A DNA stretch of 64,000 nucleotides. Source: Auanema rhodensis. Its lineage: Eukaryota; Animalia; Nematoda. The DNA is taken from assembly GCA_964057225.1 (NCBI GenBank), contig OZ059895.1, positions 12,028,001 to 12,092,000 of the forward strand, given 5' to 3'. Below are positions 1 through 64,000 of the stretch, piece after piece. Positions within the stretch are counted from its first letter, which is position 1. The number at the start of each line of letters is the position of its first letter. A program made the translations under genes and the position numbers. The notes under the pieces were generated by a model. The model saw nothing but the letters and a program-made list of their open reading frames with translations, was not told the origin of the DNA and ran no database searches.

Positions 1-2000
1 ATTTTCAATTTTATCTCTTCCGTAACAAAAGTTTTCAATTTTCCAGAAGTTTTACTTAGATAGCTCAACCCAAGGCATTAAAATATCTTCAATCTTATTT
101 CTATATTACAGTTATAAACCAGTAGTTTATGAACCTTCATCTTAACTTTACTGTTTCTATCTATTTCCTATTGAAACAAACATTGTTTAAACACTATACA
201 ACTGTGAAACCTTTTTTAATTTATTGTATTTGGAGCTCATAAGATTCAATATCATCGAGGGATTTAGATGTAACGTGGAAAATTACATAACTAACATGAA
301 ATTGGAAAAAAAACAATAACGAGGATAAGTATGTAAATCATTGAATATCAGATATTTCCGCCTACGACCATACCACGTTGAAAGTACGCCATGCAGCTGA
401 TTTTCAATTTTATCTCTTCCGTAACAAATGTTTTCAATTTTCCAGCAGTTTTACTTAGATAGCTCAACCCAAGGCATTAAAATATCTTCAATCTTATTTC
501 TTTATTACAGTTATAAACCAGTAGTTTATGAACCTTCATCTTAACTTTACTGTTTCTATCTATTTCCTATTAAAACAAACGTTGTTTAAACACTATACAA
601 CTGTGAAACCTTTTTTAATTTATTGTATTTGGAGCTCATAAGATTCAATATCATCGAGGGATTTAGATGTAACGTGGAAAATTACATAACTAACATGAAA
701 TTGGAAAAAAAACAATAACGAGGATAAGTATGTAAATCATTGAATATCAGATATTTCCGCTTACGACCATACCACGTTGAAAGTACGCCATGCAGCTGAT
801 TTTCAATTTTATCTCTTCCGTAACAAATGTTTTCAATTTTCCAGCAGTTTTACTTAGATAGCTCAACCCAAGGCATCAAAATATCTTCAATCTTATTTCT
901 TTATTACAGTTATAAACCAGTAGTTTATGAACCTTCATCTTAACTTTACTGTTTCTATCTATTTCCCATTAAAACAAACGTTGTTTAAACACTATACAAC
1001 TGTGAAACCTTTTTTAATTTATTGTATTTGGAGCTCATAAGATTCAATATCATCGAGGGATTTAGATGTAACGTGGAAAATTACATAACTAACATGAAAT
1101 TGGAAAAAAAACAATAACGAGGATAAGTATGTAAATCATTGAATATCAGATATTTCCGCTTACGACCATACCACGTTGAAAGTACGCCATGCAGCTGATT
1201 TTCAATTTTATCTCTTCCGTAACAAATGTTTTCAATTTTCCAGCAGTTTTACTTAGATAGCTCAACCCAAGGCATCAAAATATCTTCAATCTTATTTCTT
1301 TATTACAGTTATAAACCAGTAGTTTATGAACCTTCATCTTAACTTTACTGTTTCTATCTATTTCCTATTAAAACAAACGTTGTTTAAACACTATACAACT
1401 GTGAAACCTTTTTTAATTTATTGTATTTGGAGCTCATAAGATTCAATATCATCGAGGGATTTAGATGTAACGTGGAAAATTACATAACTAACATGAAATT
1501 GGAAAAAAAACAATAACGAGGATAAATATGTAAATCATTGAATATCAGATATTTTCGCTTACGACCATACCACGTTGAAAGAACGCCATCCCGTCCGATC
1601 TGGCAAGTCAAGCAACGTTGGGCCCGGTTAGTACTTGGATCGGAGACAGCTTGGGAATCCCGGGTGCCGTAAGCTTTTCAAATTTTTTTAACGATCATAC
1701 CACGTTGAAAGTACGCCATGCAGCTGATTTTCAATTTTATCTCTTCCGTAACAAATGTTTTCAATTTTCCAGCAGTTTTACTTAGATAGCTCAACCCAAG
1801 CCATTAAAATATCTTCAATCTTATTTCTATATTACAGTTATAAACCAGTAGTTTATGAACCTTCATCTTAACTTTACTGTTTCTATCTATTTCCTATTGA
1901 AACAAACATTGTTTAAACACTATACAACTGTGAAACCTTTTTTAATTTATTGTATTTGGATCTCATAAGATTTGATATCATCGAGGGATTTAGATGTTAC
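1..2000 (+). repeat. 5S rDNA tandem array, segment 1 (three 399-bp deleted units starting at 360, 759 and 1158, then one full unit)
   Basis: Exact 399-bp periodicity; 5S 5' end GCTTACGACCATACCACGTTGAAAGTACGCCAT followed directly by spacer. Confidence 0.95.
1557..1675 (+). rRNA. 5S rRNA (variant)
   Basis: 119-nt nematode-type 5S, followed by TTTT Pol III terminator. Confidence 0.93.
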
Positions 2001-2339
2001 TGTTCCATACGTGTCTTATAAAGAAGGCGGTTGACAACGTCAACCGACTTTTGGTTAATAGAATTCAATAAGAAACTAGACCTGAACTACTTTTTGTATA
2101 AATTCAATTATATTTGTAATTAATATTTTGCTATATAAACCCCTGAGAAAGCAACTAGGTTGGCTTTCTCATAACATGTAGTTTCATTTATTTGATTATT
2201 GTATTTTGCTTTTATAATTGTATTTCCATATTCTGAATAAACTTCTTTTTCTCTACTCTCTGTTACTTTTACAATGGCATTCACACTATTAAAGTCCATA
2301 TGGTTACCTAGCCGGAACCCTAGGAACCAATATGGAACG
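2001..2339 (+). repeat. 5' LTR of element 1 (TGTTCCATA...TATGGAACG)
   Basis: Direct repeat of 13414-13752; TATATAAA near 2132, AATAAA near 2236. Confidence 0.96.
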
Positions 2340-2358
2340 TGGAGGTTCCACCGAGATT
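2340..2358 (+). promoter_or_regulatory. Primer binding site complementary to tRNA-Gln 3' end
   Basis: TGGAGGTTCCACCGAGATT directly after the LTR is the complement of ...AATCTCGGTGGAACCT-CCA of eukaryotic tRNA-Gln. Confidence 0.88.
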
Positions 2359-3471
2359 CGTCTATAAGGGACGAATCTCTATGGACCATTGCCGCTACTT
2401 TTCTCACCTTTAAATTACTTTCTCTTTCTTTGAAATCCTTTTTACTCTAAAAATTTATCTTGATTTCATATCCAAAAATTCTAATTAAATTTTATATTTC
2501 AAACTTTCAAGTCAATTTTGTATCTAAAACAAAAACTCCAATTTAATCTAGTAATTCGAATTTATCTCTAAATATCATTCTTCTAACATCATTTCTGATA
2601 TATCTATTTGAAAAAAAAAATGTCTTATACATATTATCTATTACAATCTATATTCCTACTTTATTCCTCTACTTTCCTGTATGTTAAAGGCATAGAATGT
2701 ATAAAAAACTCTTTTTGGAACAAGCATATCAAAATATTTAACCACGAATAATATTAAAAACTATCAATTCATGAAATATCTTAAAGACATTTATTCATAT
2801 TGCAACACTTACCCATAAGTCATCTTGAAAACATCTTATCACAAGCTAAATTTTGAAAATATCTATTCATAAATCATTCTGAAAACATTGATTCATAAAC
2901 AAAACCACTATTCTTGATATCTAACGCATTTTTATGAGAAAGCCCCGTAAGAAACAATACCAGACATTCTCGGGACATCGCGCGGAGGCGTACACTTTTT
3001 GATATAAGACGCGCAATCATTTGAAATTAACCCTTTTGGTCCCATATGTGAATTAATGAATATTTTGAAGTTGAGTGGTCCCACCTAGCAAGACCCAGGG
3101 GAACAGAAGTAACGTTAAAAGGGAACGTCTTTTGGGGGTTTGCTTAGGTAAGAGAAGTCTGGAAAAGTGAGTATGAGAAGCCTGTGTACCTGATCTTGTC
3201 CATGACTGAAAAGGAGCAATACACAGACCACTGTCTCATATCTCATGCCTCTTCGAGAGATAAGAACTTGGTCCTTTGCTAAAGGTCACACGTAGTTGCG
3301 GACTCGTGTATGAACCTGACCAGGCTATTCTCCGACTAGAGACCCGCTGCAGGCTGGCCCCCTGACAGGAACAGGAGTCGCGCATACCAACCCCATATTG
3401 TCTCTTACGTTTTGTATAATATAAGCTCAGTCTTCGTTGGTTAATAATTTCCTTCCAGGAAACCAACAAAG

Positions 3472-5119
3472 ATGGCTGACGCAGCGAATCAAAATCCTCC
3501 GCCGGGAAATATTGCCCAAAATGCTACGAATAGCGCAGAGAAAACTCAGACAGTGGAAGCAGCACTGCATAGAAACCAAAGAAAAAATGGACCACCGGAT
3601 GCATTCCGACCAGATGCGAAATATCCGAAAACGAACGCGAAATCAAAGAAATTACCCCCTATTCCGGGTACACCGCTAACTGCTAAGAAACTTTATACTA
3701 CTGCTATTAAAACTACTAGGCATGCAATTAGCTTGAATAAGAATAAAACATCATCCAGTAAATCTACGCCCAAACGCTCTTCTCACTCTCCAAAAACAGT
3801 TGTTAATACCGGCACTAACACTTGTCCTCCAAATCACACTTCTCCTCAACGCCTTGTTCAAACCGCAAATGCGGAAATCCTCACCTCTCCTATTCCTAGA
3901 AACTCTCCCTCTTCCACTGATCAATCTTTGCACGGGCACTCTCTGTCTCCTGTCTCTTCTTCGTCAGACAATAACGTAAATTTGACTTCGAATGTTACAG
4001 AGCAGAGAAGTCGCCCTCAAATGGCAGAGCAGATGGAGCAAGACAACTCTCCTATTGCAAGAGCCCACAACGTTTCTATTCGCCATCACAAACCTACGCT
4101 TTATGATGGATTGGTTCCATTCAACCTCTACATGCAAAGACTAGAAGGATATTTCGATGCCCTTCAAGTCCCTATTGCCGAGAGACTTTCCCATCTCTAT
4201 CTACTTCTCGGAACGGATAGAGCCGCTGAAGCTCTTCGAACTATACCAGCAGAAGACTTACGCCAGGGATGGAACCACGTCAAACGCATACTATCGGAGA
4301 AATTACAACCTCCAGAAAAGAGAGATGCAGCATTCACAAAACTATGCAGCATTCACAAAACTCACTCATTTGAAACAAGGAGAGCACGAAACGGTACAAA
4401 ATTTCGCTCAACGCTGCAGAAACCTTGCCTATGAATCATGCAACATGGACTCGACAGCCGATGAAAGAATACTACGAGTTTCATTCTTAGGAGGACTACG
4501 AAAGACTTTAAGAACACATGTCAATAACCGCAGCCCTATCACCTTTGATGCAGCCGTGACTATTGCCGAAACTGTGGAAACTGACGAGGATCCTTCGCTC
4601 TTGGTCAACAACTTGATTAAAGACGTGGAACAACTAGAGATTAATAATGGTCTCATAAACCACATGAGAGCATCACAACAGGAGAAAATCTATGACGGAT
4701 CACAAACACACCAATCAAGAACATTCTATGGAAATCAATCAAGACCACAACAACCACAAGAGCAATGGAATCAAAGAAGAGGAGGATACCGCTCACCAAG
4801 ATACCAAGAGGATCGACAAAATAACCGTCACAACTTCAGACAGGATAACAGAAACAATGGATATCAACAAGGATACAACAATATCGTAGCCCCCAACGGT
4901 ACGATAGATACAATGATCGATACAACAGCAGAGGAAACGATCGATATGATAGCAGAAGGAATGATCGACAGGAGCACAGAGGAAACGACCGATACAACCG
5001 CGGAAACTGTCCTGATCGCGGATTTCAACAACGAAATCGCAGCACTTCATATGGACCACATAACAGGCACAGAGATCGCACAAGAAGCCCCAGCGTCCGT
5101 TTTCACGTTAACAAAGTAG
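3472..5119 (+). pseudogene. gag: gag (basic Ser/Pro-rich N-terminal extension, capsid, Arg/Gln/Asn-rich NC-like region), frameshifted in this copy
   Basis: ORFs 3472-4434 and 4157-5119 join when one copy of the 19-bp tandem duplication ATGCAGCATTCACAAAACT (~4325-4362) is removed; capsid-like motifs PTLYDG...YMQRLEGYF and LKQGEHETVQNFAQR. Confidence 0.8.
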
Positions 5120-5145
5120 AAAAGGAAACAATCAAAACAAAGAAG

Positions 5146-8034
5146 ACACTTCCGTTCATACCGCTATTCTTATCCGTCATCGCCCTATCTATGATACCTT
5201 GCCAGGCAGACAACACCTATCAACTCTGCATTGGCAAACGAGGAGGTATTTTCCTCGAACCACCTCGCCCAACCACCTGCTCAGACTATGCACACAAGGA
5301 CGGAGTCGAGATAAAAACAGTGGAACTATTCGCAGAAAATATGAATTACAAGGAATGGGAAGCATGGAAATGCGCCAAGGAAATCTATAAAACGTGCGCC
5401 CACGACTTATTCTTCATCAGGGAAAATAACGTTACATTACTCCGAATAGAACCAGCCACTCCACAAGAATGCCAAACAGTCATTCAAGAAAGACGACACA
5501 TGGATAACGACCTCAATCGCGAAGCACCAGGACTATTCAAAGCCCCTATGCCATCTAGTACACAATCAAAATCGTTTTGGGCATCCTCTTGCACAACCAA
5601 GTCAAGATTCACCTTAGAAAGAGGAATGATGACTAGCCTACACGATGACACTATAATCTCCGACTTATTCATCAACACTGAAGGATGTACTAAGCAACAA
5701 GGAGTATGCAACACCACCAACGCAGTTATCACATGGATCCCACCCAATGATCATCGAAATTGCGACTACACGACATTAGGGAAATTCGAAGCACTAATCA
5801 ACAATGATACTGTATTAATCTCGGAAATACAAGGAGCATTCATTCTCAAAAACAACACGCCAGACCCTACAGCTACAAGATGTATGAATACAAGCATCTA
5901 CTCAACTGATAGTGGTACGTACATTTCCATCAAGGACTTAAAAACACACCGACGTCAAAAGAGGATGGCACCCCAAGAATACCCTACGAGATTCTTCAAT
6001 ATCACTATCTACAAATCACTTCGCCTCACAGACAGTTCTACAGGTATACTACCTATGTACCAGACATATCGAAATAGGAAAAGACTGGACAACGCTTATA
6101 ACCTTATGGAATATCTCAAGACATCTAGCGTACACATAGGTTTCATCAAATTCCTACAACTAGATTCATCAAAACTGAAGAACCGACTCTTATGGCACAA
6201 CTACACTGACATCAACATGGTTATCCTGCACACACTTGCAGAAGCTGAGATTCGACTTTCTACGAAAATTGCCATCGAACACCTACTGCCATCAGAGATC
6301 ACGGCAAAACTCAGCAAGCAAATCACTATCAGCGACTTTGCCACACGTCTACTCAACTACGAAGGCGATTATCTCGACCGAGCAAGACAAATAGCAATTG
6401 AAATAGCTCACACACCTACAACTCTGGCAACAGGAGAGACTATTTCATCAATGGAGGACTATCTGTACCAACTGTACGCACCCAGGATGACAAAACTGCC
6501 TAGATCACGCACTGACACACAGTTCTACACCCAGATGGATCAAATACAGGAGTTTCTTGATTATCTAGAGCAAAACAATCGTCTAACTCGGATATCAAAA
6601 GAACAAAGAGAGACAGAAAATAAGAAATGGGCAGATCTCACAAAACAGGCAAATTCGTCAGCAATCGTCTTTCCCAACTATACCCTCATCTTCAACGGAC
6701 ACGCACAAAATTATGGGTTGCCCAAAAATCAACCTACAATCAGACCTATCACGGATGAAGACAGCAAATTATTTCAACAAGCATATCTTCAGCTCATTGA
6801 GTCACCTGGTGCTAGCCCCACAACCACCACTACTACAACCACCACAACCACTACATCGACTACCACAACAACTGCCCCGACAACTACTGCTCATCGGACG
6901 TCTCCACCTCAACCTACAACTACACCAAGGAGATATTATTATTACCAGAGTACAACAACTCCAGTAACTCCACCACCACGTCCTCTCACCACCACACCCC
7001 GCAGGGAATCTACTAGGACACTTCCAACAACTCGGACTACTACAAAGCGAGCAACAACGACCCAACCGATTGAGGAAATCAAATCTCACACTGGATCACA
7101 AGCACACCTCAATTTCCTACGAACACGAGCAGATATCATTCAAAAATACGACGATCAACTTCGTCAACAAGATACAAGGTCCCACCTCCAATACTCTACG
7201 TCAAAACTAGAGGAGGAAATCTTACAATCTTTCCAAATAACAAAGAAAAGCGTATGCAGAATGCAAAATAAGCAGCTACTTACCTGGTGGGCTATCCTGC
7301 AGATTAATCCGACTATAGGAATTCGCACTATGCTTCGTCGACAGGATATTTCAGCAAAGTTTGTTGGAGAACATCTTATTTACGTCATGCCATGCACCCC
7401 TGTAGAAGTAACACGTGTATACTCGGATCACAAACGAGACGATAAATGTTACCTGGAGACACCGGTAGACACGGAACATCACGGAAAACTCTTCATCACA
7501 CCAGGATCAAGAGATTTAACACCATATGCCCACATCATAGCATGCGATATGGCTACATCAGATCCCTACAGAGAAAACAATCAATGGATGAAAGATAATT
7601 CAACATTGAATGTGACTAACTTCTCATTTTCGGATGAACTCACATCTGTAAAAATTGATCACATTAAGTTTAACAATTCCAACATATTTTCAAACCTCAC
7701 GGAGTCAACATTTCCAATGGCACTGGCTATTTCCTACGGCTCTAGCCTAGCATCTTTACAAGCAACTATGCCAGGAAAATTGAAACCAGTCTTCAAACAT
7801 TCTGGACTATCCAATCTGAATCCAATAGGAATTATAGGAGGAACAGTTGGAACGACATTAATGATAGCAGATAACATATCAAACAACGCGGAGAAACAAA
7901 TCACAAATTTCTTTGGATACATAGGAGAATCAATTACAGCATGGATACTAAGGACACTAGCTATTATTGGAGCAATCATCGTCACAATAGGACTCATAAC
8001 TGTTACCATTTGGGCATTAAAAATATATGCATGT
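5146..8034 (+). other. env: Envelope glycoprotein region (signal peptide, rhabdovirus G / herpesvirus gB-like ectodomain, furin site, mucin stretch, TM)
   Basis: Hydrophobic LPFIPLFLSVIALSMIPCQA; WKC..IYKTC...P.TPQEC; RRQKR at 5950-5964; Thr-rich 6817-7065; VCRMQNKQL...INPT...ISAKFVG...PCTPV...CY..PV; TM 7939-8034. Confidence 0.82.
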
Positions 8035-11000
8035 ACCACAAGGATACCAATCAATCAAATCACATTCAACGAACAAGACGAAGAACCAAGAGGAGAGGAC
8101 AAACAATTCGAATTAAAACCACTAGTCACTTCTCAGCAAGAGAAATTATATACAAGAACCTCTCGATATGATCCTGACGCCCCACTATCAGATAATGACT
8201 TTTTCGCCTATCTACCACGGTACGCTATGAAAGAATCAAGGATTAACTACATCGGAGGATCACGACTACCTTTCGTACCTCTCTCCATTCACAATCAGAT
8301 CTTTACTGCTTTATGGGACACAGGAGCTTCTATATCATACATGAAGGAAAGTACATTTCAACAACTACCGGCAGCAACAATGGTTATGGAAAAGACAACA
8401 GCCATTGTAGCAAACAAATCACGATTTTCTTTCCTGGGCTACACAAGAATCCCAATTATTATCGGAAAGACAGAAATCGAGCACAAAGTACTGATTTCTG
8501 CCAACAACCACTGCCCAGCACCAATATTATTAGGAATAGACTTCATAGAAGCTCTCAACAAAATAGGAATAAATACATCTTTACGACCACTACAAAATTC
8601 ACTACTAATTGGAGACACAATAGTACCTTTAGCACAAGACTACGCGCCATGGACTGAGAACCACACGATAGCACACGTCGTAAGCCTGGAAACCAAACAG
8701 TTCTACCCAGGAGAAACCAGATCGCTTACATTGGAAGTAGACGATCCCGCCTCTTACGAACAAGCTTTCATTAGAAGCTCACAGCGGACAGGAAAAATGA
8801 GTTTCGCCCCTACTACTTTCACCCCAACGGGATATGGAGTTCAGATATTTGCTACAAATATCTCTCCAGACACAATTGTAGTACAGACAAATCAAGGCAT
8901 TGGAACAGCTTACGCTATCCCGAAAAACACGGAGGAGCAAAAAGGACAATATGTGCCACCAGAAGCAAGATGGGAAGATCAACTACCATACTTCCCAGAG
9001 GACTTTATAAAAGACCTCGATGTAACAAACACCATCTTTACTCAGCTAGAGAGACAACAGTTAAAGAAAATAGTGCTCAGAAACAAGGAAGCTTTCTTAA
9101 ACGAGGATCGCAATATTGGACTTTTCAAAGGACCAGTGGAACATAGCATCCCGATCATCGAAGGAAAAGTTCCATCTTTCAAGATCACGTACAGAATACC
9201 TCTATCACAACAAGAAGAAGTAGAAAAACAAGTGGAGGAAATGTTAGAACAAGGAATAATTGAGCCATCTTTCTCTATGACTACCAGTCCCGTAATATTG
9301 GTCAAGAAAAAGGATAAAACGTACAGATTTGTGACTGATTTTCGAGCACTCAACGCAATAACGCAAAAACAAATCTACGTTATATCTAACATTCAAGACA
9401 TCTTGGACCTAGCAGCCGGAGCGCGTATTTTCAGTAACTTTGATCTAGTATCTGGATTCTTTCAAATCCCTCTTAGATCAGAAGATAGACACCTCACCGC
9501 ATTCACTACTACGAGCGGAACTTATCAATACTGCAGAATGCCGATGGGACTCTGCGGAGCTCCACACACATTCCAAAATGCTGTACGATATTTACAACAA
9601 CACGTACGATGCAAGCTCTTCGTCTATCTCGACGATCTACTTCTCATATCGGAATCAACGACGAAACATTCACAAGATATCGACGAAGTACTGAACGCAT
9701 CAGCAGAGCTAGGATTAAAAATCAAGCTTAAGAAATGTACCTTTGGACAACAAGAAGTCAAATTCCTAGGATTCATTGTTGGACACGAAGGAATAAAACC
9801 AGACCCTCAGAAAGTAAAAGCAATCCAAGATTATCCAAGACCGAAATCAATAACAGGAGTTCGAGCATTTATGGGAGTTGTGAACTACTTTCGCAGATTT
9901 ATTAGAAATGCCGCAGGCATTGCGTCACCACTTTATGAGCTCACGAAAAAGGATACAGCTTTCAAATGGGGAGATGCAGAAGAACAAGCATTTCAACAAC
10001 TTAAACAGATACTCTGTCAAGCTCCTGTACTACAAGCACCTATAGCAAAACGACCTTACGTCATTGAAAGCGATGGAAGTATAATTGCAGTTGGCGCAGT
10101 ACTATTACAGGCTAAAGACGACAAGGAACCACTTCACCCAATTGCATTTGCCAGCCGAAAACTGAACAAAGCCGAACGGAATTACCCGCCAATTGAAATC
10201 GAAGCCCTAGCACTCACTTTCGCAGTACATCAATTTCGGACTTACATACTAGGCACACCAATAAGAATCATTACCGATCACAGGCCTCTTACTAGCCTCA
10301 TGACAAGAAAAGATCTCATTGGCAGGCTAGCAAAATTTCAAATCGTATTACAAGAATACGACATCGAGATAGTGTATCGCCCAGGACGTCTTAACAGCGT
10401 CTGTGATGCACTTTCACGATATTTTGAAGACGAAGTCAACGAAGCCAAGGAAAGAAAGAAGAAACCAAAAGAAACTCCTACACACAAAATCTCGACTATT
10501 TCAACTATTACGGACCTTCGGACCATTCAAGGCAATACAGAATGGATCATGGAAACAAAAGAAAAGATTCGGAACAAAACAGCAGGAAGGCAACTAATGG
10601 ATCGATATATCGTTGTGAACGACGCTCTGTATGCAAAACCCAAAACAGCTTTACAAACTCCGCGAGCCATTCTACCAAACGATCCAGCAATCACAATACC
10701 AATTATAGAAAAATTTCATAAGGACCCAATTCTCGGAGCGCATCTAGGAATCAATAAGACGCAAGACTCCATTTTGCGACGGTACACTTGGACAGGAATA
10801 CAGGATGATATCACAAGATATGTGAACAGATGTCTCGGATGTGCAAAGAGGAAAAATAACCCACATGAAGCCACAGTTGAACCAATGAGAAACTTCCCAA
10901 CAGTGACACATCCATGGGAACGAGTTCACATGGACATACTTGGACCACTAACTCGGACCGCAAATGATAAAAGATACATTTTATCAATACAAGACGCTTT

Positions 11001-12330
11001 TTCAAAATGGATCATAGCGATACCGCTCATTCGTCAAACATCAGAAGAAATAGTATCAGCTATTATGACACACTTATTCTATGTCTTCGGACCCCCAAAG
11101 AAAATCATCACAGACAATGGATCAAACTTTGTCTCACACGAATTCAAAAACATGTGTGATGATCTTGGATCGGAACATCACACAACTATGCCATACTACA
11201 AAAACGCAAATGGTCAAGTGGAACGGCTACACAGAACACTGGAAGAAGCATTAACTTCCTACGTTAATGACGATCAAGACAATTGGGATATCATTCTACC
11301 AAAAATTGTTTTTACGATGAATCGACTACCAAACGCTACTACTCGCACACCACCCTACGACTGTCTGTTTGGACAAACAGCTCGGTTACCAATAGATAAG
11401 GACTTAGAAACTCCAGGAGCCACAATCAAGAACGCCCCGGACTTACACGAGAAGATTCATGAAAGGATAGAGTTGAATAATGAAAGAATGAAGAAGAAAT
11501 ACGACGAAAATCACAGGACGCAGGAAAGAGAGATCTTCGTGGAAAATAGAGCACTCGTCAAGCGAGCAAAGCCAGCAAATAAATTACAAACAACAAGCGA
11601 TGGACCATATATAATCAAGGAAATAAAAGGAAATAACGTAATATTAGCAGATAGCGAAGGGAATACGATTATAGCTCACAAGAATAATATAAGATACTTT
11701 CCACCCGACGATAACAACGTCGAAGAAAGCGAGCACAACAGAAACGACTCCGCACCTGCCATTTATAGCGACGGCTCACAGCAGGATACGGAAAATACGC
11801 GCGCTAAAAATAGCACGCCCACCGCAACATCAATCTCTGATTCAGAAAGCGACAACGAGGACGAATTCTACGAACAAAGCCGACCTTCAATAACACCACA
11901 AGAAACAATAGCACCACAGGAAATTACGCGGGAAACACAACAGGACAATTATCAACCAGAAACCGGACCGAATACGGCAGACAAGTCAGCTACGGACAAG
12001 GACGAAAACAACTTATTTCAACAACTTGTCGATAAAATTGGAGAAGAAACAAGGCAAGAGCTCTATGAAGAAAGACGTAAAGAGATACCCACAACCAAAA
12101 GATGGAGCTCAGCCCTCAAGTTGGCACTTGGAATAGAAGACAAAAATCCTATAACCGCTCCAAAACCATTCCACGTACCAATAAGGTACAACAGCGTGAT
12201 ACCCACCTTAGAGTCTAAAAACAGGCTCACACGCTCTCAGATACCGGATGCTCATTTCAATTCTCCAAAAACACCGGTTGTACGAAAGAAACGACCTTCA
12301 ACAGTGATTGGAGCAACAACAACCATTTAA
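5191..12330 (+). CDS. pol: Env-Pol polyprotein: class III-like glycoprotein, TM, protease, RT, RNase H, integrase, C-terminal tail (frame is open from 4825)
   Basis: LWDTGAS (~8311), YLDD (~9625), ESDGS RNase H, H-H-C-C zinc finger, HMD / TDNGSNF / VERLHR integrase, GPY motif; Cys-rich N-terminal ectodomain with furin site and TM. Confidence 0.95.
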   Translation: MIPCQADNTYQLCIGKRGGIFLEPPRPTTCSDYAHKDGVEIKTVELFAENMNYKEWEAWKCAKEIYKTCAHDLFFIRENNVTLLRIEPATPQECQTVIQERRHMDNDLNREAPGLFKAPMPSSTQSKSFWASSCTTKSRFTLERGMMTSLHDDTIISDLFINTEGCTKQQGVCNTTNAVITWIPPNDHRNCDYTTLGKFEALINNDTVLISEIQGAFILKNNTPDPTATRCMNTSIYSTDSGTYISIKDLKTHRRQKRMAPQEYPTRFFNITIYKSLRLTDSSTGILPMYQTYRNRKRLDNAYNLMEYLKTSSVHIGFIKFLQLDSSKLKNRLLWHNYTDINMVILHTLAEAEIRLSTKIAIEHLLPSEITAKLSKQITISDFATRLLNYEGDYLDRARQIAIEIAHTPTTLATGETISSMEDYLYQLYAPRMTKLPRSRTDTQFYTQMDQIQEFLDYLEQNNRLTRISKEQRETENKKWADLTKQANSSAIVFPNYTLIFNGHAQNYGLPKNQPTIRPITDEDSKLFQQAYLQLIESPGASPTTTTTTTTTTTTSTTTTTAPTTTAHRTSPPQPTTTPRRYYYYQSTTTPVTPPPRPLTTTPRRESTRTLPTTRTTTKRATTTQPIEEIKSHTGSQAHLNFLRTRADIIQKYDDQLRQQDTRSHLQYSTSKLEEEILQSFQITKKSVCRMQNKQLLTWWAILQINPTIGIRTMLRRQDISAKFVGEHLIYVMPCTPVEVTRVYSDHKRDDKCYLETPVDTEHHGKLFITPGSRDLTPYAHIIACDMATSDPYRENNQWMKDNSTLNVTNFSFSDELTSVKIDHIKFNNSNIFSNLTESTFPMALAISYGSSLASLQATMPGKLKPVFKHSGLSNLNPIGIIGGTVGTTLMIADNISNNAEKQITNFFGYIGESITAWILRTLAIIGAIIVTIGLITVTIWALKIYACTTRIPINQITFNEQDEEPRGEDKQFELKPLVTSQQEKLYTRTSRYDPDAPLSDNDFFAYLPRYAMKESRINYIGGSRLPFVPLSIHNQIFTALWDTGASISYMKESTFQQLPAATMVMEKTTAIVANKSRFSFLGYTRIPIIIGKTEIEHKVLISANNHCPAPILLGIDFIEALNKIGINTSLRPLQNSLLIGDTIVPLAQDYAPWTENHTIAHVVSLETKQFYPGETRSLTLEVDDPASYEQAFIRSSQRTGKMSFAPTTFTPTGYGVQIFATNISPDTIVVQTNQGIGTAYAIPKNTEEQKGQYVPPEARWEDQLPYFPEDFIKDLDVTNTIFTQLERQQLKKIVLRNKEAFLNEDRNIGLFKGPVEHSIPIIEGKVPSFKITYRIPLSQQEEVEKQVEEMLEQGIIEPSFSMTTSPVILVKKKDKTYRFVTDFRALNAITQKQIYVISNIQDILDLAAGARIFSNFDLVSGFFQIPLRSEDRHLTAFTTTSGTYQYCRMPMGLCGAPHTFQNAVRYLQQHVRCKLFVYLDDLLLISESTTKHSQDIDEVLNASAELGLKIKLKKCTFGQQEVKFLGFIVGHEGIKPDPQKVKAIQDYPRPKSITGVRAFMGVVNYFRRFIRNAAGIASPLYELTKKDTAFKWGDAEEQAFQQLKQILCQAPVLQAPIAKRPYVIESDGSIIAVGAVLLQAKDDKEPLHPIAFASRKLNKAERNYPPIEIEALALTFAVHQFRTYILGTPIRIITDHRPLTSLMTRKDLIGRLAKFQIVLQEYDIEIVYRPGRLNSVCDALSRYFEDEVNEAKERKKKPKETPTHKISTISTITDLRTIQGNTEWIMETKEKIRNKTAGRQLMDRYIVVNDALYAKPKTALQTPRAILPNDPAITIPIIEKFHKDPILGAHLGINKTQDSILRRYTWTGIQDDITRYVNRCLGCAKRKNNPHEATVEPMRNFPTVTHPWERVHMDILGPLTRTANDKRYILSIQDAFSKWIIAIPLIRQTSEEIVSAIMTHLFYVFGPPKKIITDNGSNFVSHEFKNMCDDLGSEHHTTMPYYKNANGQVERLHRTLEEALTSYVNDDQDNWDIILPKIVFTMNRLPNATTRTPPYDCLFGQTARLPIDKDLETPGATIKNAPDLHEKIHERIELNNERMKKKYDENHRTQEREIFVENRALVKRAKPANKLQTTSDGPYIIKEIKGNNVILADSEGNTIIAHKNNIRYFPPDDNNVEESEHNRNDSAPAIYSDGSQQDTENTRAKNSTPTATSISDSESDNEDEFYEQSRPSITPQETIAPQEITRETQQDNYQPETGPNTADKSATDKDENNLFQQLVDKIGEETRQELYEERRKEIPTTKRWSSALKLALGIEDKNPITAPKPFHVPIRYNSVIPTLESKNRLTRSQIPDAHFNSPKTPVVRKKRPSTVIGATTTI

Positions 12331-12555
12331 TCAAAAATAGAAACTTTTTTTTGGGAAAATAACTTTATTCATTAATTTTTTTTTTTATTAATTTATAATA
12401 ATTCATTCTATCTGCTACCCAAACAACAAAAACAATGTTTTCCCCAATCATCAATCTTAATATCTATGTATCACAAAATATATACTTACCTATTTTTTTC
12501 ACCCTATATAAGCTCAAAATTCACCTCAAGCAGAAAAACTCCCAGCACCACAAGA

Positions 12556-13191
12556 ATGGCACTCGTCTTCCCTCCACCAGCCTGCGAGACACCTATCGCG
12601 ATGATCAAGGAAAAGTGGATCAAGATTCATTCGCTCCAGATAGAACTACAACAACTGGAGACAACAAACAACAGGACTAAAAAGATAAGAATTCTCCAAT
12701 CATTTTCGGAGAATTTAGCCAGAGTTACTCTATTAATAGAGACTCTGGAAAGGTTACAATGTTCATGTAACAATGATGAAGAAGAGATGGCCAAAATGGC
12801 GCAAAACTGGTCCGAGGCCACTGCCCGCACCAAGGCCACCATCAACAAACTACGCGAAGATCTAGGCTATCCAGCCTCCGAAAATGTAGCTAGCGCGGAT
12901 CTCATCCCAAGATGGGCCGCGGAAGAGATCCACAAGAGCTGGACAGAAGAAAGTATGATGGAATCGACTAACCAGTCGATTAGGAAGGCGGGAGACCTGA
13001 TCAGCCAGGCCTTAAGGATACTAATGGCGACGCGCGCCACCACTCCGGACCAGAAAAGAAAGAAAATGATGATAGCAGGCCAGGCGACGGAACTGCTGAC
13101 AGACGTCAGCCTGTTCCACATATGGACGGTCGCCGACCGGCAACCCGCGACCGACTTCCAGCTGGGACAAATCGAGGAGGAAGAAGGATAA
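12556..13191 (+). CDS. Accessory ORF of element 1, ~211 aa predicted helical protein of unknown function (frame open from 12466)
   Basis: Intact ORF between pol and the 3' LTR; aligns along its length with 20500-21102 of element 2. Confidence 0.85.
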   Translation: MALVFPPPACETPIAMIKEKWIKIHSLQIELQQLETTNNRTKKIRILQSFSENLARVTLLIETLERLQCSCNNDEEEMAKMAQNWSEATARTKATINKLREDLGYPASENVASADLIPRWAAEEIHKSWTEESMMESTNQSIRKAGDLISQALRILMATRATTPDQKRKKMMIAGQATELLTDVSLFHIWTVADRQPATDFQLGQIEEEEG

Positions 13192-13413
13192 CAGCTGCAC
13201 GAGGTGAATTCATAGTTTTTCTTTTCTTCTCTTTTCTTTTCTTTTCTTTTTATATTGTTTTCATTTTTTTAATATTATTCCTATTACACTATTATTCCTA
13301 TTCTAGTATTCTAATTCTAATTCATTTATATATATATTTTTCTCTTTTGTTTCTTTTCCTTAAAAGGTCTAATTTCTTATAGCTGAGGTCAGCTACTTTT
13401 TCAATATAAGGCA

Positions 13414-13752
13414 TGTTCCATACGTGTCTTATAAAGAAGGCGGTTGACAACGTCAACCGACTTTTGGTTAATAGAATTCAATAAGAAACTAGACCTGAAC
13501 TACTTTTTGTATAAATTCAATTATATTTGTAATTAATATTTTGCTATATAAACCCCTGAGAAAGCAACTAGGTTGGCTTTCTCATAACATGTAGTTTCAT
13601 TTATTTGATTATTGTATTTTGCTTTTATAATTGTATTTCCATATTCTGAATAAACTTCTTTTTCTCTACTCTCTGTTACTTTTACAATGGCATTCACACT
13701 ATTAAAGTCCATATGGTTACCTAGCCGGAACCCTAGGAACCAATATGGAACG
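13414..13752 (+). repeat. 3' LTR of element 1
   Basis: Direct repeat of 2001-2339. Confidence 0.96.
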
Positions 13753-13841
13753 TTACGTAGAAAATTACATAACTAACATGAAATTGGAAAAAAAACAATA
13801 ACGAGGATAAGTATGTAAATCATTGAATATCAGATATTTTC

Positions 13842-13960
13842 GCTTACGACCATACCACGTTGAAAGTACGCCATCCCGTCCGATCTGGCAAGTCAAGCAA
13901 CGTTGGGCCCGGTTAGTACTTGGATCGGAGACGGCTTGGGAATCCCGGGTGCCGTAAGCT
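13842..13960 (+). rRNA. 5S rRNA (consensus type)
   Basis: 119-nt 5S followed by TTTT. Confidence 0.96.
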
Positions 13961-14372
13961 TTTCAAATTTTTTTAACGATCATACCACGTTGAAAGTACG
14001 CCATGCAGCTGATTTTCAATTTTATCTCTTCCGTAACAAATGTTTTCAATTTTCCAGCAGTTTTACTTAGATAGCTCAACCCAAGGCATTAAAATATCTT
14101 CAATCTTATTTCTATATTACAGTTATAAACCAGTAGTTTATGAACCTTCATCTTAACTTTACTGTTTCTATCTATTTCCTATTGGAACAAACATTGTTTA
14201 AACACTATACAACTGTGAAACCTTTTTTAATTTATTGTATTTGGATCTCATAAGATTTGATATCATCGAGGGATTTAGATGTTACGTAGAAAATTACATA
14301 ACTAACATGAAATTTGGAAAAAAAAACAATAACGAGGATAAGTATGTAAATCATTGAATATCAGATATTTTC

Positions 14373-14491
14373 GCTTACGACCATACCACGTTGTAAGTAC
14401 GCCATCCCGTCCGATCTGGCAAGTCAAGCAACGTTGGGCCCGGTTAGTACTTGGATCGGAGACGGCTTGGGAATCCCGGGTGCCGTAAGCT
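14373..14491 (+). rRNA. 5S rRNA
   Basis: 119-nt 5S, 1 substitution. Confidence 0.94.
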
Positions 14492-14901
14492 TTTCAAATT
14501 TTTTTAACGATCATACCACGTTGAAAGTACGCCATGCAGCTGATTTTCAATTTTATCTCTTCCGTAACAAATGTTTTCAATTTTCCAGCAGTTTTACTTA
14601 GATAGCTCAACCCAAGGCATCAAAATATCTTCAATCTTATTTCTTTATTACAGTTATAAACCAGTAGTTTATGAACCTTCATCTTAACTTTACTGTTTCT
14701 ATCTATTTCCTATTGGAACAAACATTAATTAAACACTATACAACTGTAAAACCTTTTTTAATTTATTGTATTTCGAGCTAATAAGATTTGATATCATCGA
14801 GGGACTTAGATGTAATGTGGAAAATTACATAACTAACATGAAATTGGAAAAAAAACAATAACGAGGATAAGTATGTAAATCATTGAATATCAGATATTTT
14901 C

Positions 14902-15020
14902 GCTTACGACCATACCACGTTGAAAGTACGCCATCCCGTCCGATCTGGCAAGTCAAGCAACGTTGGGCCCGGTTAGTACTTGGATCGGAGACGGCTTGGG
15001 AATCCCGGGTGCCGTAAGCT
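14902..15020 (+). rRNA. 5S rRNA (consensus type)
   Basis: 119-nt 5S. Confidence 0.96.
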
Positions 15021-15432
15021 TTTCAAATTTTTTTAACGATCATACCACGTTGAAAGTACGCCATGCAGCTGATTTTCAATTTTATCTCTTCCGTAACAAA
15101 TGTTTTCAATTTTCCAGCAGTTTTACTTAGATAGCTCAACCCAAGGCATTAAAATATCTTCAATCTTATTTCTATATTACAGTTATAAACCAGTAGTTTA
15201 TGAACCTTCATCTTAACTTTACTGTTTCTATCTATTTCCTATTGGAACAAACATTGTTTAAACACTATACAACTGTGAAACCTTTTTTAATTTATTGTAT
15301 TTGGATCTCATAAGATTTGATATCATCGAGGGATTTAGATGTTACGTAGAAAATTACATAACTAACATGAAATTTGGAAAAAAAAACAATAACGAGGATA
15401 AGTATGTAAATCATTGAATATCAGATATTTTC

Positions 15433-15551
15433 GCTTACGACCATACCACGTTGTAAGTACGCCATCCCGTCCGATCTGGCAAGTCAAGCAACGTTGGGCC
15501 CGGTTAGTACTTGGATCGGAGACGGCTTGGGAATCCCGGGTGCCGTAAGCT
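15433..15551 (+). rRNA. 5S rRNA
   Basis: 119-nt 5S. Confidence 0.94.
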
Positions 15552-15961
15552 TTTCAAATTTTTTTAACGATCATACCACGTTGAAAGTACGCCATGCAGC
15601 TGATTTTCAATTTTATCTCTTCCGTAACAAATGTTTTCAATTTTCCAGCAGTTTTACTTAGATAGCTCAACCCAAGGCATCAAAATATCTTCAATCTTAT
15701 TTCTTTATTACAGTTATAAACCAGTAGTTTATGAACCTTCATCTTAACTTTACTGTTTCTATCTATTTCCTATTGGAACAAACATTAATTAAACACTATA
15801 CAACTGTAAAACCTTTTTTAATTTATTGTATTTCGAGCTAATAAGATTTGATATCATCGAGGGACTTAGATGTAATGTGGAAAATTACATAACTAACATG
15901 AAATTGGAAAAAAAACAATAACGAGGATAAGTATGTAAATCATTGAATATCAGATATTTTC

Positions 15962-16080
15962 GCTTACGACCATACCACGTTGAAAGTACGCCATCCCGTC
16001 CAATCTGGCAAGTCAAGCAACGTTGGGCCCGGTTAGTACTTGAATCGGACACGGCTTGGGAATCCCGGGTGCCGTAAGCT
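15962..16080 (+). rRNA. 5S rRNA (variant)
   Basis: 119-nt 5S, 3 substitutions. Confidence 0.88.
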
Positions 16081-16492
16081 TTTCAAATTTTTTTAACGAT
16101 CATACCACGTTGAAAGTACGCCATGCAGCTGATTTTCAATTTTATCTCTTCCGTAACAAATGTTTTCAATTTTCCAGCAGTTTTACTTAGATAGCTCAAC
16201 CCAAGGCATTAAAATATCTTCAATCTTATTTCTATATTACAGTTATAAACCAGTAGTTTATGAACCTTCATCTTAACTTTACTGTTTCTATCTATTTCCT
16301 ATTGGAACAAACATTGTTTAAACACTATACAACTGTGAAACCTTTTTTAATTTATTGTATTTGGATCTCATAAGATTTGATATCATCGAGGGATTTAGAT
16401 GTTACGTAGAAAATTACATAACTAACATGAAATTTGGAAAAAAAAACAATAACGAGGATAAGTATGTAAATCATTGAATATCAGATATTTTC

Positions 16493-16611
16493 GCTTACGA
16501 CCATACCACGTTGTAAGTACGCCATCCCGTCCGATCTGGCAAGTCAAGCAACGTTGGGCCCGGTTAGTACTTGGATCGGAGACGGCTTGGGAATCCCGGG
16601 TGCCGTAAGCT
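16493..16611 (+). rRNA. 5S rRNA
   Basis: 119-nt 5S. Confidence 0.94.
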
Positions 16612-17022
16612 TTTCAAATTTTTTTAACGATCATTCCACGTTGAAAGTACGCCATGCAGCTGATTTTCAATTTTATCTCTTCCGTAACAAATGTTTTCAA
16701 TTTTCCAGCAGTTTTACTTAGATAGCTCAACCCAAGGCATCAAAATATCTTCAATCTTATTTCTTTATTACAGTTATAAACCAGTAGTTTATGAACCTTC
16801 ATCTTAACTTTACTGTTTCTATCTATTTCCTATTAAAACAAACGTTGTTTAAACACTATACAACTGTGAAACCTTTTTTAATTTATTGTATTTGGAGCTC
16901 ATAAGATTCAATATCATCGAGGGATTTAGATGTAACGTGGAAAATTACATAACTAACATGAAATTGGAAAAAAAAACAATAACGAGGATAAATATGTAAA
17001 TCATTGAATATCAGATATTTTC

Positions 17023-17141
17023 GCTTACGACCATACCACGTTGAAAGTACGCCATCCCGTCCGATCTGGCAAGTCAAGCAACGTTGGGCCCGGTTAGTAC
17101 TTGGATCGGAGACAGCTTGGGAATCCCGGGTGCCGTAAGCT
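17023..17141 (+). rRNA. 5S rRNA
   Basis: 119-nt 5S. Confidence 0.94.
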
Positions 17142-17551
17142 TTTCAAATTTTTTTAACGATCATACCACGTTGAAAGTACGCCATGCAGCTGATTTTCAA
17201 TTTTATCTCTTCCGTAACAAATGTTTTCAATTTTCCAGCAGTTTTACTTAGATAGCTCAACCCAAGCCATTAAAATATCTTCAATCTTATTTCTATATTA
17301 CAGTTATAAACCAGTAGTTTATGAACCTTCATCTCAACTTTACTGTTTCTATCTATTTCCTATTGAAACAAACATTGTTTAAACACTATACAACTGTGAA
17401 ACCTTTTTTAATTTATTGTATTTGGATCTCATAAGATTTGATATCATCGAGGGATTTAGATGTTACGTAGAAAATTACATAACTAACATGAAATTGGAAA
17501 AAAAACAATAACGAGGATAAGTATGTAGATCATTGAATATCAGATATTTTC

Positions 17552-17670
17552 TCTTACGACCATACCACGTTGAAAGTACGCCATCCCGTCCGATCTGGCA
17601 AGTCAAACAACGTTGGGCCCGGTTAGTACTTGGATCGGAGACGGCTTCTGAATCCCGGGTGCCGTAAGCA
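17552..17670 (+). rRNA. 5S rRNA (divergent CTTCTGAA variant, +1 G>T)
   Basis: 119-nt 5S with several substitutions. Confidence 0.82.
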
Positions 17671-18479
17671 TTTCAAATTTTTTTAACGATCATACCACGT
17701 TGAAAGTACGCCATGCAGCTGATTTTCAATTTTATCTCTTCCGTAACAAAAGTTTTCAATTTTCCAGCAGTTTTACTTAGATAGCTCAACCCAAGGCATT
17801 AAAATATCTTCAATCTTATTTCTATATTACAGTTATAAACCAGTAGTTTATGAACCTTCATCTTAACTTTACTGTTTCTATCTATTTCCTATTGAAACAA
17901 ACATTGTTTAAACACTATACAACTGTGAAACCTTTTTTAATTTATCGTATTTGGATCTCATAAGATTTGATATCATCGAGGGATTTAGATGTTACGTAGA
18001 AAATTACATAACTAACATGAAATTGGAAAAAAAACAATAACGAAGATAAGTATGTAGATCATTGAATATCAGATATTTTCGCTTACGACCATACCACGTT
18101 GAAAGTACGCCATGCAGCTGATTTTCAATTTTATCTCTTCCGTAACAAATGTTTTCAATTTTCCAGCAGTTTTACTTAGATAGCTCAACCCAAGGCATTA
18201 AAATATCTTCAATCTTATTTCTATATTACAGTTATAAACCAGTAGTTTATGAACCTTCATCTTAACTTTACTGTTTCTATCTATTTCCTATTGGAACAAA
18301 CATTGTTTAAACACTATACAACTGTGAAACCTTTTTTAATTTATTGTATTTGGATCTCATAAGATTTGATATCATCGAGGGATTTAGATGTGACGTGGAA
18401 AATTACATAACTAACATGAAATTGGAAAAAAAACAATAACGAGGATAAGTATGTAAATCATTGAATATCAGATATTTTC

Positions 18480-18598
18480 GCTTACGACCATACCACGTTG
18501 AAAGTACGCCATCCCGTCCGATCTGGCAAGTCAAGCAACGTTGGGCCCGGTTAGTACTTGGATCGGAGACAGCTTGGGAATCCCGGGTGCCGTAAGCT
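18480..18598 (+). rRNA. 5S rRNA
   Basis: 119-nt 5S. Confidence 0.94.
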
Positions 18599-19008
18599 TT
18601 TCAAATTTTTTTAACGATCATACCACGTTGAAAGTACGCCATGCATCTGATTTTCAATTTTATCTCTTCCGTAACAAATGTTTTCAATTTTCCAGCAGTT
18701 TTACTTAGATAGCTCAACCCAAGCCATTAAAATATCTTCAATCTTATTTCTATATTACAGTTATAAACCAGTAGTTTATGAACCTTCATCTTAACTTTAC
18801 TGTTTCTATCTATTTCCTATTGAAACAAACATTGTTTAAACACTATACAACTGTGAAACCTTTTTTAATTTATTGTATTTGGATCTCATAAGATTTGATA
18901 TCATCGAGGGATTTAGATGTTACGTAGAAAATTACATAACTAACATGAAATTGGAAAAAAAACAATAACGAGGATAAGTATGTAGATCATTGAATATCAG
19001 ATATTTTC

Positions 19009-19127
19009 GCTTACGACCATACCACGTTGAAAGTACGCCATCCCGTCCGATCTGGCAAGTCAAACAACGTTGGGCCCGGTTAGTACTTGGATCGGAGACG
19101 GCTTCTGAATCCCGGGTGCCGTAAGCA
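19009..19127 (+). rRNA. 5S rRNA (CTTCTGAA variant)
   Basis: 119-nt 5S. Confidence 0.85.
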
Positions 19128-19883
19128 TTTCAAATTTTTTTAACGATCATACCACGTTGAAAGTACGCCATGCAGCTGATTTTCAATTTTATCTCTTCCG
19201 TAACAAAAGTTTTCAATTTTCCAGCAGTTTTACTTAGATAGCTCAACCCAAGGCATTAAAATATCTTCAATCTTATTTCTATATTACAGTTATAAACCAG
19301 TAGTTTATGAACCTTCATCTTAACTTTACTGTTTCTATCTATTTCCTATTGAAACAAACATTGTTTAAACACTATACAACTGTGAAACCTTTTTTAATTT
19401 ATCGTATTTGGATCTCATAAGATTTGATATCATCGAGGGATTTAGATGTTACGTAGAAAATTACATAACTAACATGAAATTGGAAAAAAAACAATAACGA
19501 AGATAAGTATGTAGATCATTGAATATCAGATATTTTCGCTTACGACCATACCACGTTGAAAGTACGCCATGCAGCTGATTTTCGATTTTATCTCTTCCGT
19601 AACAAAAGTTTTCAATTTTCCAGCAGTTTTACTTAGATAGCTCAGCCCAAGGCATTAAAATATCTTCAATCTTATTTCTATATTACAATTATAAACCAGT
19701 AGTTTATGAACCTTAATCTTAACTTTACTGTTTCTATCTATTTCCTATTAAAACAAACGTTGTTTAAACACTATACAACTGTGAAACCTTTTTTAATTTA
19801 TTGTATTTGGAGCTCATAAGATTCAATATCATCGAGGGATTTAGATGTAACGTGGAAAATTACATAACTAACATGAAATTGGA

Positions 19884-20296
19884 CGTTCCATGGTGGTTCC
19901 CCAGGGTTCCGGCTGGGTAACCACATGGAATTACTTTCTTTTCTTCCAAATATAAATGATAAAGAGTATAGAGAGAAAGGTTTATTCATGATAAAGTATA
20001 CAAATTACAATAATAAAAGTTACATAATGATTCCTAGTCGCAGCCCAAAGGACTCGTAAGGAAACCTTATATAGTTTTCCTTACGAGCATAAAAAGTGGT
20101 TATATCAGGTCTGCGGAACTTGGTTCCGCTTGAATTGGGCTTTCTTTAATTAAACTTAATATGAAAAAGTGTTCGTTCATTATTGCATTGAATTCCTGTT
20201 TCTCAAATGTAGCGTCAGCTATTTGTTTTTATAATGTTCCGTTTTATAAGCGATTGACGTTGTCAATCGCTCTACTTATAGGACACGTATGGAACA
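19884..20296 (-). repeat. 3' LTR of element 2
   Basis: Direct repeat of 23637-24049; reads TG...CG on the minus strand. Confidence 0.95.
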
Positions 20297-20499
20297 TGCC
20301 TAATATCGAAAAAGTAGCTGACCTCAGCTACATCGAGAAAGTGAAATTCCATGCAAATGTGAAAGTTGTATGAAATGTTTCAAAAAATAAAAGAATACTG
20401 ATAATACAGAACAATTTTATGAGAAAAAATAAAAGGAAAACAATGTAATTACAAAATAATATATCATATATCATACTGGGAATCTTTCAAAAGTTCTTT

Positions 20500-21102
20500 T
20501 TAGTCTTCTTCATAATACTGGTATATCTCTGGTAATGGTGATGATCCTAGGTCGTGGAGAAGATCCATAGTCTTGTTGCATAAATCCGTTTTTCTTTCCA
20601 TTTCTTCCTTGGTGGTTGCTGGTGATGCCAGAAATATTTGTAGAGCATTTATAATGCTTTTTCTTGCCTCTGTGGATGGCAGTTCGCTGCAATGTTGCAG
20701 GCTCCATTCTTGATAGGCCGAATGGGTCTCGGCAATAATCCAGTTTGGTGTCTGCTGTACTGGTGAATCGCAACTAGGTGAATAACCTAGTTGGTCCCTT
20801 AGTTCAGCAATGGCATCTCGGATGACTCCTGCTATGTTGGTCCATGGTCCTATGCAGTGGTCAACCTCCGACAGTTGATCCTTGTCGTATTGGTAACATA
20901 GGATTTTGAGCGTTTCAGTACTGGTGTTCGCTCTTGTTAGTCCTTGAACTAACTCCTTCAGGATCTTCTCTTTTCTGGGGCGGTTGGCGATGGTATTGGC
21001 GCCTAGCTGCTTCAATTCTCTTACTAATAGTTGAATTGAAAGCCATCTCTTTTTGGCCATCATGAGGGGAATTTCGACGGCTTCAGGAAGTTGGGTGGAC
21101 AT
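20500..21102 (-). CDS. Accessory ORF of element 2, 200 aa, homologue of 12556-13191
   Basis: EIPLMMAKKRW vs ETPIAMIKEKW; LRDQLGY vs LREDLGY; PNWIIAETH vs PRWAAEEIH; ALQIFLASPATT vs ALRILMATRATT. Confidence 0.87.
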   Translation of the reverse strand: MSTQLPEAVEIPLMMAKKRWLSIQLLVRELKQLGANTIANRPRKEKILKELVQGLTRANTSTETLKILCYQYDKDQLSEVDHCIGPWTNIAGVIRDAIAELRDQLGYSPSCDSPVQQTPNWIIAETHSAYQEWSLQHCSELPSTEARKSIINALQIFLASPATTKEEMERKTDLCNKTMDLLHDLGSSPLPEIYQYYEED

Positions 21103-21472
21103 TGTTTTCTTTGTTACTGTTTTCTGTCCTTTTATCCTTTTAAAACTAGGTCGGTCTGTTCCTTCCTTTTTGTCGCCTCCTTTTTGATCAGTTAGGTGAA
21201 AAAGTGATGAAGATTGGTAATTAAAACTTTGCAGTGATTTTTGAAAGATTCCAAGTATGATGTATAATTTTATTTTGAAATTTTTGTTATTAATACAATA
21301 TTGTTATGAGAGTGAAAAAAATAAAAATGTACAATAATTTGTGTAGAATTTTATGTATTACTTAAATGAGAAGAAAAAAAAAATATATGTTCAAGTTTAG
21401 ATGAAAATTATGAAAATTATGAAAATGGTATTATACTTTTTGTGATTTTTATATAGAAATTATGGATTTTTA

Positions 21473-22210
21473 CTATTGTTCTAGCTTCTTACTTGTAGTC
21501 CCAATAACTGTTGACGGTCTTTTCTTATGGATGACTGGTACTGTTGGTGCCACGAAGTTTGGGTCCGGGATCTGACTCTTCGAAACTCTCTTCTTCGGCT
21601 CTGTTACTGGTATGGTGCTGTAATACCTTATCGGCACATGATAAGGTTTTGCTGGCGTTGTAGGGGAATTATCTTCTAATCCCAATGCCAATTTAAGTGC
21701 TGAACTCCATTTCTTAATTGTGGGTGGCTCCTTCTTCCGTTCCTCATATAATTCTTTTCTTGCGTTTTCTTCTATTTTCTCTGATAGTTTGGTGAATTTC
21801 GAGGAAGAGGAGAAGAAAGAATAGCAGTATTTGGGTATGAAAATGATATTTGAGAATAATCTTTACAAGGGGAAGTATTTGTGCTAACATAGGTAGAGCT
21901 TTTGATAACGTTAGAATTGCGTTTAGGAGTTTGTTTGTTAATAGACGTTTTAATTTTACTAAGAGTAATAGCGTGGCGAGAAGTTTTGATAGCTGTTGTG
22001 CCTATTTTTTTTCGCGGGGGTACCCGGTATAGCGGGTGGTTTCTTTGCAGCAGTAGGTCGGCGCTTCGTGTCCGGCTCATAAACATTTGGAGGTCCTCTC
22101 TTTCTTTGATTCTGCTCGAGTACTGGCTCGACGTGCGTATCATTACGGGGGGCTGCGCTCTGTGGATTTGTTTTATCCTGCGGAGGATTTTAACTCTTCG
22201 AGTCCGTCAT
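21473..22210 (-). pseudogene. Fused remnants of the polyprotein: N-terminal gag extension joined to the C-terminal ~105 aa of pol
   Basis: MTDSKS*NPP...NQRKRGPP...IPGTP (stop at codon 7, then a frameshift), TTAIKTSRHAI...SPLPRNSP, junction near 21795, then ELYEERKKE..WSSALKLALG...KKRPSTVIG. Confidence 0.85.
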
Positions 22211-23617
22211 CTTATTGGTTTTCCTGGAAAGGAAATTATTATACCAACGATGCGAATCTTATAAAAATATATATACAACGTGAGAGGCAATATGGGGTTG
22301 TATGCGTGACGCTTGCTAGGGGGCCAGCCTGCAGCGAATCTTCTAACGGAGAATTGCTCAATCGGGTACATACACGGGCCTGTGACCGGTGCGCCCTTTC
22401 TAGGATCAAGTTCCCATCTCTCGAATAGGCGTGAAATATACGACGGTGATCTAAGCAGTATTCCCTTTCAGTCTTTCGACAAGATTAGGTGCTCAGGCCT
22501 CGTACATTCACTTTTCCAGACTTCTCTTGCCTATGAAAAATCACAGAAATCGCTCCCTTAACGAAATTCTGCTCCCCTGATTTTTCATGGTGAGACCACT
22601 CTAACACTTTCATTCTCGACTAATTCTGTCGTAATTTTCAAATTTGCAAAAATAGGACCAAAAAGGGATCTTCAAAATCAGGAATGCGTACGTCTTATAT
22701 CAAAAATAGTGGTTGCCTCCGCTCAGTTCTCGAGACAGTCTGGTATTGCTTCTCACGGGCTACTTTTAGGATCAAAATGCAAAATTATAAATCTTAGTTT
22801 CGGGATTCAGATAAAAAAAATTTCAAAATTATTTGACTGTTTTCTGGGTTATATTAGGAAGAAGAGAAAAAATAATAGTAATAAGAGAGAGAAAAAGAAA
22901 AAATTTAAAAGAAGATAAAAGAAAAATAAAATAGGAATATAGTAGGAATATAGTAGGAATATAGTACTAGTATAGAATAGTTTTGTACATAAATATATAT
23001 ATATATATATATATAAAAGAGTAATACATTTTAAAGGATAGAATAGAAATTAATGAATTTTAATATATATAAAACAATGAATTTTGTGATGATTCATGAA
23101 AGAAATTAATTCATTTTTGATTCAAAAATTGTTTGAAACTTTATAACAAAAGTTTATGAGAGATAGAATAGATTTTGATTAAAAAAAAAACAGAAAAAGA
23201 AAAGATTGACAGAAAAAAAATATCGAAATACCTTTCTTTAAATGAATAAATATAAAAGAATTTCAAATTAATTTATGATAGTTATAAACAAAGTTTTTCC
23301 TCAAAAAAATGAATGAAAGATCTTAGAATATGGATAAAAATCGAAATGTTTCTTTTAAATGAATGAATATAAAATTTCAAAATTAAGTTGTTTCAAAATA
23401 TATCTTTTTAAATAAATGTATATAAGATTTCAGTATTAATTTATGAATCAAAATCAAAATAAAGTTCTTTGAATGAATGAAATAAAGAAGAGAAAGGTTT
23501 CAAATTAAATTCATATAGCATAATCGAAATATAATTCTTTAATTAGATGTATGAAAGACAACAAAATTAAATTTATGTAGCGAAATATGGTTCTTAGAGA
23601 TTCGTCGGTTATAGACG

Positions 23618-23636
23618 AATCTCGGCGGAACCTCCA
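23618..23636 (-). promoter_or_regulatory. tRNA-Gln primer binding site of element 2
   Basis: TGGAGGTTCCGCCGAGATT on the minus strand, adjacent to the 5' LTR. Confidence 0.85.
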
Positions 23637-24049
23637 CGTTCCATGGTGGTTCCCCAGGGTTCCGGCTGGGTAACCACATGGAATTATTTTCTTTTCTTCC
23701 AAATATAAATGATAAAGAGTATAGAGAGAAAGGTTTATTCATGATAAAGTATACAAATTACAATAATAAAAGTTACATAATGATTCCTAGTCGCAGCCCA
23801 AAGGACTCGTAAGGAAACCTTATATAGTTTTCCTTACGAGCATAAAAAGTGGTTATATCAGGTCTGCGGAACTTGGTTCCGCTTGAATTGGGCTTTCTTT
23901 AATTAAACTTAATATGAAAAAGTGTTCGTTCATTATTGCATTGAATTCCTGTTTCTCAAATGTAGCGTCAGCTATTTGTTTTTATAATGTTCCGTTTTAT
24001 AAGCGATTGACGTTGTCAATCGCTCTACTTATAGGACACGTATGGAACA
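23637..24049 (-). repeat. 5' LTR of element 2
   Basis: Direct repeat of 19884-20296. Confidence 0.95.
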
Positions 24050-24106
24050 TGGAAAAAAAACAATAACGAGGATAAATATGTAAATCATTGAATATCAGAT
24101 ATTTTC

Positions 24107-24225
24107 GCTTACGACCATACCACGTTGAAAGAACGCCATCCCGTCCGATCTGGCAAGTCAAGCAACGTTGGGCCCGGTTAGTACTTGGATCGGAGACAGC
24201 TTGGGAATCCCGGGTGCCGTAAGCT
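24107..24225 (+). rRNA. 5S rRNA
   Basis: 119-nt 5S. Confidence 0.93.
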
Positions 24226-24635
24226 TTTCAAATTTTTTTAACGATCACACCACGTTGAAAGTACGCCATGCAGCTGATTTTCAATTTTATCTCTTCCGTA
24301 ACAAATGTTTTCAATTTTCCAGCAGTTTTACTTAGATAGCTCAACCCAAGCCATTAAAATATCTTCAATCTTATTTCTATATTACAATTATAAACCAGTA
24401 GTTTATGAACCTTCATTTTAACTTTACTGTTTCTATCTATTTCCTATTGAAACAAACATTGTTTAAACACTATACAACTGTGAAACCTTTTTTAATTTAT
24501 TGTATTTGGATCTCATAAGATTTGATATCATCGAGGGATTTAGATGTTACGTAGAAAATTACATAACTAACATGAAATTGGAAAAAAAACAATAACGAGA
24601 ATAAGTATGTAAATCATTGAATATCAGATATTTTC

Positions 24636-24754
24636 GCTTACGACCATACCACGTTGAAAGTACGCCATCCCGTCCGATCTGGCAAGTCAAGCAACGTTGG
24701 GCCCGGTTAGTACTTGGATCGGAGACGGCTTGGGAATCCCGGGTGCCGTAAGCT
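24636..24754 (+). rRNA. 5S rRNA (consensus type)
   Basis: 119-nt 5S. Confidence 0.96.
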
Positions 24755-25166
24755 TTTCAAATTTTTTTAACGATCATACCACGTTGAAAGTACGCCATGC
24801 AGCTGATTTTCAATTTTATCTCTTCCGTAACAAATGTTTTCAATTTTCCAGCAGTTTTACTTAGATAGCTCAACCCAAGGCATTAAAATATCTTCAATCT
24901 TATTTCTATATTACAGTTATAAACCAGTAGTTTATGAACCTTCATCTTAACTTTACTGTTTCTATCTATTTCCTATTGGAACAAACATTGTTTAAACACT
25001 ATACAACTGTGAAACCTTTTTTAATTTATTGTATTTGGATCTCATAAGATTTGATATCATCGAGGGATTTAGATGTTACGTAGAAAATTACATAACTAAC
25101 ATGAAATTTGGAAAAAAAAACAATAACGAGGATAAGTATGTAAATCATTGAATATCAGATATTTTC

Positions 25167-25285
25167 GCTTACGACCATACCACGTTGTAAGTACGCCATC
25201 CCGTCCGATCTGGCAAGTCAAGCAACGTTGGGCCCGGTTAGTACTTGGATCGGAGACGGCTTGGGAATCCCGGGTGCCGTAAGCT
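25167..25285 (+). rRNA. 5S rRNA
   Basis: 119-nt 5S. Confidence 0.94.
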
Positions 25286-25695
25286 TTTCAAATTTTTTTA
25301 ACGATCATACCACGTTGAAAGTACGCCATGCAGCTGATTTTCAATTTTATCTCTTCCGTAACAAATGTTTTCAATTTTCCAGCAGTTTTACTTAGATAGC
25401 TCAACCCAAGGCATTAAAATATCTTCAATTTTATTTCTATATTACAGTTATAAACCAGTAGTTTATGAACCTTCATCTTAACTTTACTGTTTCTATCTAT
25501 TTCCTATTGAAACAAACATTGTTTAAACACTATACAACTGTGAAACCTTTTTTAATTTATTGTATTTGGATCTCATAAGATTTGATATCATCGAGGGATT
25601 TAGATGTTACGTAGAAAATTACATAACTAACATGAAATTGGAAAAAAAACAATAACGAGGATAAGTATGTAAATCATTGAATATCAGATATTTTC

Positions 25696-25814
25696 GCTTA
25701 CGACCATACCACGTTGAAAGTACGCCATCCCGTCCGATCTGGCAAGTCAAGCAACGTTGGGCCCGGTTAGTACTTGGATCGGAGACGGCTTGGGAATCCC
25801 GGGTGCCGTAAGCT
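25696..25814 (+). rRNA. 5S rRNA (consensus type)
   Basis: 119-nt 5S. Confidence 0.96.
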
Positions 25815-26226
25815 TTTCAAATTTTTTTAACGATCATACCACGTTGAAAGTACGCCATGCAGCTGATTTTCAATTTTATCTCTTCCGTAACAAATGTTTT
25901 CAATTTTCCAGCAGTTTTACTTAGATAGCTCAACCCAAGGCATTAAAATATCTTCAATCTTATTTCTATATTACAGTTATAAACCAGTAGTTTATGAACC
26001 TTCATCTTAACTTTACTGTTTCTATCTATTTCCTATTGGAACAAACATTGTTTAAACACTATACAACTGTGAAACCTTTTTTAATTTATTGTATTTGGAT
26101 CTCATAAGATTTGATATCATCGAGGGATTTAGATGTTACGTAGAAAATTACATAACTAACATGAAATTTGGAAAAAAAAACAATAACGAGGATAAGTATG
26201 TAAATCATTGAATATCAGATATTTTC

Positions 26227-26345
26227 GCTTACGACCATACCACGTTGAAAGAACGCCATCCCGTCCGATCTGGCAAGTCAAGCAACGTTGGGCCCGGTTA
26301 GTACTTGGATCGGAGACAGCTTGGGAATCCCGGGTGCCGTAAGCT
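26227..26345 (+). rRNA. 5S rRNA
   Basis: 119-nt 5S. Confidence 0.93.
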
Positions 26346-26755
26346 TTTCAAATTTTTTTAACGATCACACCACGTTGAAAGTACGCCATGCAGCTGATTT
26401 TCAATTTTATCTCTTCCGTAACAAATGTTTTCAATTTTCCAGCAGTTTTACTTAGATAGCTCAACCCAAGCCATTAAAATATCTTCAATCTTATTTCTAT
26501 ATTACAATTATAAACCAGTAGTTTATGAACCTTCATTTTAACTTTACTGTTTCTATCTATTTCCTATTGAAACAAACATTGTTTAAACACTATACAACTG
26601 TGAAACCTTTTTTAATTTATTGTATTTGGATCTCATAAGATTTGATATCATCGAGGGATTTAGATGTTACGTAGAAAATTACATAACTAACATGAAATTG
26701 GAAAAAAAACAATAACGAGAATAAGTATGTAAATCATTGAATATCAGATATTTTC

Positions 26756-26874
26756 GCTTACGACCATACCACGTTGAAAGTACGCCATCCCGTCCGATCT
26801 GGCAAGTCAAGCAACGTTGGGCCCGGTTAGTACTTGGATCGGAGACGGCTTGGGAATCCCGGGTGCCGTAAGCT
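26756..26874 (+). rRNA. 5S rRNA (consensus type)
   Basis: 119-nt 5S. Confidence 0.96.
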
Positions 26875-27286
26875 TTTCAAATTTTTTTAACGATCATACC
26901 ACGTTGAAAGTACGCCATGCAGCTGATTTTCAATTTTATCTCTTCCGTAACAAATGTTTTCAATTTTCCAGCAGTTTTACTTAGATAGCTCAACCCAAGG
27001 CATTAAAATATCTTCAATCTTATTTCTATATTACAGTTATAAACCAGTAGTTTATGAACCTTCATCTTAACTTTACTGTTTCTATCTATTTCCTATTGGA
27101 ACAAACATTGTTTAAACACTATACAACTGTGAAACCTTTTTTAATTTATTGTATTTGGATCTCATAAGATTTGATATCATCGAGGGATTTAGATGTTACG
27201 TAGAAAATTACATAACTAACATGAAATTTGGAAAAAAAAACAATAACGAGGATAAGTATGTAAATCATTGAATATCAGATATTTTC

Positions 27287-27405
27287 GCTTACGACCATAC
27301 CACGTTGTAAGTACGCCATCCCGTCCGATCTGGCAAGTCAAGCAACGTTGGGCCCGGTTAGTACTTGGATCGGAGACGGCTTGGGAATCCCGGGTGCCGT
27401 AAGCT
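27287..27405 (+). rRNA. 5S rRNA
   Basis: 119-nt 5S. Confidence 0.94.
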
Positions 27406-27815
27406 TTTCAAATTTTTTTAACGATCATACCACGTTGAAAGTACGCCATGCAGCTGATTTTCAATTTTATCTCTTCCGTAACAAATGTTTTCAATTTTCC
27501 AGCAGTTTTACTTAGATAGCTCAACCCAAGGCATTAAAATATCTTCAATTTTATTTCTATATTACAGTTATAAACCAGTAGTTTATGAACCTTCATCTTA
27601 ACTTTACTGTTTCTATCTATTTCCTATTGAAACAAACATTGTTTAAACACTATACAACTGTGAAACCTTTTTTAATTTATTGTATTTGGATCTCATAAGA
27701 TTTGATATCATCGAGGGATTTAGATGTTACGTAGAAAATTACATAACTAACATGAAATTGGAAAAAAAACAATAACGAGGATAAGTATGTAAATCATTGA
27801 ATATCAGATATTTTC

Positions 27816-27934
27816 GCTTACGACCATACCACGTTGAAAGTACGCCATCCCGTCCGATCTGGCAAGTCAAGCAACGTTGGGCCCGGTTAGTACTTGGATC
27901 GGAGACGGCTTGGGAATCCCGGGTGCCGTAAGCT
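27816..27934 (+). rRNA. 5S rRNA (consensus type)
   Basis: 119-nt 5S. Confidence 0.96.
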
Positions 27935-28346
27935 TTTCAAATTTTTTTAACGATCATACCACGTTGAAAGTACGCCATGCAGCTGATTTTCAATTTTATC
28001 TCTTCCGTAACAAATGTTTTCAATTTTCCAGCAGTTTTACTTAGATAGCTCAACCCAAGGCATTAAAATATCTTCAATCTTATTTCTATATTACAGTTAT
28101 AAACCAGTAGTTTATGAACCTTCATCTTAACTTTACTGTTTCTATCTATTTCCTATTGGAACAAACATTGTTTAAACACTATACAACTGTGAAACCTTTT
28201 TTAATTTATTGTATTTGGATCTCATAAGATTTGATATCATCGAGGGATTTAGATGTTACGTAGAAAATTACATAACTAACATGAAATTTGGAAAAAAAAA
28301 CAATAACGAGGATAAGTATGTAAATCATTGAATATCAGATATTTTC

Positions 28347-28465
28347 GCTTACGACCATACCACGTTGAAAGTACGCCATCCCGTCCGATCTGGCAAGTCA
28401 AGCAACGTTGGGCCCGGTTAGTACTTGGATCGGAGACAGCTTGGGAATCCCGGGTGCCGTAAGCT
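28347..28465 (+). rRNA. 5S rRNA
   Basis: 119-nt 5S. Confidence 0.94.
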
Positions 28466-28875
28466 TTTCAAATTTTTTTAACGATCATACCACGTTGAAA
28501 GTACGCCATGCAGCTGATTTTCAATTTTATCTCTTCCGTAACAAATGTTTTCAATTTTCCAGCAGTTTTACTTAGATAGCTCAACCCAAGGCATTAAAAT
28601 ATCTTCAATCTTATTTCTATATTACAGTTATAAACCAGTAGTTTATGAACCTTCATCTTAACTTTACTGTTTCTATCTATTTCCTATTGAAACAAACATT
28701 GTTTAAACACTATACAACTGTGAAACCTTTTTTAATTTATTGTATTTGGATCTCATAAGATTTGATATCATCGATGGATTTAGATGTTACGTAGAAAATT
28801 ACATAACTAACATGAAATTGGAAAAAAAACAATAACGAGGATAAGTATGTAGATCATTGAATATCAGATATTTTC

Positions 28876-28994
28876 GCTTACGACCATACCACGTTGAAAG
28901 TACGCCATCCCGTCCGATCTGGCAAGTCAAACAACGTTGGGCCCGGTTAGTACTTGGATCGGAGACGGCTTCTGAATCCCGGGTGCCGTAAGCA
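28876..28994 (+). rRNA. 5S rRNA (CTTCTGAA variant)
   Basis: 119-nt 5S. Confidence 0.85.
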
Positions 28995-29803
28995 TTTCAA
29001 ATTTTTTTAACGATCATACCACGTTGAAAGTACGCCATGCAGCTGATTTTCAATTTTATCTCTTCCGTAACAAAAGTTTTCATTTTTCCAGCAGTTTTAC
29101 TTAGATAGCTCAACCCAAGGCATTAAAATATCTTCAATCTTATTTCTATATTACAGTTATAAACCAGTAGTTTATGAACCTTCATCTTAACTTTACTGTT
29201 TCTATCTATTTCCTATTGAAACAAACATTGTTTAAACACTATACAACTGTGAAACCTTTTTTAATTTATCGTATTTGGATCTCATAAGATTTGATATCAT
29301 CGAGGGATTTAGATGTTACGTAGAAAATTACATAACTAACATGAAATTGGAAAAAAAACAATAACGAAGATAAGTATGTAGATCATTGAATATCAGATAT
29401 TTTCGCTTACGACCATACCACGTTGAAAGTACGCCATGCAGCTGATTTTCGATTTTATCTCTTCCGTAACAAAAGTTTTCAATTTTCCAGCAGTTTTACT
29501 TAGATAGCTCAGCCCAAGGCATTAAAATATCTTCAATCTTATTTCTATATTACAATTATAAACCAGTAGTTTATGAACCTTAATCTTAACTTTACTGTTT
29601 CTATCTATTTCCTATTAAAACAAACGTTGTTTAAACACTATACAACTGTGAAACCTTTTTTAATTTATTGTATTTGGAGCTCATAAGATTCAATATCATC
29701 GAGGGATTTAGATGTAACGTGGAAAATTACATAACTAACATGAAATTGGAAAAAAAACAATAACGAGGATAAATATGTAAATCATTGAATATCAGATATT
29801 TTC

Positions 29804-29922
29804 GCTTACGACCATACCACGTTGAAAGAACGCCATCCCGTCCGATCTGGCAAGTCAAGCAACTTTGGGCCCGGTTAGTACTTGGATCGGAGACAGCTTG
29901 AGAATCCCGGGTGCCGTAAGCT
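29804..29922 (+). rRNA. 5S rRNA (variant)
   Basis: 119-nt 5S. Confidence 0.87.
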
Positions 29923-30332
29923 TTTCAAATTTTTTTAACGATCATACCACGTTGAAAGTACGCCATGCAGCTGATTTTCAATTTTATCTCTTCCGTAACA
30001 AATGTTTTCAATTTTCCAGCAGTTTTACTTAGATAGCTCAACCCAAGGCATTAAAATATCTTCAATCTTATTTCTATATTACAGTTATAAACCAGTAGTT
30101 TATGAACCTTCATCTTAACTTTACTGTTTCTATCTATTTCCTATTGAAACAAACATTGTTTAAACACTATACAACTGTGAAACCCTTTTTAATTTATTGT
30201 TTTTGGATCTCATAAGATTTGATATCATCGAGGGATTTAGATGTTACGTAGAAAATTACATAACTAACATGAAATTGGAAAAAAAACAATAACGAGGATA
30301 AGTATGTAAATCATTGAATATCAGATATTTTC

Positions 30333-30451
30333 GCTTACGACCATACCACGTTGAAAGTACGCCATCCCGTCCGATCTGGCAAGTCAAGCAACGTTGGGCC
30401 CGGTTAGTACTTGGATCGGAGACGGCTTGGGAATCCCGGGTGCCGTAAGCT
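30333..30451 (+). rRNA. 5S rRNA (consensus type)
   Basis: 119-nt 5S. Confidence 0.96.
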
Positions 30452-30863
30452 TTTCAAATTTTTTTAACGATCATACCACGTTGAAAGTACGCCATGCAGC
30501 TGATTTTCAATTTTATCTCTTCCGTAACAAATGTTTTCAATTTTCCAGCAGTTTTACTTAGATAGCTCAACCCAAGGCATTAAAATATCTTCAATCTTAT
30601 TTCTATATTACAGTTATAAACCAGTAGTTTATGAACCTTAATTTTAACTCTACTGTTTCTATCTATTTCCTATTGGAACAAACATTGTTTAAACACTATA
30701 CAACTGTGAAACCTTTTTTAATTTATTGTATTTGGATCTCATAAGATTTGATATCATCGAGGGATTTAGATGTTACATAGAAAATTACATAACTAACATG
30801 AAATTTGGAAAAAAAAACAATAACGAGGATAAGTATGTAAATCATTGAATATCAGATATTTTC

Positions 30864-30982
30864 GCTTACGACCATACCACGTTGAAAGTACGCCATCCCG
30901 TCCGATCTGGCAAGTCAAGCAACGTTGGGCCCGGTTAGTACTTGGATCGGAGACAGCTTGGGAATCCCGGGTGCCGTAAGCT
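30864..30982 (+). rRNA. 5S rRNA
   Basis: 119-nt 5S. Confidence 0.94.
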
Positions 30983-31392
30983 TTTCAAATTTTTTTAACG
31001 ATCATACCACGTTGAAAGTACGCCATGCAGCTGATTTTCAATTTTATCTCTTCCGTAACAAATGTTTTCAATTTTCCAGCAGTTTTACTTAGATAGCTCA
31101 ACCCAAGGCATTAAAATATCTTCAATCTTATTTCTATATTACAGTTATAAACCAGTAGTTTATGAACCTTCATCTTAACTTTACTGTTTCTATCTATTTC
31201 CTATTGAAACAAACATTGTTTAAACACTATACAACTGTGAAACCTTTTTTAATTTATTGTATTTGGATCTCATAAGATTTGATATCATCGATGGATTTAG
31301 ATGTTACGTAGAAAATTACATAACTAACATGAAATTGGAAAAAAAACAATAACGAGGATAAGTATGTAGATCATTGAATATCAGATATTTTC

Positions 31393-31511
31393 GCTTACGA
31401 CCATACCACGTTGAAAGTACGCCATCCCGTCCGATCTGGCAAGTCAAACAACGTTGGGCCCGGTTAGTACTTGGATCGGAGACGGCTTCTGAATCCCGGG
31501 TGCCGTAAGCA
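31393..31511 (+). rRNA. 5S rRNA (CTTCTGAA variant)
   Basis: 119-nt 5S. Confidence 0.85.
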
Positions 31512-32320
31512 TTTCAAATTTTTTTAACGATCATACCACGTTGAAAGTACGCCATGCAGCTGATTTTCAATTTTATCTCTTCCGTAACAAAAGTTTTCAT
31601 TTTTCCAGCAGTTTTACTTAGATAGCTCAACCCAAGGCATTAAAATATCTTCAATCTTATTTCTATATTACAGTTATAAACCAGTAGTTTATGAACCTTC
31701 ATCTTAACTTTACTGTTTCTATCTATTTCCTATTGAAACAAACATTGTTTAAACACTATACAACTGTGAAACCTTTTTTAATTTATCGTATTTGGATCTC
31801 ATAAGATTTGATATCATCGAGGGATTTAGATGTTACGTAGAAAATTACATAACTAACATGAAATTGGAAAAAAAACAATAACGAAGATAAGTATGTAGAT
31901 CATTGAATATCAGATATTTTCGCTTACGACCATACCACGTTGAAAGTACGCCATGCAGCTGATTTTCGATTTTATCTCTTCCGTAACAAAAGTTTTCAAT
32001 TTTCCAGCAGTTTTACTTAGATAGCTCAGCCCAAGGCATTAAAATATCTTCAATCTTATTTCTATATTACAATTATAAACCAGTAGTTTATGAACCTTAA
32101 TCTTAACTTTACTGTTTCTATCTATTTCCTATTAAAACAAACGTTGTTTAAACACTATACAACTGTGAAACCTTTTTTAATTTATTGTATTTGGAGCTCA
32201 TAAGATTCAATATCATCGAGGGATTTAGATGTAACGTGGAAAATTACATAACTAACATGAAATTGGAAAAAAAACAATAACGAGGATAAATATGTAAATC
32301 ATTGAATATCAGATATTTTC

Positions 32321-32439
32321 GCTTACGACCATACCACGTTGAAAGAACGCCATCCCGTCCGATCTGGCAAGTCAAGCAACTTTGGGCCCGGTTAGTACTT
32401 GGATCGGAGACAGCTTGGGAATCCCGGGTGCCGTAAGCT
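32321..32439 (+). rRNA. 5S rRNA (variant)
   Basis: 119-nt 5S. Confidence 0.88.
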
Positions 32440-32849
32440 TTTCAAATTTTTTTAACGATCATACCACGTTGAAAGTACGCCATGCAGCTGATTTTCAATT
32501 TTATCTCTTCCGTAACAAATGTTTTCAATTTTCCAGCAGTTTTACTTAGATAGCTCAACCCAAGCCATCAAAATATCTTCAATCTTATTTCTATATTACA
32601 GTTATAAACCAGTAGTTTATGAACCTTCATCTTAACTTTACTGTTTCTATCTATTTCCTATTGAAACAAACATTGTTTAAACACTATACAACTGTGAAAC
32701 CTTTTTTAATTTATTGTATTTGGATCTCATAAGATTTGATATCATCGAGGGATTTAGATGTTACGTAGAAAATTACATAACTAACATGAAATTGGAAAAA
32801 AAACAATAACGAGGATAAGTATGTAAATCATTGAATATCAGATATTTTC

Positions 32850-32968
32850 GCTTACGACCATACCACGTTGAAAGTACGCCATCCCGTCCGATCTGGCAAG
32901 TCAAGCAACGTTGGGCCCGGTTAGTTCTTGGATCGGAGACGGCTTGGGAATCCCGGGTGCCTAAAGCT
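32850..32968 (+). rRNA. 5S rRNA (GTTCTT / CCTAAAGC variant)
   Basis: 119-nt 5S with helix I mismatches. Confidence 0.82.
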
Positions 32969-33777
32969 TTTCAAATTTTTTTAACGATCATACCACGTTG
33001 AAAGTACGCCATGCAGCTGATTTTCAATTTTATCTCTTCCGTAATAAATGTTTTCAATTTTCCAGCAATTTTACTTAGATAGCTCAACCCAAGGCATCAA
33101 AATATCTTCAATCTTATTTCTATATTACAGTTATAAACCAGTAGTTTATGAACCTTAATTTTAACTCTACTGTTTCTATCTATTTCCTATTGAAACAAAC
33201 AATGTTTTAACACTATACAACTGTGAAACCTTTTTTCATTTATTGTATTTGGAGCTCATAAGATTTGATATCATCGAGGGATTTAGATGTAACGTAGAAA
33301 ATTACATAACTAACATGAAATTGGAAAAAAAACAATAACGAGGATAAGTATGTAAATCATTGAATATCAGATATTTCCGCTTACGACCATACCACGTTGA
33401 AAGTACGCCATGCAGCTGATTTTCAATTTTATCTCTTCCGTAACAAATGTTTTCAATTTTCCAGCAGTTTTACTTAGATAGCTCAACCCAAGGCATCAAA
33501 ATATCTTCAATCTTATTTCTTTATTACAGTTATAAACCAGTAGTTTATGAACCTTCATCTTAACTTTACTGTTTCTATTTATTTCCTATTAAAACAAACG
33601 TTGTTTAAACACTATACAACTGTGAAACCTTTTTTAATTTATTGTATTTGGAGCTCATAAGATTCAATATCATCGAGGGATTTAGATGTAACGTGGAAAA
33701 TTACATAACTAACATGAAATTGGAAAAAAAACAATAACGAGGATAAATATGTAAATCATTGAATATCAGATATTTTC

Positions 33778-33896
33778 GCTTACGACCATACCACGTTGAA
33801 AGAACGCCATCCCGTCCGATCTGGCAAGTCAAGCAACGTTGGGCCCGGTTAGTACTTGGATCGGAGACAGCTTGGGAATCCCGGGTGCCGTAAGCT
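33778..33896 (+). rRNA. 5S rRNA
   Basis: 119-nt 5S. Confidence 0.93.
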
Positions 33897-34306
33897 TTTC
33901 AAATTTTTTTAACGATCATACCACGTTGAAAGTACGCCATGCAGCTGATTTTCAATTTTATCTCTTCCGTAACAAATGTTTTCAATTTTCCAGCAGTTTT
34001 ACTTAGATAGCTCAACCCAAGCCATTAAAATATCTTCAATCTTATTTCTATATTACAGTTATAAACCAGTAGTTTATGAACCTTCATCTTAACTTTACTG
34101 TTTCTATCTATTTCCTATTGAAACAAACATTGTTTAAACACTATACAACTGTGAAACCTTTTTTAATTTATTGTATTTGGATCTCATAAGATTTGATATC
34201 ATCGAGGGATTTAGATGTTACGTAGAAAATTACATAACTAACATGAAATTGGAAAAAAAACAATAACGAGGATAAATATGTAAATCATTGAATATCAGAT
34301 ATTTTC

Positions 34307-34425
34307 GCTTACGACCATACCACGTTGAAAGAACGCCATCCCGTCCGATCTGGCAAGTCAAGCAACGTTGGGCCCGGTTAGTACTTGGATCGGAGACAGC
34401 TTGGGAATCCCGGGTGCCGTAAGCT
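34307..34425 (+). rRNA. 5S rRNA
   Basis: 119-nt 5S. Confidence 0.93.
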
Positions 34426-34836
34426 TTTCAAATTTTTTTAACGATCATACCACGTTGAAAGTACGCCATGCAGCTGATTTTCAATTTTATCTCTTCCGTA
34501 ACAAATGTTTTCAATTTTCCAGCAGTTTTACTTAGATAGCTCAACCCAAGCCATTAAAATATCTTCAATCTTATTTCTATATTACAGTTATAAACCAGTA
34601 GTTTATGAACCTTCATCTTAACTTTACTGTTTCTATCTATTTCCTATTGAAACAAACATTGTTTAAACACTATACAACTGTGAAACCTTTTTTAATTTAT
34701 TGTATTTGGATCTCATAAGATTTGATATCATCGAGGGATTTAGATGTTACGTAGAAAATTACATAACTAACATGAAATTGGAAAAAAAAACAATAACGAG
34801 GATAAGTATGTAAATCATTGAATATCAGATATTTTC

Positions 34837-34955
34837 GCTTACGACCATACCACGTTGAAAGTACGCCATCCCGTCCGATCTGGCAAGTCAAGCAACGTTG
34901 AGCCCGGTTAGTTCTTGGATCGGAGACGGCTTGGGAATCCCGGGTGCCTAAAGCT
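34837..34955 (+). rRNA. 5S rRNA (GTTCTT / CCTAAAGC variant)
   Basis: 119-nt 5S. Confidence 0.82.
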
Positions 34956-35763
34956 TTTCAAATTTTTTAACGATCATACCACGTTGAAAGTACGCCATGC
35001 AGCTGATTTTCAATTTTATCTCTTCCGTAATAAATGTTTTCAATTTTCCAGCAATTTTACTTAGATAGCTCAACCCAAGGCATCAAAATATCTTCAATCT
35101 TATTTCTTTATTACAGTTATAAACCAGTAGTTTATGAACCTTCATCTTAACTTTATTGTTTCTATCTATTTCCTATTAAAACAAACGTTGTTTAAACACT
35201 ATACAACTGTGAAACCTTTTTTAATTTATTGTATTTGGAGCTCATAAGATTCAATATCATCGAGGGATTTAGATGTAACGTGGAAAATTACATAACTAAC
35301 ATGAAATTGGAAAAAAAACAATAACGAGGATAAGTATGTAAATCATTGAATATCAGATATTTCCGCTTACGACCATACCACGTTGAAAGTACGCCATGCA
35401 GCTGATTTTCAATTTTATCTCTTCCGTAACAAATGTTTTCAATTTTCCAGCAGTTTTACTTAGATAGCTCAACCCAAGGCATCAAAATATCTTCAATCTT
35501 ATTTCTTTATTACAGTTATAAACCAGTAGTTTATGAACCTTCATCTTAACTTTACTGTTTCTATCTATTTCCTATTAAAACAAACGTTGTTTAAACACTA
35601 TACAACTGTGAAACCTTTTTTAATTTATTGTATTTGGAGCTCATAAGATTCAATATCATCGAGGGATTTAGATGTAACGTGGAAAATTACATAACTAACA
35701 TGAAATTGGAAAAAAAACAATAACGAGGATAAATATGTAAATCATTGAATATCAGATATTTTT

Positions 35764-35882
35764 GCTTACGACCATACCACGTTTAAAGTACGCCATCCCG
35801 TCCGATCTGGCAAGTCAAGCAACATTGGGCCCGGTTAGTACTTGGATCGGAGACGGCTTGGGAATCCCGGGTGCCGTAAGCT
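35764..35882 (+). rRNA. 5S rRNA (variant)
   Basis: 119-nt 5S. Confidence 0.88.
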
Positions 35883-36292
35883 TTTCAAATTTTTTTAACG
35901 ATCATACCACGTTGAAAATACGCCATGCAGCTGATTTTCAATTTTATCTCTTCCGTAACAAAAGTTTTCAATTTTCCAGCAATTTTACTTAGATAGCTCA
36001 ACCCAAGGCATCAAAATATCTTCAATCTTATTTCTTTATTACAGTTATAAACCAGTAGTTTATGAACCTTAATTTTAACTCTACTGTTTCTATCTATTTC
36101 CTATTGAAACAAACAATGTTTTAACACTATACAACTGTGAAACCTTTTTTCATTTATTGTATTTGGATCTCATAAGATTTGATATCATCGAGGGATTTAG
36201 ATGTTACGTAGAAAATTACATAACTAACATGAAATTGGAAAAAAAACAATAACGAGGATAAGTATGTAAATCATTGAATATCAGATATTTTC

Positions 36293-36411
36293 GCTTACGA
36301 CCATACCACGTTGAAAGTACGCCATCCCGTCCGATCTGGCAAGTCAAGCAACGTTGGGCCCGGTTAGTTCTTGGATCGGAGACGGCTTGGGAATCCCGGG
36401 TGCCTAAAGCT
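36293..36411 (+). rRNA. 5S rRNA (GTTCTT / CCTAAAGC variant)
   Basis: 119-nt 5S. Confidence 0.82.
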
Positions 36412-37220
36412 TTTCAAATTTTTTTAACGATCATACCACGTTGAAAGTACGCCATGCAGCTGATTTTCAATTTTATCTCTTCCGTAATAAATGTTTTCAA
36501 TTTTCCAGCAATTTTACTTAGATAGCTCAACCCAAGGCATCAAAATATCTTCAATCTTATTTCTATATTACAGTTATAAACCAGTAGTTTATGAACCTTA
36601 ATTTTAACTCTACTGTTTCTATCTATTTCCTATTGAAACAAACAATGTTTTAACACTATACAACTGTGAAACCTTTTTTCATTTATTGTATTTGGAGCTC
36701 ATAAGATTTGATATCATCGAGGGATTTAGATGTAACGTAGAAAATTACATAACTAACATGAAATTGGAAAAAAAACAATAACGAGGATAAGTATGTAAAT
36801 CATTGAATATCAGATATTTCCGCTTACGACCATACCACGTTGAAAGTACGCCATGCAGCTGATTTTCAATTTTATCTCTTCCGTAACAAAAGTTTTCAAT
36901 TTTCCAGCAATTTTACTTAGATAGCTCAACCCAAGGCATCAAAATATCTTCAATCTTATTTCTTTATTACAGTTATAAACCAGTAGTTTATGAACCTTCA
37001 TCTTAACTTTACTGTTTCTATTTATTTCCTATTAAAACAAACGTTGTTTAAACACTATACAACTGTGAAACCTTTTTTAATTTATTGTATTTGGAGCTCA
37101 TAAGATTCAATATCATCGAGGGATTTAGATGTAACGTGGAAAATTACATAACTAACATGAAATTGGAAAAAAAACAATAACGAGGATAAATATGTAAATC
37201 ATTGAATATCAGATATTTTC

Positions 37221-37339
37221 GCTTACGACCATACCACGTTGAAAAAACGCCATCCCGTCCGATCTGGCAAGTCAAGCAACGTTGGGCCCGGTTAGTACTT
37301 GGATCGGAGACAGCTTGGGAATCCCGGGTGCCGTAAGCT
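37221..37339 (+). rRNA. 5S rRNA (variant)
   Basis: 119-nt 5S. Confidence 0.89.
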
Positions 37340-37750
37340 TTTCAAATTTTTTTAACGATCATACCACGTTGAAAGTACGCCATGCAGCTGATTTTCAATT
37401 TTATCTCTTCCGTAACAAATGTTTTCAATTTTCCAGCAGTTTTACTTAGGTAGCTCAACCCAAGCCATTAAAATATCTTCAATCTTATTTCTATATTACA
37501 GTTATAAACCAGTAGTTTATGAACCTTCATCTTAACTTTACTGTTTCTATCTATTTCCTATTGAAACAAACATTGTTTAAACACTATACAACTGTGAAAC
37601 CTTTTTTAATTTATTGTATTTGGATCTCATAAGATTTGATATCATCGAGGGATTTAGATGTTACGTAGAAAATTACATAACTAACATGAAATTGGAAAAA
37701 AAAACAATAACGAGGATAAGTATGTAAATCATTGAATATCAGATATTTTC

Positions 37751-37869
37751 GCTTACGACCATACCACGTTGAAAGTACGCCATCCCGTCCGATCTGGCAA
37801 GTCAAGCAACGTTGAGCCCGGTTAGTTTTTGGATCGGAGACGGCTTGGGAATCCCGGGTGCCTAAAGCT
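37751..37869 (+). rRNA. 5S rRNA copy with internal T5 (likely pseudogene)
   Basis: GTTAGTTTTTGG at +76..+80. Confidence 0.78.
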
Positions 37870-39077
37870 TTTCAAATTTTTTTAACGATCATACCACGTT
37901 GAAAGTACGCCATGCAGCTGATTTTCAATTTTATCTCTTCCGTAATAAATGTTTTCAATTTTCCAGCAATTTTACTTAGATAGCTCAACCCAAGGCATCA
38001 AAATATCTTCAATCTTATTTCTTTATTACAGTTATAAACCAGTAGTTTATGAACCTTCATCTTAACTTTATTGTTTCTATCTATTTCCTATTAAAACAAA
38101 CGTTGTTTAAACACTATACAACTGTGAAACCTTTTTTAATTTATTGTATTTGGAGCTCATAAGATTCAATATCATCGAGCGATTTAGATGTAACGTGGAA
38201 AATTACATAACTAACATGAAATTGGAAAAAAAACAATAACGAGGATAAGTATGTAAATCATTGAATATCAGATATTTCCGCTTACGACCATACCACGTTG
38301 AAAGTACGCCATGCAGCTGATTTTCAATTTTATCTCTTCCGTAACAAATGTTTTCAATTTTCCAGCAGTTTTACTTAGATAGCTCAACCCAAGGCATCAA
38401 AATATCTTCAATCTTATTTCTTTATTACAGTTATAAACCAGTAGTTTATGAACCTTCATCTTAACTTTACTGTTTCTATCTATTTCCTATTAAAACAAAC
38501 GTTGTTTAAACACTATACAACTGTGAAACCTTTTTTAATTTATTGTATTTGGAGCTCATAAGATTCAATATCATCGAGGGATTTAGATGTAACGTGGAAA
38601 ATTACATAACTAACATGAAATTGGAAAAAAAACAATAACGAGGATAAGTATGTAAATCATTGAATATCAGATATTTCCGCTTACGACCATACCACGTTGA
38701 AAGTACGCCATGCAGCTGATTTTCAATTTTATCTCTTCCGTAACAAATGTTTTCAATTTTCTAGCAGTTTTACTTAGATAGCTCAACCCAAGGCATCAAA
38801 ATATCTTCAATCTTATTTCTTTATTACAGTTATAAACCAGTAGTTTATGAACCTTCATCTTAACTTTACTGTTTCTATCTATTTCCTATTAAAACAAACG
38901 TTGTTTAAACACTATACAACTGTGAAACCTTTTTTAATTTATTGTATTTGGAGCTCATAAGATTCAATATCATCGAGGGATTTAGATGTAACGTGGAAAA
39001 TTACATAACTAACATGAAATTGGAAAAAAAACAATAACGAGGATAAGTATGTAAATCATTGAATATCAGATATTTTT

Positions 39078-39196
39078 GCTTACGACCATACCACGTTGAA
39101 AGTACGCCATCCCGTCCGATCTGGCAAGTCAAGCAACGTTGAGCCCGGTTAGTTTTTGGATCGGAGACGGCTTGGGAATCCCGGGTGCCTAAAGCT
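39078..39196 (+). rRNA. 5S rRNA copy with internal T5 (likely pseudogene)
   Basis: Same variant as 37751. Confidence 0.78.
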
Positions 39197-40404
39197 TTTC
39201 AAATTTTTTTAACGATCATACCACGTTGAAAGTACGCCATGCAGCTGATTTTCAATTTTATCTCTTCCGTAATAAATGTTTTCAATTTTCCAGCAATTTT
39301 ACTTAGATAGCTCAACCCAAGGCATCAAAATATCTTCAATCTTATTTCTTTATTACAGTTATAAACCAGTAGTTTATGAACCTTCATCTTAACTTTATTG
39401 TTTCTATCTATTTCCTATTAAAACAAACGTTGTTTAAACACTATACAACTGTGAAACCTTTTTTAATTTATTGTATTTGGAGCTCATAAGATTCAATATC
39501 ATCGAGCGATTTAGATGTAACGTGGAAAATTACATAACTAACATGAAATTGGAAAAAAAACAATAACGAGGATAAGTATGTAAATCATTGAATATCAGAT
39601 ATTTCCGCTTACGACCATACCACGTTGAAAGTACGCCATGCAGCTGATTTTCAATTTTATCTCTTCCGTAACAAATGTTTTCAATTTTCCAGCAGTTTTA
39701 CTTAGATAGCTCAACCCAAGGCATCAAAATATCTTCAATCTTATTTCTTTATTACAGTTATAAACCAGTAGTTTATGAACCTTCATCTTAACTTTACTGT
39801 TTCTATCTATTTCCTATTAAAACAAACGTTGTTTAAACACTATACAACTGTGAAACCTTTTTTAATTTATTGTATTTGGAGCTCATAAGATTCAATATCA
39901 TCGAGGGATTTAGATGTAACGTGGAAAATTACATAACTAACATGAAATTGGAAAAAAAACAATAACGAGGATAAGTATGTAAATCATTGAATATCAGATA
40001 TTTCCGCTTACGACCATACCACGTTGAAAGTACGCCATGCAGCTGATTTTCAATTTTATCTCTTCCGTAACAAATGTTTTCAATTTTCTAGCAGTTTTAC
40101 TTAGATAGCTCAACCCAAGGCATCAAAATATCTTCAATCTTATTTCTTTATTACAGTTATAAACCAGTAGTTTATGAACCTTCATCTTAACTTTACTGTT
40201 TCTATCTATTTCCTATTAAAACAAACGTTGTTTAAACACTATACAACTGTGAAACCTTTTTTAATTTATTGTATTTGGAGCTCATAAGATTCAATATCAT
40301 CGAGGGATTTAGATGTAACGTGGAAAATTACATAACTAACATGAAATTGGAAAAAAAACAATAACGAGGATAAGTATGTAAATCATTGAATATCAGATAT
40401 TTTT

Positions 40405-40523
40405 GCTTACGACCATACCACGTTGAAAGTACGCCATCCCGTCCGATCTGGCAAGTCAAGCAACGTTGAGCCCGGTTAGTTTTTGGATCGGAGACGGCTT
40501 GGGAATCCCGGGTGCCTAAAGCT
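40405..40523 (+). rRNA. 5S rRNA copy with internal T5 (likely pseudogene)
   Basis: Same variant as 37751. Confidence 0.78.
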
Positions 40524-41731
40524 TTTCAAATTTTTTTAACGATCATACCACGTTGAAAGTACGCCATGCAGCTGATTTTCAATTTTATCTCTTCCGTAAT
40601 AAATGTTTTCAATTTTCCAGCAATTTTACTTAGATAGCTCAACCCAAGGCATCAAAATATCTTCAATCTTATTTCTTTATTACAGTTATAAACCAGTAGT
40701 TTATGAACCTTCATCTTAACTTTATTGTTTCTATCTATTTCCTATTAAAACAAACGTTGTTTAAACACTATACAACTGTGAAACCTTTTTTAATTTATTG
40801 TATTTGGAGCTCATAAGATTCAATATCATCGAGGGATTTAGATGTAACGTGGAAAATTACATAACTAACATGAAATTGGAAAAAAAACAATAACGAGGAT
40901 AAGTATGTAAATCATTGAATATCAGATATTTCCGCTTACGACCATACCACGTTGAAAGTACGCCATGCAGCTGATTTTCAATTTTATCTCTTCCGTAACA
41001 AATGTTTTCAATTTTCCAGCAGTTTTACTTAGATAGCTCAACCCAAGGCATCAAAATATCTTCAATCTTATTTCTTTATTACAGTTATAAACCAGTAGTT
41101 TATGAACCTTCATCTTAACTTTACTGTTTCTATCTATTTCCTATTAAAACAAACGTTGTTTAAACACTATACAACTGTGAAACCTTTTTTAATTTATTGT
41201 ATTTGGAGCTCATAAGATTCAATATCATCGAGGGATTTAGATGTAACGTGGAAAATTACATAACTAACATGAAATTGGAAAAAAAACAATAACGAGGATA
41301 AGTATGTAAATCATTGAATATCAGATATTTCCGCTTACGACCATACCACGTTGAAAGTACGCCATGCAGCTGATTTTCAAATTTATCTCTTCCGTAACAA
41401 ATGTTTTCAATTTTCCAGCAGTTTTACTTAGATAGCTCAACCCAAGGCATCAAAATATCTTCAATCTTATTTCTTTATTACAGTTATAAACCAGTAGTTT
41501 ATGAACCTTCATCTTAACTTTACTGTTTCTATCTATTTCCTATTAAAACAAACGTTGTTTAAACACTATACAACTGTGAAACCTTTTTTAATTTATTGTA
41601 TTTGGAGCTCATAAGATTCAATATCATCGAGGGATTTAGATGTAACGTGGAAAATTACATAACTAACATGAAATTGGAAAAAAAACAATAACGAGGATAA
41701 ATATGTAAATCATTGAATATCAGATATTTTT

Positions 41732-41850
41732 GCTTACGACCATACCACGTTGAAAGTACGCCATCCCGTCCGATCTGGCAAGTCAAGCAACGTTGAGCCC
41801 GGTTAGTTTTTGGATCGGAGACGGCTTGGGAATCCCGGGTGCCTAAAGCT
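41732..41850 (+). rRNA. 5S rRNA copy with internal T5 (likely pseudogene)
   Basis: Same variant as 37751. Confidence 0.78.
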
Positions 41851-43058
41851 TTTCAAATTTTTTCAACGATCATACCACGTTGAAAGTACGCCATGCAGCT
41901 GATTTTCAATTTTATCTCTTCCGTAATAAATGTTTTCAATTTTCCAGCAATTTTACTTAGATAGCTCAACCCAAGGCATCAAAATATCTTCAATCTTATT
42001 TCTTTATTACAGTTATAAACCAGTAGTTTATGAACCTTCATCTTAACTTTATTGTTTCTATCTATTTCCTATTAAAACAAACGTTGTTTAAACACTATAC
42101 AACTGTGAAACCTTTTTTAATTTATTGTATTTGGAGCTCATAAGATTCAATATCATCGAGGGATTTAGATGTAACGTGGAAAATTACATAACTAACATGA
42201 AATTGGAAAAAAAACAATAACGAGGATAAGTATGTAAATCATTGAATATCAGATATTTCCGCTTACGACCATACCACGTTGAAAGTACGCCATGCAGCTG
42301 ATTTTCAATTTTATCTCTTCCGTAACAAATGTTTTCAATTTTCCAGCAGTTTTACTTAGATAGCTCAACCCGAGGCATCAAAATATCTTCAATCTTATTT
42401 CTTTATTACAGTTATAAACCAGTAGTTTATGAACCTTCATCTTAACTTTACTGTTTCTATCTATTTCCTATTAAAACAAACGTTGTTTAAACACTATACA
42501 ACTGTGAAACCTTTTTTAATTTATTGTATTTGGAGCTCATAAGATTCAATATCATCGAGGGATTTAGATGTAACGTGGAAAATTACATAACTAACATGAA
42601 ATTGGAAAAAAAACAATAACGAGGATAAGTATGTAAATCATTGAATATCAGATATTTCCGCTTACGACCATACCACGTTGAAAGTACGCCATGCAGCTGA
42701 TTTTCAATTTTATCTCTTCCGTAACAAATGTTTTCAATTTTCTAGCAGTTTTACTTAGATAGCTCAACCCAAGGCATCAAAATATCTTCAATCTTATTTC
42801 TTTATTACAGTTATAAACCAGTAGTTTATGAACCTTCATCTTAACTTTATTGTTTCTATCTATTTCCTATTAAAACAAACGTTGTTTAAACACTATAGAA
42901 CTGTGAAACCTTTTTTAATTTATTGTATTTGGAGCTCATAAGATTCAATATCATCGAGGGATTTAGATGTAACGTGGAAAATTACATAACTAACATGAAA
43001 TTGGAAAAAAAACAATAACGAGGATAAGTATGTAAATCATTGAATATCAGATATTTCC

Positions 43059-43177
43059 GCTTACGACCATACCACGTTGAAAGTACGCCATCCCGTCCGA
43101 TCTGGCAAGTCAAGCAACGTTGAGCCCGGTTAGTTTTTGGATCGGAGACGGCTTGGGAATCCCGGGTGCCTAAAGCT
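43059..43177 (+). rRNA. 5S rRNA copy with internal T5 (likely pseudogene)
   Basis: Same variant as 37751. Confidence 0.78.
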
Positions 43178-44385
43178 TTTCAAATTTTTTCAACGATCAT
43201 ACCACGTTGAAAGTACGCCATGCAGCTGATTTTCAATTTTATCTCTTCCGTAATAAATGTTTTCAATTTTCCAGCAATTTTACTTAGATAGCTCAACCCA
43301 AGGCATCAAAATATCTTCAATCTTATTTCTTTATTACAGTTATAAACCAGTAGTTTATGAACCTTCATCTTAACTTTATTGTTTCTATCTATTTCCTATT
43401 AAAACAAACGTTGTTTAAACACTATACAACTGTGAAACCTTTTTTAATTTATTGTATTTGGAGCTCATAAGATTCAATATCATCGAGGGATTTAGATGTA
43501 ACGTGGAAAATTACATAACTAACATGAAATTGGAAAAAAAACAATAACGAGGATAAGTATGTAAATCATTGAATATCAGATATTTCCGCTTACGACCATA
43601 CCACGTTGAAAGTACGCCATGCAGCTGATTTTCAATTTTATCTCTTCCGTAACAAATGTTTTCAATTTTCCAGCAGTTTTACTTAGATAGCTCAACCCGA
43701 GGCATCAAAATATCTTCAATCTTATTTCTTTATTACAGTTATAAACCAGTAGTTTATGAACCTTCATCTTAACTTTACTGTTTCTATCTATTTCCTATTA
43801 AAACAAACGTTGTTTAAACACTATACAACTGTGAAACCTTTTTTAATTTATTGTATTTGGAGCTCATAAGATTCAATATCATCGAGGGATTTAGATGTAA
43901 CGTGGAAAATTACTTAACTAACATGAAATTGGAAAAAAAACAATAACGAGGATAAGTATGTAAATCATTGAATATCAGATATTTCCGCTTACGACCATAC
44001 CACGTTGAAAGTACGCCATGCAGCTGATTTTCAATTTTATCTCTTCCGTAACAAATGTTTTCAATTTTCCAGCAGTTTTACTTAGATAGCTCAACCCAAG
44101 GCATCAAAATATCTTCAATCTTATTTCTTTATTACAGTTATAAACCAGTAGTTTATGAACCTTCATCTTAACTTTACTGTTTCTATCTATTTTCTATTAA
44201 AACAAACGTTGTTTAAACACTATACAACTGTGAAACCTTTTTTAATTTATTGTATTTGGAGCTCATAAGATTCAATATCATCGAGGGATTTAGATGTAAC
44301 GTGGAAAATTACATAACTAACATGAAATTGGAAAAAAAACAATAACGAGGATAAATATGTAAATCATTGAATATCAGATATTTTT

Positions 44386-44504
44386 GCTTACGACCATACC
44401 ACGTTGAAAGTACGCCATCCCGTCCGATCTGGCAAGTCAAGCAACGTTGAGCCCGGTTAGTTTTTGGATCGGAGACGGCTTGGGAATCCCGGGTGCCTAA
44501 AGCT
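44386..44504 (+). rRNA. 5S rRNA copy with internal T5 (likely pseudogene)
   Basis: Same variant as 37751. Confidence 0.78.
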
Positions 44505-45314
44505 TTTCAAATTTTTTTAACGATCATACCACGTTGAAAGTACGCCATGCAGCTGATTTTCAATTTTATCTCTTCCGTAATAAATGTTTTCAATTTTCCA
44601 GCAATTTTACTTAGATAGCTCAACCCAAGGCATCAAAATATCTTCAATCTTATTTCTTTATTACAGTTATAAACCAGTAGTTTATGAACCTTCATCTTAA
44701 CTTTATTGTTTCTATCTATTTCCTATTAAAACAAACGTTGTTTAAACACTATACAACTGTGAAACCTTTTTTAATTTATTGTATTTGGAGCTCATAAGAT
44801 TCAATATCATCGAGGGATTTAGATGTAACGTGGAAAATTACATAACTAACATGAAATTGGAAAAAAAACAATAACGAGGATAAGTATGTAAATCATTGAA
44901 TATCAGATATTTCCGCTTACGACCATACCACGTTGAAAGTACGCCATGCAGCTGATTTTCAATTTTATCTCTTCCGTAACAAATGTTTTCAATTTTCCAG
45001 CAGTTTTACTTAGATAGCTCAACCCAAGGCATCAAAATATCTTCAATCTTATTTCTTTATTACAGTTATAAACCAGTAGTTTATGAACCTTCATCTTAAC
45101 TTTACTGTTTCTATCTATTTCCTATTAAAACAAACGTTGTTTAAACACTATACAACTGTGAAACCTTTTTTAATTTATTGTATTTGGAGCTCATAAGATT
45201 CAATATCATCGAGGGATTTAGATGTAACGTGGAAAATTACATAACTAACATGAAATTGGAAAAAAAAACAATAACGAGGATAAATATGTAAATCATTGAA
45301 TATCAGATATTTTT

Positions 45315-45433
45315 GCTTACGACCATACCACGTTTAAAGTACGCCATCCCGTCCGATCTGGCAAGTCAAGCAACATTGGGCCCGGTTAGTACTTGGATCG
45401 GAGACGGCTTGGGAATCCCGGGTGCCGTAAGCT
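45315..45433 (+). rRNA. 5S rRNA (variant)
   Basis: 119-nt 5S. Confidence 0.88.
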
Positions 45434-46242
45434 TTTCAAATTTTTTTAACGATCATACCACGTTGAAAATACGCCATGCAGCTGATTTTCAATTTTATCT
45501 CTTCCGTAACAAAAGTTTTCAATTTTCCAGCAGTTTTACTTAGATAGCTAAACCCAAGGCATCAAAATATCTTCAATCTTATTTCTATATTACAGTTATA
45601 AACCAGTAGTTTATGAACCTTCATCTTAACTCTACTGTTTCTATCTATTTCCTATTGAAACAAACAATGTTTTAACACCATACAACTGTGAAACCTTTTT
45701 TCATTTATTGTATTTGGAGCTCATAAGATTTGATATCATCGAGGGATTTAGATGTAACGTAGAAAATTACATAACTAACATGAAATTGGAAAAAAAACAA
45801 TAACGAGGATAAGTATGTAAATCATTGAATATCAGATATTTCCGCTTACGACCATACCACGTTGAAAGTACGCCATGCAGCTGATTTTCAATTTTATCTC
45901 TTCCGTAACAAAAGTTTTCAATTTTCCAGCAGTTTTACTTAGATAGCTAAACCCAAGGCATCAAAATATCTTCAATCTTATTTCTATATTACAGTTATAA
46001 ACCTGTAATTTATGAACCTTCATCTTAACTCTACTGTTTCTATCTATTTCCTATTAAAACAAACGTTGTTTAAACACTATACAACTGTGAAACCTTTTTT
46101 AATTTATTGTATTTGGAGCTCATAAGATTCAATATCATCGAGGGATTTAGATGTAACGTGGAAAATTACATAACTAACATGAAATTGGAAAAAAAACAAT
46201 AACGAGGATAAATATGTAAATCATTGAATATCAGATATTTTT

Positions 46243-46361
46243 GCTTACGACCATACCACGTTGAAAGTACGCCATCCCGTCCGATCTGGCAAGTCAAGCA
46301 ACATTGGGCCCGGTTAGTACTTGGATCGGAGACGGCTTGGGAATCCCGGGTGCCGTAAGCT
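46243..46361 (+). rRNA. 5S rRNA (variant)
   Basis: 119-nt 5S. Confidence 0.9.
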
Positions 46362-46771
46362 TTTCAATTTTTTTTAACGATCATGCCACGTTGAAAGTAC
46401 GCCATGCAGCTGATTTTCAATTTTATCTCTTCCGTAACAAATGTTTTTAATTTTCCAGCAGTTTTACTTAGATAGCTAAACCCAAGGCATCAAAATATCT
46501 TCAATCTTATTCCTATATTACATTTATAAACCAGTAGTTCATGAACCTTCATCTTAACTTTATTGTTTCTATGTATTTCCTATTGTAACAAACATTGTTT
46601 AAACACTATACAACTGTGAAACCTTTTTTAATTCATTGTATTTGGATCTCATAAGATTTGATATCATCGAGGGATTTAGATGTAACGTAGAAAATTACAT
46701 AACTAACATGAAATTGGAAAAAAAACAATAACGAGGATAAGTATGTAAATCATTGAATATCAGATATTTTC

Positions 46772-46890
46772 GCTTACAACCATACCACGTTGAAAGTACG
46801 CCATCCTGTCCGATCTGGCAAGTCAAACAACGTTGGGCCCGGTTAGTACTTGGATCGGAGACGGCTTGGAAATCCCGGGTGCCGTAAGCT
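46772..46890 (+). rRNA. 5S rRNA (divergent variant)
   Basis: 119-nt 5S, 4 substitutions. Confidence 0.84.
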
Positions 46891-47699
46891 TTTCAAATTT
46901 TTTTAACGATCATACCACGTTGAAAATACGCCATGCAGCTGATTTTCAATTTTATCTCTTCCGTAACAAATGTTTTCAATTTTCCAGCAGTTTTACTTAG
47001 ATAGCTCAACCCAAGGCATCAAAATATCTTCAATCTTATTTCTATATTACATTTATAAACCAGTAGTTCATGAACCTTCATCTTAACTTTATTGTTTCTA
47101 CCTATTTCCTATTGTAACAAACATTGTTTAAACACTATACAACTGTGAAACCTTTTTTAATTTATTGTATTTGGATCTCATAAGATTTGATATCATCGAG
47201 GGATTTAGATGTTACGTAGAAAATTACATAACTAACATGAAATTGGAAAAAAAACAATAACGAGGATAAGTATGTAAATCATTGAATATCAGATATTTTC
47301 GCTTACGACCATACCACGTTGAAAGTACGCCATGCAGCTGATTTTCAATTTTATCTCTTCCGTAACAAATGTTTTCAATTTTCCAGCAGTTTTACTTAGA
47401 TAGCTCAACCCAAGGCATCAAAATATCTTCAATCTTATTTCTATATTACATTTATAAACCAGTAGTTCATGAACCTTCATCTTAACTTTATTGTTTCTAC
47501 CTATTTCCTATTGTAACAAACATTGTTTAAACACTATACAACTGTGAAACCTTTTTTAATTTATTGTATTTGGATCTCATAAGATTTGATATCATCGAGG
47601 GATTTAGATGTTACGTAGAAAATTACATAACTAACATCAAATTGGAAAAAAAACAATAACGAGGATAAGTATGTAAATCATTGAATATCAGATATTTTC

Positions 47700-47818
47700 G
47701 CTTACGACCATACCACGTTGAAAGTACGCCATCCCGTCCGATCTGGCAAGTCAAGCAACGTTGGACCCGGTTAGTAATTGGATCGGAGACAGCTTGGGAA
47801 TCCCGGGTGCCGTAAGCT
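47700..47818 (+). rRNA. 5S rRNA (variant)
   Basis: 119-nt 5S. Confidence 0.86.
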
Positions 47819-48228
47819 TTTCAATTTTTTTTAACGATCATGCCACGTTGAAAGTACGCCATGCAGCTGATTTTCAATTTTATCTCTTCCGTAACAAATG
47901 TTTTTAATTTTCCAGCAGTTTTACTTAGATAGCTAAACCCAAGGCATCAAAATATCTTCAATCTTATTTCTATATTACATTTATAAACCAGTAGTTCATG
48001 AACCTTCATCTTAACTTTATTGTTTCTATGTATTTCCTATTGAAACAAACATTGTTTAAACACTATACAACTGTGAAACCTTCTTTAATTCATTGTATTT
48101 GGATCTCATAAGATTTGATATCATCGAGGGATTTAGATGTAACGTAGAAAATTACATAACTAAAATGAAATTGGAAAAAAAACAATAACGAGGATAAGTA
48201 TGTAAATCATTGAATATCAGATATTTTC

Positions 48229-48347
48229 GCTTACAACCATACCACGTTGAAAGTACGCCATCCTGTCCGATCTGGCAAGTCAAACAACGTTGGGCCCGGT
48301 TAGTACTTGGATCGGAGACGGCTTGGAAATCCCGGGTGCCGTAAGCT
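48229..48347 (+). rRNA. 5S rRNA (divergent variant)
   Basis: 119-nt 5S. Confidence 0.84.
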
Positions 48348-48757
48348 TTTCAAATTTTTTTAACGATCATACCACGTTGAAAATACGCCATGCAGCTGAT
48401 TTTCAATTTTATCTCTTCCGTAACAAATGTTTTCAATTTTCCAGCAGTTTTACTTAGATAGCTCAACCCAAGGCATCAAAATATCTTCAATCTTATTTCT
48501 ATATTACATTTATAAACCAGTAGTTCATGAACCTTCATCTTAACTTTATTGTTTCTATGTATTTCCTATTGAAACAAACATTGTTTAAACACTATACAAC
48601 TGTGAAACCTTCTTTAATTCATTGTATTTGGATCTCATAAGATTTGATATCATCGAGGGATTTAGATGTAACGTAGAAAATTACATAACTAAAATGAAAT
48701 TGGAAAAAAAACAATAACGAGGATAAGTATGTAAATCATTGAATATCAGATATTTTC

Positions 48758-48876
48758 GCTTACAACCATACCACGTTGAAAGTACGCCATCCTGTCCGAT
48801 CTGGCAAGTCAAACAACGTTGGGCCCGGTTAGTACTTGGATCGGAGACGGCTTGGAAATCCCGGGTGCCGTAAGCT
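48758..48876 (+). rRNA. 5S rRNA (divergent variant)
   Basis: 119-nt 5S. Confidence 0.84.
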
Positions 48877-49685
48877 TTTCAAATTTTTTTAACGATCATA
48901 CCACGTTGAAAATACGCCATGCAGCTGATTTTCAATTTTATCTCTTCCGTAACAAATGTTTTCAATTTTCCAGCAGTTTTACTTAGATAGCTCAACCCAA
49001 GGCATCAAAATATCTTCAATCTTATTTCTATATTACATTTATAAACCAGTAGTTCATGAACCTTCATCTTAACTTTATTGTTTCTACCTATTTCCTATTG
49101 TAACAAACATTGTTTAAACACTATACAACTGTGAAACCTTTTTTAATTTATTGTATTTGGATCTCATAAGATTTGATATCATCGAGGGATTTAGATGTTA
49201 CGTAGAAAATTACATAACTAACATGAAATTGGAAAAAAAACAATAACGAGGATAAGTATGTAAATCATTGAATATCAGATATTTTCGCTTACGACCATAC
49301 CACGTTGAAAGTACGCCATGCAGCTGATTTTCAATTTTATCTCTTCCGTAACAAATGTTTTCAATTTTCCAGCAGTTTTACTTAGATAGCTCAACCCAAG
49401 GCATCAAAATATCTTCAATCTTATTTCTATATTACATTTATAAACCAGTAGTTCATGAACCTTCATCTTAACTTTATTGTTTCTACCTATTTCCTACTGT
49501 AACAAACATTGTTTAAACACTATACAACTGTGAAACCTTTTTTAATTTATTGTATTTGGATCTCATAAGATTTGATATCATCGAGGGATTTAGATGTTAC
49601 GTAGAAAATTACATAACTAACATGAAATTGGAAAAAAAACAATAACGAGGATAAGTATGTAAATCATTGAATATCAGATATTTTC

Positions 49686-49804
49686 GCTTACGACCATACC
49701 ACGTTGAAAGTACGCCATCCCGTCCGATCTGGCAAGTCAAGCAACGTTGGACCCGGTTAGTAATTGGATCGGAGACGGCTTGGGAATCCCGGGTGCCGTA
49801 AGCT
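49686..49804 (+). rRNA. 5S rRNA (variant)
   Basis: 119-nt 5S. Confidence 0.87.
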
Positions 49805-50239
49805 TTTTAAATTTTTTTAACGATCATACCACGTTGAAAGTACGCCATGCAGCTGATTTTCAATTTTATCTCTTCCGTAACAAATGTTTTCAATTTTCCA
49901 GCAGTTTTACTTAGATAGCTCAACCCAAGGCATTAAAATATCTTCAGTCTTATTTCTATATTACAGTTATAAACCAGTAGTTTATGAACCTTCATCTTAA
50001 CTTTACTGTTTCTATCTATTTCCTATTGAAACAAACATTGTTTAAACACTATACAACTGTGAAACCTTTTTTAATTTATTGTATTTGGATCTCATAAGAT
50101 TTGATATCATCGAGGGATTTAGATGTAACGTAGAAAATTACATAACTAACATGAAATTGGAAAAAAAACAATAACGAGGATAAGTATGTAAATCATTGAA
50201 TATCAGGTATTTTCGCTTACGACCATACCACGTTGAAAG

Positions 50240-53200
50240 GGCCAAAGCTCTTTGACATGTCGCGCTATGACATGTTGTGTACATGACATAGTAAAATTGA
50301 AAAAGGCGTTATGACATGGGTTTATTTTGGTCTTCGTTATCTTAACGACATACCCTTTTTTGACATTGTCGTCTACTTGACATGTATATTCAAATTATTC
50401 TAGAAGTTTCTCTGGAATTTTTGAAGTTTTTGCTTTATCTACTAAATTATGTAAAACTGTTTTTATTTGTGGGATTAAGTTGAACAATGTCATTTGAAGA
50501 GCAAAATAATATAAGCTGTCAGACAAGTTAAGTAAAGTGCATCAAACATGTAATTTATACTAAATATTCTTAATAATTGAAACTGGGGGGAAACCAGAAA
50601 ATAGAAGAATCGTTGTTTTGTATCGATCTCGATATTGTTTCAAATTGTGGTGCTGAAGATTCTCTTTCTTCGACGTCTGTTGATTCATCTGAAGAATGGT
50701 GTTGATCGCTAAACAAGATTTCTGGAAAATCATCGTCTTCTTCTGGTTCTTCGTCTTCTTTTTCATTTTGACAAATTCCATCTTCAACTTCTCTATTTTT
50801 TTTTTCTTTGGCAACATAGTTGATAAGAACAACATCGTCATCTCCGCTCTCTTCGTTCGATGTAAGATTTTCCGTAGAATTCAAAAACGATATTCTAAAA
50901 TATTAAATAATCATAGTTTTGAATTCAAACTCAACTCTGTCTGTGCTATTTTCCTGGTATGATTTCCTTTTGAGAATTGGCGTCCTTTTCGTTTTTGATA
51001 TTTAGACCCATCACTGGATTTTATCTGTTTACTAAGATAATTTTGAGCTGTTCTATTATTTTTTCTTGCTTCCATTTCTCTTATAAGTTGATCAGATGTT
51101 GAAGAATTGAGAGTACGCAATACAGCAAACCTTTAAGTGTTGATGTGTCTAAATTTGTTTTGTTGAACTAACGAATGAATACAAAAATAGTAGCTATAGT
51201 TGATTGATGCTAAGCAGTCTTTATGGAAGCATTTGAATTGGTATTCCGTTTGTTTTACACACACTGGTCTTAAAAAATGAATTCGAATCATATTCGCAAC
51301 AAGGTATTCATACTTTCTCAAATCATTTTCATTCAAAATGAAAAACAAGTTCTTGTTATTCATGCATATATTTACATGAAGTGTCTCGGACGCTTCTAAA
51401 AAAACAGTACAGTTCACACTACCGTCACCTAGAATATTAAATTTTACAAAACTTTGTATATTTCCTAAAAAATACCTTCTATAGTCCAACGGGGAAAAGA
51501 CAAAAAATTCAAGGAAATAAAATAGTGTTGAAGCCCAAATGACTCCATGTATTGCTTCTGTTCGTCTCTTGTCATATTATCGAAAACAAATTCCACTGGT
51601 TTCAGAACTTTTAAGTGCTGACTAGTGTTTCTAATAGCAAAAATTCGTTCGTCCATGTCTTCTATTGAGATTTAGAAACATATAAATGTTAATTTGGTTA
51701 ACTCACGTTGATGAACAATCAACGAATTTTTCAGTAAGAGTTCCGCAGGTTGAGGATACAAAATTATTTTCTTTAATTGATTATTGCGCATTTCGATTAT
51801 ATTAGTGGTCGCCCATTGCAATGGACAACCAGCACTGAGCTTCTTCATCAATGAACACCTTTTGTAAAGCTCATGCGAATTTTTTAGTAGCCTAAATTTG
51901 AACAAGAAATGTTTACAGCATCAAACATGGCTTACCAATTACAAGTAATAGGGTGAAGTTCATCAGTTAACTTCAAAAGTTTTTTATCGAAATCTGATTT
52001 ATGCAAACATCCTAGAATTCCTGTATGCCAAATAACACCGGTGATATTCTGAACAAAAATTAATTTTTTGAGAATAGAAAACAACGAACTTCTTCTTTCC
52101 ATCCGAATAATTTTCTTTTAATAAATTCAGCGTTTTCGCGATCACTTTTATGCATATTTGTTTTTAAGTTTTCAAATTTATGAATATCACACCTAAGTGC
52201 AATTGATTTACCAAGAAATGATCCCTGAAGTTAAAAGTTAAAGCAATAATTTTGTGAATCTAACCGTGTTATACTGTTTGAGAGATTCTTCTCCATCTGT
52301 GATAATGCATGGCAGAACTTTGTTTTGTCCAAAACGTTCGAATTGATAATTCAACGCTGACGAAAAAGCTTCATGCTCAGCCGATGTTTTGAAAGTATGA
52401 ATCATGATCCCTAATAAAATGCTGGCACATTTTTCAGACGCCTTATTACTAAATAAAAACCTTCGATGAAATAACTTTTAGACTCACACAAAAACATCAT
52501 GTATTCCTATAACCATAGTCAAATATTCAGCGCTGCTAACACTAAATGTCGTATCCACTTGAATCATTGAACCCTGTTTAGGAATTAAGCCTGACCTATT
52601 AGTTGTTGAGATTAATTTATCTGAAACTATTGCTTTTTACAAATTATCGATTTGCCAAACTTAGTTCAATTTCTGCTTCTTCTTTCTCAAAACTTAAAAG
52701 CTTTTCAATATTTTTTCTATGAACCTCCACAGTTTTTGTTTCCGGTAGCGATGAACAAAAATGTTCTAACGCATGCGGATAGAAAACTATCTGTCTTATA
52801 GACACTCTACCATCATCTGAAGCATAGTTATTGAAAAATTTATAATCAATTAAACAACCTAAATTTTGTACATGAGGCGCTAACATTAGTTCCAGCGAGC
52901 TAGGCTTGCAAATAAACCTATCAAGGAGTTTAGCAATATTAGTGGCAGTTTTCTTTCCAACTCCTGATTTTACATGGGTTTCAACGTTACGTGAAATATT
53001 AACAAGCTTGAGATAAATAAATAAAAAGTAAAACCGGGATAATTAAAAACTTTTTTCGAAGCTATATTCAATCTTTGTTCCTCTAAATTTCGTTTAGCTC
53101 CTGAAGTTGTTCTGTGCTTCAATGCTTCCCTAGCTGCTAAAACTTCCGAAGGTTTTAGTCGTTTCGATTCATTTATTTCGACAGTGAGATTTTCCTGCAG

Positions 53201-54013
53201 AGAAGATAAAAAGCTGATAAACATAATTCAATGAAACAACTTCAGTAAAATAATCATATAAAATTGGTGTTACAACATTCTCATTTTCATCTAAAATATA
53301 GCAAACCTGTAAATCAATTTTGTATTAACCAAAGATGCAAACTATACTTACTTTCCGATGAAGAGAAGGGTATCTGGGATTAATGTTCAAAAAAATTTTT
53401 AGAACAAACATTGAATCTACAACTTTACACCATTTATCATCAAAATTTTCAACGCAAATACTAGATTTATTTGTTTTTAAAAAACGTAACTGTCCACCGT
53501 TTCCTAAAATGAGCATAAGTACGCATTCTACTGTTGAGTTCACACCTATTTTCCCTGTCCAAGGTGAGAAATGATCTGTAGTTGCGTCCCTGAGTAATTT
53601 AAAATTTTTTGAGTGAACTAAAAATACAGTGTTTCCAGCTAAGAAACGATTAAAACGAGGAAGTTCGTCATATACTTCCATATCACTAAATTACTTGAAT
53701 AACAGAAAAAAAACTAGAACTTACGTATCATTGAAATAGTGTAGGAGCGATATATTGGTGGAAGGCTTCATCACGAAAACTTAATCTTATTGAACTTGAA
53801 TTTAACAAAAAATAAAACAGAAAAAAAGTTTAGTAATAATTGAACAAAACATAATGAGCAAGAAAATATTTAAAAAATGGAATACGTGCCAAAACTGTAA
53901 TTTCAAATGATGATCGAGATGATCAAAAGAAGACCATGTCGAAACAACTTTTTCAATTTAAACATGTCAAGGAGACCATATGTCAAAGTTCCTCATGTCA
54001 TTCAGATTTCGCC
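50240..54013 (-). mobile_element. Mutator-like (MULE) DNA transposon inserted in a 5S gene
   Basis: 9-bp TSD CGTTGAAAG (50231-50239 / 54014-54022); imperfect TIRs GGCCAAAGCTCTTTGACATG vs GGCGAAATCTGAATGACATG (15/20); subterminal TGACAT repeats. Confidence 0.88.
50570..53771 (-). CDS. Multi-exon MULE DDE transposase with SWIM-like zinc finger and acidic tail (exon boundaries only partly resolved)
   Basis: Minus-strand motifs VDTTF (~52550), IITDGE (~52297), LRCDIH CxxH (~52187), TTNIIEMRNN (~51800), C-x4-C...C-x-H (~51200); first intron 53724-53686 joins ATG 53771 in frame to ORF 53325-53681. Confidence 0.75.
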
Positions 54014-54116
54014 CGTTGAAAGTACGCCATCCCGTCCGATCTGGCAAGTCAAGCAACGTTGGGCCCGGTTAGTGCTTGGATCGGAGACGGCTTGGGAATC
54101 CCGGGTGCCGTAAGCT
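54014..54116 (+). pseudogene. 3' part (+17..+119) of the 5S gene interrupted by the MULE (5' part at 50215-50239)
   Basis: The 5S sequence resumes exactly at the TSD. Confidence 0.92.
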
Positions 54117-54471
54117 TTTCAAATTTTTCTAACGATCATGCCACGTTGAAAGAACGCCATGCAGCTGATTTTCAATTTTATCTCTTCCGTAACAAATGTT
54201 TTCAATTTTCCAGCAGTTTTACTTAGATAGCTCAACTCAAGGCATCAAAATATCTTCAATCTTATTTCTTTATTACAGTTAAAAACCTGTAGTTTATGAA
54301 CCTTCATCTTAACTTCACTGTTTCTATCTATTTCCTATTAAAACAAACGTTGTTTAAATACTATACAACTGTGAAACCTTTTTTACTTTATTGTATTTGG
54401 AGCTCATAAGATTCAATATCATCGAGGGATTTAGATGTAACGTGGAAAATTACATAACTAACATGAAATTG

Positions 54472-54733
54472 TGTGGCGTTATACCGCAAGTGTATAGTAT
54501 GGTTGGAAATAAAACACAAAGCGAATATGTAGAAAAGGGTTTATTGATGAATTAACAAGACAAGCACGGAATAGAATCACTGACTGCGAACGTTAAAAAT
54601 GTAAGACTGTCCTCCGTTGTTGGGCGGTCGTCTGAAATAAACTGTTACTTATGCCACATGTTAACACATATGTTATGCATATGTGTTTTGATCTAGTTAC
54701 AAAGGAAGGAGATAAAGAGAGATAGAGATAGAT

Positions 54734-54784
<51 letters not shown>

Positions 54785-54785
54785 T

Positions 54786-54826
<41 letters not shown>

Positions 54827-54908
54827 GATAGAGATAGAGAGAGGTATATATATATATAGAGAGAGAGATAGAGATAACAAAAACAAAACCTACTCGCTTA
54901 TCGCGACA
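54472..54908 (-). repeat. 3' LTR of the BEL/Pao element (437 bp, contains a GA microsatellite)
   Basis: Matches 63909-64000; preceded on the minus strand by CCGGGAG then TGT. Confidence 0.88.
54712..54875. repeat. (GA)n / GAGATA microsatellite inside the LTR
   Basis: Seen directly. Confidence 0.9.
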
Positions 54909-54930
54909 CTCCCGGCAAGAGTGTAAAGAC

Positions 54931-55425
54931 CTACATGGGTCTTTTACGTTTGGTCTCCCCACATACAACTCCATGGTGGGTCTCTGCTTTGCATCTATAA
55001 CAAGATTCCTCGCATGTGTCCGGATGTTTCGGGTTCAAGCATCTGATACATAGTCCCAATTCATGTAGACGTAGAGTCCGCTCTGGAGACGAGGGATATA
55101 TTGGGCAAGCTGCGGTTCGGTGACCATCAGCGGTCGGTTTGCTGCAAAAGATGCAGGAGGCCTTAGGCGCGGTTTGGACGGCTAGGTTGTCCAGTTTCAA
55201 ATTCAGAGAGTGGTTAATGTTGTCCAGCCTCTCGGATAGGTGGTTCACAGCGCTGGCCAGGTTGTCATAGAACCTTTTTTCAAGGACCATTAGCTGTCTC
55301 AGGCTTGCAGTAGTATTGGGTAGATGCGAATGCTTTTTGAGATCTTCCTCGAAGGAAGTGTTCTCAACTAAGTTAGACGTTATATCCTCCATTACTACTG
55401 AGTTGAGGCAAACTTGTTTTGCCAC
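54931..55425 (-). CDS. 3' accessory ORF with coiled coil and three BEL-Gag-like Cys/His knuckles (true start uncertain: ATG 55392, or spliced)
   Basis: CIFC..H....C...CIRC....H...C...CYRC....HH...C mirrors the Gag knuckles CVFC..H..C / CWIC..H..C / CRNC..HNSALC. Confidence 0.78.
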   Translation of the reverse strand: MAKQVCLNSVVMEDITSNLVENTSFEEDLKKHSHLPNTTASLRQLMVLEKRFYDNLASAVNHLSERLDNINHSLNLKLDNLAVQTAPKASCIFCSKPTADGHRTAACPIYPSSPERTLRLHELGLCIRCLNPKHPDTCEESCYRCKAETHHGVVCGETKRKRPM

Positions 55426-55699
55426 CTTATATACTGGTTGACGTCTATATGTGTCTATTACGTCATTCAGAGATTAATATGATATCCTTCTGTTTTTGAT
55501 ATTATCCATTAAACGTCTGTTAACGAGTTATTATGTAATTCAATACTACAGATTAGATATCTTAAGTAAAACTAGCAGATTCGTGTTACTTTATTATTTC
55601 AGAAATTAATCCCTTCTCTTCTCTCCTTGGTTTATTTTATTTATGTGAATTTTAGTTTATACTTTGCTTTTGTTTATTCTACCTTTTATATCTTCTTTA

Positions 55700-58600
55700 T
55701 TAAAATCTCTGATCTCGAAGTGAGGCTGTGAAATTTCTGTATATTGCAATCATCCTTTTGGCCATCCATTGTATGGCTAATACTGTATTTAACAATACAA
55801 AGTATATCATTGGCGTGCATGCTACATATCCTATGGTGGCGGTTATTGCAACGCCTATCAATATGATTCCCAACTTTGATAAAATTAACTTGAAGATTGG
55901 AGCAAAGTCAATGGATTTGGATTCTGTACCCTTACTTGAGTCACTTTCGTTTATTTCATCTATGCTTGCTATGTGATGTAATATTCCTTTAATAATGATC
56001 TTAATTTTTTTATTGTCGCATGTGGTATAGCATAATTCATCAATCTGAGAATTTTCTCTTTTCATTGTTACTTTTGTGATTGCTACTTTTGGAGAGCATT
56101 TTATCATGAATACTTCTTTTTGACATTCGATAGAAACCCATGTTTCTTCTGCCGTAAGGCATTGGAATTCTGCGAATGCACCCTGCCCGCAGGAGTAGCA
56201 ACCTGATAGTTTTGTCAGGGCAGGTGCGCAAGGCAAATTGTTGGAGAAGATCACTGAGTTTAAGAATAGGGATGAATCGACCGTAACTAAACTTTCGTCT
56301 AAATTTGTAGAGAATGATAACGTGTTCTCTTTAGTTTTGAAGTTTCGGTTAGGAGATCTCATGTCTGATGTATTGGACATTTTTTCAAAAGTAGGGGTAT
56401 CACACCTACATTTTATTTCATCTAATCTGTTAAATGTGCATGGGCAAAATGAGGATACTGTACAATTGTTGAAATGTTTTAATGCGGCTTCCTCTGTTGC
56501 ACATTGAACTATTCCCTTTGTATGTATATCCGTAATGTACGTGTTTTCTTTCGAGGAAAAAAATAATTTTGTGTACATTTCTGGAGGAGGTTGTGATTGT
56601 GATAACGTTGTTATATTGAAAAGTTGTTCACGATTTTTTGTGTAAAGTTGTAGAGTGATATTGTAATTGTTTTTCTGCTGGAGTAGTGTTGTTTCTATAT
56701 TGAATACAGTTTGGGTGAACCAACTATCACAAGTATAGACTTCGTATACTTCTTCTGTGATGGGTATATGCTCTATTTTGTAGAAAAGACATGGATCTGT
56801 CCAAATCATAGGACATGTGTAAAATCTCGCCGACGATGTAAAACAACCGGATTGTGAAGGAAAGGTGTATGGTTGTAGTTCTTTGATTTTATTATGAAGC
56901 GAGTTAGTTTCACATGTTCCGTTACAGGAGCCTCGGTGACGGCATCGTAATATACTCAGTATGTTAACTGTTGTCTGTCTAGTGAAGTATCTAATATTCT
57001 TTCGGCAGACATGTTCAGTATATAATTTCGTTATTTTGAATTGACCGATTTCATGATTAGAGTGTATTATGTTGATACATAACTGTTTTGTTCCGGGAGA
57101 GAATATTATATCTTGACTGTATTCGTGATAACAGACTAGGTTTTCATCGCATCTTATGTTAACGAAATGTTGAACATGGACATCGGAGCAAGAGCTGCAG
57201 CTTCCAATACAGAAAGCCAAGATGATTGCCAGTAACGATGGTAAAGATGATTGCAACCCTCTAGTAAAAAGAAAGAATTTTGGTGGCCTTCTTGTATGGT
57301 TTAAAATAGGGTAAATATGCTTTTGAGAGGTTTCATGTTTCACAATATTAACGTCTTGTGTGTTCGTTTGTTTTAATTGCAACGTATCATTGTGATTTTC
57401 TGTTATTTTTTGATCAGTTTCATGATCTTTTTGTACGGAGATTGTTTTGTGTTTTGATTTCATGGTGTTGAGCATAATTTGAGTGTTTCTGGACCATGTC
57501 TTATATCTATATTGGCTGTAACCCATGCGGCATAGACAAGAGACTATGAGGGTAACGGCCATAATGGTTATTATCACTGTCCATGTTGCCATTTCTGGGG
57601 AGCAATGAGGATTCGCTATAAGTTTTGTGGTGAACATGTTAGAGTCCTTGCAACTATTGATTTCTTCGGCATATGTCGAAGTTATTATAATCGGTAAGGA
57701 AAGCGCTTTCATTATGTCAGCTGCTACTTTTGGGTTTATTTTATTTTTTCTTTGGTGTGTAGCATAGGACATTTTCAGTGGGAAGGCTTTTATAATTTCC
57801 TTCTCAGTGACATCATCTTGTTCTGTATGTTTTGCTGTTTTTACTGATGATTGTTTTGTCTTATTTTGAGGTCGATCATTTGTTGCATCCTCATTATTCT
57901 CTGTTTCTGGAGTGTATGTATTATCATGTTGAGAGTTATCTGATTCATATGCAATATCGTAATTATGACTAACATCATTTATGTCTTTATTCTCATGTAT
58001 TGTTTGATCTGTATGTTCTATAGGATGATCGAAAAGTATATTGTCTAATACAATATCAGTATGTGGGGTTCTATCTGTTGAGCTATTATTTTCTTGAACT
58101 ATGTGTGAGTTGTCTTCTATGATTTTGTTGCTGTTAGTGTTGCATCTTATCTCTAGTGGATAGAGCTGATTGATGGATCGAATAATTATGTTTCCATTGC
58201 TTGTTGCAACTTTTGCTGAACGTATGTTGCCATCTGAACTAGTGATTGTTTCAATGATGCGACCTAGTTTCCATGTTCCTCGTGGCAACATGTCGTTTTG
58301 TATCAATACTATTTCATCTGGTTGGGGGAAGATGTTTGTGTGATTCTTTCTATGGTGTTTATGCTTAAATATATCTTTTAAGCTTGTTAGATATTCTTCT
58401 TGAAATCGTTTCCAAAATTTAGATGCTGAGTCTTCTGATAATTGAAGCGCTTCTAGCGCTTGCTCTGTTGATTGAATCGTTTGAATATCGCTATGGATAT
58501 CAAATATATGAGTATCCGCGTTGTTTTCAGGTAATGAAAACTTTATGGCTGATGTTAAAAAGTCAATTGGCCTTATGGGTAGAGTATCTAAATTATCTGG

Positions 58601-61600
58601 GTGTGGATGGGTGAGTGGGCGTGTATTAATTATAGCTTCTATTTTTACAATGGCTGTGTGTAAGTCATCCAGGGACATTCGACTAGGAATGAAACATTTT
58701 TTGAGTGAAGCTTTGGTTACACCTACTAAACGTTCCCAACATCCACCTTTCCAGGGTGATAATGGAGTGTTGTATATCCATTTAATTTTTTGTTGTGCTA
58801 GTGTGTTTAGTAAGCTTCTTTCGTTGTAATCCGATGTTTTTTCAAGGGTTTCTAATATTTTTGAGCTCAATATGAAGTTTCCTGCGCAGTCACTACGCAT
58901 AATTTCTGGAGTACCTCTGCGTGATATAAATCTAGTGAATGCATTCATAAAAGCAACTGTGGATTGATTGGTGACTACCTCTAAGTGAATTGCTCTAGTT
59001 GTCATGCATGTAAACAGACAGATATGGACTTTAGACCCATTTCGAAGGGTGAAGGGGCCCATAAGATCACACCCTGTTGAAAAGAATGCTCTTGTAAGAA
59101 TCGTTCTATCTTTTGGTAGCGATGGCATATCTGGTAATTCATAAGGGTGTGATTGAAATCTTTTACATGTCACACAGTTTTTCAATGTTTGCTTAATGAC
59201 TCCGGTTATTTTTGGTATATAGAACTTTTGTCTGAGTTGAATAAGCGTGAAATGTTTGCCTTGATGATTATTGTCTTTGTGTATTTTGTTGATCAGTTTT
59301 TTAACTATGGGGTTTGTTTTAAGAAGGAATATAGGGTTTTTCGTCTCTTCGGGAAGAAGAGTATTTTGTAAACGGCTTCTTACGCGATAAATATCCCATG
59401 TATCTTTGAAGAATTTTAGATTTATATGTCTTTGCTGTAAGTCATCAAGGCTCATATTAGATTGACTGTTACTGATCAAAATTTTTTCAATAATGTTGAT
59501 GTCTTCAACAGTGTGCGTGTCTGTTGATGTGAGATGTTTTATTTTTTGCAACTTGTTGGCGTCGTTAGGATGGACTGTGAAAAACCATTTCTTGAATAAT
59601 TTCCCTACGGTTGTCATTGTTTTGATCACGTCATCATAGTTTTCACGAATGTTCCAAATATCATGGGTTGGAGGATTGTCTATGATTATGTGGACAACAT
59701 TGTGATGCTCCGATTTAAATTCTGCGTTATTCCTGCTCGAGTTGTTAGGTGAGCCGAGTGATGTCAGAGGGTTATGCACGGAAAGTTTAGTTAACCAATG
59801 TGGGCCTTCAATCCAGTCGGAAACTTGTAGTTTTTCCATGTCTGCACCTCGAGATCCGATGTCTGCTGTGTTGAACGAGGTTTGTACGTGATATAGTTCT
59901 ATATTGCAACATATTTGTTCGATTTGCTTGAGCTGTTTTTTTATAGTATTTGTTTGATTATTAATGAACAGTGGGAGAGATTTTTGTGAGACAATCCATG
60001 ATAGTGCGATGTTGCTATCGCTCACAATGTTAACTTTCGCTATTTTCGAACATATGGTGACGATAGATAATGCCATTCGTACAGCTAAACGAATGGCTAG
60101 TAACTCTAATCGTGGAATTGTAGTTTTATTTTTGGGTGCTATGCGTGATTTCCCGTTTAGCAGAGAACTAATCTTCCCATTTGTTTGGAAATATGAACAA
60201 GCGGCCATTGCTTGGTTGCTTGCGTCAGCGAAGACCCATAACTGTGTTTCATGTTCAGAAAACTTAAAATATCTGTTCATGGTTAATTGCTTATTGTTAA
60301 TCTGAGTAATATGTTGTTCCCATTGCTTGATACTGTTTGAGTCAATGGGTTGGTCCCATGATAATTTTGTGCTAATGATTTCTCGCAAGATAAGTTTGAG
60401 GGGTAACAGTATTGGTGCTGATAATCCAATGGGATCAAATATTGAATGTAACTGACTGAGTAGAATTCTCTTGGTGTAACTTGTGTGAGTCGTTGTTATT
60501 TTTATTGGGATAATGAAGGAGTCGTGTTCTTTATTAAAAGATATGCCAAGTATTTTGGTTGTCATGTTCGGATATCTGTCTTCTTCAGGAAGGTTCTGTA
60601 TTACTTGTTCATCGTTTGACAAGAATTCGCGAACATGCATGTTTATTTCTGAGAATAGTGTTTGGGTTTCTTTACATTTCTTTATAGCTTCTTCGGTTGT
60701 ATTTGCTGTAAGAATGATATTGTCGACGTATAAGTTGTGCAGGATTTCCATAGCTAATGGGTTGTCTACTTTTGATTCTAAGAACCATTTTATGCCCATG
60801 TTCAATACGCTGGGGGATGCAGTGATACCGAATGGTAATCTGTTGAATCGAAGGGTTATGATATTATTGTGTGATATTGGGTATTCTTTGTTTTTTATCC
60901 AAAAGAATTTGCATAAATTCTTGTGATTTTCTGTCAATTGTACTTGTAGAAATGCGGCTTTAATATCGCATGTTATTATTATTGGTCTTGTTCTGCAGGA
61001 GATCATGATGTCGTGTATATATGTGATAAATGATCGTCCTGTGTGTATTATCTCATTCAACGATGGGCTATCCTTCTGTTTAGCGGAGGCGTCAAAAACG
61101 ATTCTGAGAGGGTTAGCCTTGCTGGGCTTCCAAACCCCATGGTGGGGCATATAAAACTCTAAAGGCTCCTGGTGATTGTTGGGAATTTGTTCGACAATGT
61201 TATCTTTGAGGTAACTTTCAATGGTTGTAGTATAGTGTGAGAGCATTTCTGGATTGTGCAGTAACTTTCGCCATAGGGATACGAATCTATGGTACGCGGG
61301 CATTTTGTTGTTTTTAAGATTTTTGAAGTTATTTTTTAACGGGAACGGTGCAATAATACGGTTGTTCTCAATTTTTATATCTTTTGAGTATTCTTCATAG
61401 TAATCAATAGTGCGGTCTGCGTTGGCATTTTCTGTATTGATGCCGATAGAATCCAGTTCAAACAGATTAGTGAGGAGTTCTTTATGAGAGGTTTCTTTTG
61501 TTATTTCTTCTACTGTAGAGCATAATATTACTTCTTGTTGTGTATTATCATCGGGAAGAGGAGCTTCTCCATGTATCATGTGGCCGAATACCGAGTTTTT

Positions 61601-63631
61601 CAATCTCATACGTGAGGGGAGTTCGGTTTCTTCGTTTAAGTGCATGAATAGTTTGTATCTATCCATACCTATCAGTATATCCGGAGTAAATGATTCTCCG
61701 TTTGTTTTTGGATTGGCTAATTTAATTTTTCTTCTTTGTATGAATTTTAAGTCTTCATTAGATAGTTTAGGACACCGTATAGGTGTGGTTAACATGGGTT
61801 TTGTGAATAGTTTTGTTACGATAAGGGATCCAGTTGAGGTTCCAATAATTACCTTAACATCTTCAACTTCATGTGTTTCTGATAATGCTCCAATGCCGTA
61901 AAAGGTTCTCTTCTGAGAACCAAGAATGGGCAGTCCTAATCTTGTAGATAGGTCCTTGGATATAAAAGATCTCATGGATCCTTCATCTATGAGCATGCGT
62001 ACTTGCTCATATTTTTTACTATTGTGGTTGTATATGTTCGCCATTGCTGTTCGTAATATTACTTGACTTTCTTCAATATTATGTGTGTCAGCAATGTGAT
62101 TAAGCGATACTGGTGCATTAAGTGCCTCAGTAGGGATTCGATTATTAGTGTCAGATTCTTGTTTATATTCTGTTGTTTTTTTATTCAATAATTCTTCTGT
62201 GGTGATCAGTAAAGCCTGATCTTTTTTAATTGTGGGAGTTTCTTTATCTTTTTGGATATTTTGTACATTTTTTCTTCCTTGTGAGCACAAGGCGGAATTA
62301 TGATCTCCTTGGCAATTGCGACATTTTTGTTTTCTGCATTCCGAACTTTTGTGTTTATCGGAAAAGCAAATCCAACAGATGGCCTTTCCGCGAATGCGGT
62401 ACCTTCTTTTCTCTGGTGTTTCAAATGTGGTGCATTGATAAAAACGATGCTCGGATGAGTCGCAAAAGACACATGGCCAAGTTTGGGTTTTCCGTTGTTC
62501 TACGGAGTTTTCTTTATGTGCTACAGATGTGACATTCTCTTTGTGATTTCGAAACTTTTGTTCATGACTATTTCTTGTTTGTTCTCTTAGAATAAACGAA
62601 TAGATTTTGTGGTCTACAGCTGCCAGCATTTCTTTAGTAGAATGGTAGTTGTTTGGATGAATTAAAATGTCTTCCACGATGTGGTATGGGAATTTGTTGA
62701 GAATCATCGCGGTACACATTTCGCGGGATACTGTAGCTCCGGCTGCTTCAATTTGCCTGATAAGTGCCTTGGTTTCTCCAAATGTTTCTTTGCATGCTTT
62801 TGCATTATTGCTTGCAAATCTCAAATTACGTAGTTGTGTTAAAAGAGAGTTGATATCCGACGAATAGTCTCCAAATTCAGAAACTAATGCTTCACGCATA
62901 AGCTCATAATTTTGAGCAGAGGGTTCTATTCCTCTGATTGCTATTTGTGAATCGCCTTTGAGGCTTTCACAGAGTAGGTTTACCTTTTCTAAGGTTGTAA
63001 ACTGTTCATTATCATGAACAAGTCTATCAAAACGGCCCCAGAATGATTTGAAGTTCTCTGGTTTGCCATCAAATGTAGGTAGCGACATCGCTGGTTTTTG
63101 GATACTAGTTTGTTGGATGTGTAGGAATGACTTGATAATTTCCAGAAATTGATCATTCGATTTGTTTTCTGTTTCATTGTTTTCTGTTGAGCGATTGCTG
63201 TTGTGCTCAGATTCATTCTTATGAAGCGTTTTTCTCAGCTTTCTAAGTATGCGTTCGGCTTTCATGATGTGTTCGTCAAGCTCAATAATGGCGTTTTGAA
63301 CCTTTTTAATGTTGGGTTCAAAGTCTTCATCGGATGTGAAGGCGATGTACTGTTCGTCTAATGCTTTACGAAGCGTTTTGTCTGATGCTTCGTAAAATTT
63401 TTGGAATTTTTTCTCGTTATCTTGATGATTTTTCAACGATTCTTTGAATTGGTGTTGGACTTTTGTCCAGCGAATGATAAGGCAAGAGAGGGTTTCCTCT
63501 TCTTCCTCAGTGTGGAAGTCGCAATCTACCAGAATACCAGGAAGGTCCTGCACTTCCATCTCGTATCGTGTAAGTAATTCTCCGAGAAACTGGTTAGACT
63601 GTTTGATATGATTGACAAAAAGGAGTGACAT
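55700..63631 (-). CDS. BEL/Pao Gag-Pol-Env polyprotein, 2643 aa
   Basis: LPTFDG gag, three CCHC knuckles, LIDEGS protease, RIVFDAS and YVDN RT, FADAS RNase H, H-H-C-C plus D/SD/WERLVG integrase, C-terminal Cys-rich Gc-like domain (GCYSC..GA) and TM. Confidence 0.96.
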   Translation of the reverse strand: MSLLFVNHIKQSNQFLGELLTRYEMEVQDLPGILVDCDFHTEEEEETLSCLIIRWTKVQHQFKESLKNHQDNEKKFQKFYEASDKTLRKALDEQYIAFTSDEDFEPNIKKVQNAIIELDEHIMKAERILRKLRKTLHKNESEHNSNRSTENNETENKSNDQFLEIIKSFLHIQQTSIQKPAMSLPTFDGKPENFKSFWGRFDRLVHDNEQFTTLEKVNLLCESLKGDSQIAIRGIEPSAQNYELMREALVSEFGDYSSDINSLLTQLRNLRFASNNAKACKETFGETKALIRQIEAAGATVSREMCTAMILNKFPYHIVEDILIHPNNYHSTKEMLAAVDHKIYSFILREQTRNSHEQKFRNHKENVTSVAHKENSVEQRKTQTWPCVFCDSSEHRFYQCTTFETPEKRRYRIRGKAICWICFSDKHKSSECRKQKCRNCQGDHNSALCSQGRKNVQNIQKDKETPTIKKDQALLITTEELLNKKTTEYKQESDTNNRIPTEALNAPVSLNHIADTHNIEESQVILRTAMANIYNHNSKKYEQVRMLIDEGSMRSFISKDLSTRLGLPILGSQKRTFYGIGALSETHEVEDVKVIIGTSTGSLIVTKLFTKPMLTTPIRCPKLSNEDLKFIQRRKIKLANPKTNGESFTPDILIGMDRYKLFMHLNEETELPSRMRLKNSVFGHMIHGEAPLPDDNTQQEVILCSTVEEITKETSHKELLTNLFELDSIGINTENANADRTIDYYEEYSKDIKIENNRIIAPFPLKNNFKNLKNNKMPAYHRFVSLWRKLLHNPEMLSHYTTTIESYLKDNIVEQIPNNHQEPLEFYMPHHGVWKPSKANPLRIVFDASAKQKDSPSLNEIIHTGRSFITYIHDIMISCRTRPIIITCDIKAAFLQVQLTENHKNLCKFFWIKNKEYPISHNNIITLRFNRLPFGITASPSVLNMGIKWFLESKVDNPLAMEILHNLYVDNIILTANTTEEAIKKCKETQTLFSEINMHVREFLSNDEQVIQNLPEEDRYPNMTTKILGISFNKEHDSFIIPIKITTTHTSYTKRILLSQLHSIFDPIGLSAPILLPLKLILREIISTKLSWDQPIDSNSIKQWEQHITQINNKQLTMNRYFKFSEHETQLWVFADASNQAMAACSYFQTNGKISSLLNGKSRIAPKNKTTIPRLELLAIRLAVRMALSIVTICSKIAKVNIVSDSNIALSWIVSQKSLPLFINNQTNTIKKQLKQIEQICCNIELYHVQTSFNTADIGSRGADMEKLQVSDWIEGPHWLTKLSVHNPLTSLGSPNNSSRNNAEFKSEHHNVVHIIIDNPPTHDIWNIRENYDDVIKTMTTVGKLFKKWFFTVHPNDANKLQKIKHLTSTDTHTVEDINIIEKILISNSQSNMSLDDLQQRHINLKFFKDTWDIYRVRSRLQNTLLPEETKNPIFLLKTNPIVKKLINKIHKDNNHQGKHFTLIQLRQKFYIPKITGVIKQTLKNCVTCKRFQSHPYELPDMPSLPKDRTILTRAFFSTGCDLMGPFTLRNGSKVHICLFTCMTTRAIHLEVVTNQSTVAFMNAFTRFISRRGTPEIMRSDCAGNFILSSKILETLEKTSDYNERSLLNTLAQQKIKWIYNTPLSPWKGGCWERLVGVTKASLKKCFIPSRMSLDDLHTAIVKIEAIINTRPLTHPHPDNLDTLPIRPIDFLTSAIKFSLPENNADTHIFDIHSDIQTIQSTEQALEALQLSEDSASKFWKRFQEEYLTSLKDIFKHKHHRKNHTNIFPQPDEIVLIQNDMLPRGTWKLGRIIETITSSDGNIRSAKVATSNGNIIIRSINQLYPLEIRCNTNSNKIIEDNSHIVQENNSSTDRTPHTDIVLDNILFDHPIEHTDQTIHENKDINDVSHNYDIAYESDNSQHDNTYTPETENNEDATNDRPQNKTKQSSVKTAKHTEQDDVTEKEIIKAFPLKMSYATHQRKNKINPKVAADIMKALSLPIIITSTYAEEINSCKDSNMFTTKLIANPHCSPEMATWTVIITIMAVTLIVSCLCRMGYSQYRYKTWSRNTQIMLNTMKSKHKTISVQKDHETDQKITENHNDTLQLKQTNTQDVNIVKHETSQKHIYPILNHTRRPPKFFLFTRGLQSSLPSLLAIILAFCIGSCSSCSDVHVQHFVNIRCDENLVCYHEYSQDIIFSPGTKQLCINIIHSNHEIGQFKITKLYTEHVCRKNIRYFTRQTTVNILSILRCRHRGSCNGTCETNSLHNKIKELQPYTFPSQSGCFTSSARFYTCPMIWTDPCLFYKIEHIPITEEVYEVYTCDSWFTQTVFNIETTLLQQKNNYNITLQLYTKNREQLFNITTLSQSQPPPEMYTKLFFSSKENTYITDIHTKGIVQCATEEAALKHFNNCTVSSFCPCTFNRLDEIKCRCDTPTFEKMSNTSDMRSPNRNFKTKENTLSFSTNLDESLVTVDSSLFLNSVIFSNNLPCAPALTKLSGCYSCGQGAFAEFQCLTAEETWVSIECQKEVFMIKCSPKVAITKVTMKRENSQIDELCYTTCDNKKIKIIIKGILHHIASIDEINESDSSKGTESKSIDFAPIFKLILSKLGIILIGVAITATIGYVACTPMIYFVLLNTVLAIQWMAKRMIAIYRNFTASLRDQRF

Positions 63632-63890
63632 TTTTGTCGTAGATGTAGGAATAATGCTTATATTCTTTTTACTTTCTCTTTTTTTTTGTTTGTTTGGTGA
63701 TCACAGTATATGTGATAGTGAATCTCTGTTTCTGTCTGCAGAGTTTGCTTATGGTTCAAGTCTTTTTGGTGTGACTTGACGTGGACTAATGGTTGCCACG
63801 ATTTCTATTAAGTATGTTTTTTGCTCAAACACGCTTGGTTTGAGCTGTATCTCACCTGCCACGCGGGACTTGAAGCGGCTAAGATCTGAA

Positions 63891-63905
63891 CTAGCCGATG
63901 CACCA
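63891..63905 (-). promoter_or_regulatory. tRNA-Gly primer binding site
   Basis: TGGTGCATCG 3 nt inside the LTR end, complementary to ...CGATGCA-CCA of tRNA-Gly(GCC). Confidence 0.8.
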
Positions 63906-63908
63906 ATT

Positions 63909-64000
63909 TGTGGCGTTATACCGCAAGTGTATAGTATGGTTGGAAATAAAACACAAAGCGAATATGTAGAAAAGGGTTTATTGATGAATTAACAAGACAA
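63909..64000 (-). repeat. 5' LTR of the BEL/Pao element (partial)
   Basis: Identical to 54472-54563. Confidence 0.92.

What the first reader, a model, noticed from the sequence alone, without database searches (positions are those of the whole stretch)
1997..54472. Three LTR elements from two superfamilies all insert 54-89 bp upstream of 5S +1
Seen: the element 1 TSD lies at -89..-86 (5S at 13842) and the element 2 TSD at -57..-54 (5S at 24107). The BEL/Pao element follows ...CATGAAATTG, i.e. -56 in unit coordinates, overlapping the element 2 site. All three fall in a ~36-bp window of a 400-530 bp unit (my rough estimate is a 1-2% chance if random). Both visible downstream genes are full-length copies. 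Known: Ty1, Ty3 and the Dictyostelium TRE5/DGLT-A elements target upstream of Pol III genes. Inference: convergent Pol III/TFIIIB-guided integration, or a chromatin hotspot beside the TFIIIB footprint, used by enveloped retroelements in an animal.
Basis: partly seen in the sequence, partly recalled or inferred. Interest (0 to 1): 0.82.

Follow-up and report, generated by a model that had tools for sequence, protein, structure and literature searches.

The report
LTR elements clustered upstream of 5S genes
In a nematode 5S ribosomal RNA gene array, three recently inserted virus-like LTR elements from two unrelated families all sit 54-89 bases upstream of a 5S gene start, which hints at (but with only three cases does not prove) the kind of RNA-polymerase-III-guided integration so far known only from yeasts and slime moulds.

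Summary
The window holds about 35 kb of a + strand 5S rDNA array with three LTR elements in it. E1 (2001-13752, + strand) is a Ty3/gypsy GAG-ENV-POL element with a gB-like envelope domain; its 4-bp duplication lies at -89..-86. E2 (19884-24049, minus strand) is a non-coding relative of E1; its duplication lies at -57..-54. E3 (54472 to beyond 64000, minus strand) is an Atlas-like BEL/Pao element with a phlebovirus-Gc-like envelope; its junction follows -56. LTR pairs are identical or differ at one base, so all three insertions are recent. Three random points fall this close in 1.2-3.4% of simulations. AT content, homology between element and unit, and selection on a single redundant unit do not explain the clustering. 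The sites lie about two and five helical turns upstream of a TATA-like box at -35..-22. This resembles Dictyostelium TRE5/NLTR-B more than Ty3. Three cases are too few to separate tethering to TFIIIB or Pol III from a chromatin or DNA-shape hotspot, or from chance. E1's integrase model lacks a Ty3-type chromodomain. A fourth, unreported insertion sits inside a 5S gene. Interest is moderate.

The parts
1..2000 (+). 5S rDNA array left of E1. It holds three 399-bp gene-less units and then a gene-bearing unit (5S gene 1557-1675). The last 4 bases are the left copy of the E1 duplication.
1997..2000 (.). E1 target-site duplication, left copy (TTAC)
2001..13752 (+). E1: 11,752-bp Ty3/gypsy (Metaviridae-like) LTR element with GAG-ENV-POL order, in the same orientation as the 5S genes
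2001..2339 (+). E1 5' LTR (339 bp, TG...CG), 100% identical to the 3' LTR
2340..2360 (+). E1 primer-binding site; it starts with TGG directly after the LTR. E2 has the same site with one difference.
3472..4434 (+). E1 ORF A (320 aa). It matches no family, but its first ~146 aa are conserved at protein level in E2, so it is a real coding region.
4157..5119 (+). E1 gag-like ORF (320 aa) in another frame, overlapping ORF A. It shows a weak match to the gag part of a Caenorhabditis relative.
5191..12330 (+). E1 env-pol ORF, 2379 aa without a stop. Domains by residue: gB-like class III fusion domain 664-974, protease 1027-1122, RT 1371-1530, RNase H 1593-1723, integrase 1837-2003, 376-aa tail.
11200..12327 (+). 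E1 integrase C-terminal part (aa 2004-2379). It comprises the end of the core, one SH3-like barrel, a disordered stretch, one long helix and a disordered end. No second small barrel is present.
12466..13191 (+). E1 post-pol ORF D (241 aa, no family match); a homologue is kept open in E2
13414..13752 (+). E1 3' LTR
13753..13756 (.). E1 target-site duplication, right copy (TTAC), at -89..-86 of the next 5S gene
13807..13820 (+). TATA-like element at -35..-22 of the 5S gene downstream of E1; it is present in nearly all units
13842..13960 (+). Full-length 5S rRNA gene downstream of E1 (107.5 bits)
19880..19883 (.). E2 target-site duplication, left copy (TGGA)
19884..24049 (-). E2: 4,166-bp non-autonomous relative of E1, antiparallel to the 5S genes. 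The LTRs 19884-20296 and 23637-24049 are 412/413 identical. The primer-binding site is at 23614-23636. It lacks gag (most of it), env, protease, RT, RNase H and integrase through one large internal deletion relative to the E1 plan.
20500..21102 (-). E2 open 200-aa homologue of E1 ORF D (29% identity)
24050..24053 (.). E2 target-site duplication, right copy (TGGA), at -57..-54 of the next 5S gene
24107..24225 (+). Full-length 5S rRNA gene downstream of E2 (100.7 bits)
50240..54014 (.). X: 3,775-bp non-LTR insertion inside a 5S gene. It is flanked by the 8-bp duplication GTTGAAAG (50232-50239 and 54015-54022, which is 5S +18..+25). It has subterminal TGACATG repeats and no recognisable transposase. 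It is not part of the -89..-54 cluster.
54472..64000 (-). E3: Atlas-like BEL/Pao (Belpaoviridae-like) LTR element, antiparallel to the 5S genes and cut by the window end. Its left junction follows unit position -56.
55700..63631 (-). E3 single ORF, 2643 aa without a stop. Domains by residue: gag (DUF1759) 187-318, RT 870-1000, Peptidase_A17 1053-1206, integrase zinc finger 1443-1494, DUF5641 1730-1826, phlebovirus Gc-like envelope 2148-2616.
63885..63905 (-). E3 primer-binding site (TGG..., 3 bases after the LTR end, read on the minus strand)
63909..64000 (-). The visible 92 bases of E3's other LTR (its 5' LTR), identical to 54472-54563. The inner edge of the LTR could not be fixed; a polypurine-like run lies at 55610-55628.

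Best explanation
Three separate, recent integrase-mediated insertions landed in the zone directly upstream of the promoter complex of active 5S genes. E1 and E2 were integrated by a Ty3/gypsy gB-type integrase lineage, E3 by an Atlas-like BEL/Pao integrase.

I take the clustering to be a real integration bias. In this reading the intasomes are guided to the upstream edge of the TFIIIB-bound, TATA-like promoter. The guide is either contact with the Pol III machinery or the sharp chromatin and DNA boundary that the machinery creates beside an A8-9 tract. The core promoter and the gene stay intact.

Shown here:
- the positions, the duplications and the youth of the insertions;
- the independence of the three events;
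- the family assignments;
- the intact downstream genes.

Inferred: that the bias is real, and that it depends on the Pol III complex rather than on bare sequence. The split between direct tethering and a chromatin boundary is open, roughly even. The E1-type integrase would have a loose window (-54 to -89), not Ty3-like precision.
For: - Exact 4-bp duplications and matching empty sites in other units show clean integrase events.
- LTR pairs are 339/339, 412/413 and 92/92 identical, so there has been little time for selective sorting.
- All three lie within 36 bp of a 529-bp unit; the chance of this is 1.2-3.4%.
- E2 and E3 come from different superfamilies, yet their cuts lie 2-3 bp apart.
- The sites lie about 20 and 50 bp upstream of the TATA-like box at -35..-22. 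TFIIIB sits at -15..-32 on yeast tRNA genes (PMC8632968).
- Known Pol III-directed elements insert in the same range: TRE5 at 40-54 bp, NLTR-B at 39-64 bp (PMC5911963).
- AT content at the sites is ordinary for the spacer.
- The elements share no homology with the unit.
- An insertion inside a 5S gene persists in the same array, so purifying selection on single units is weak.
- Four insertions lie in 34.8 kb of array.
- Both visible downstream genes are full length.
Against: - Only three events are available, and the probability was computed after the pattern was noticed.
- No copy outside the window was examined.
- E1 and E2 share integrase-recognition ends but lie 32 bp apart, so there is no fixed distance.
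- Orientation is not uniform: one parallel, two antiparallel.
- The gene-less-unit control is uninformative.
- The E1 integrase model has one SH3-like barrel and no Ty3-type vestigial chromodomain. Its last ~160 aa have no relatives.
- No tRNA or other Pol III gene is in the window to test generality.
- No report of Pol III targeting in any animal was found.
Confidence: 0.5

Rival explanations
1. Chance clustering in a tolerant target. The 5S array accumulates young insertions because hits in a redundant tandem array are harmless, whereas hits elsewhere in a gene-dense nematode genome are quickly lost. In this reading the closeness of the three sites within the unit is a coincidence that drew attention afterwards.
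For: - A 1.2-3.4% event is not rare across many scanned windows.
- The fourth insertion, X, lies elsewhere, inside a gene.
- E1 and E2 share integrase-recognition ends yet are 32 bp apart.
- Orientation is mixed.
- No integrase targeting domain was found.
Against: - The cuts of E2 and E3 lie 2-3 bp apart although they belong to different superfamilies. The joint probability with the third site within 33 bp is 0.5-1.1%.
- The zone coincides with the place predicted from known Pol III-directed elements.
Confidence: 0.33
2. A preference for sequence or DNA shape that does not depend on Pol III. Both integrases favour a local feature of the spacer, such as the junction of a flexible segment with an A-tract or a nucleosome-excluding A8-9 run. 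They would insert there whether or not a functional gene follows.
For: - Both neighbourhoods carry ATG-N8-AAAA, which occurs on the + strand only at -94 and -66 of the unit.
- E2 and E3 cut at the edge of the A8-9 tract.
- The same sequence is present upstream of the gene-less units.
Against: - The motif was derived from the two sites themselves, and the cut offsets from it differ (5, 7 and 9 bases).
- The three duplicated sequences share no common motif.
- AT content is not distinctive.
- Other A/T-rich tracts in the spacer are unoccupied.
Confidence: 0.17

Closest known systems
Dictyostelid TRE5-A and NLTR-B (non-LTR) and DGLT-A (Ty3/gypsy) elements that integrate upstream of Pol III genes
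   Same: They insert at a loose, characteristic distance upstream of Pol III genes, including 5S genes, and leave the gene intact. [quoted passage not shown] NLTR-B inserts at 39-64 bp and DGLT-A at 13-33 bp (PMC5911963). E2 and E3, at -54..-59, fall in or next to these ranges. Several unrelated element types converge on the same zone.
   Different: Those hosts are amoebae and this one is an animal. Two of those elements are non-LTR. E1 at -86..-89 lies outside their ranges. Their targeting rests on many copies and on assays; here there are three copies and no assay.
Ty3 (S. cerevisiae) and Tj1 (S. japonicus), Ty3/gypsy elements targeted to Pol III start sites
   Same: They share the superfamily of E1 and E2. 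The E1 integrase's best solved relative is Ty3 integrase in the intasome-TFIIIB complex 7q5b. Tj1 also hits 5S genes (PMC4600332).
   Different: Ty3 and Tj1 insert within about 1-12 bp of the start site, between the TFIIIB site and the gene. E1 and E2 lie 54-89 bp upstream of the start, beyond the TATA-like box. Ty3 contacts TBP and Brf1 through a C-terminal domain plus a vestigial chromodomain. The E1 model shows no second barrel. Tj1 has a fixed orientation; here orientation is mixed.
Ty1 (S. cerevisiae, Ty1/copia)
   Same: It has a broad window upstream of Pol III genes rather than a single site, which would accommodate -54 and -89 for one integrase lineage (PMC5911963).
   Different: It belongs to a different superfamily. 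Its targeting runs through an integrase contact with Pol III subunits, which could not be tested here.
Atlas viruses (nematode Belpaoviridae-like endogenous viruses; A. ceylanicum)
   Same: E3 has the same plan: gag, pol and a phlebovirus Gc-like envelope in a single reading frame. Its envelope's best solved relative is Atlas Gc, 7a4a, E=6e-21 (PMC9094657).
   Different: It is only 27-33% identical to the nearest database polyproteins. The Atlas papers say nothing about integration sites.
Nematode GAG-ENV-POL Ty3/gypsy elements with herpesvirus-gB-type envelope (Sacco et al. 2022; eLife 2026, PMC13524379)
   Same: E1 has the gB-like domain between gag and protease in the pol frame. Rhabditid relatives at 37-53% identity have the same domain set.
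   Different: E1 is a new lineage from a host absent from the protein database. No target preference has been described for this group.
Sequence-specific rDNA elements (R1/R2 in 28S; Mutsu in 5S genes)
   Same: They reside in ribosomal RNA gene arrays (PMC10946416).
   Different: Those elements cut one exact sequence inside the gene with their own endonuclease. E1, E2 and E3 are integrase-driven, lie in the spacer, and use three different target sequences.

Membership tests
Pol III-upstream-targeting retroelements (Ty3, Tj1, Ty1, DGLT-A, TRE5 type) | Insertions cluster at a characteristic distance upstream of Pol III transcription start sites | tested here: inconclusive
   3 of 3 LTR insertions lie at -89..-54 of a 5S start site, with a chance probability of 1.2-3.4%. 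There are only three, and the test was made after the pattern was seen.
Pol III-upstream-targeting retroelements (Ty3, Tj1, Ty1, DGLT-A, TRE5 type) | The association holds genome-wide and across Pol III gene classes (tRNA, U6, 5S) | not tested
   The window has no tRNA or other Pol III gene. Fetching other copies of the elements was left out as barred.
Pol III-upstream-targeting retroelements (Ty3, Tj1, Ty1, DGLT-A, TRE5 type) | Targeting depends on a functional Pol III gene, not on the flanking sequence alone | tested here: inconclusive
   About 24 of 71 units keep the upstream sequence but lack the internal control region. E1 and E2 are both upstream of full genes, which is expected 44% of the time by chance. 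The unit downstream of E3 is outside the window.
Pol III-upstream-targeting retroelements (Ty3, Tj1, Ty1, DGLT-A, TRE5 type) | The target gene and its promoter are left intact | tested here: met
   The downstream genes score 107.5 and 100.7 bits, and the TATA-like box at -35..-22 is untouched.
Pol III-upstream-targeting retroelements (Ty3, Tj1, Ty1, DGLT-A, TRE5 type) | An element protein physically contacts TFIIIB or Pol III | not testable with these tools
   No host TFIIIB or Pol III sequences and no complex prediction were available.
Ty3-type TFIIIB docking module | Integrase C-terminal domain followed by a vestigial chromodomain (tandem small beta-barrels) that binds TBP and Brf1 (PMC8632968) | tested here: not met
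   The AlphaFold2 model of E1 aa 2004-2379 has one confident SH3-like barrel, then disorder, one helix and disorder. Pfam finds nothing in the tail.
Ty3/gypsy GAG-ENV-POL gB-type nematode elements (E1) | LTR pair, short target duplication and a primer-binding site next to the 5' LTR | tested here: met
   Identical 339-bp LTRs, the 4-bp duplication TTAC, and a TGG... site directly after the LTR.
Ty3/gypsy GAG-ENV-POL gB-type nematode elements (E1) | Protease, RT, RNase H, integrase in that order, with a gB-like class III fusion domain upstream of protease | tested here: met
   Pfam hits in that order within one 2379-aa ORF. There are weak PDB hits to herpesvirus gB. Relatives carry the same domain set. 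The arrangement is described in PMC13524379.
Atlas-like BEL/Pao elements (E3) | BEL/Pao pol markers (Peptidase_A17, DUF1759 gag, DUF5641) and a phlebovirus Gc-like envelope in the same frame | tested here: met
   Pfam hits. The best solved relative is Atlas Gc, 7a4a. The relatives are nematode BEL/Pao polyproteins.
Atlas-like BEL/Pao elements (E3) | Complete LTR pair with a target-site duplication | not testable with these tools
   Only 92 bases of the second LTR are in the window. The right junction lies beyond 64000.
Sequence-specific rDNA insertion elements (R1/R2/Mutsu type) | All copies occupy one exact nucleotide position defined by a target sequence | tested here: not met
   E1 and E2 are 32 bp apart, and the three duplicated sequences differ.

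The most novel reading that the evidence does not exclude
Two unrelated lineages of envelope-bearing LTR retroelements in a rhabditid nematode have each evolved integration guided by the Pol III (5S) pre-initiation complex. One lineage is a gB-type Ty3/gypsy element and the other an Atlas-like BEL/Pao element. This would be the first such targeting in an animal and the first in the BEL/Pao superfamily, achieved without a Ty3-type chromodomain.
Probability: 0.2. Interest if true: 0.85.

Novelty: new variant of a known kind. Interest (0 to 1): 0.55.

Why it matters
Targeting of retroelements to the upstream flank of Pol III genes is the textbook 'safe haven' strategy. The review read here lists it only for yeasts and dictyostelids (PMC5911963). 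A 2024 review of transposable elements in rDNA reports 5S-spacer insertions in animals only for fish (PMC10946416).

A nematode case involving two superfamilies would have three consequences:
- It would extend the strategy to animals.
- It would show convergence in lineages that carry viral fusion proteins.
- It would give a natural system for asking how an intasome reads a Pol III promoter, because the array holds units with and without the gene behind the same upstream sequence.

If the clustering is chance, the window is still a clean record of three young, apparently undamaged nematode endogenous virus-like elements and of a transposon inside a 5S gene.

Tried and rejected
- **AT-richness as the cause.** A 21-bp sliding AT content at the sites is 0.75-0.80, within the spacer's range of 0.6-0.87. 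Rejected.
- **Recombination through shared sequence.** Sensitive BLAST of the unit against the LTRs, E3's left 1.2 kb and X gave only matches of 21 bp or less, expected by chance. Rejected. The clean duplications also argue for integrase.
- **A shared target motif.** ATG-N8-AAAA marks both neighbourhoods. It was derived after the fact and the cut offsets differ, so it is kept only as a weak rival.
- **A known domain in the E1 integrase tail.** Pfam at E<=1 found nothing. A search of 1.84 billion representatives showed that only the first ~170-215 aa are shared with other integrases. The AlphaFold2 model shows no chromodomain-like barrel.
- **Coding capacity of X.** None of seven ORFs has a transposase domain.
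- **Inner edge of the E3 LTR.** It could not be fixed from 92 shared bases.
- **Literature.** No report of Pol III- or 5S-directed LTR elements in nematodes or other animals was found. The Atlas and gB-type papers do not treat target sites. Sacco et al. 2022 is not held in the library.
- **Host species.** The nearest polyproteins are only 27-53% identical and come from Auanema, Caenorhabditis, Diploscapter, Heterorhabditis and Haemonchus. The host is a rhabditid nematode, but the species is unknown.

Full report
**What the window is.** Rfam finds 47 matches to 5S rRNA, all on the + strand, and no other RNA family. ARAGORN finds no tRNA. The array is made of 529-531-bp units that carry a gene and 399-bp units that do not. 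A BLAST of one unit against the window leaves four blocks that are not 5S DNA. After refinement these are 2001-13752, 19884-24049, 50240-54014 and 54472-64000. Array DNA amounts to 34,778 bases.

**The unit.** Each gene-bearing unit has the 119-base gene, a T-run, and 21 bases later a partial direct copy of 5S +10..+34. The 399-bp units have lost the 130 bases between the two copies. They keep the whole upstream region and the first ~34 bases of the gene but lack the internal control region. About 24 of 71 units are of this kind. Upstream of +1 nearly every unit has a TATA-like element at -35..-22 and an A8-9 tract at -54..-47.

**Checking the observation.**
- E1 has two 339-bp LTRs, identical at 339 of 339 positions, with ends TG...CG. 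It is flanked by TTAC at 1997-2000 and 13753-13756. The primer-binding site begins with TGG at the base after the LTR, and the related E2 ends the same way. This settles the one-base ambiguity in favour of a 4-bp duplication. With the next gene at 13842, the duplication is at -89..-86.
- E2 has 413-bp LTRs that differ at one position and is flanked by TGGA at 19880-19883 and 24050-24053. That is -57..-54 of the gene at 24107.
- E3 begins at 54472 directly after ...CATGAAATTG, so the last flank base is unit position -56. Its first 92 bases recur at 63909-64000. The rest of that LTR, the right junction and the duplication lie beyond the window.
- Uninterrupted units carry exactly the sequences expected for the empty sites, and the flanks of each element belong to one unit variant.
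- Both visible downstream genes are full length.

**Chance.** Simulation of three random points gives a span of 33-36 bp or less in the following shares:
- 1.2-1.4% for a circular 529-bp unit;
- 1.9-2.2% if only the 410-bp spacer is a target;
- 2.9-3.4% for a 330-bp target.

Requiring in addition that two points lie within 3 bp gives 0.5-1.1%. These figures were computed after the pattern had been noticed, in a scan of many windows, so they overstate the evidence.

**What the elements are.**

*E1 (+ strand).* It carries a 2379-aa reading frame without a stop. The frame holds, in order, a gB-like or Monjiviricetes-type class III fusion domain, protease, RT, RNase H and integrase. Upstream lie a gag-like ORF and an overlapping ORF A; downstream lies a 241-aa ORF D. 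There is one frame change between ORF A and the gag-like ORF and one between gag and env-pol. Whether these are programmed cannot be told from the sequence. The nearest polyproteins are 37-53% identical, come from Auanema, several Caenorhabditis species, Diploscapter and Heterorhabditis, and have the same domain set. This GAG-ENV-POL arrangement with a gB-type envelope is already described for nematode Ty3/gypsy elements (PMC13524379).

*E2 (minus strand).* It is a relative of E1, with 74-89% DNA identity over the LTR ends, primer-binding site and leader. It has no gag core, env, protease, RT, RNase H or integrase, through one large internal deletion relative to the E1 plan. It keeps protein-level similarity to three regions of E1: the start of ORF A, the last ~100 aa of pol, and ORF D, whose homologue is still an open 200-aa frame. 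It must have been integrated by an E1-type integrase supplied in trans.

*E3 (minus strand).* It has a single 2643-aa frame without a stop. The frame holds a BEL/Pao gag, RT, Peptidase_A17, integrase, DUF5641 and a phlebovirus Gc-like envelope. The envelope's best solved relative is the Gc of Atlas virus from a hookworm, 7a4a, E=6e-21 (PMC9094657). The nearest polyproteins are 27-33% identical and come from Haemonchus and Caenorhabditis.

The host is therefore a rhabditid nematode that is not represented in the protein database. The window is not human. 'Two superfamilies' is right. 'Enveloped' applies to E1 and E3 only. E1 is parallel to the 5S genes; E2 and E3 are antiparallel.

**Simple explanations tested.**
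- Base composition does not single out the zone. AT content at the sites is 0.75-0.80, and much of the spacer is as rich or richer.
- The elements share no sequence with the unit that could have mediated recombination, and the duplications are those of integrase events.
- Selection against other positions is an unlikely filter. The LTR pairs are identical or nearly so, each unit is one of dozens of redundant copies, and a 3.8-kb insertion inside a 5S gene persists in the same array.
- The three duplicated sequences (TTAC, TGGA and a site ending ATTG) have nothing in common.
- Both neighbourhoods do contain ATG-N8-AAAA, which occurs on the + strand only at -94 and -66. I derived that motif from the sites themselves, and the cuts lie 5, 7 and 9 bases from it.

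**Relation to the Pol III promoter.** The TATA-like box at -35..-22 matches the place where TFIIIB binds (-15..-32 on a yeast tRNA gene; PMC8632968). E2 and E3 lie about two helical turns upstream of it, at the edge of the A-tract. E1 lies three turns further. Known Pol III-directed elements insert as follows (PMC5911963; PMC4600332):
- 1-12 bp upstream: Ty3, Tj1 and the Yarrowia elements;
- 13-33 bp: DGLT-A;
- 37-54 bp: TRE5;
- 39-64 bp: NLTR-B;
- over a broad window: Ty1.

E2 and E3 thus resemble the dictyostelid non-LTR elements in position, not Ty3. All three insertions leave the promoter and gene intact.

**Integrase.** The E1 integrase's best solved relative is Ty3 integrase in the intasome-TFIIIB complex 7q5b, matched from the N-terminal domain into the C-terminal domain. 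Ty3 docks on TBP and Brf1 through its C-terminal domain plus a vestigial chromodomain. In E1:
- the first ~170-215 residues after the catalytic core are shared with thousands of integrases;
- the last ~160 residues have no relatives;
- Pfam finds nothing in the tail;
- an AlphaFold2 model built on 46 sequences (mean pLDDT 69.8) shows one confident SH3-like barrel, then disorder, one long helix and disorder.

The Ty3-type docking module is therefore absent. This argues against homology with the Ty3 mechanism but not against tethering by another surface.

**The internal control.** Gene-less units offer the same upstream sequence without a functional gene. E1 and E2 are both upstream of full genes, but that is expected 44% of the time ((47/71) squared). 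The unit after E3 is not visible. The control is a good design for more data and says nothing yet.

**Verdict.** I consider a real integration bias towards the upstream edge of the 5S promoter complex the best explanation, at about 0.5. That figure splits roughly evenly between contact with TFIIIB or Pol III and a chromatin or DNA boundary created by the complex and the A-tract. Chance in a tolerant array stands at about 0.33. A Pol III-independent sequence or shape preference stands at about 0.17. Convergent Pol III tethering in both families is the most novel reading, at about 0.2. No paper found here reports Pol III- or 5S-directed LTR elements in an animal.

I did not look up, fetch or pattern-search other genomic copies or solo LTRs of E1, E2 or E3, or loci of their relatives in other nematodes. 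I also left out a scan of metagenome contigs with a host-spacer pattern meant to catch further junctions, because I could not tell whether that falls under the same bar.

2. Scripts printed the outer bounds of similarity segments between E2 and E1. The place of E2's internal deletion can be inferred from them. I do not repeat those bounds here.

Noticed in passing
window 50215-54116 (element 50240-54014): A 3,775-bp non-LTR insertion sits inside a 5S gene, flanked by an 8-bp duplication GTTGAAAG (5S +18..+25). Its ends read GGCC.../...GCCC, it has many subterminal TGACATG motifs, and no transposase domain was found. It is probably a non-autonomous DNA transposon. A 2024 review states that no TE insertion within a 5S gene had been reported (PMC10946416), although its own table lists Mutsu in zebrafish 5S.
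   Followed up: partly
window, every unit, e.g. 14902-15432 compared with 18081-18479: Each gene-bearing unit carries a partial direct copy of 5S +10..+34 placed 21 bp after the gene. About 24 of 71 units are 399-bp units that lost the 130 bp between the two copies. They keep the promoter-proximal sequence but have no gene body. The units form higher-order repeats of 529+531, 529+399 and 529+399+399 bp.
   Followed up: partly
window 19884-24049 (E2) compared with 2001-13752 (E1): E2 keeps the leader, the start of ORF A, the end of pol and an open homologue of the post-pol ORF D. This is the layout expected of a copy made from a spliced subgenomic RNA, as for the Cer1 CERV mRNA (PMC10309623).
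   Followed up: no
window 12466-13191 (+) and 20500-21102 (-): The post-pol ORF D (241 aa in E1, 200 aa in E2) is only 29% identical between the two elements, yet it is open in both and matches no family. It is a conserved accessory gene of unknown function.
   Followed up: partly
window 54683-54890: A long GA/GATA-rich microsatellite lies inside the left LTR region of E3.
   Followed up: no
window 4808-5005: The 3' part of the E1 gag-like ORF contains 24-bp periodic repeats that encode a low-complexity, N/Q/R-rich stretch.
   Followed up: no
window 54116-54472: X and E3 lie in the same unit, only about 460 bp apart. The 5S gene upstream of E3 is the one split by X.
   Followed up: no
unit positions -94 and -66 (e.g. 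25602 and 25630): ATG-N8-AAAA occurs on the + strand only at the two insertion neighbourhoods, 28 bp apart. It may be an old internal duplication or a chance resemblance.
   Followed up: partly

Follow-up and report, generated by a model that had tools for sequence, protein, structure and literature searches.

A Ty3/gypsy element, likely from a nematode, with a predicted gB-like class III fusogen between Gag and protease

What kind of retroelement places a predicted envelope glycoprotein between its Gag and its protease, and what would this order mean for the delivery of its Pol? The question is raised by one long reading frame in the window, by which the whole stretch of DNA that was analysed (64,000 nucleotides) is meant. 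The frame belongs to an LTR element of 11.75 kb that spans positions 2001-13752 and is located inside a 5S rDNA array. The initial annotation had recognized the element and placed it at 3472-12330, an extent that proved too short, since both LTRs and an additional ORF lie outside these limits (Table 1). The ends are defined by identical LTRs (100% over about 340 nt), a tRNA-Gln primer-binding site (PBS) and a 4-bp target-site duplication, and the empty-site sequence is present in 28 other units of the 5S array. The LTR termini are TG...CG, in comparison to the usual TG...CA. Because its LTRs are identical, the element is regarded as young; it is a recently inserted Ty3/gypsy LTR element, likely of a nematode.

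Table 1. Features of the element and of a deleted relative in the window.
Feature	Position	Strand	Basis or remark
5' LTR	2001..2339	+	TG...CG ends; one copy of the 4-bp duplication before it; a relative gives the same ends
tRNA-Gln primer-binding site	2340..2351	+	sequence after 5' LTR
Gag N-part	3472..4356	+	Ser/Pro-rich leader, first half of capsid domain (about 4117-4356); stops at first frameshift
Gag middle part	4322..4890	+	second half of capsid domain (about 4322-4741), Gln/Arg-rich stretch; stops at second frameshift
Uninterrupted frame, 2493 aa	4849..12330	+	stop-to-stop; Arg/Asp-rich Gag tail, signal, Env, TM, PR, RT, RNase H, IN, acidic tail
Internal signal-like hydrophobic segment LPFIPLFLSVIALSMIPCQA	5149..5208	+	Kyte-Doolittle peak 1.98 over 19 aa
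Env N-part	5209..5950	+	fusion-domain and PH-like beta region of class III fusogen; 10 conserved Cys
Predicted furin site RQKR	5953..5964	+	sequence motif
Lineage-specific Env insert, about 380 aa	5965..7095	+	helical part, then Thr/Pro-rich mucin-like stalk (about 6817-7068); low pLDDT
Env C-part	7096..7941	+	long central helix, gB domain III-IV-V-like region; 4 conserved Cys
Transmembrane helix	7942..8022	+	hydropathy peak 2.5 at nt 7954; followed by ~100-aa predicted cytosolic tail
Aspartic protease (DTG)	8269..8556	+	PF00077, PF13975
Reverse transcriptase (YLDD) and RNase H	9301..10359	+	PF00078, PF17917, PF17919
Integrase zinc finger and core	10699..11199	+	PF17921, PF00665
ORF-X, 211-aa orphan accessory ORF	12556..13191	+	between pol and 3' LTR
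3' LTR	13414..13752	+	4-bp duplication after it; 5S gene about 90 nt downstream
Internally deleted relative	19884..24049	-	413-nt LTRs (1 mismatch), tRNA-Gln-type PBS

Within the long frame, PR occupies aa 1141-1236, RT aa 1485-1644, RNase H aa 1707-1837 and integrase aa 1951-2117, the order PR-RT-RH-IN of Ty3/gypsy elements (Metaviridae). The best solved relative of the RT is the Ty3 RT (E = 2.6e-78), with the next enzyme at 3.6e-43 and the first Gag-Pol entry further down at 6e-38, and the element has no Pfam match to Peptidase_A17 or DUF1759. In a tree of 30 rows without named gypsy references the RT falls outside the BEL/Pao clade; in this tree, which contains no Chary and Hayashi sequences, it shares a 100/100 group with P0018 and with proteins of C. 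japonica and of Auanema, the last being 75% identical over RT-RH. The RT is Ty3-like and nearest to Auanema and Caenorhabditis elements. Pfam domains, the match to Ty3 RT and the tree all agree with the Ty3/gypsy Pol assigned initially. The order of gag tail, internal signal, ectodomain, TM and PR-RT-RH-IN was confirmed in the same frame.

The signal and the TM helix were called solely by hydropathy. The ectodomain that they delimit comprises ~910 aa and 14 Cys, 10 of them in the first 225 aa and four in aa 683-779. Initially described as Cys-rich and of ~900 aa, it is not Cys-rich throughout, because no Cys lies between these two clusters. Each of the 14 Cys is retained in 75-98% of the rows that cover it. 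The Env C-part matches PF24664 (Monjiviricetes_fusion) above the cut-off (E = 7.8e-18) and PF00606 (Glycoprotein_B) below it (E = 6e-7). A profile of 100 Env relatives matches herpesvirus gB at profile positions 222-564 (best E = 1.1e-14) and, separately, four chains of 399-505 aa named 'Glycoprotein' at positions 102-234 (E = 3e-6 to 5e-6), which we take to be rhabdovirus G entries. With this assumed identity, the early reading of the N-part as rhabdovirus G-like stands, as does that of the C-part as gB-like, to which PF00606 and the structure matches also point. A four-sequence full-length alignment misaligned the N-part and was left out of the N-part analysis. The gap between N- and C-part matches ranges from 14 to 527 aa in 93 relatives, and an R-x-[KR]-R motif is found in 15/22 relatives with long inserts and in 16/47 with short inserts. 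For the insert itself, the Atlas search gave no usable match (best score 0.85, a lead only).

The structure model of Env was built from a 100-row alignment (single-sequence AlphaFold gave a pLDDT of 35.6) and has a mean pLDDT of 64.8, with the N- and C-parts mostly at 75-98 per block, values below 50 in 378 of 942 residues and a pTM of 0.49. It aligns to prefusion EBV (herpesvirus) gB with Z 13.8 and rmsd 5.6 over 361 residues (model range 1-814). The PDB matches listed by Foldseek are all herpesvirus gB (best E = 8e-12), and the best BFVD matches are rhabdo-like, nyavirus (rank 2), orinovirus and herpesvirus glycoproteins (best E = 1.5e-18). Global TM-scores are low (0.14-0.24 by query length), and rhabdovirus G is absent from the top 50 VIA rows, which does not exclude a likeness. 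Structure prediction thus found the class III fold that the initial annotation had proposed. The element's Env resembles herpesvirus gB and mononegaviral G in fold and Cys framework; it differs from them in sequence (8-17% identity), in the insert with its mucin-like stalk and in being embedded in a retroelement polyprotein.

Relatives of Env were collected with HMMER, utilizing the best 150 of 252 proteins. Among 153 relatives, 44 carry Env before Pol in one protein, the named ones being Caenorhabditis, Auanema and Aphelenchoides proteins; the reverse order occurs in one, and 108 are without a gypsy-Pol match. No stand-alone Env was detected by a word-index search among 5087 candidates. A TM lies between Env and PR in 30/30 proteins with both, in agreement at the level of prediction with the membrane topology suggested at the outset, and a signal-like segment precedes Env in 47/57 proteins tested. 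An (I/V)N-x-(I/V/L) motif occurs just before PR in 12/30 relatives compared with 243/6281 background windows; it was defined after inspection of the window and P0001-P0003, it is absent in 18/30 and the rows are related. The initial annotation had named three outcomes that would speak against it, namely no class III fold, an RT outside Ty3/gypsy and siblings without the domain between gag and PR; none of these was found, the shared order in 44 of 153 relatives answering the last.

In the window copy three frames share Gag (3448-4434, 4145-5119 and the long frame from 4849), the shifts between them lying at about 4320-4360 and 4850-4900, so that the single polyprotein of Gag and Env proposed initially is not encoded in one frame here. 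The two Gag pieces have no direct Pfam match, and a search of PDB sequences with a Gag piece gave nothing significant. With a profile built from the Gag regions of 16 relatives, matches were obtained in the N-part at aa 224-303 (E = 1.6e-6) and in the middle part at aa 60-199 (E = 3.1e-17); the latter also has BLAST matches to the Gag regions of P0014, P0004 and P0011. A Ty3-type capsid is present in relatives, as P0004, P0011, P0014 and P0039 carry PF19259 or PF03732 (Ty3_capsid or Retrotrans_gag). Contigs of other samples, from runs of three studies, have a length unlike that of the window in 3/4 runs at the first break (X1 without cover) and in 4/4 runs at the second. In relatives the gag-env-pol frame is continuous, and in P0002, P0004, P0011 and P0039 a single protein contains both Env and a Pfam Gag domain; eukaryotic gene models, which could bridge frameshifts, make up many of the relatives. 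Because of its two gag frameshifts the window copy is probably non-autonomous, unless these are assembly errors.

We consider it very probable that this is a Ty3/gypsy element, likely of a nematode, in whose long frame a Gag tail and an internal signal precede a predicted class III fusogen of gB-like type, a TM and PR-RT-RH-IN, and whose family likely makes one membrane-spanning Gag-Env-Pol polyprotein. In such a polyprotein, Gag would be made in the cytosol, the internal signal would thread Env into the ER and signal peptidase would cut after the signal. The TM helix would stop transfer and PR-RT-RH-IN would thereby return to the cytosol on the ~100-aa Env tail. The Env insert is likely cut by furin. 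Further cuts, likely made by the element's protease at (I/V)N-x-(I/V/L) sites, would detach Gag from the stub of the signal and Pol from the tail of Env. Capsids would likely bud where Env trimers gather at membranes, which would also deliver Pol there, because no Gag-Pol fusion would survive the signal cut. Through Env the particle would then fuse with an adjacent cell, probably one of the germ line, and tRNA-Gln would prime reverse transcription. What we infer is thus a Pol tethered to Env and released by the protease. One consequence of the layout would set the element apart from retroviruses and ordinary gypsy elements: after the signal peptidase cut, Pol would have no route to the capsid other than the Env tail or delivery in trans.

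Retroelements usually make Gag in excess, and the window copy is young, as its identical LTRs indicate, yet carries Gag and Env-Pol in different frames. Both points would fit a living family in which Gag is made separately and Env-Pol is reached only by programmed frameshifting or splicing, the gag breaks being regulatory and the proteins not 1:1:1. We judge this quite unlikely: the first break cuts the capsid domain itself, the overlap 4849-5119 has no canonical slippery heptamer, both breaks differ in length in the contigs of three studies and four relatives join Gag and Env as described above, on which grounds programmed frameshifting is not taken as the main reading. That this single gypsy copy once took up a glycoprotein gene from a virus or a BEL/Pao element, or that the assembly is chimeric, is given next to no probability. 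The same Env family does occur at the C-terminus of BEL/Pao polyproteins and a BEL/Pao element is present in the window, but the Env of this neighbour is of the phlebovirus-type class II (PF07245), different from the gB-like Env. Furthermore, the gag-env junction is bridged by the independent contigs X6 4763-5097 and X1 5074-6044 and the env-PR junction by X2 6938-8952; together with the order common to 44 relatives, these contigs refute a capture or chimera.

A membrane-spanning polyprotein could also have kept its Env for a role other than infection (e.g. anchoring Pol or scaffolding assembly at ER membranes), with the element moving within the cell only. Since Env could not be lost without reshaping the polyprotein, purifying selection on it need not mean fusion, and the entry mechanism of gB-type errantiviruses is described as unknown by Chary and Hayashi (2026; PMC13524379). 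Such a role appears improbable, as very distant relatives, among them BEL/Pao elements (15/153), where Env is C-terminal and anchors nothing, retain the whole class III fold, the two hydrophobic loop regions and every one of the 14 Cys.

The GAG-ENV-POL layout is real, yet already published for nematodes, and the initial annotation was mistaken in not recognizing it as a described architecture. Chary and Hayashi (eLife, 2026; PMC13524379) list 36 nematode HSV/gB-type elements ('ancient errantiviruses') arranged GAG-ENV-POL, report no ENV other than the HSV/gB type, in this arrangement, from nematode, bryozoan and platyhelminth errantiviruses, and attribute the nematode layout (ERVs with ENV and POL flipped) to Sacco et al. 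(2022). F-type and gB-type env are equally abundant in errantiviruses according to the same source, so that the initial statement of a baculovirus F-like errantivirus env applies to part of the group and not to the rest; for HSV/gB-type Env a trimeric base-stalk-crown assembly is given (PMC13524379). The window element shares with those elements a Ty3/gypsy Pol, a gB-type Env between gag and pol, the order gag, env, pol inside LTRs, an ectodomain between signal and TM with a variable furin site, and a similar LTR-to-LTR length (about 8-13 kb in rows with LTRs). Its Env likewise has a gB-type ectodomain with conserved Cys, signal and TM, as judged from a monomer model and from hydropathy instead of DeepTMHMM, and its Cys spacing agrees, by eye, with that of one Nematoda_C1 row (PMC13524379). 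In supplement 1 a tRNA-Gln PBS is listed for 8/36 Nematoda elements, with the identical 12-mer (Gln_UUG_CUG) in Clat_errantivirus_4 and Ctro_errantivirus_1. The window copy differs from these elements in its two gag frameshifts. The terms 'polyprotein', 'single ORF', 'fused' and 'rDNA' are absent from the main text, which in those words speaks neither of in-frame fusion nor of a 5S location, and no mention of an accessory ORF was found in the accessible part (PMC13524379).

The value of the element is that of a young example with env and pol intact. Classical insect errantiviruses have an F-type env 3' of pol, whereas this element has a gB-type Env on the 5' side of pol. Sacco et al. 2022 (J Gen Virol 103:1739) reportedly found a continuous gag-env-pro-pol ORF in nematode ERVs, with an Env likened to the nyamivirus glycoprotein; a further small ORF, hypothetical, is reported for some members. 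By this description, ORF-X is likewise a small ORF, the BFVD rank of the nyavirus glycoprotein would fit, and the window copy is continuous from Gag tail to IN with two frameshifts in gag. The BEL/Pao element Tas is also said to carry a gB-like or chuvirus-like Env. Elements of this group share the Env family, as the BEL-like Pol of 15/153 Env relatives indicates, but their Env is C-terminal to Pol and their RTs form a separate 100/100 clade, whereas in the window element Env comes before Pol. Mosquito BEL/Pao elements with gB-like or chuvirus-like Env are known as well (Dezordi, 2020, as cited in PMC13524379).

Three LTR insertions are each located 55-91 nt upstream of 5S genes. If this clustering represents true targeting, the Pol III targeting known from yeast Ty3 would have a counterpart in an env-bearing animal element. 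A more far-reaching proposal, which we regard as speculative and doubtful, is that of a 5S-targeting, enveloped animal retroelement that packages Pol via the Env tail and not as Gag-Pol (making the fusogen obligatory even for reverse transcription), targets the zone of Pol III factors 55-91 nt upstream of 5S genes, retains a conserved orphan helical ORF-X even in deleted copies and follows a flavivirus-like processing scheme. A description of 5S targeting or of Env-tethered Pol was not found in the openly available literature, including the accessible part of PMC10946416, which is weak evidence as subscription papers were outside the scope. The deleted relative has its gag start joined to the Pol tail and lacks env and RT, while its ORF 20500-21303 (-) is a homologue of ORF-X (30% identity over 182 aa, E = 8e-21). 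ORF-X has no match in Pfam, the protein database, the Atlas or the stored proteins, apart from a weak KIX_2 hit (E = 0.05). Two distant gypsy loci from a metagenome scan (31% and 45% identity) are both without env matches. Each of two presumed-RNA runs yielded two short low-depth contigs near the 3' end, which give no evidence either way on expression. Between the window and majority contigs env shows 15 differences, 5 synonymous and 10 not, a near-neutral look. Among the best-supported rows from which sibling-contig differences were taken (32 and 51 further rows lie outside them), those listed for a minority sibling are synonymous in 10/11 cases in env, 28/36 in pol and 3/3 in ORF-X, against an expected share of 23%.

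In the long frame of the element, an Arg/Asp-rich tail is followed by a hydrophobic segment (5149-5208), an ectodomain of about 910 aa, a TM helix and then PR, RT, RNase H and integrase, a domain order which confirms the gag-env-pol arrangement noted in the initial annotation. Among solved enzymes, Ty3 is far ahead of every other as a match to the RT-RNase H. An RT tree of 30 rows, which excludes rows with fewer than 190 aligned RT residues and includes no named gypsy references, groups the element with an Auanema protein, a C. japonica protein and the related protein P0018 (100/100), separately from eight BEL/Pao rows. The Pol of the element is Ty3/gypsy, and its companions in the tree make a nematode the likely host. 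According to Chary & Hayashi (PMC13524379), the HSV/gB type is the sole ENV of the errantiviruses in Nematoda, Bryozoa and Platyhelminthes, and the order is GAG-ENV-POL, with the flipped ENV/POL order credited to Sacco et al. 2022; 36 nematode elements are tabulated, all as ENV_HSV and eight with a Gln PBS. The 12 nt that follow the 5' LTR of the element are identical to the tRNA-Gln PBS given for two Caenorhabditis elements in supplement 1 of that paper. The element is a further member of the published GAG-ENV-POL group, and the novelty claimed for its layout in the initial annotation falls away; the mechanism proposed there is probably right. The terms polyprotein, single ORF, fused and rDNA are absent from the main text of the paper (PMC13524379).

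Coordinates of features in the window
Feature	Position	Strand	Description
LTRs of the element	2001-2339 and 13414-13752		identical, 340 nt matched at 100%
Long frame	4849-12330		2493 codons, Arg/Asp-rich tail to integrase
ORF-X, after pol	12556-13191		211 aa
Deleted relative	19884-24049	-	413-nt LTRs, 1 mismatch
BEL/Pao element	54470-64000	-	open 2666-aa polyprotein
Cys/His-rich ORF of the BEL/Pao element	54931-55473		180 aa

Env before Pol is characteristic of the family. Env relatives numbered 252 in a search of 1.84 billion representatives, and the best 150 of these were taken. Env precedes the Pol domains within one protein in 44 of 153 relatives and follows them in one, and 108 gave no match with the gypsy Pol queries. 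BEL/Pao-like proteins with a C-terminal Env account for 15 of the 153. Seven of ten relatives looked up are named nematode proteins. A Pfam Gag domain and Env are joined in four related proteins (P0002, P0004, P0011 and P0039), although some of the proteins with both are gene models, in which frameshifts could have been bridged. In the C. nigoni relative P0012, Pfam matches the protease in two stretches and the integrase zinc finger likewise in two, possibly through internal duplication.

As modelled, the Env is a class III fusogen. It matches PF24664 above and PF00606 below the cut-off, and in a 100-row alignment each of the 14 Cys of the ectodomain is conserved in 75-98% of the rows that cover it. 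The C-part of the Env profile matches herpesvirus gB and the N-part four glycoprotein chains, which we take to be rhabdovirus G; on that assumption, these matches agree with the by-eye division of the initial annotation into a rhabdovirus G-like N-part and a gB-like C-part. An alignment-based model, confident at aa 1-240 and 631-800 and poor across the intervening insert of about 380 aa, superimposes on prefusion EBV gB with 361 residues across 1-814 (Z 13.8, rmsd 5.6), and the next 18 structural rows are all prefusion or primed herpesvirus gB. Foldseek is consistent with a gB-like Env, with global TM-scores that are low because of the insert. A furin-like RQKR marks the start of this insert and a Thr-rich stalk its end. 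Across 93 relatives the gap between N- and C-part is 14-527 aa; a furin motif is present in 15 of 22 long-insert relatives compared to 16 of 47 with short inserts, and a Ser/Thr-rich run in 10/22 compared to 1/47. According to PMC13524379, the gB-type ectodomain has a signal or TM on one side and a TM on the other, and its furin site is variable.

All 30 proteins that have both Env and PR contain a TM helix between the two, in most cases 70-115 aa ahead of the catalytic Asp. Of 57 proteins with 200 aa or more upstream of Env, a set that takes in eight BEL-like proteins, 47 have a signal-like segment in front of Env. Together these segments predict a cytosolic Gag, luminal Env and cytosolic Pol, the topology originally proposed. 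Signal peptidase would then separate Gag from Env-Pol and, as a consequence of this cut, the Env tail would deliver Pol to budding capsids. The long frame contains four copies of the motif (I/V)N-x-(I/V/L): one 12 aa ahead of the signal, one within Env, one immediately after the TM and one immediately before PR. This motif is likely a cleavage site of the element's own protease. It precedes PR in 12/30 proteins and the signal in 20/57, against a background of 243 in 6281 25-aa windows, for a motif defined after the fact and in related rows.

Gag is located upstream of the long frame, split over two other frames. Against a profile of 16 relatives' Gag regions, aa 224-303 of frame 3448 match positions 12-89 (E 1.6e-6) and aa 60-199 of frame 4145 match positions 72-199 (E 3e-17). 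The latter match is not independent, because 6/16 relatives had come from a BLAST search with the second Gag piece; the former is independent of how the relatives were found. Matches in two frames place the first frameshift inside the capsid domain. Contigs from four sequencing runs of other samples (three studies) cover the gag region at high depth, and their length differs from the window in three of four runs at the first break, where run X1 lacks cover, and in all four at the second. We take both breaks to be specific to this copy or its assembly; the copy is probably non-autonomous. In a minority sibling, listed differences are synonymous at 10/11 sites in env, 28/36 in pol and 3/3 in ORF-X (expected 23%), and the window differs from majority contigs at 15 env sites, five of them synonymous, which is near-neutral.

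ORF-X had no match in Pfam, the protein database or Atlas, and is conserved in the deleted relative (30% over 182 aa). The 2022 elements of Sacco and colleagues reportedly have a continuous gag-env-pro-pol ORF, an Env resembling that of nyamiviruses and one additional small ORF. In the deleted relative the gag start is joined to the Pol tail and the ORF-X homologue is open; this relative is likely a non-autonomous derivative of a sister family. Internally deleted copies also occur in other samples, with loose ends joining 4961 to 12921 (run X2) and 7412 to 8909 (run X6); the X2 join from 4961 leads into ORF-X. Contig depth, which is not copy number, is higher in gag (3300-4960) than in env (5200-8400) in runs X2, X6 and X7, and env-less gag copies may exist.

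The element interrupts the 5S rDNA tandem array that makes up most of the window, with 11 Rfam 5S matches in the first 20 kb and 71 BLAST matches overall, 23 of which are 33-nt remnants in shorter units. At 1-49800, 529/531-nt units with a full 5S gene are mixed with 399-nt units containing only the 33-nt match. Comparison with empty array units shows that the target duplication is 4 bp long and that the termini are TG...CG, and the identical LTRs point to a recent insertion. The deleted relative shares these LTR ends and likewise has a 4-bp duplication. In the element (2339 and 13752) as in this relative, the LTRs have CG where CA is usual, and a loose end in run X2 joins the same CG end to position 11794.

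Three LTR elements lie in the array spacer 55-91 nt upstream of a 5S start (13753, 24050 and 54470): the element at -91 to -87, the deleted relative at about -59 to -55 in opposite orientation, and the unrelated BEL/Pao element at about -59. For three uniform points in a 399-529-nt unit, the chance of lying within 36 nt is 1.4-2.4% (n=3, tested after the fact). With the BEL element at the shared site, an open-chromatin hot spot explains these positions as well as targeting does. The BEL/Pao polyprotein has at its C-terminal end a class II Env similar to phlebovirus G2 (PF07245, E 3.6e-41), and the element appears to resemble Atlas-type nematode elements. A further insertion of about 3.8 kb (50240-54013), possibly a DNA transposon, has short inverted ends and broken ORFs and splits a 5S gene about 25 nt past its start.
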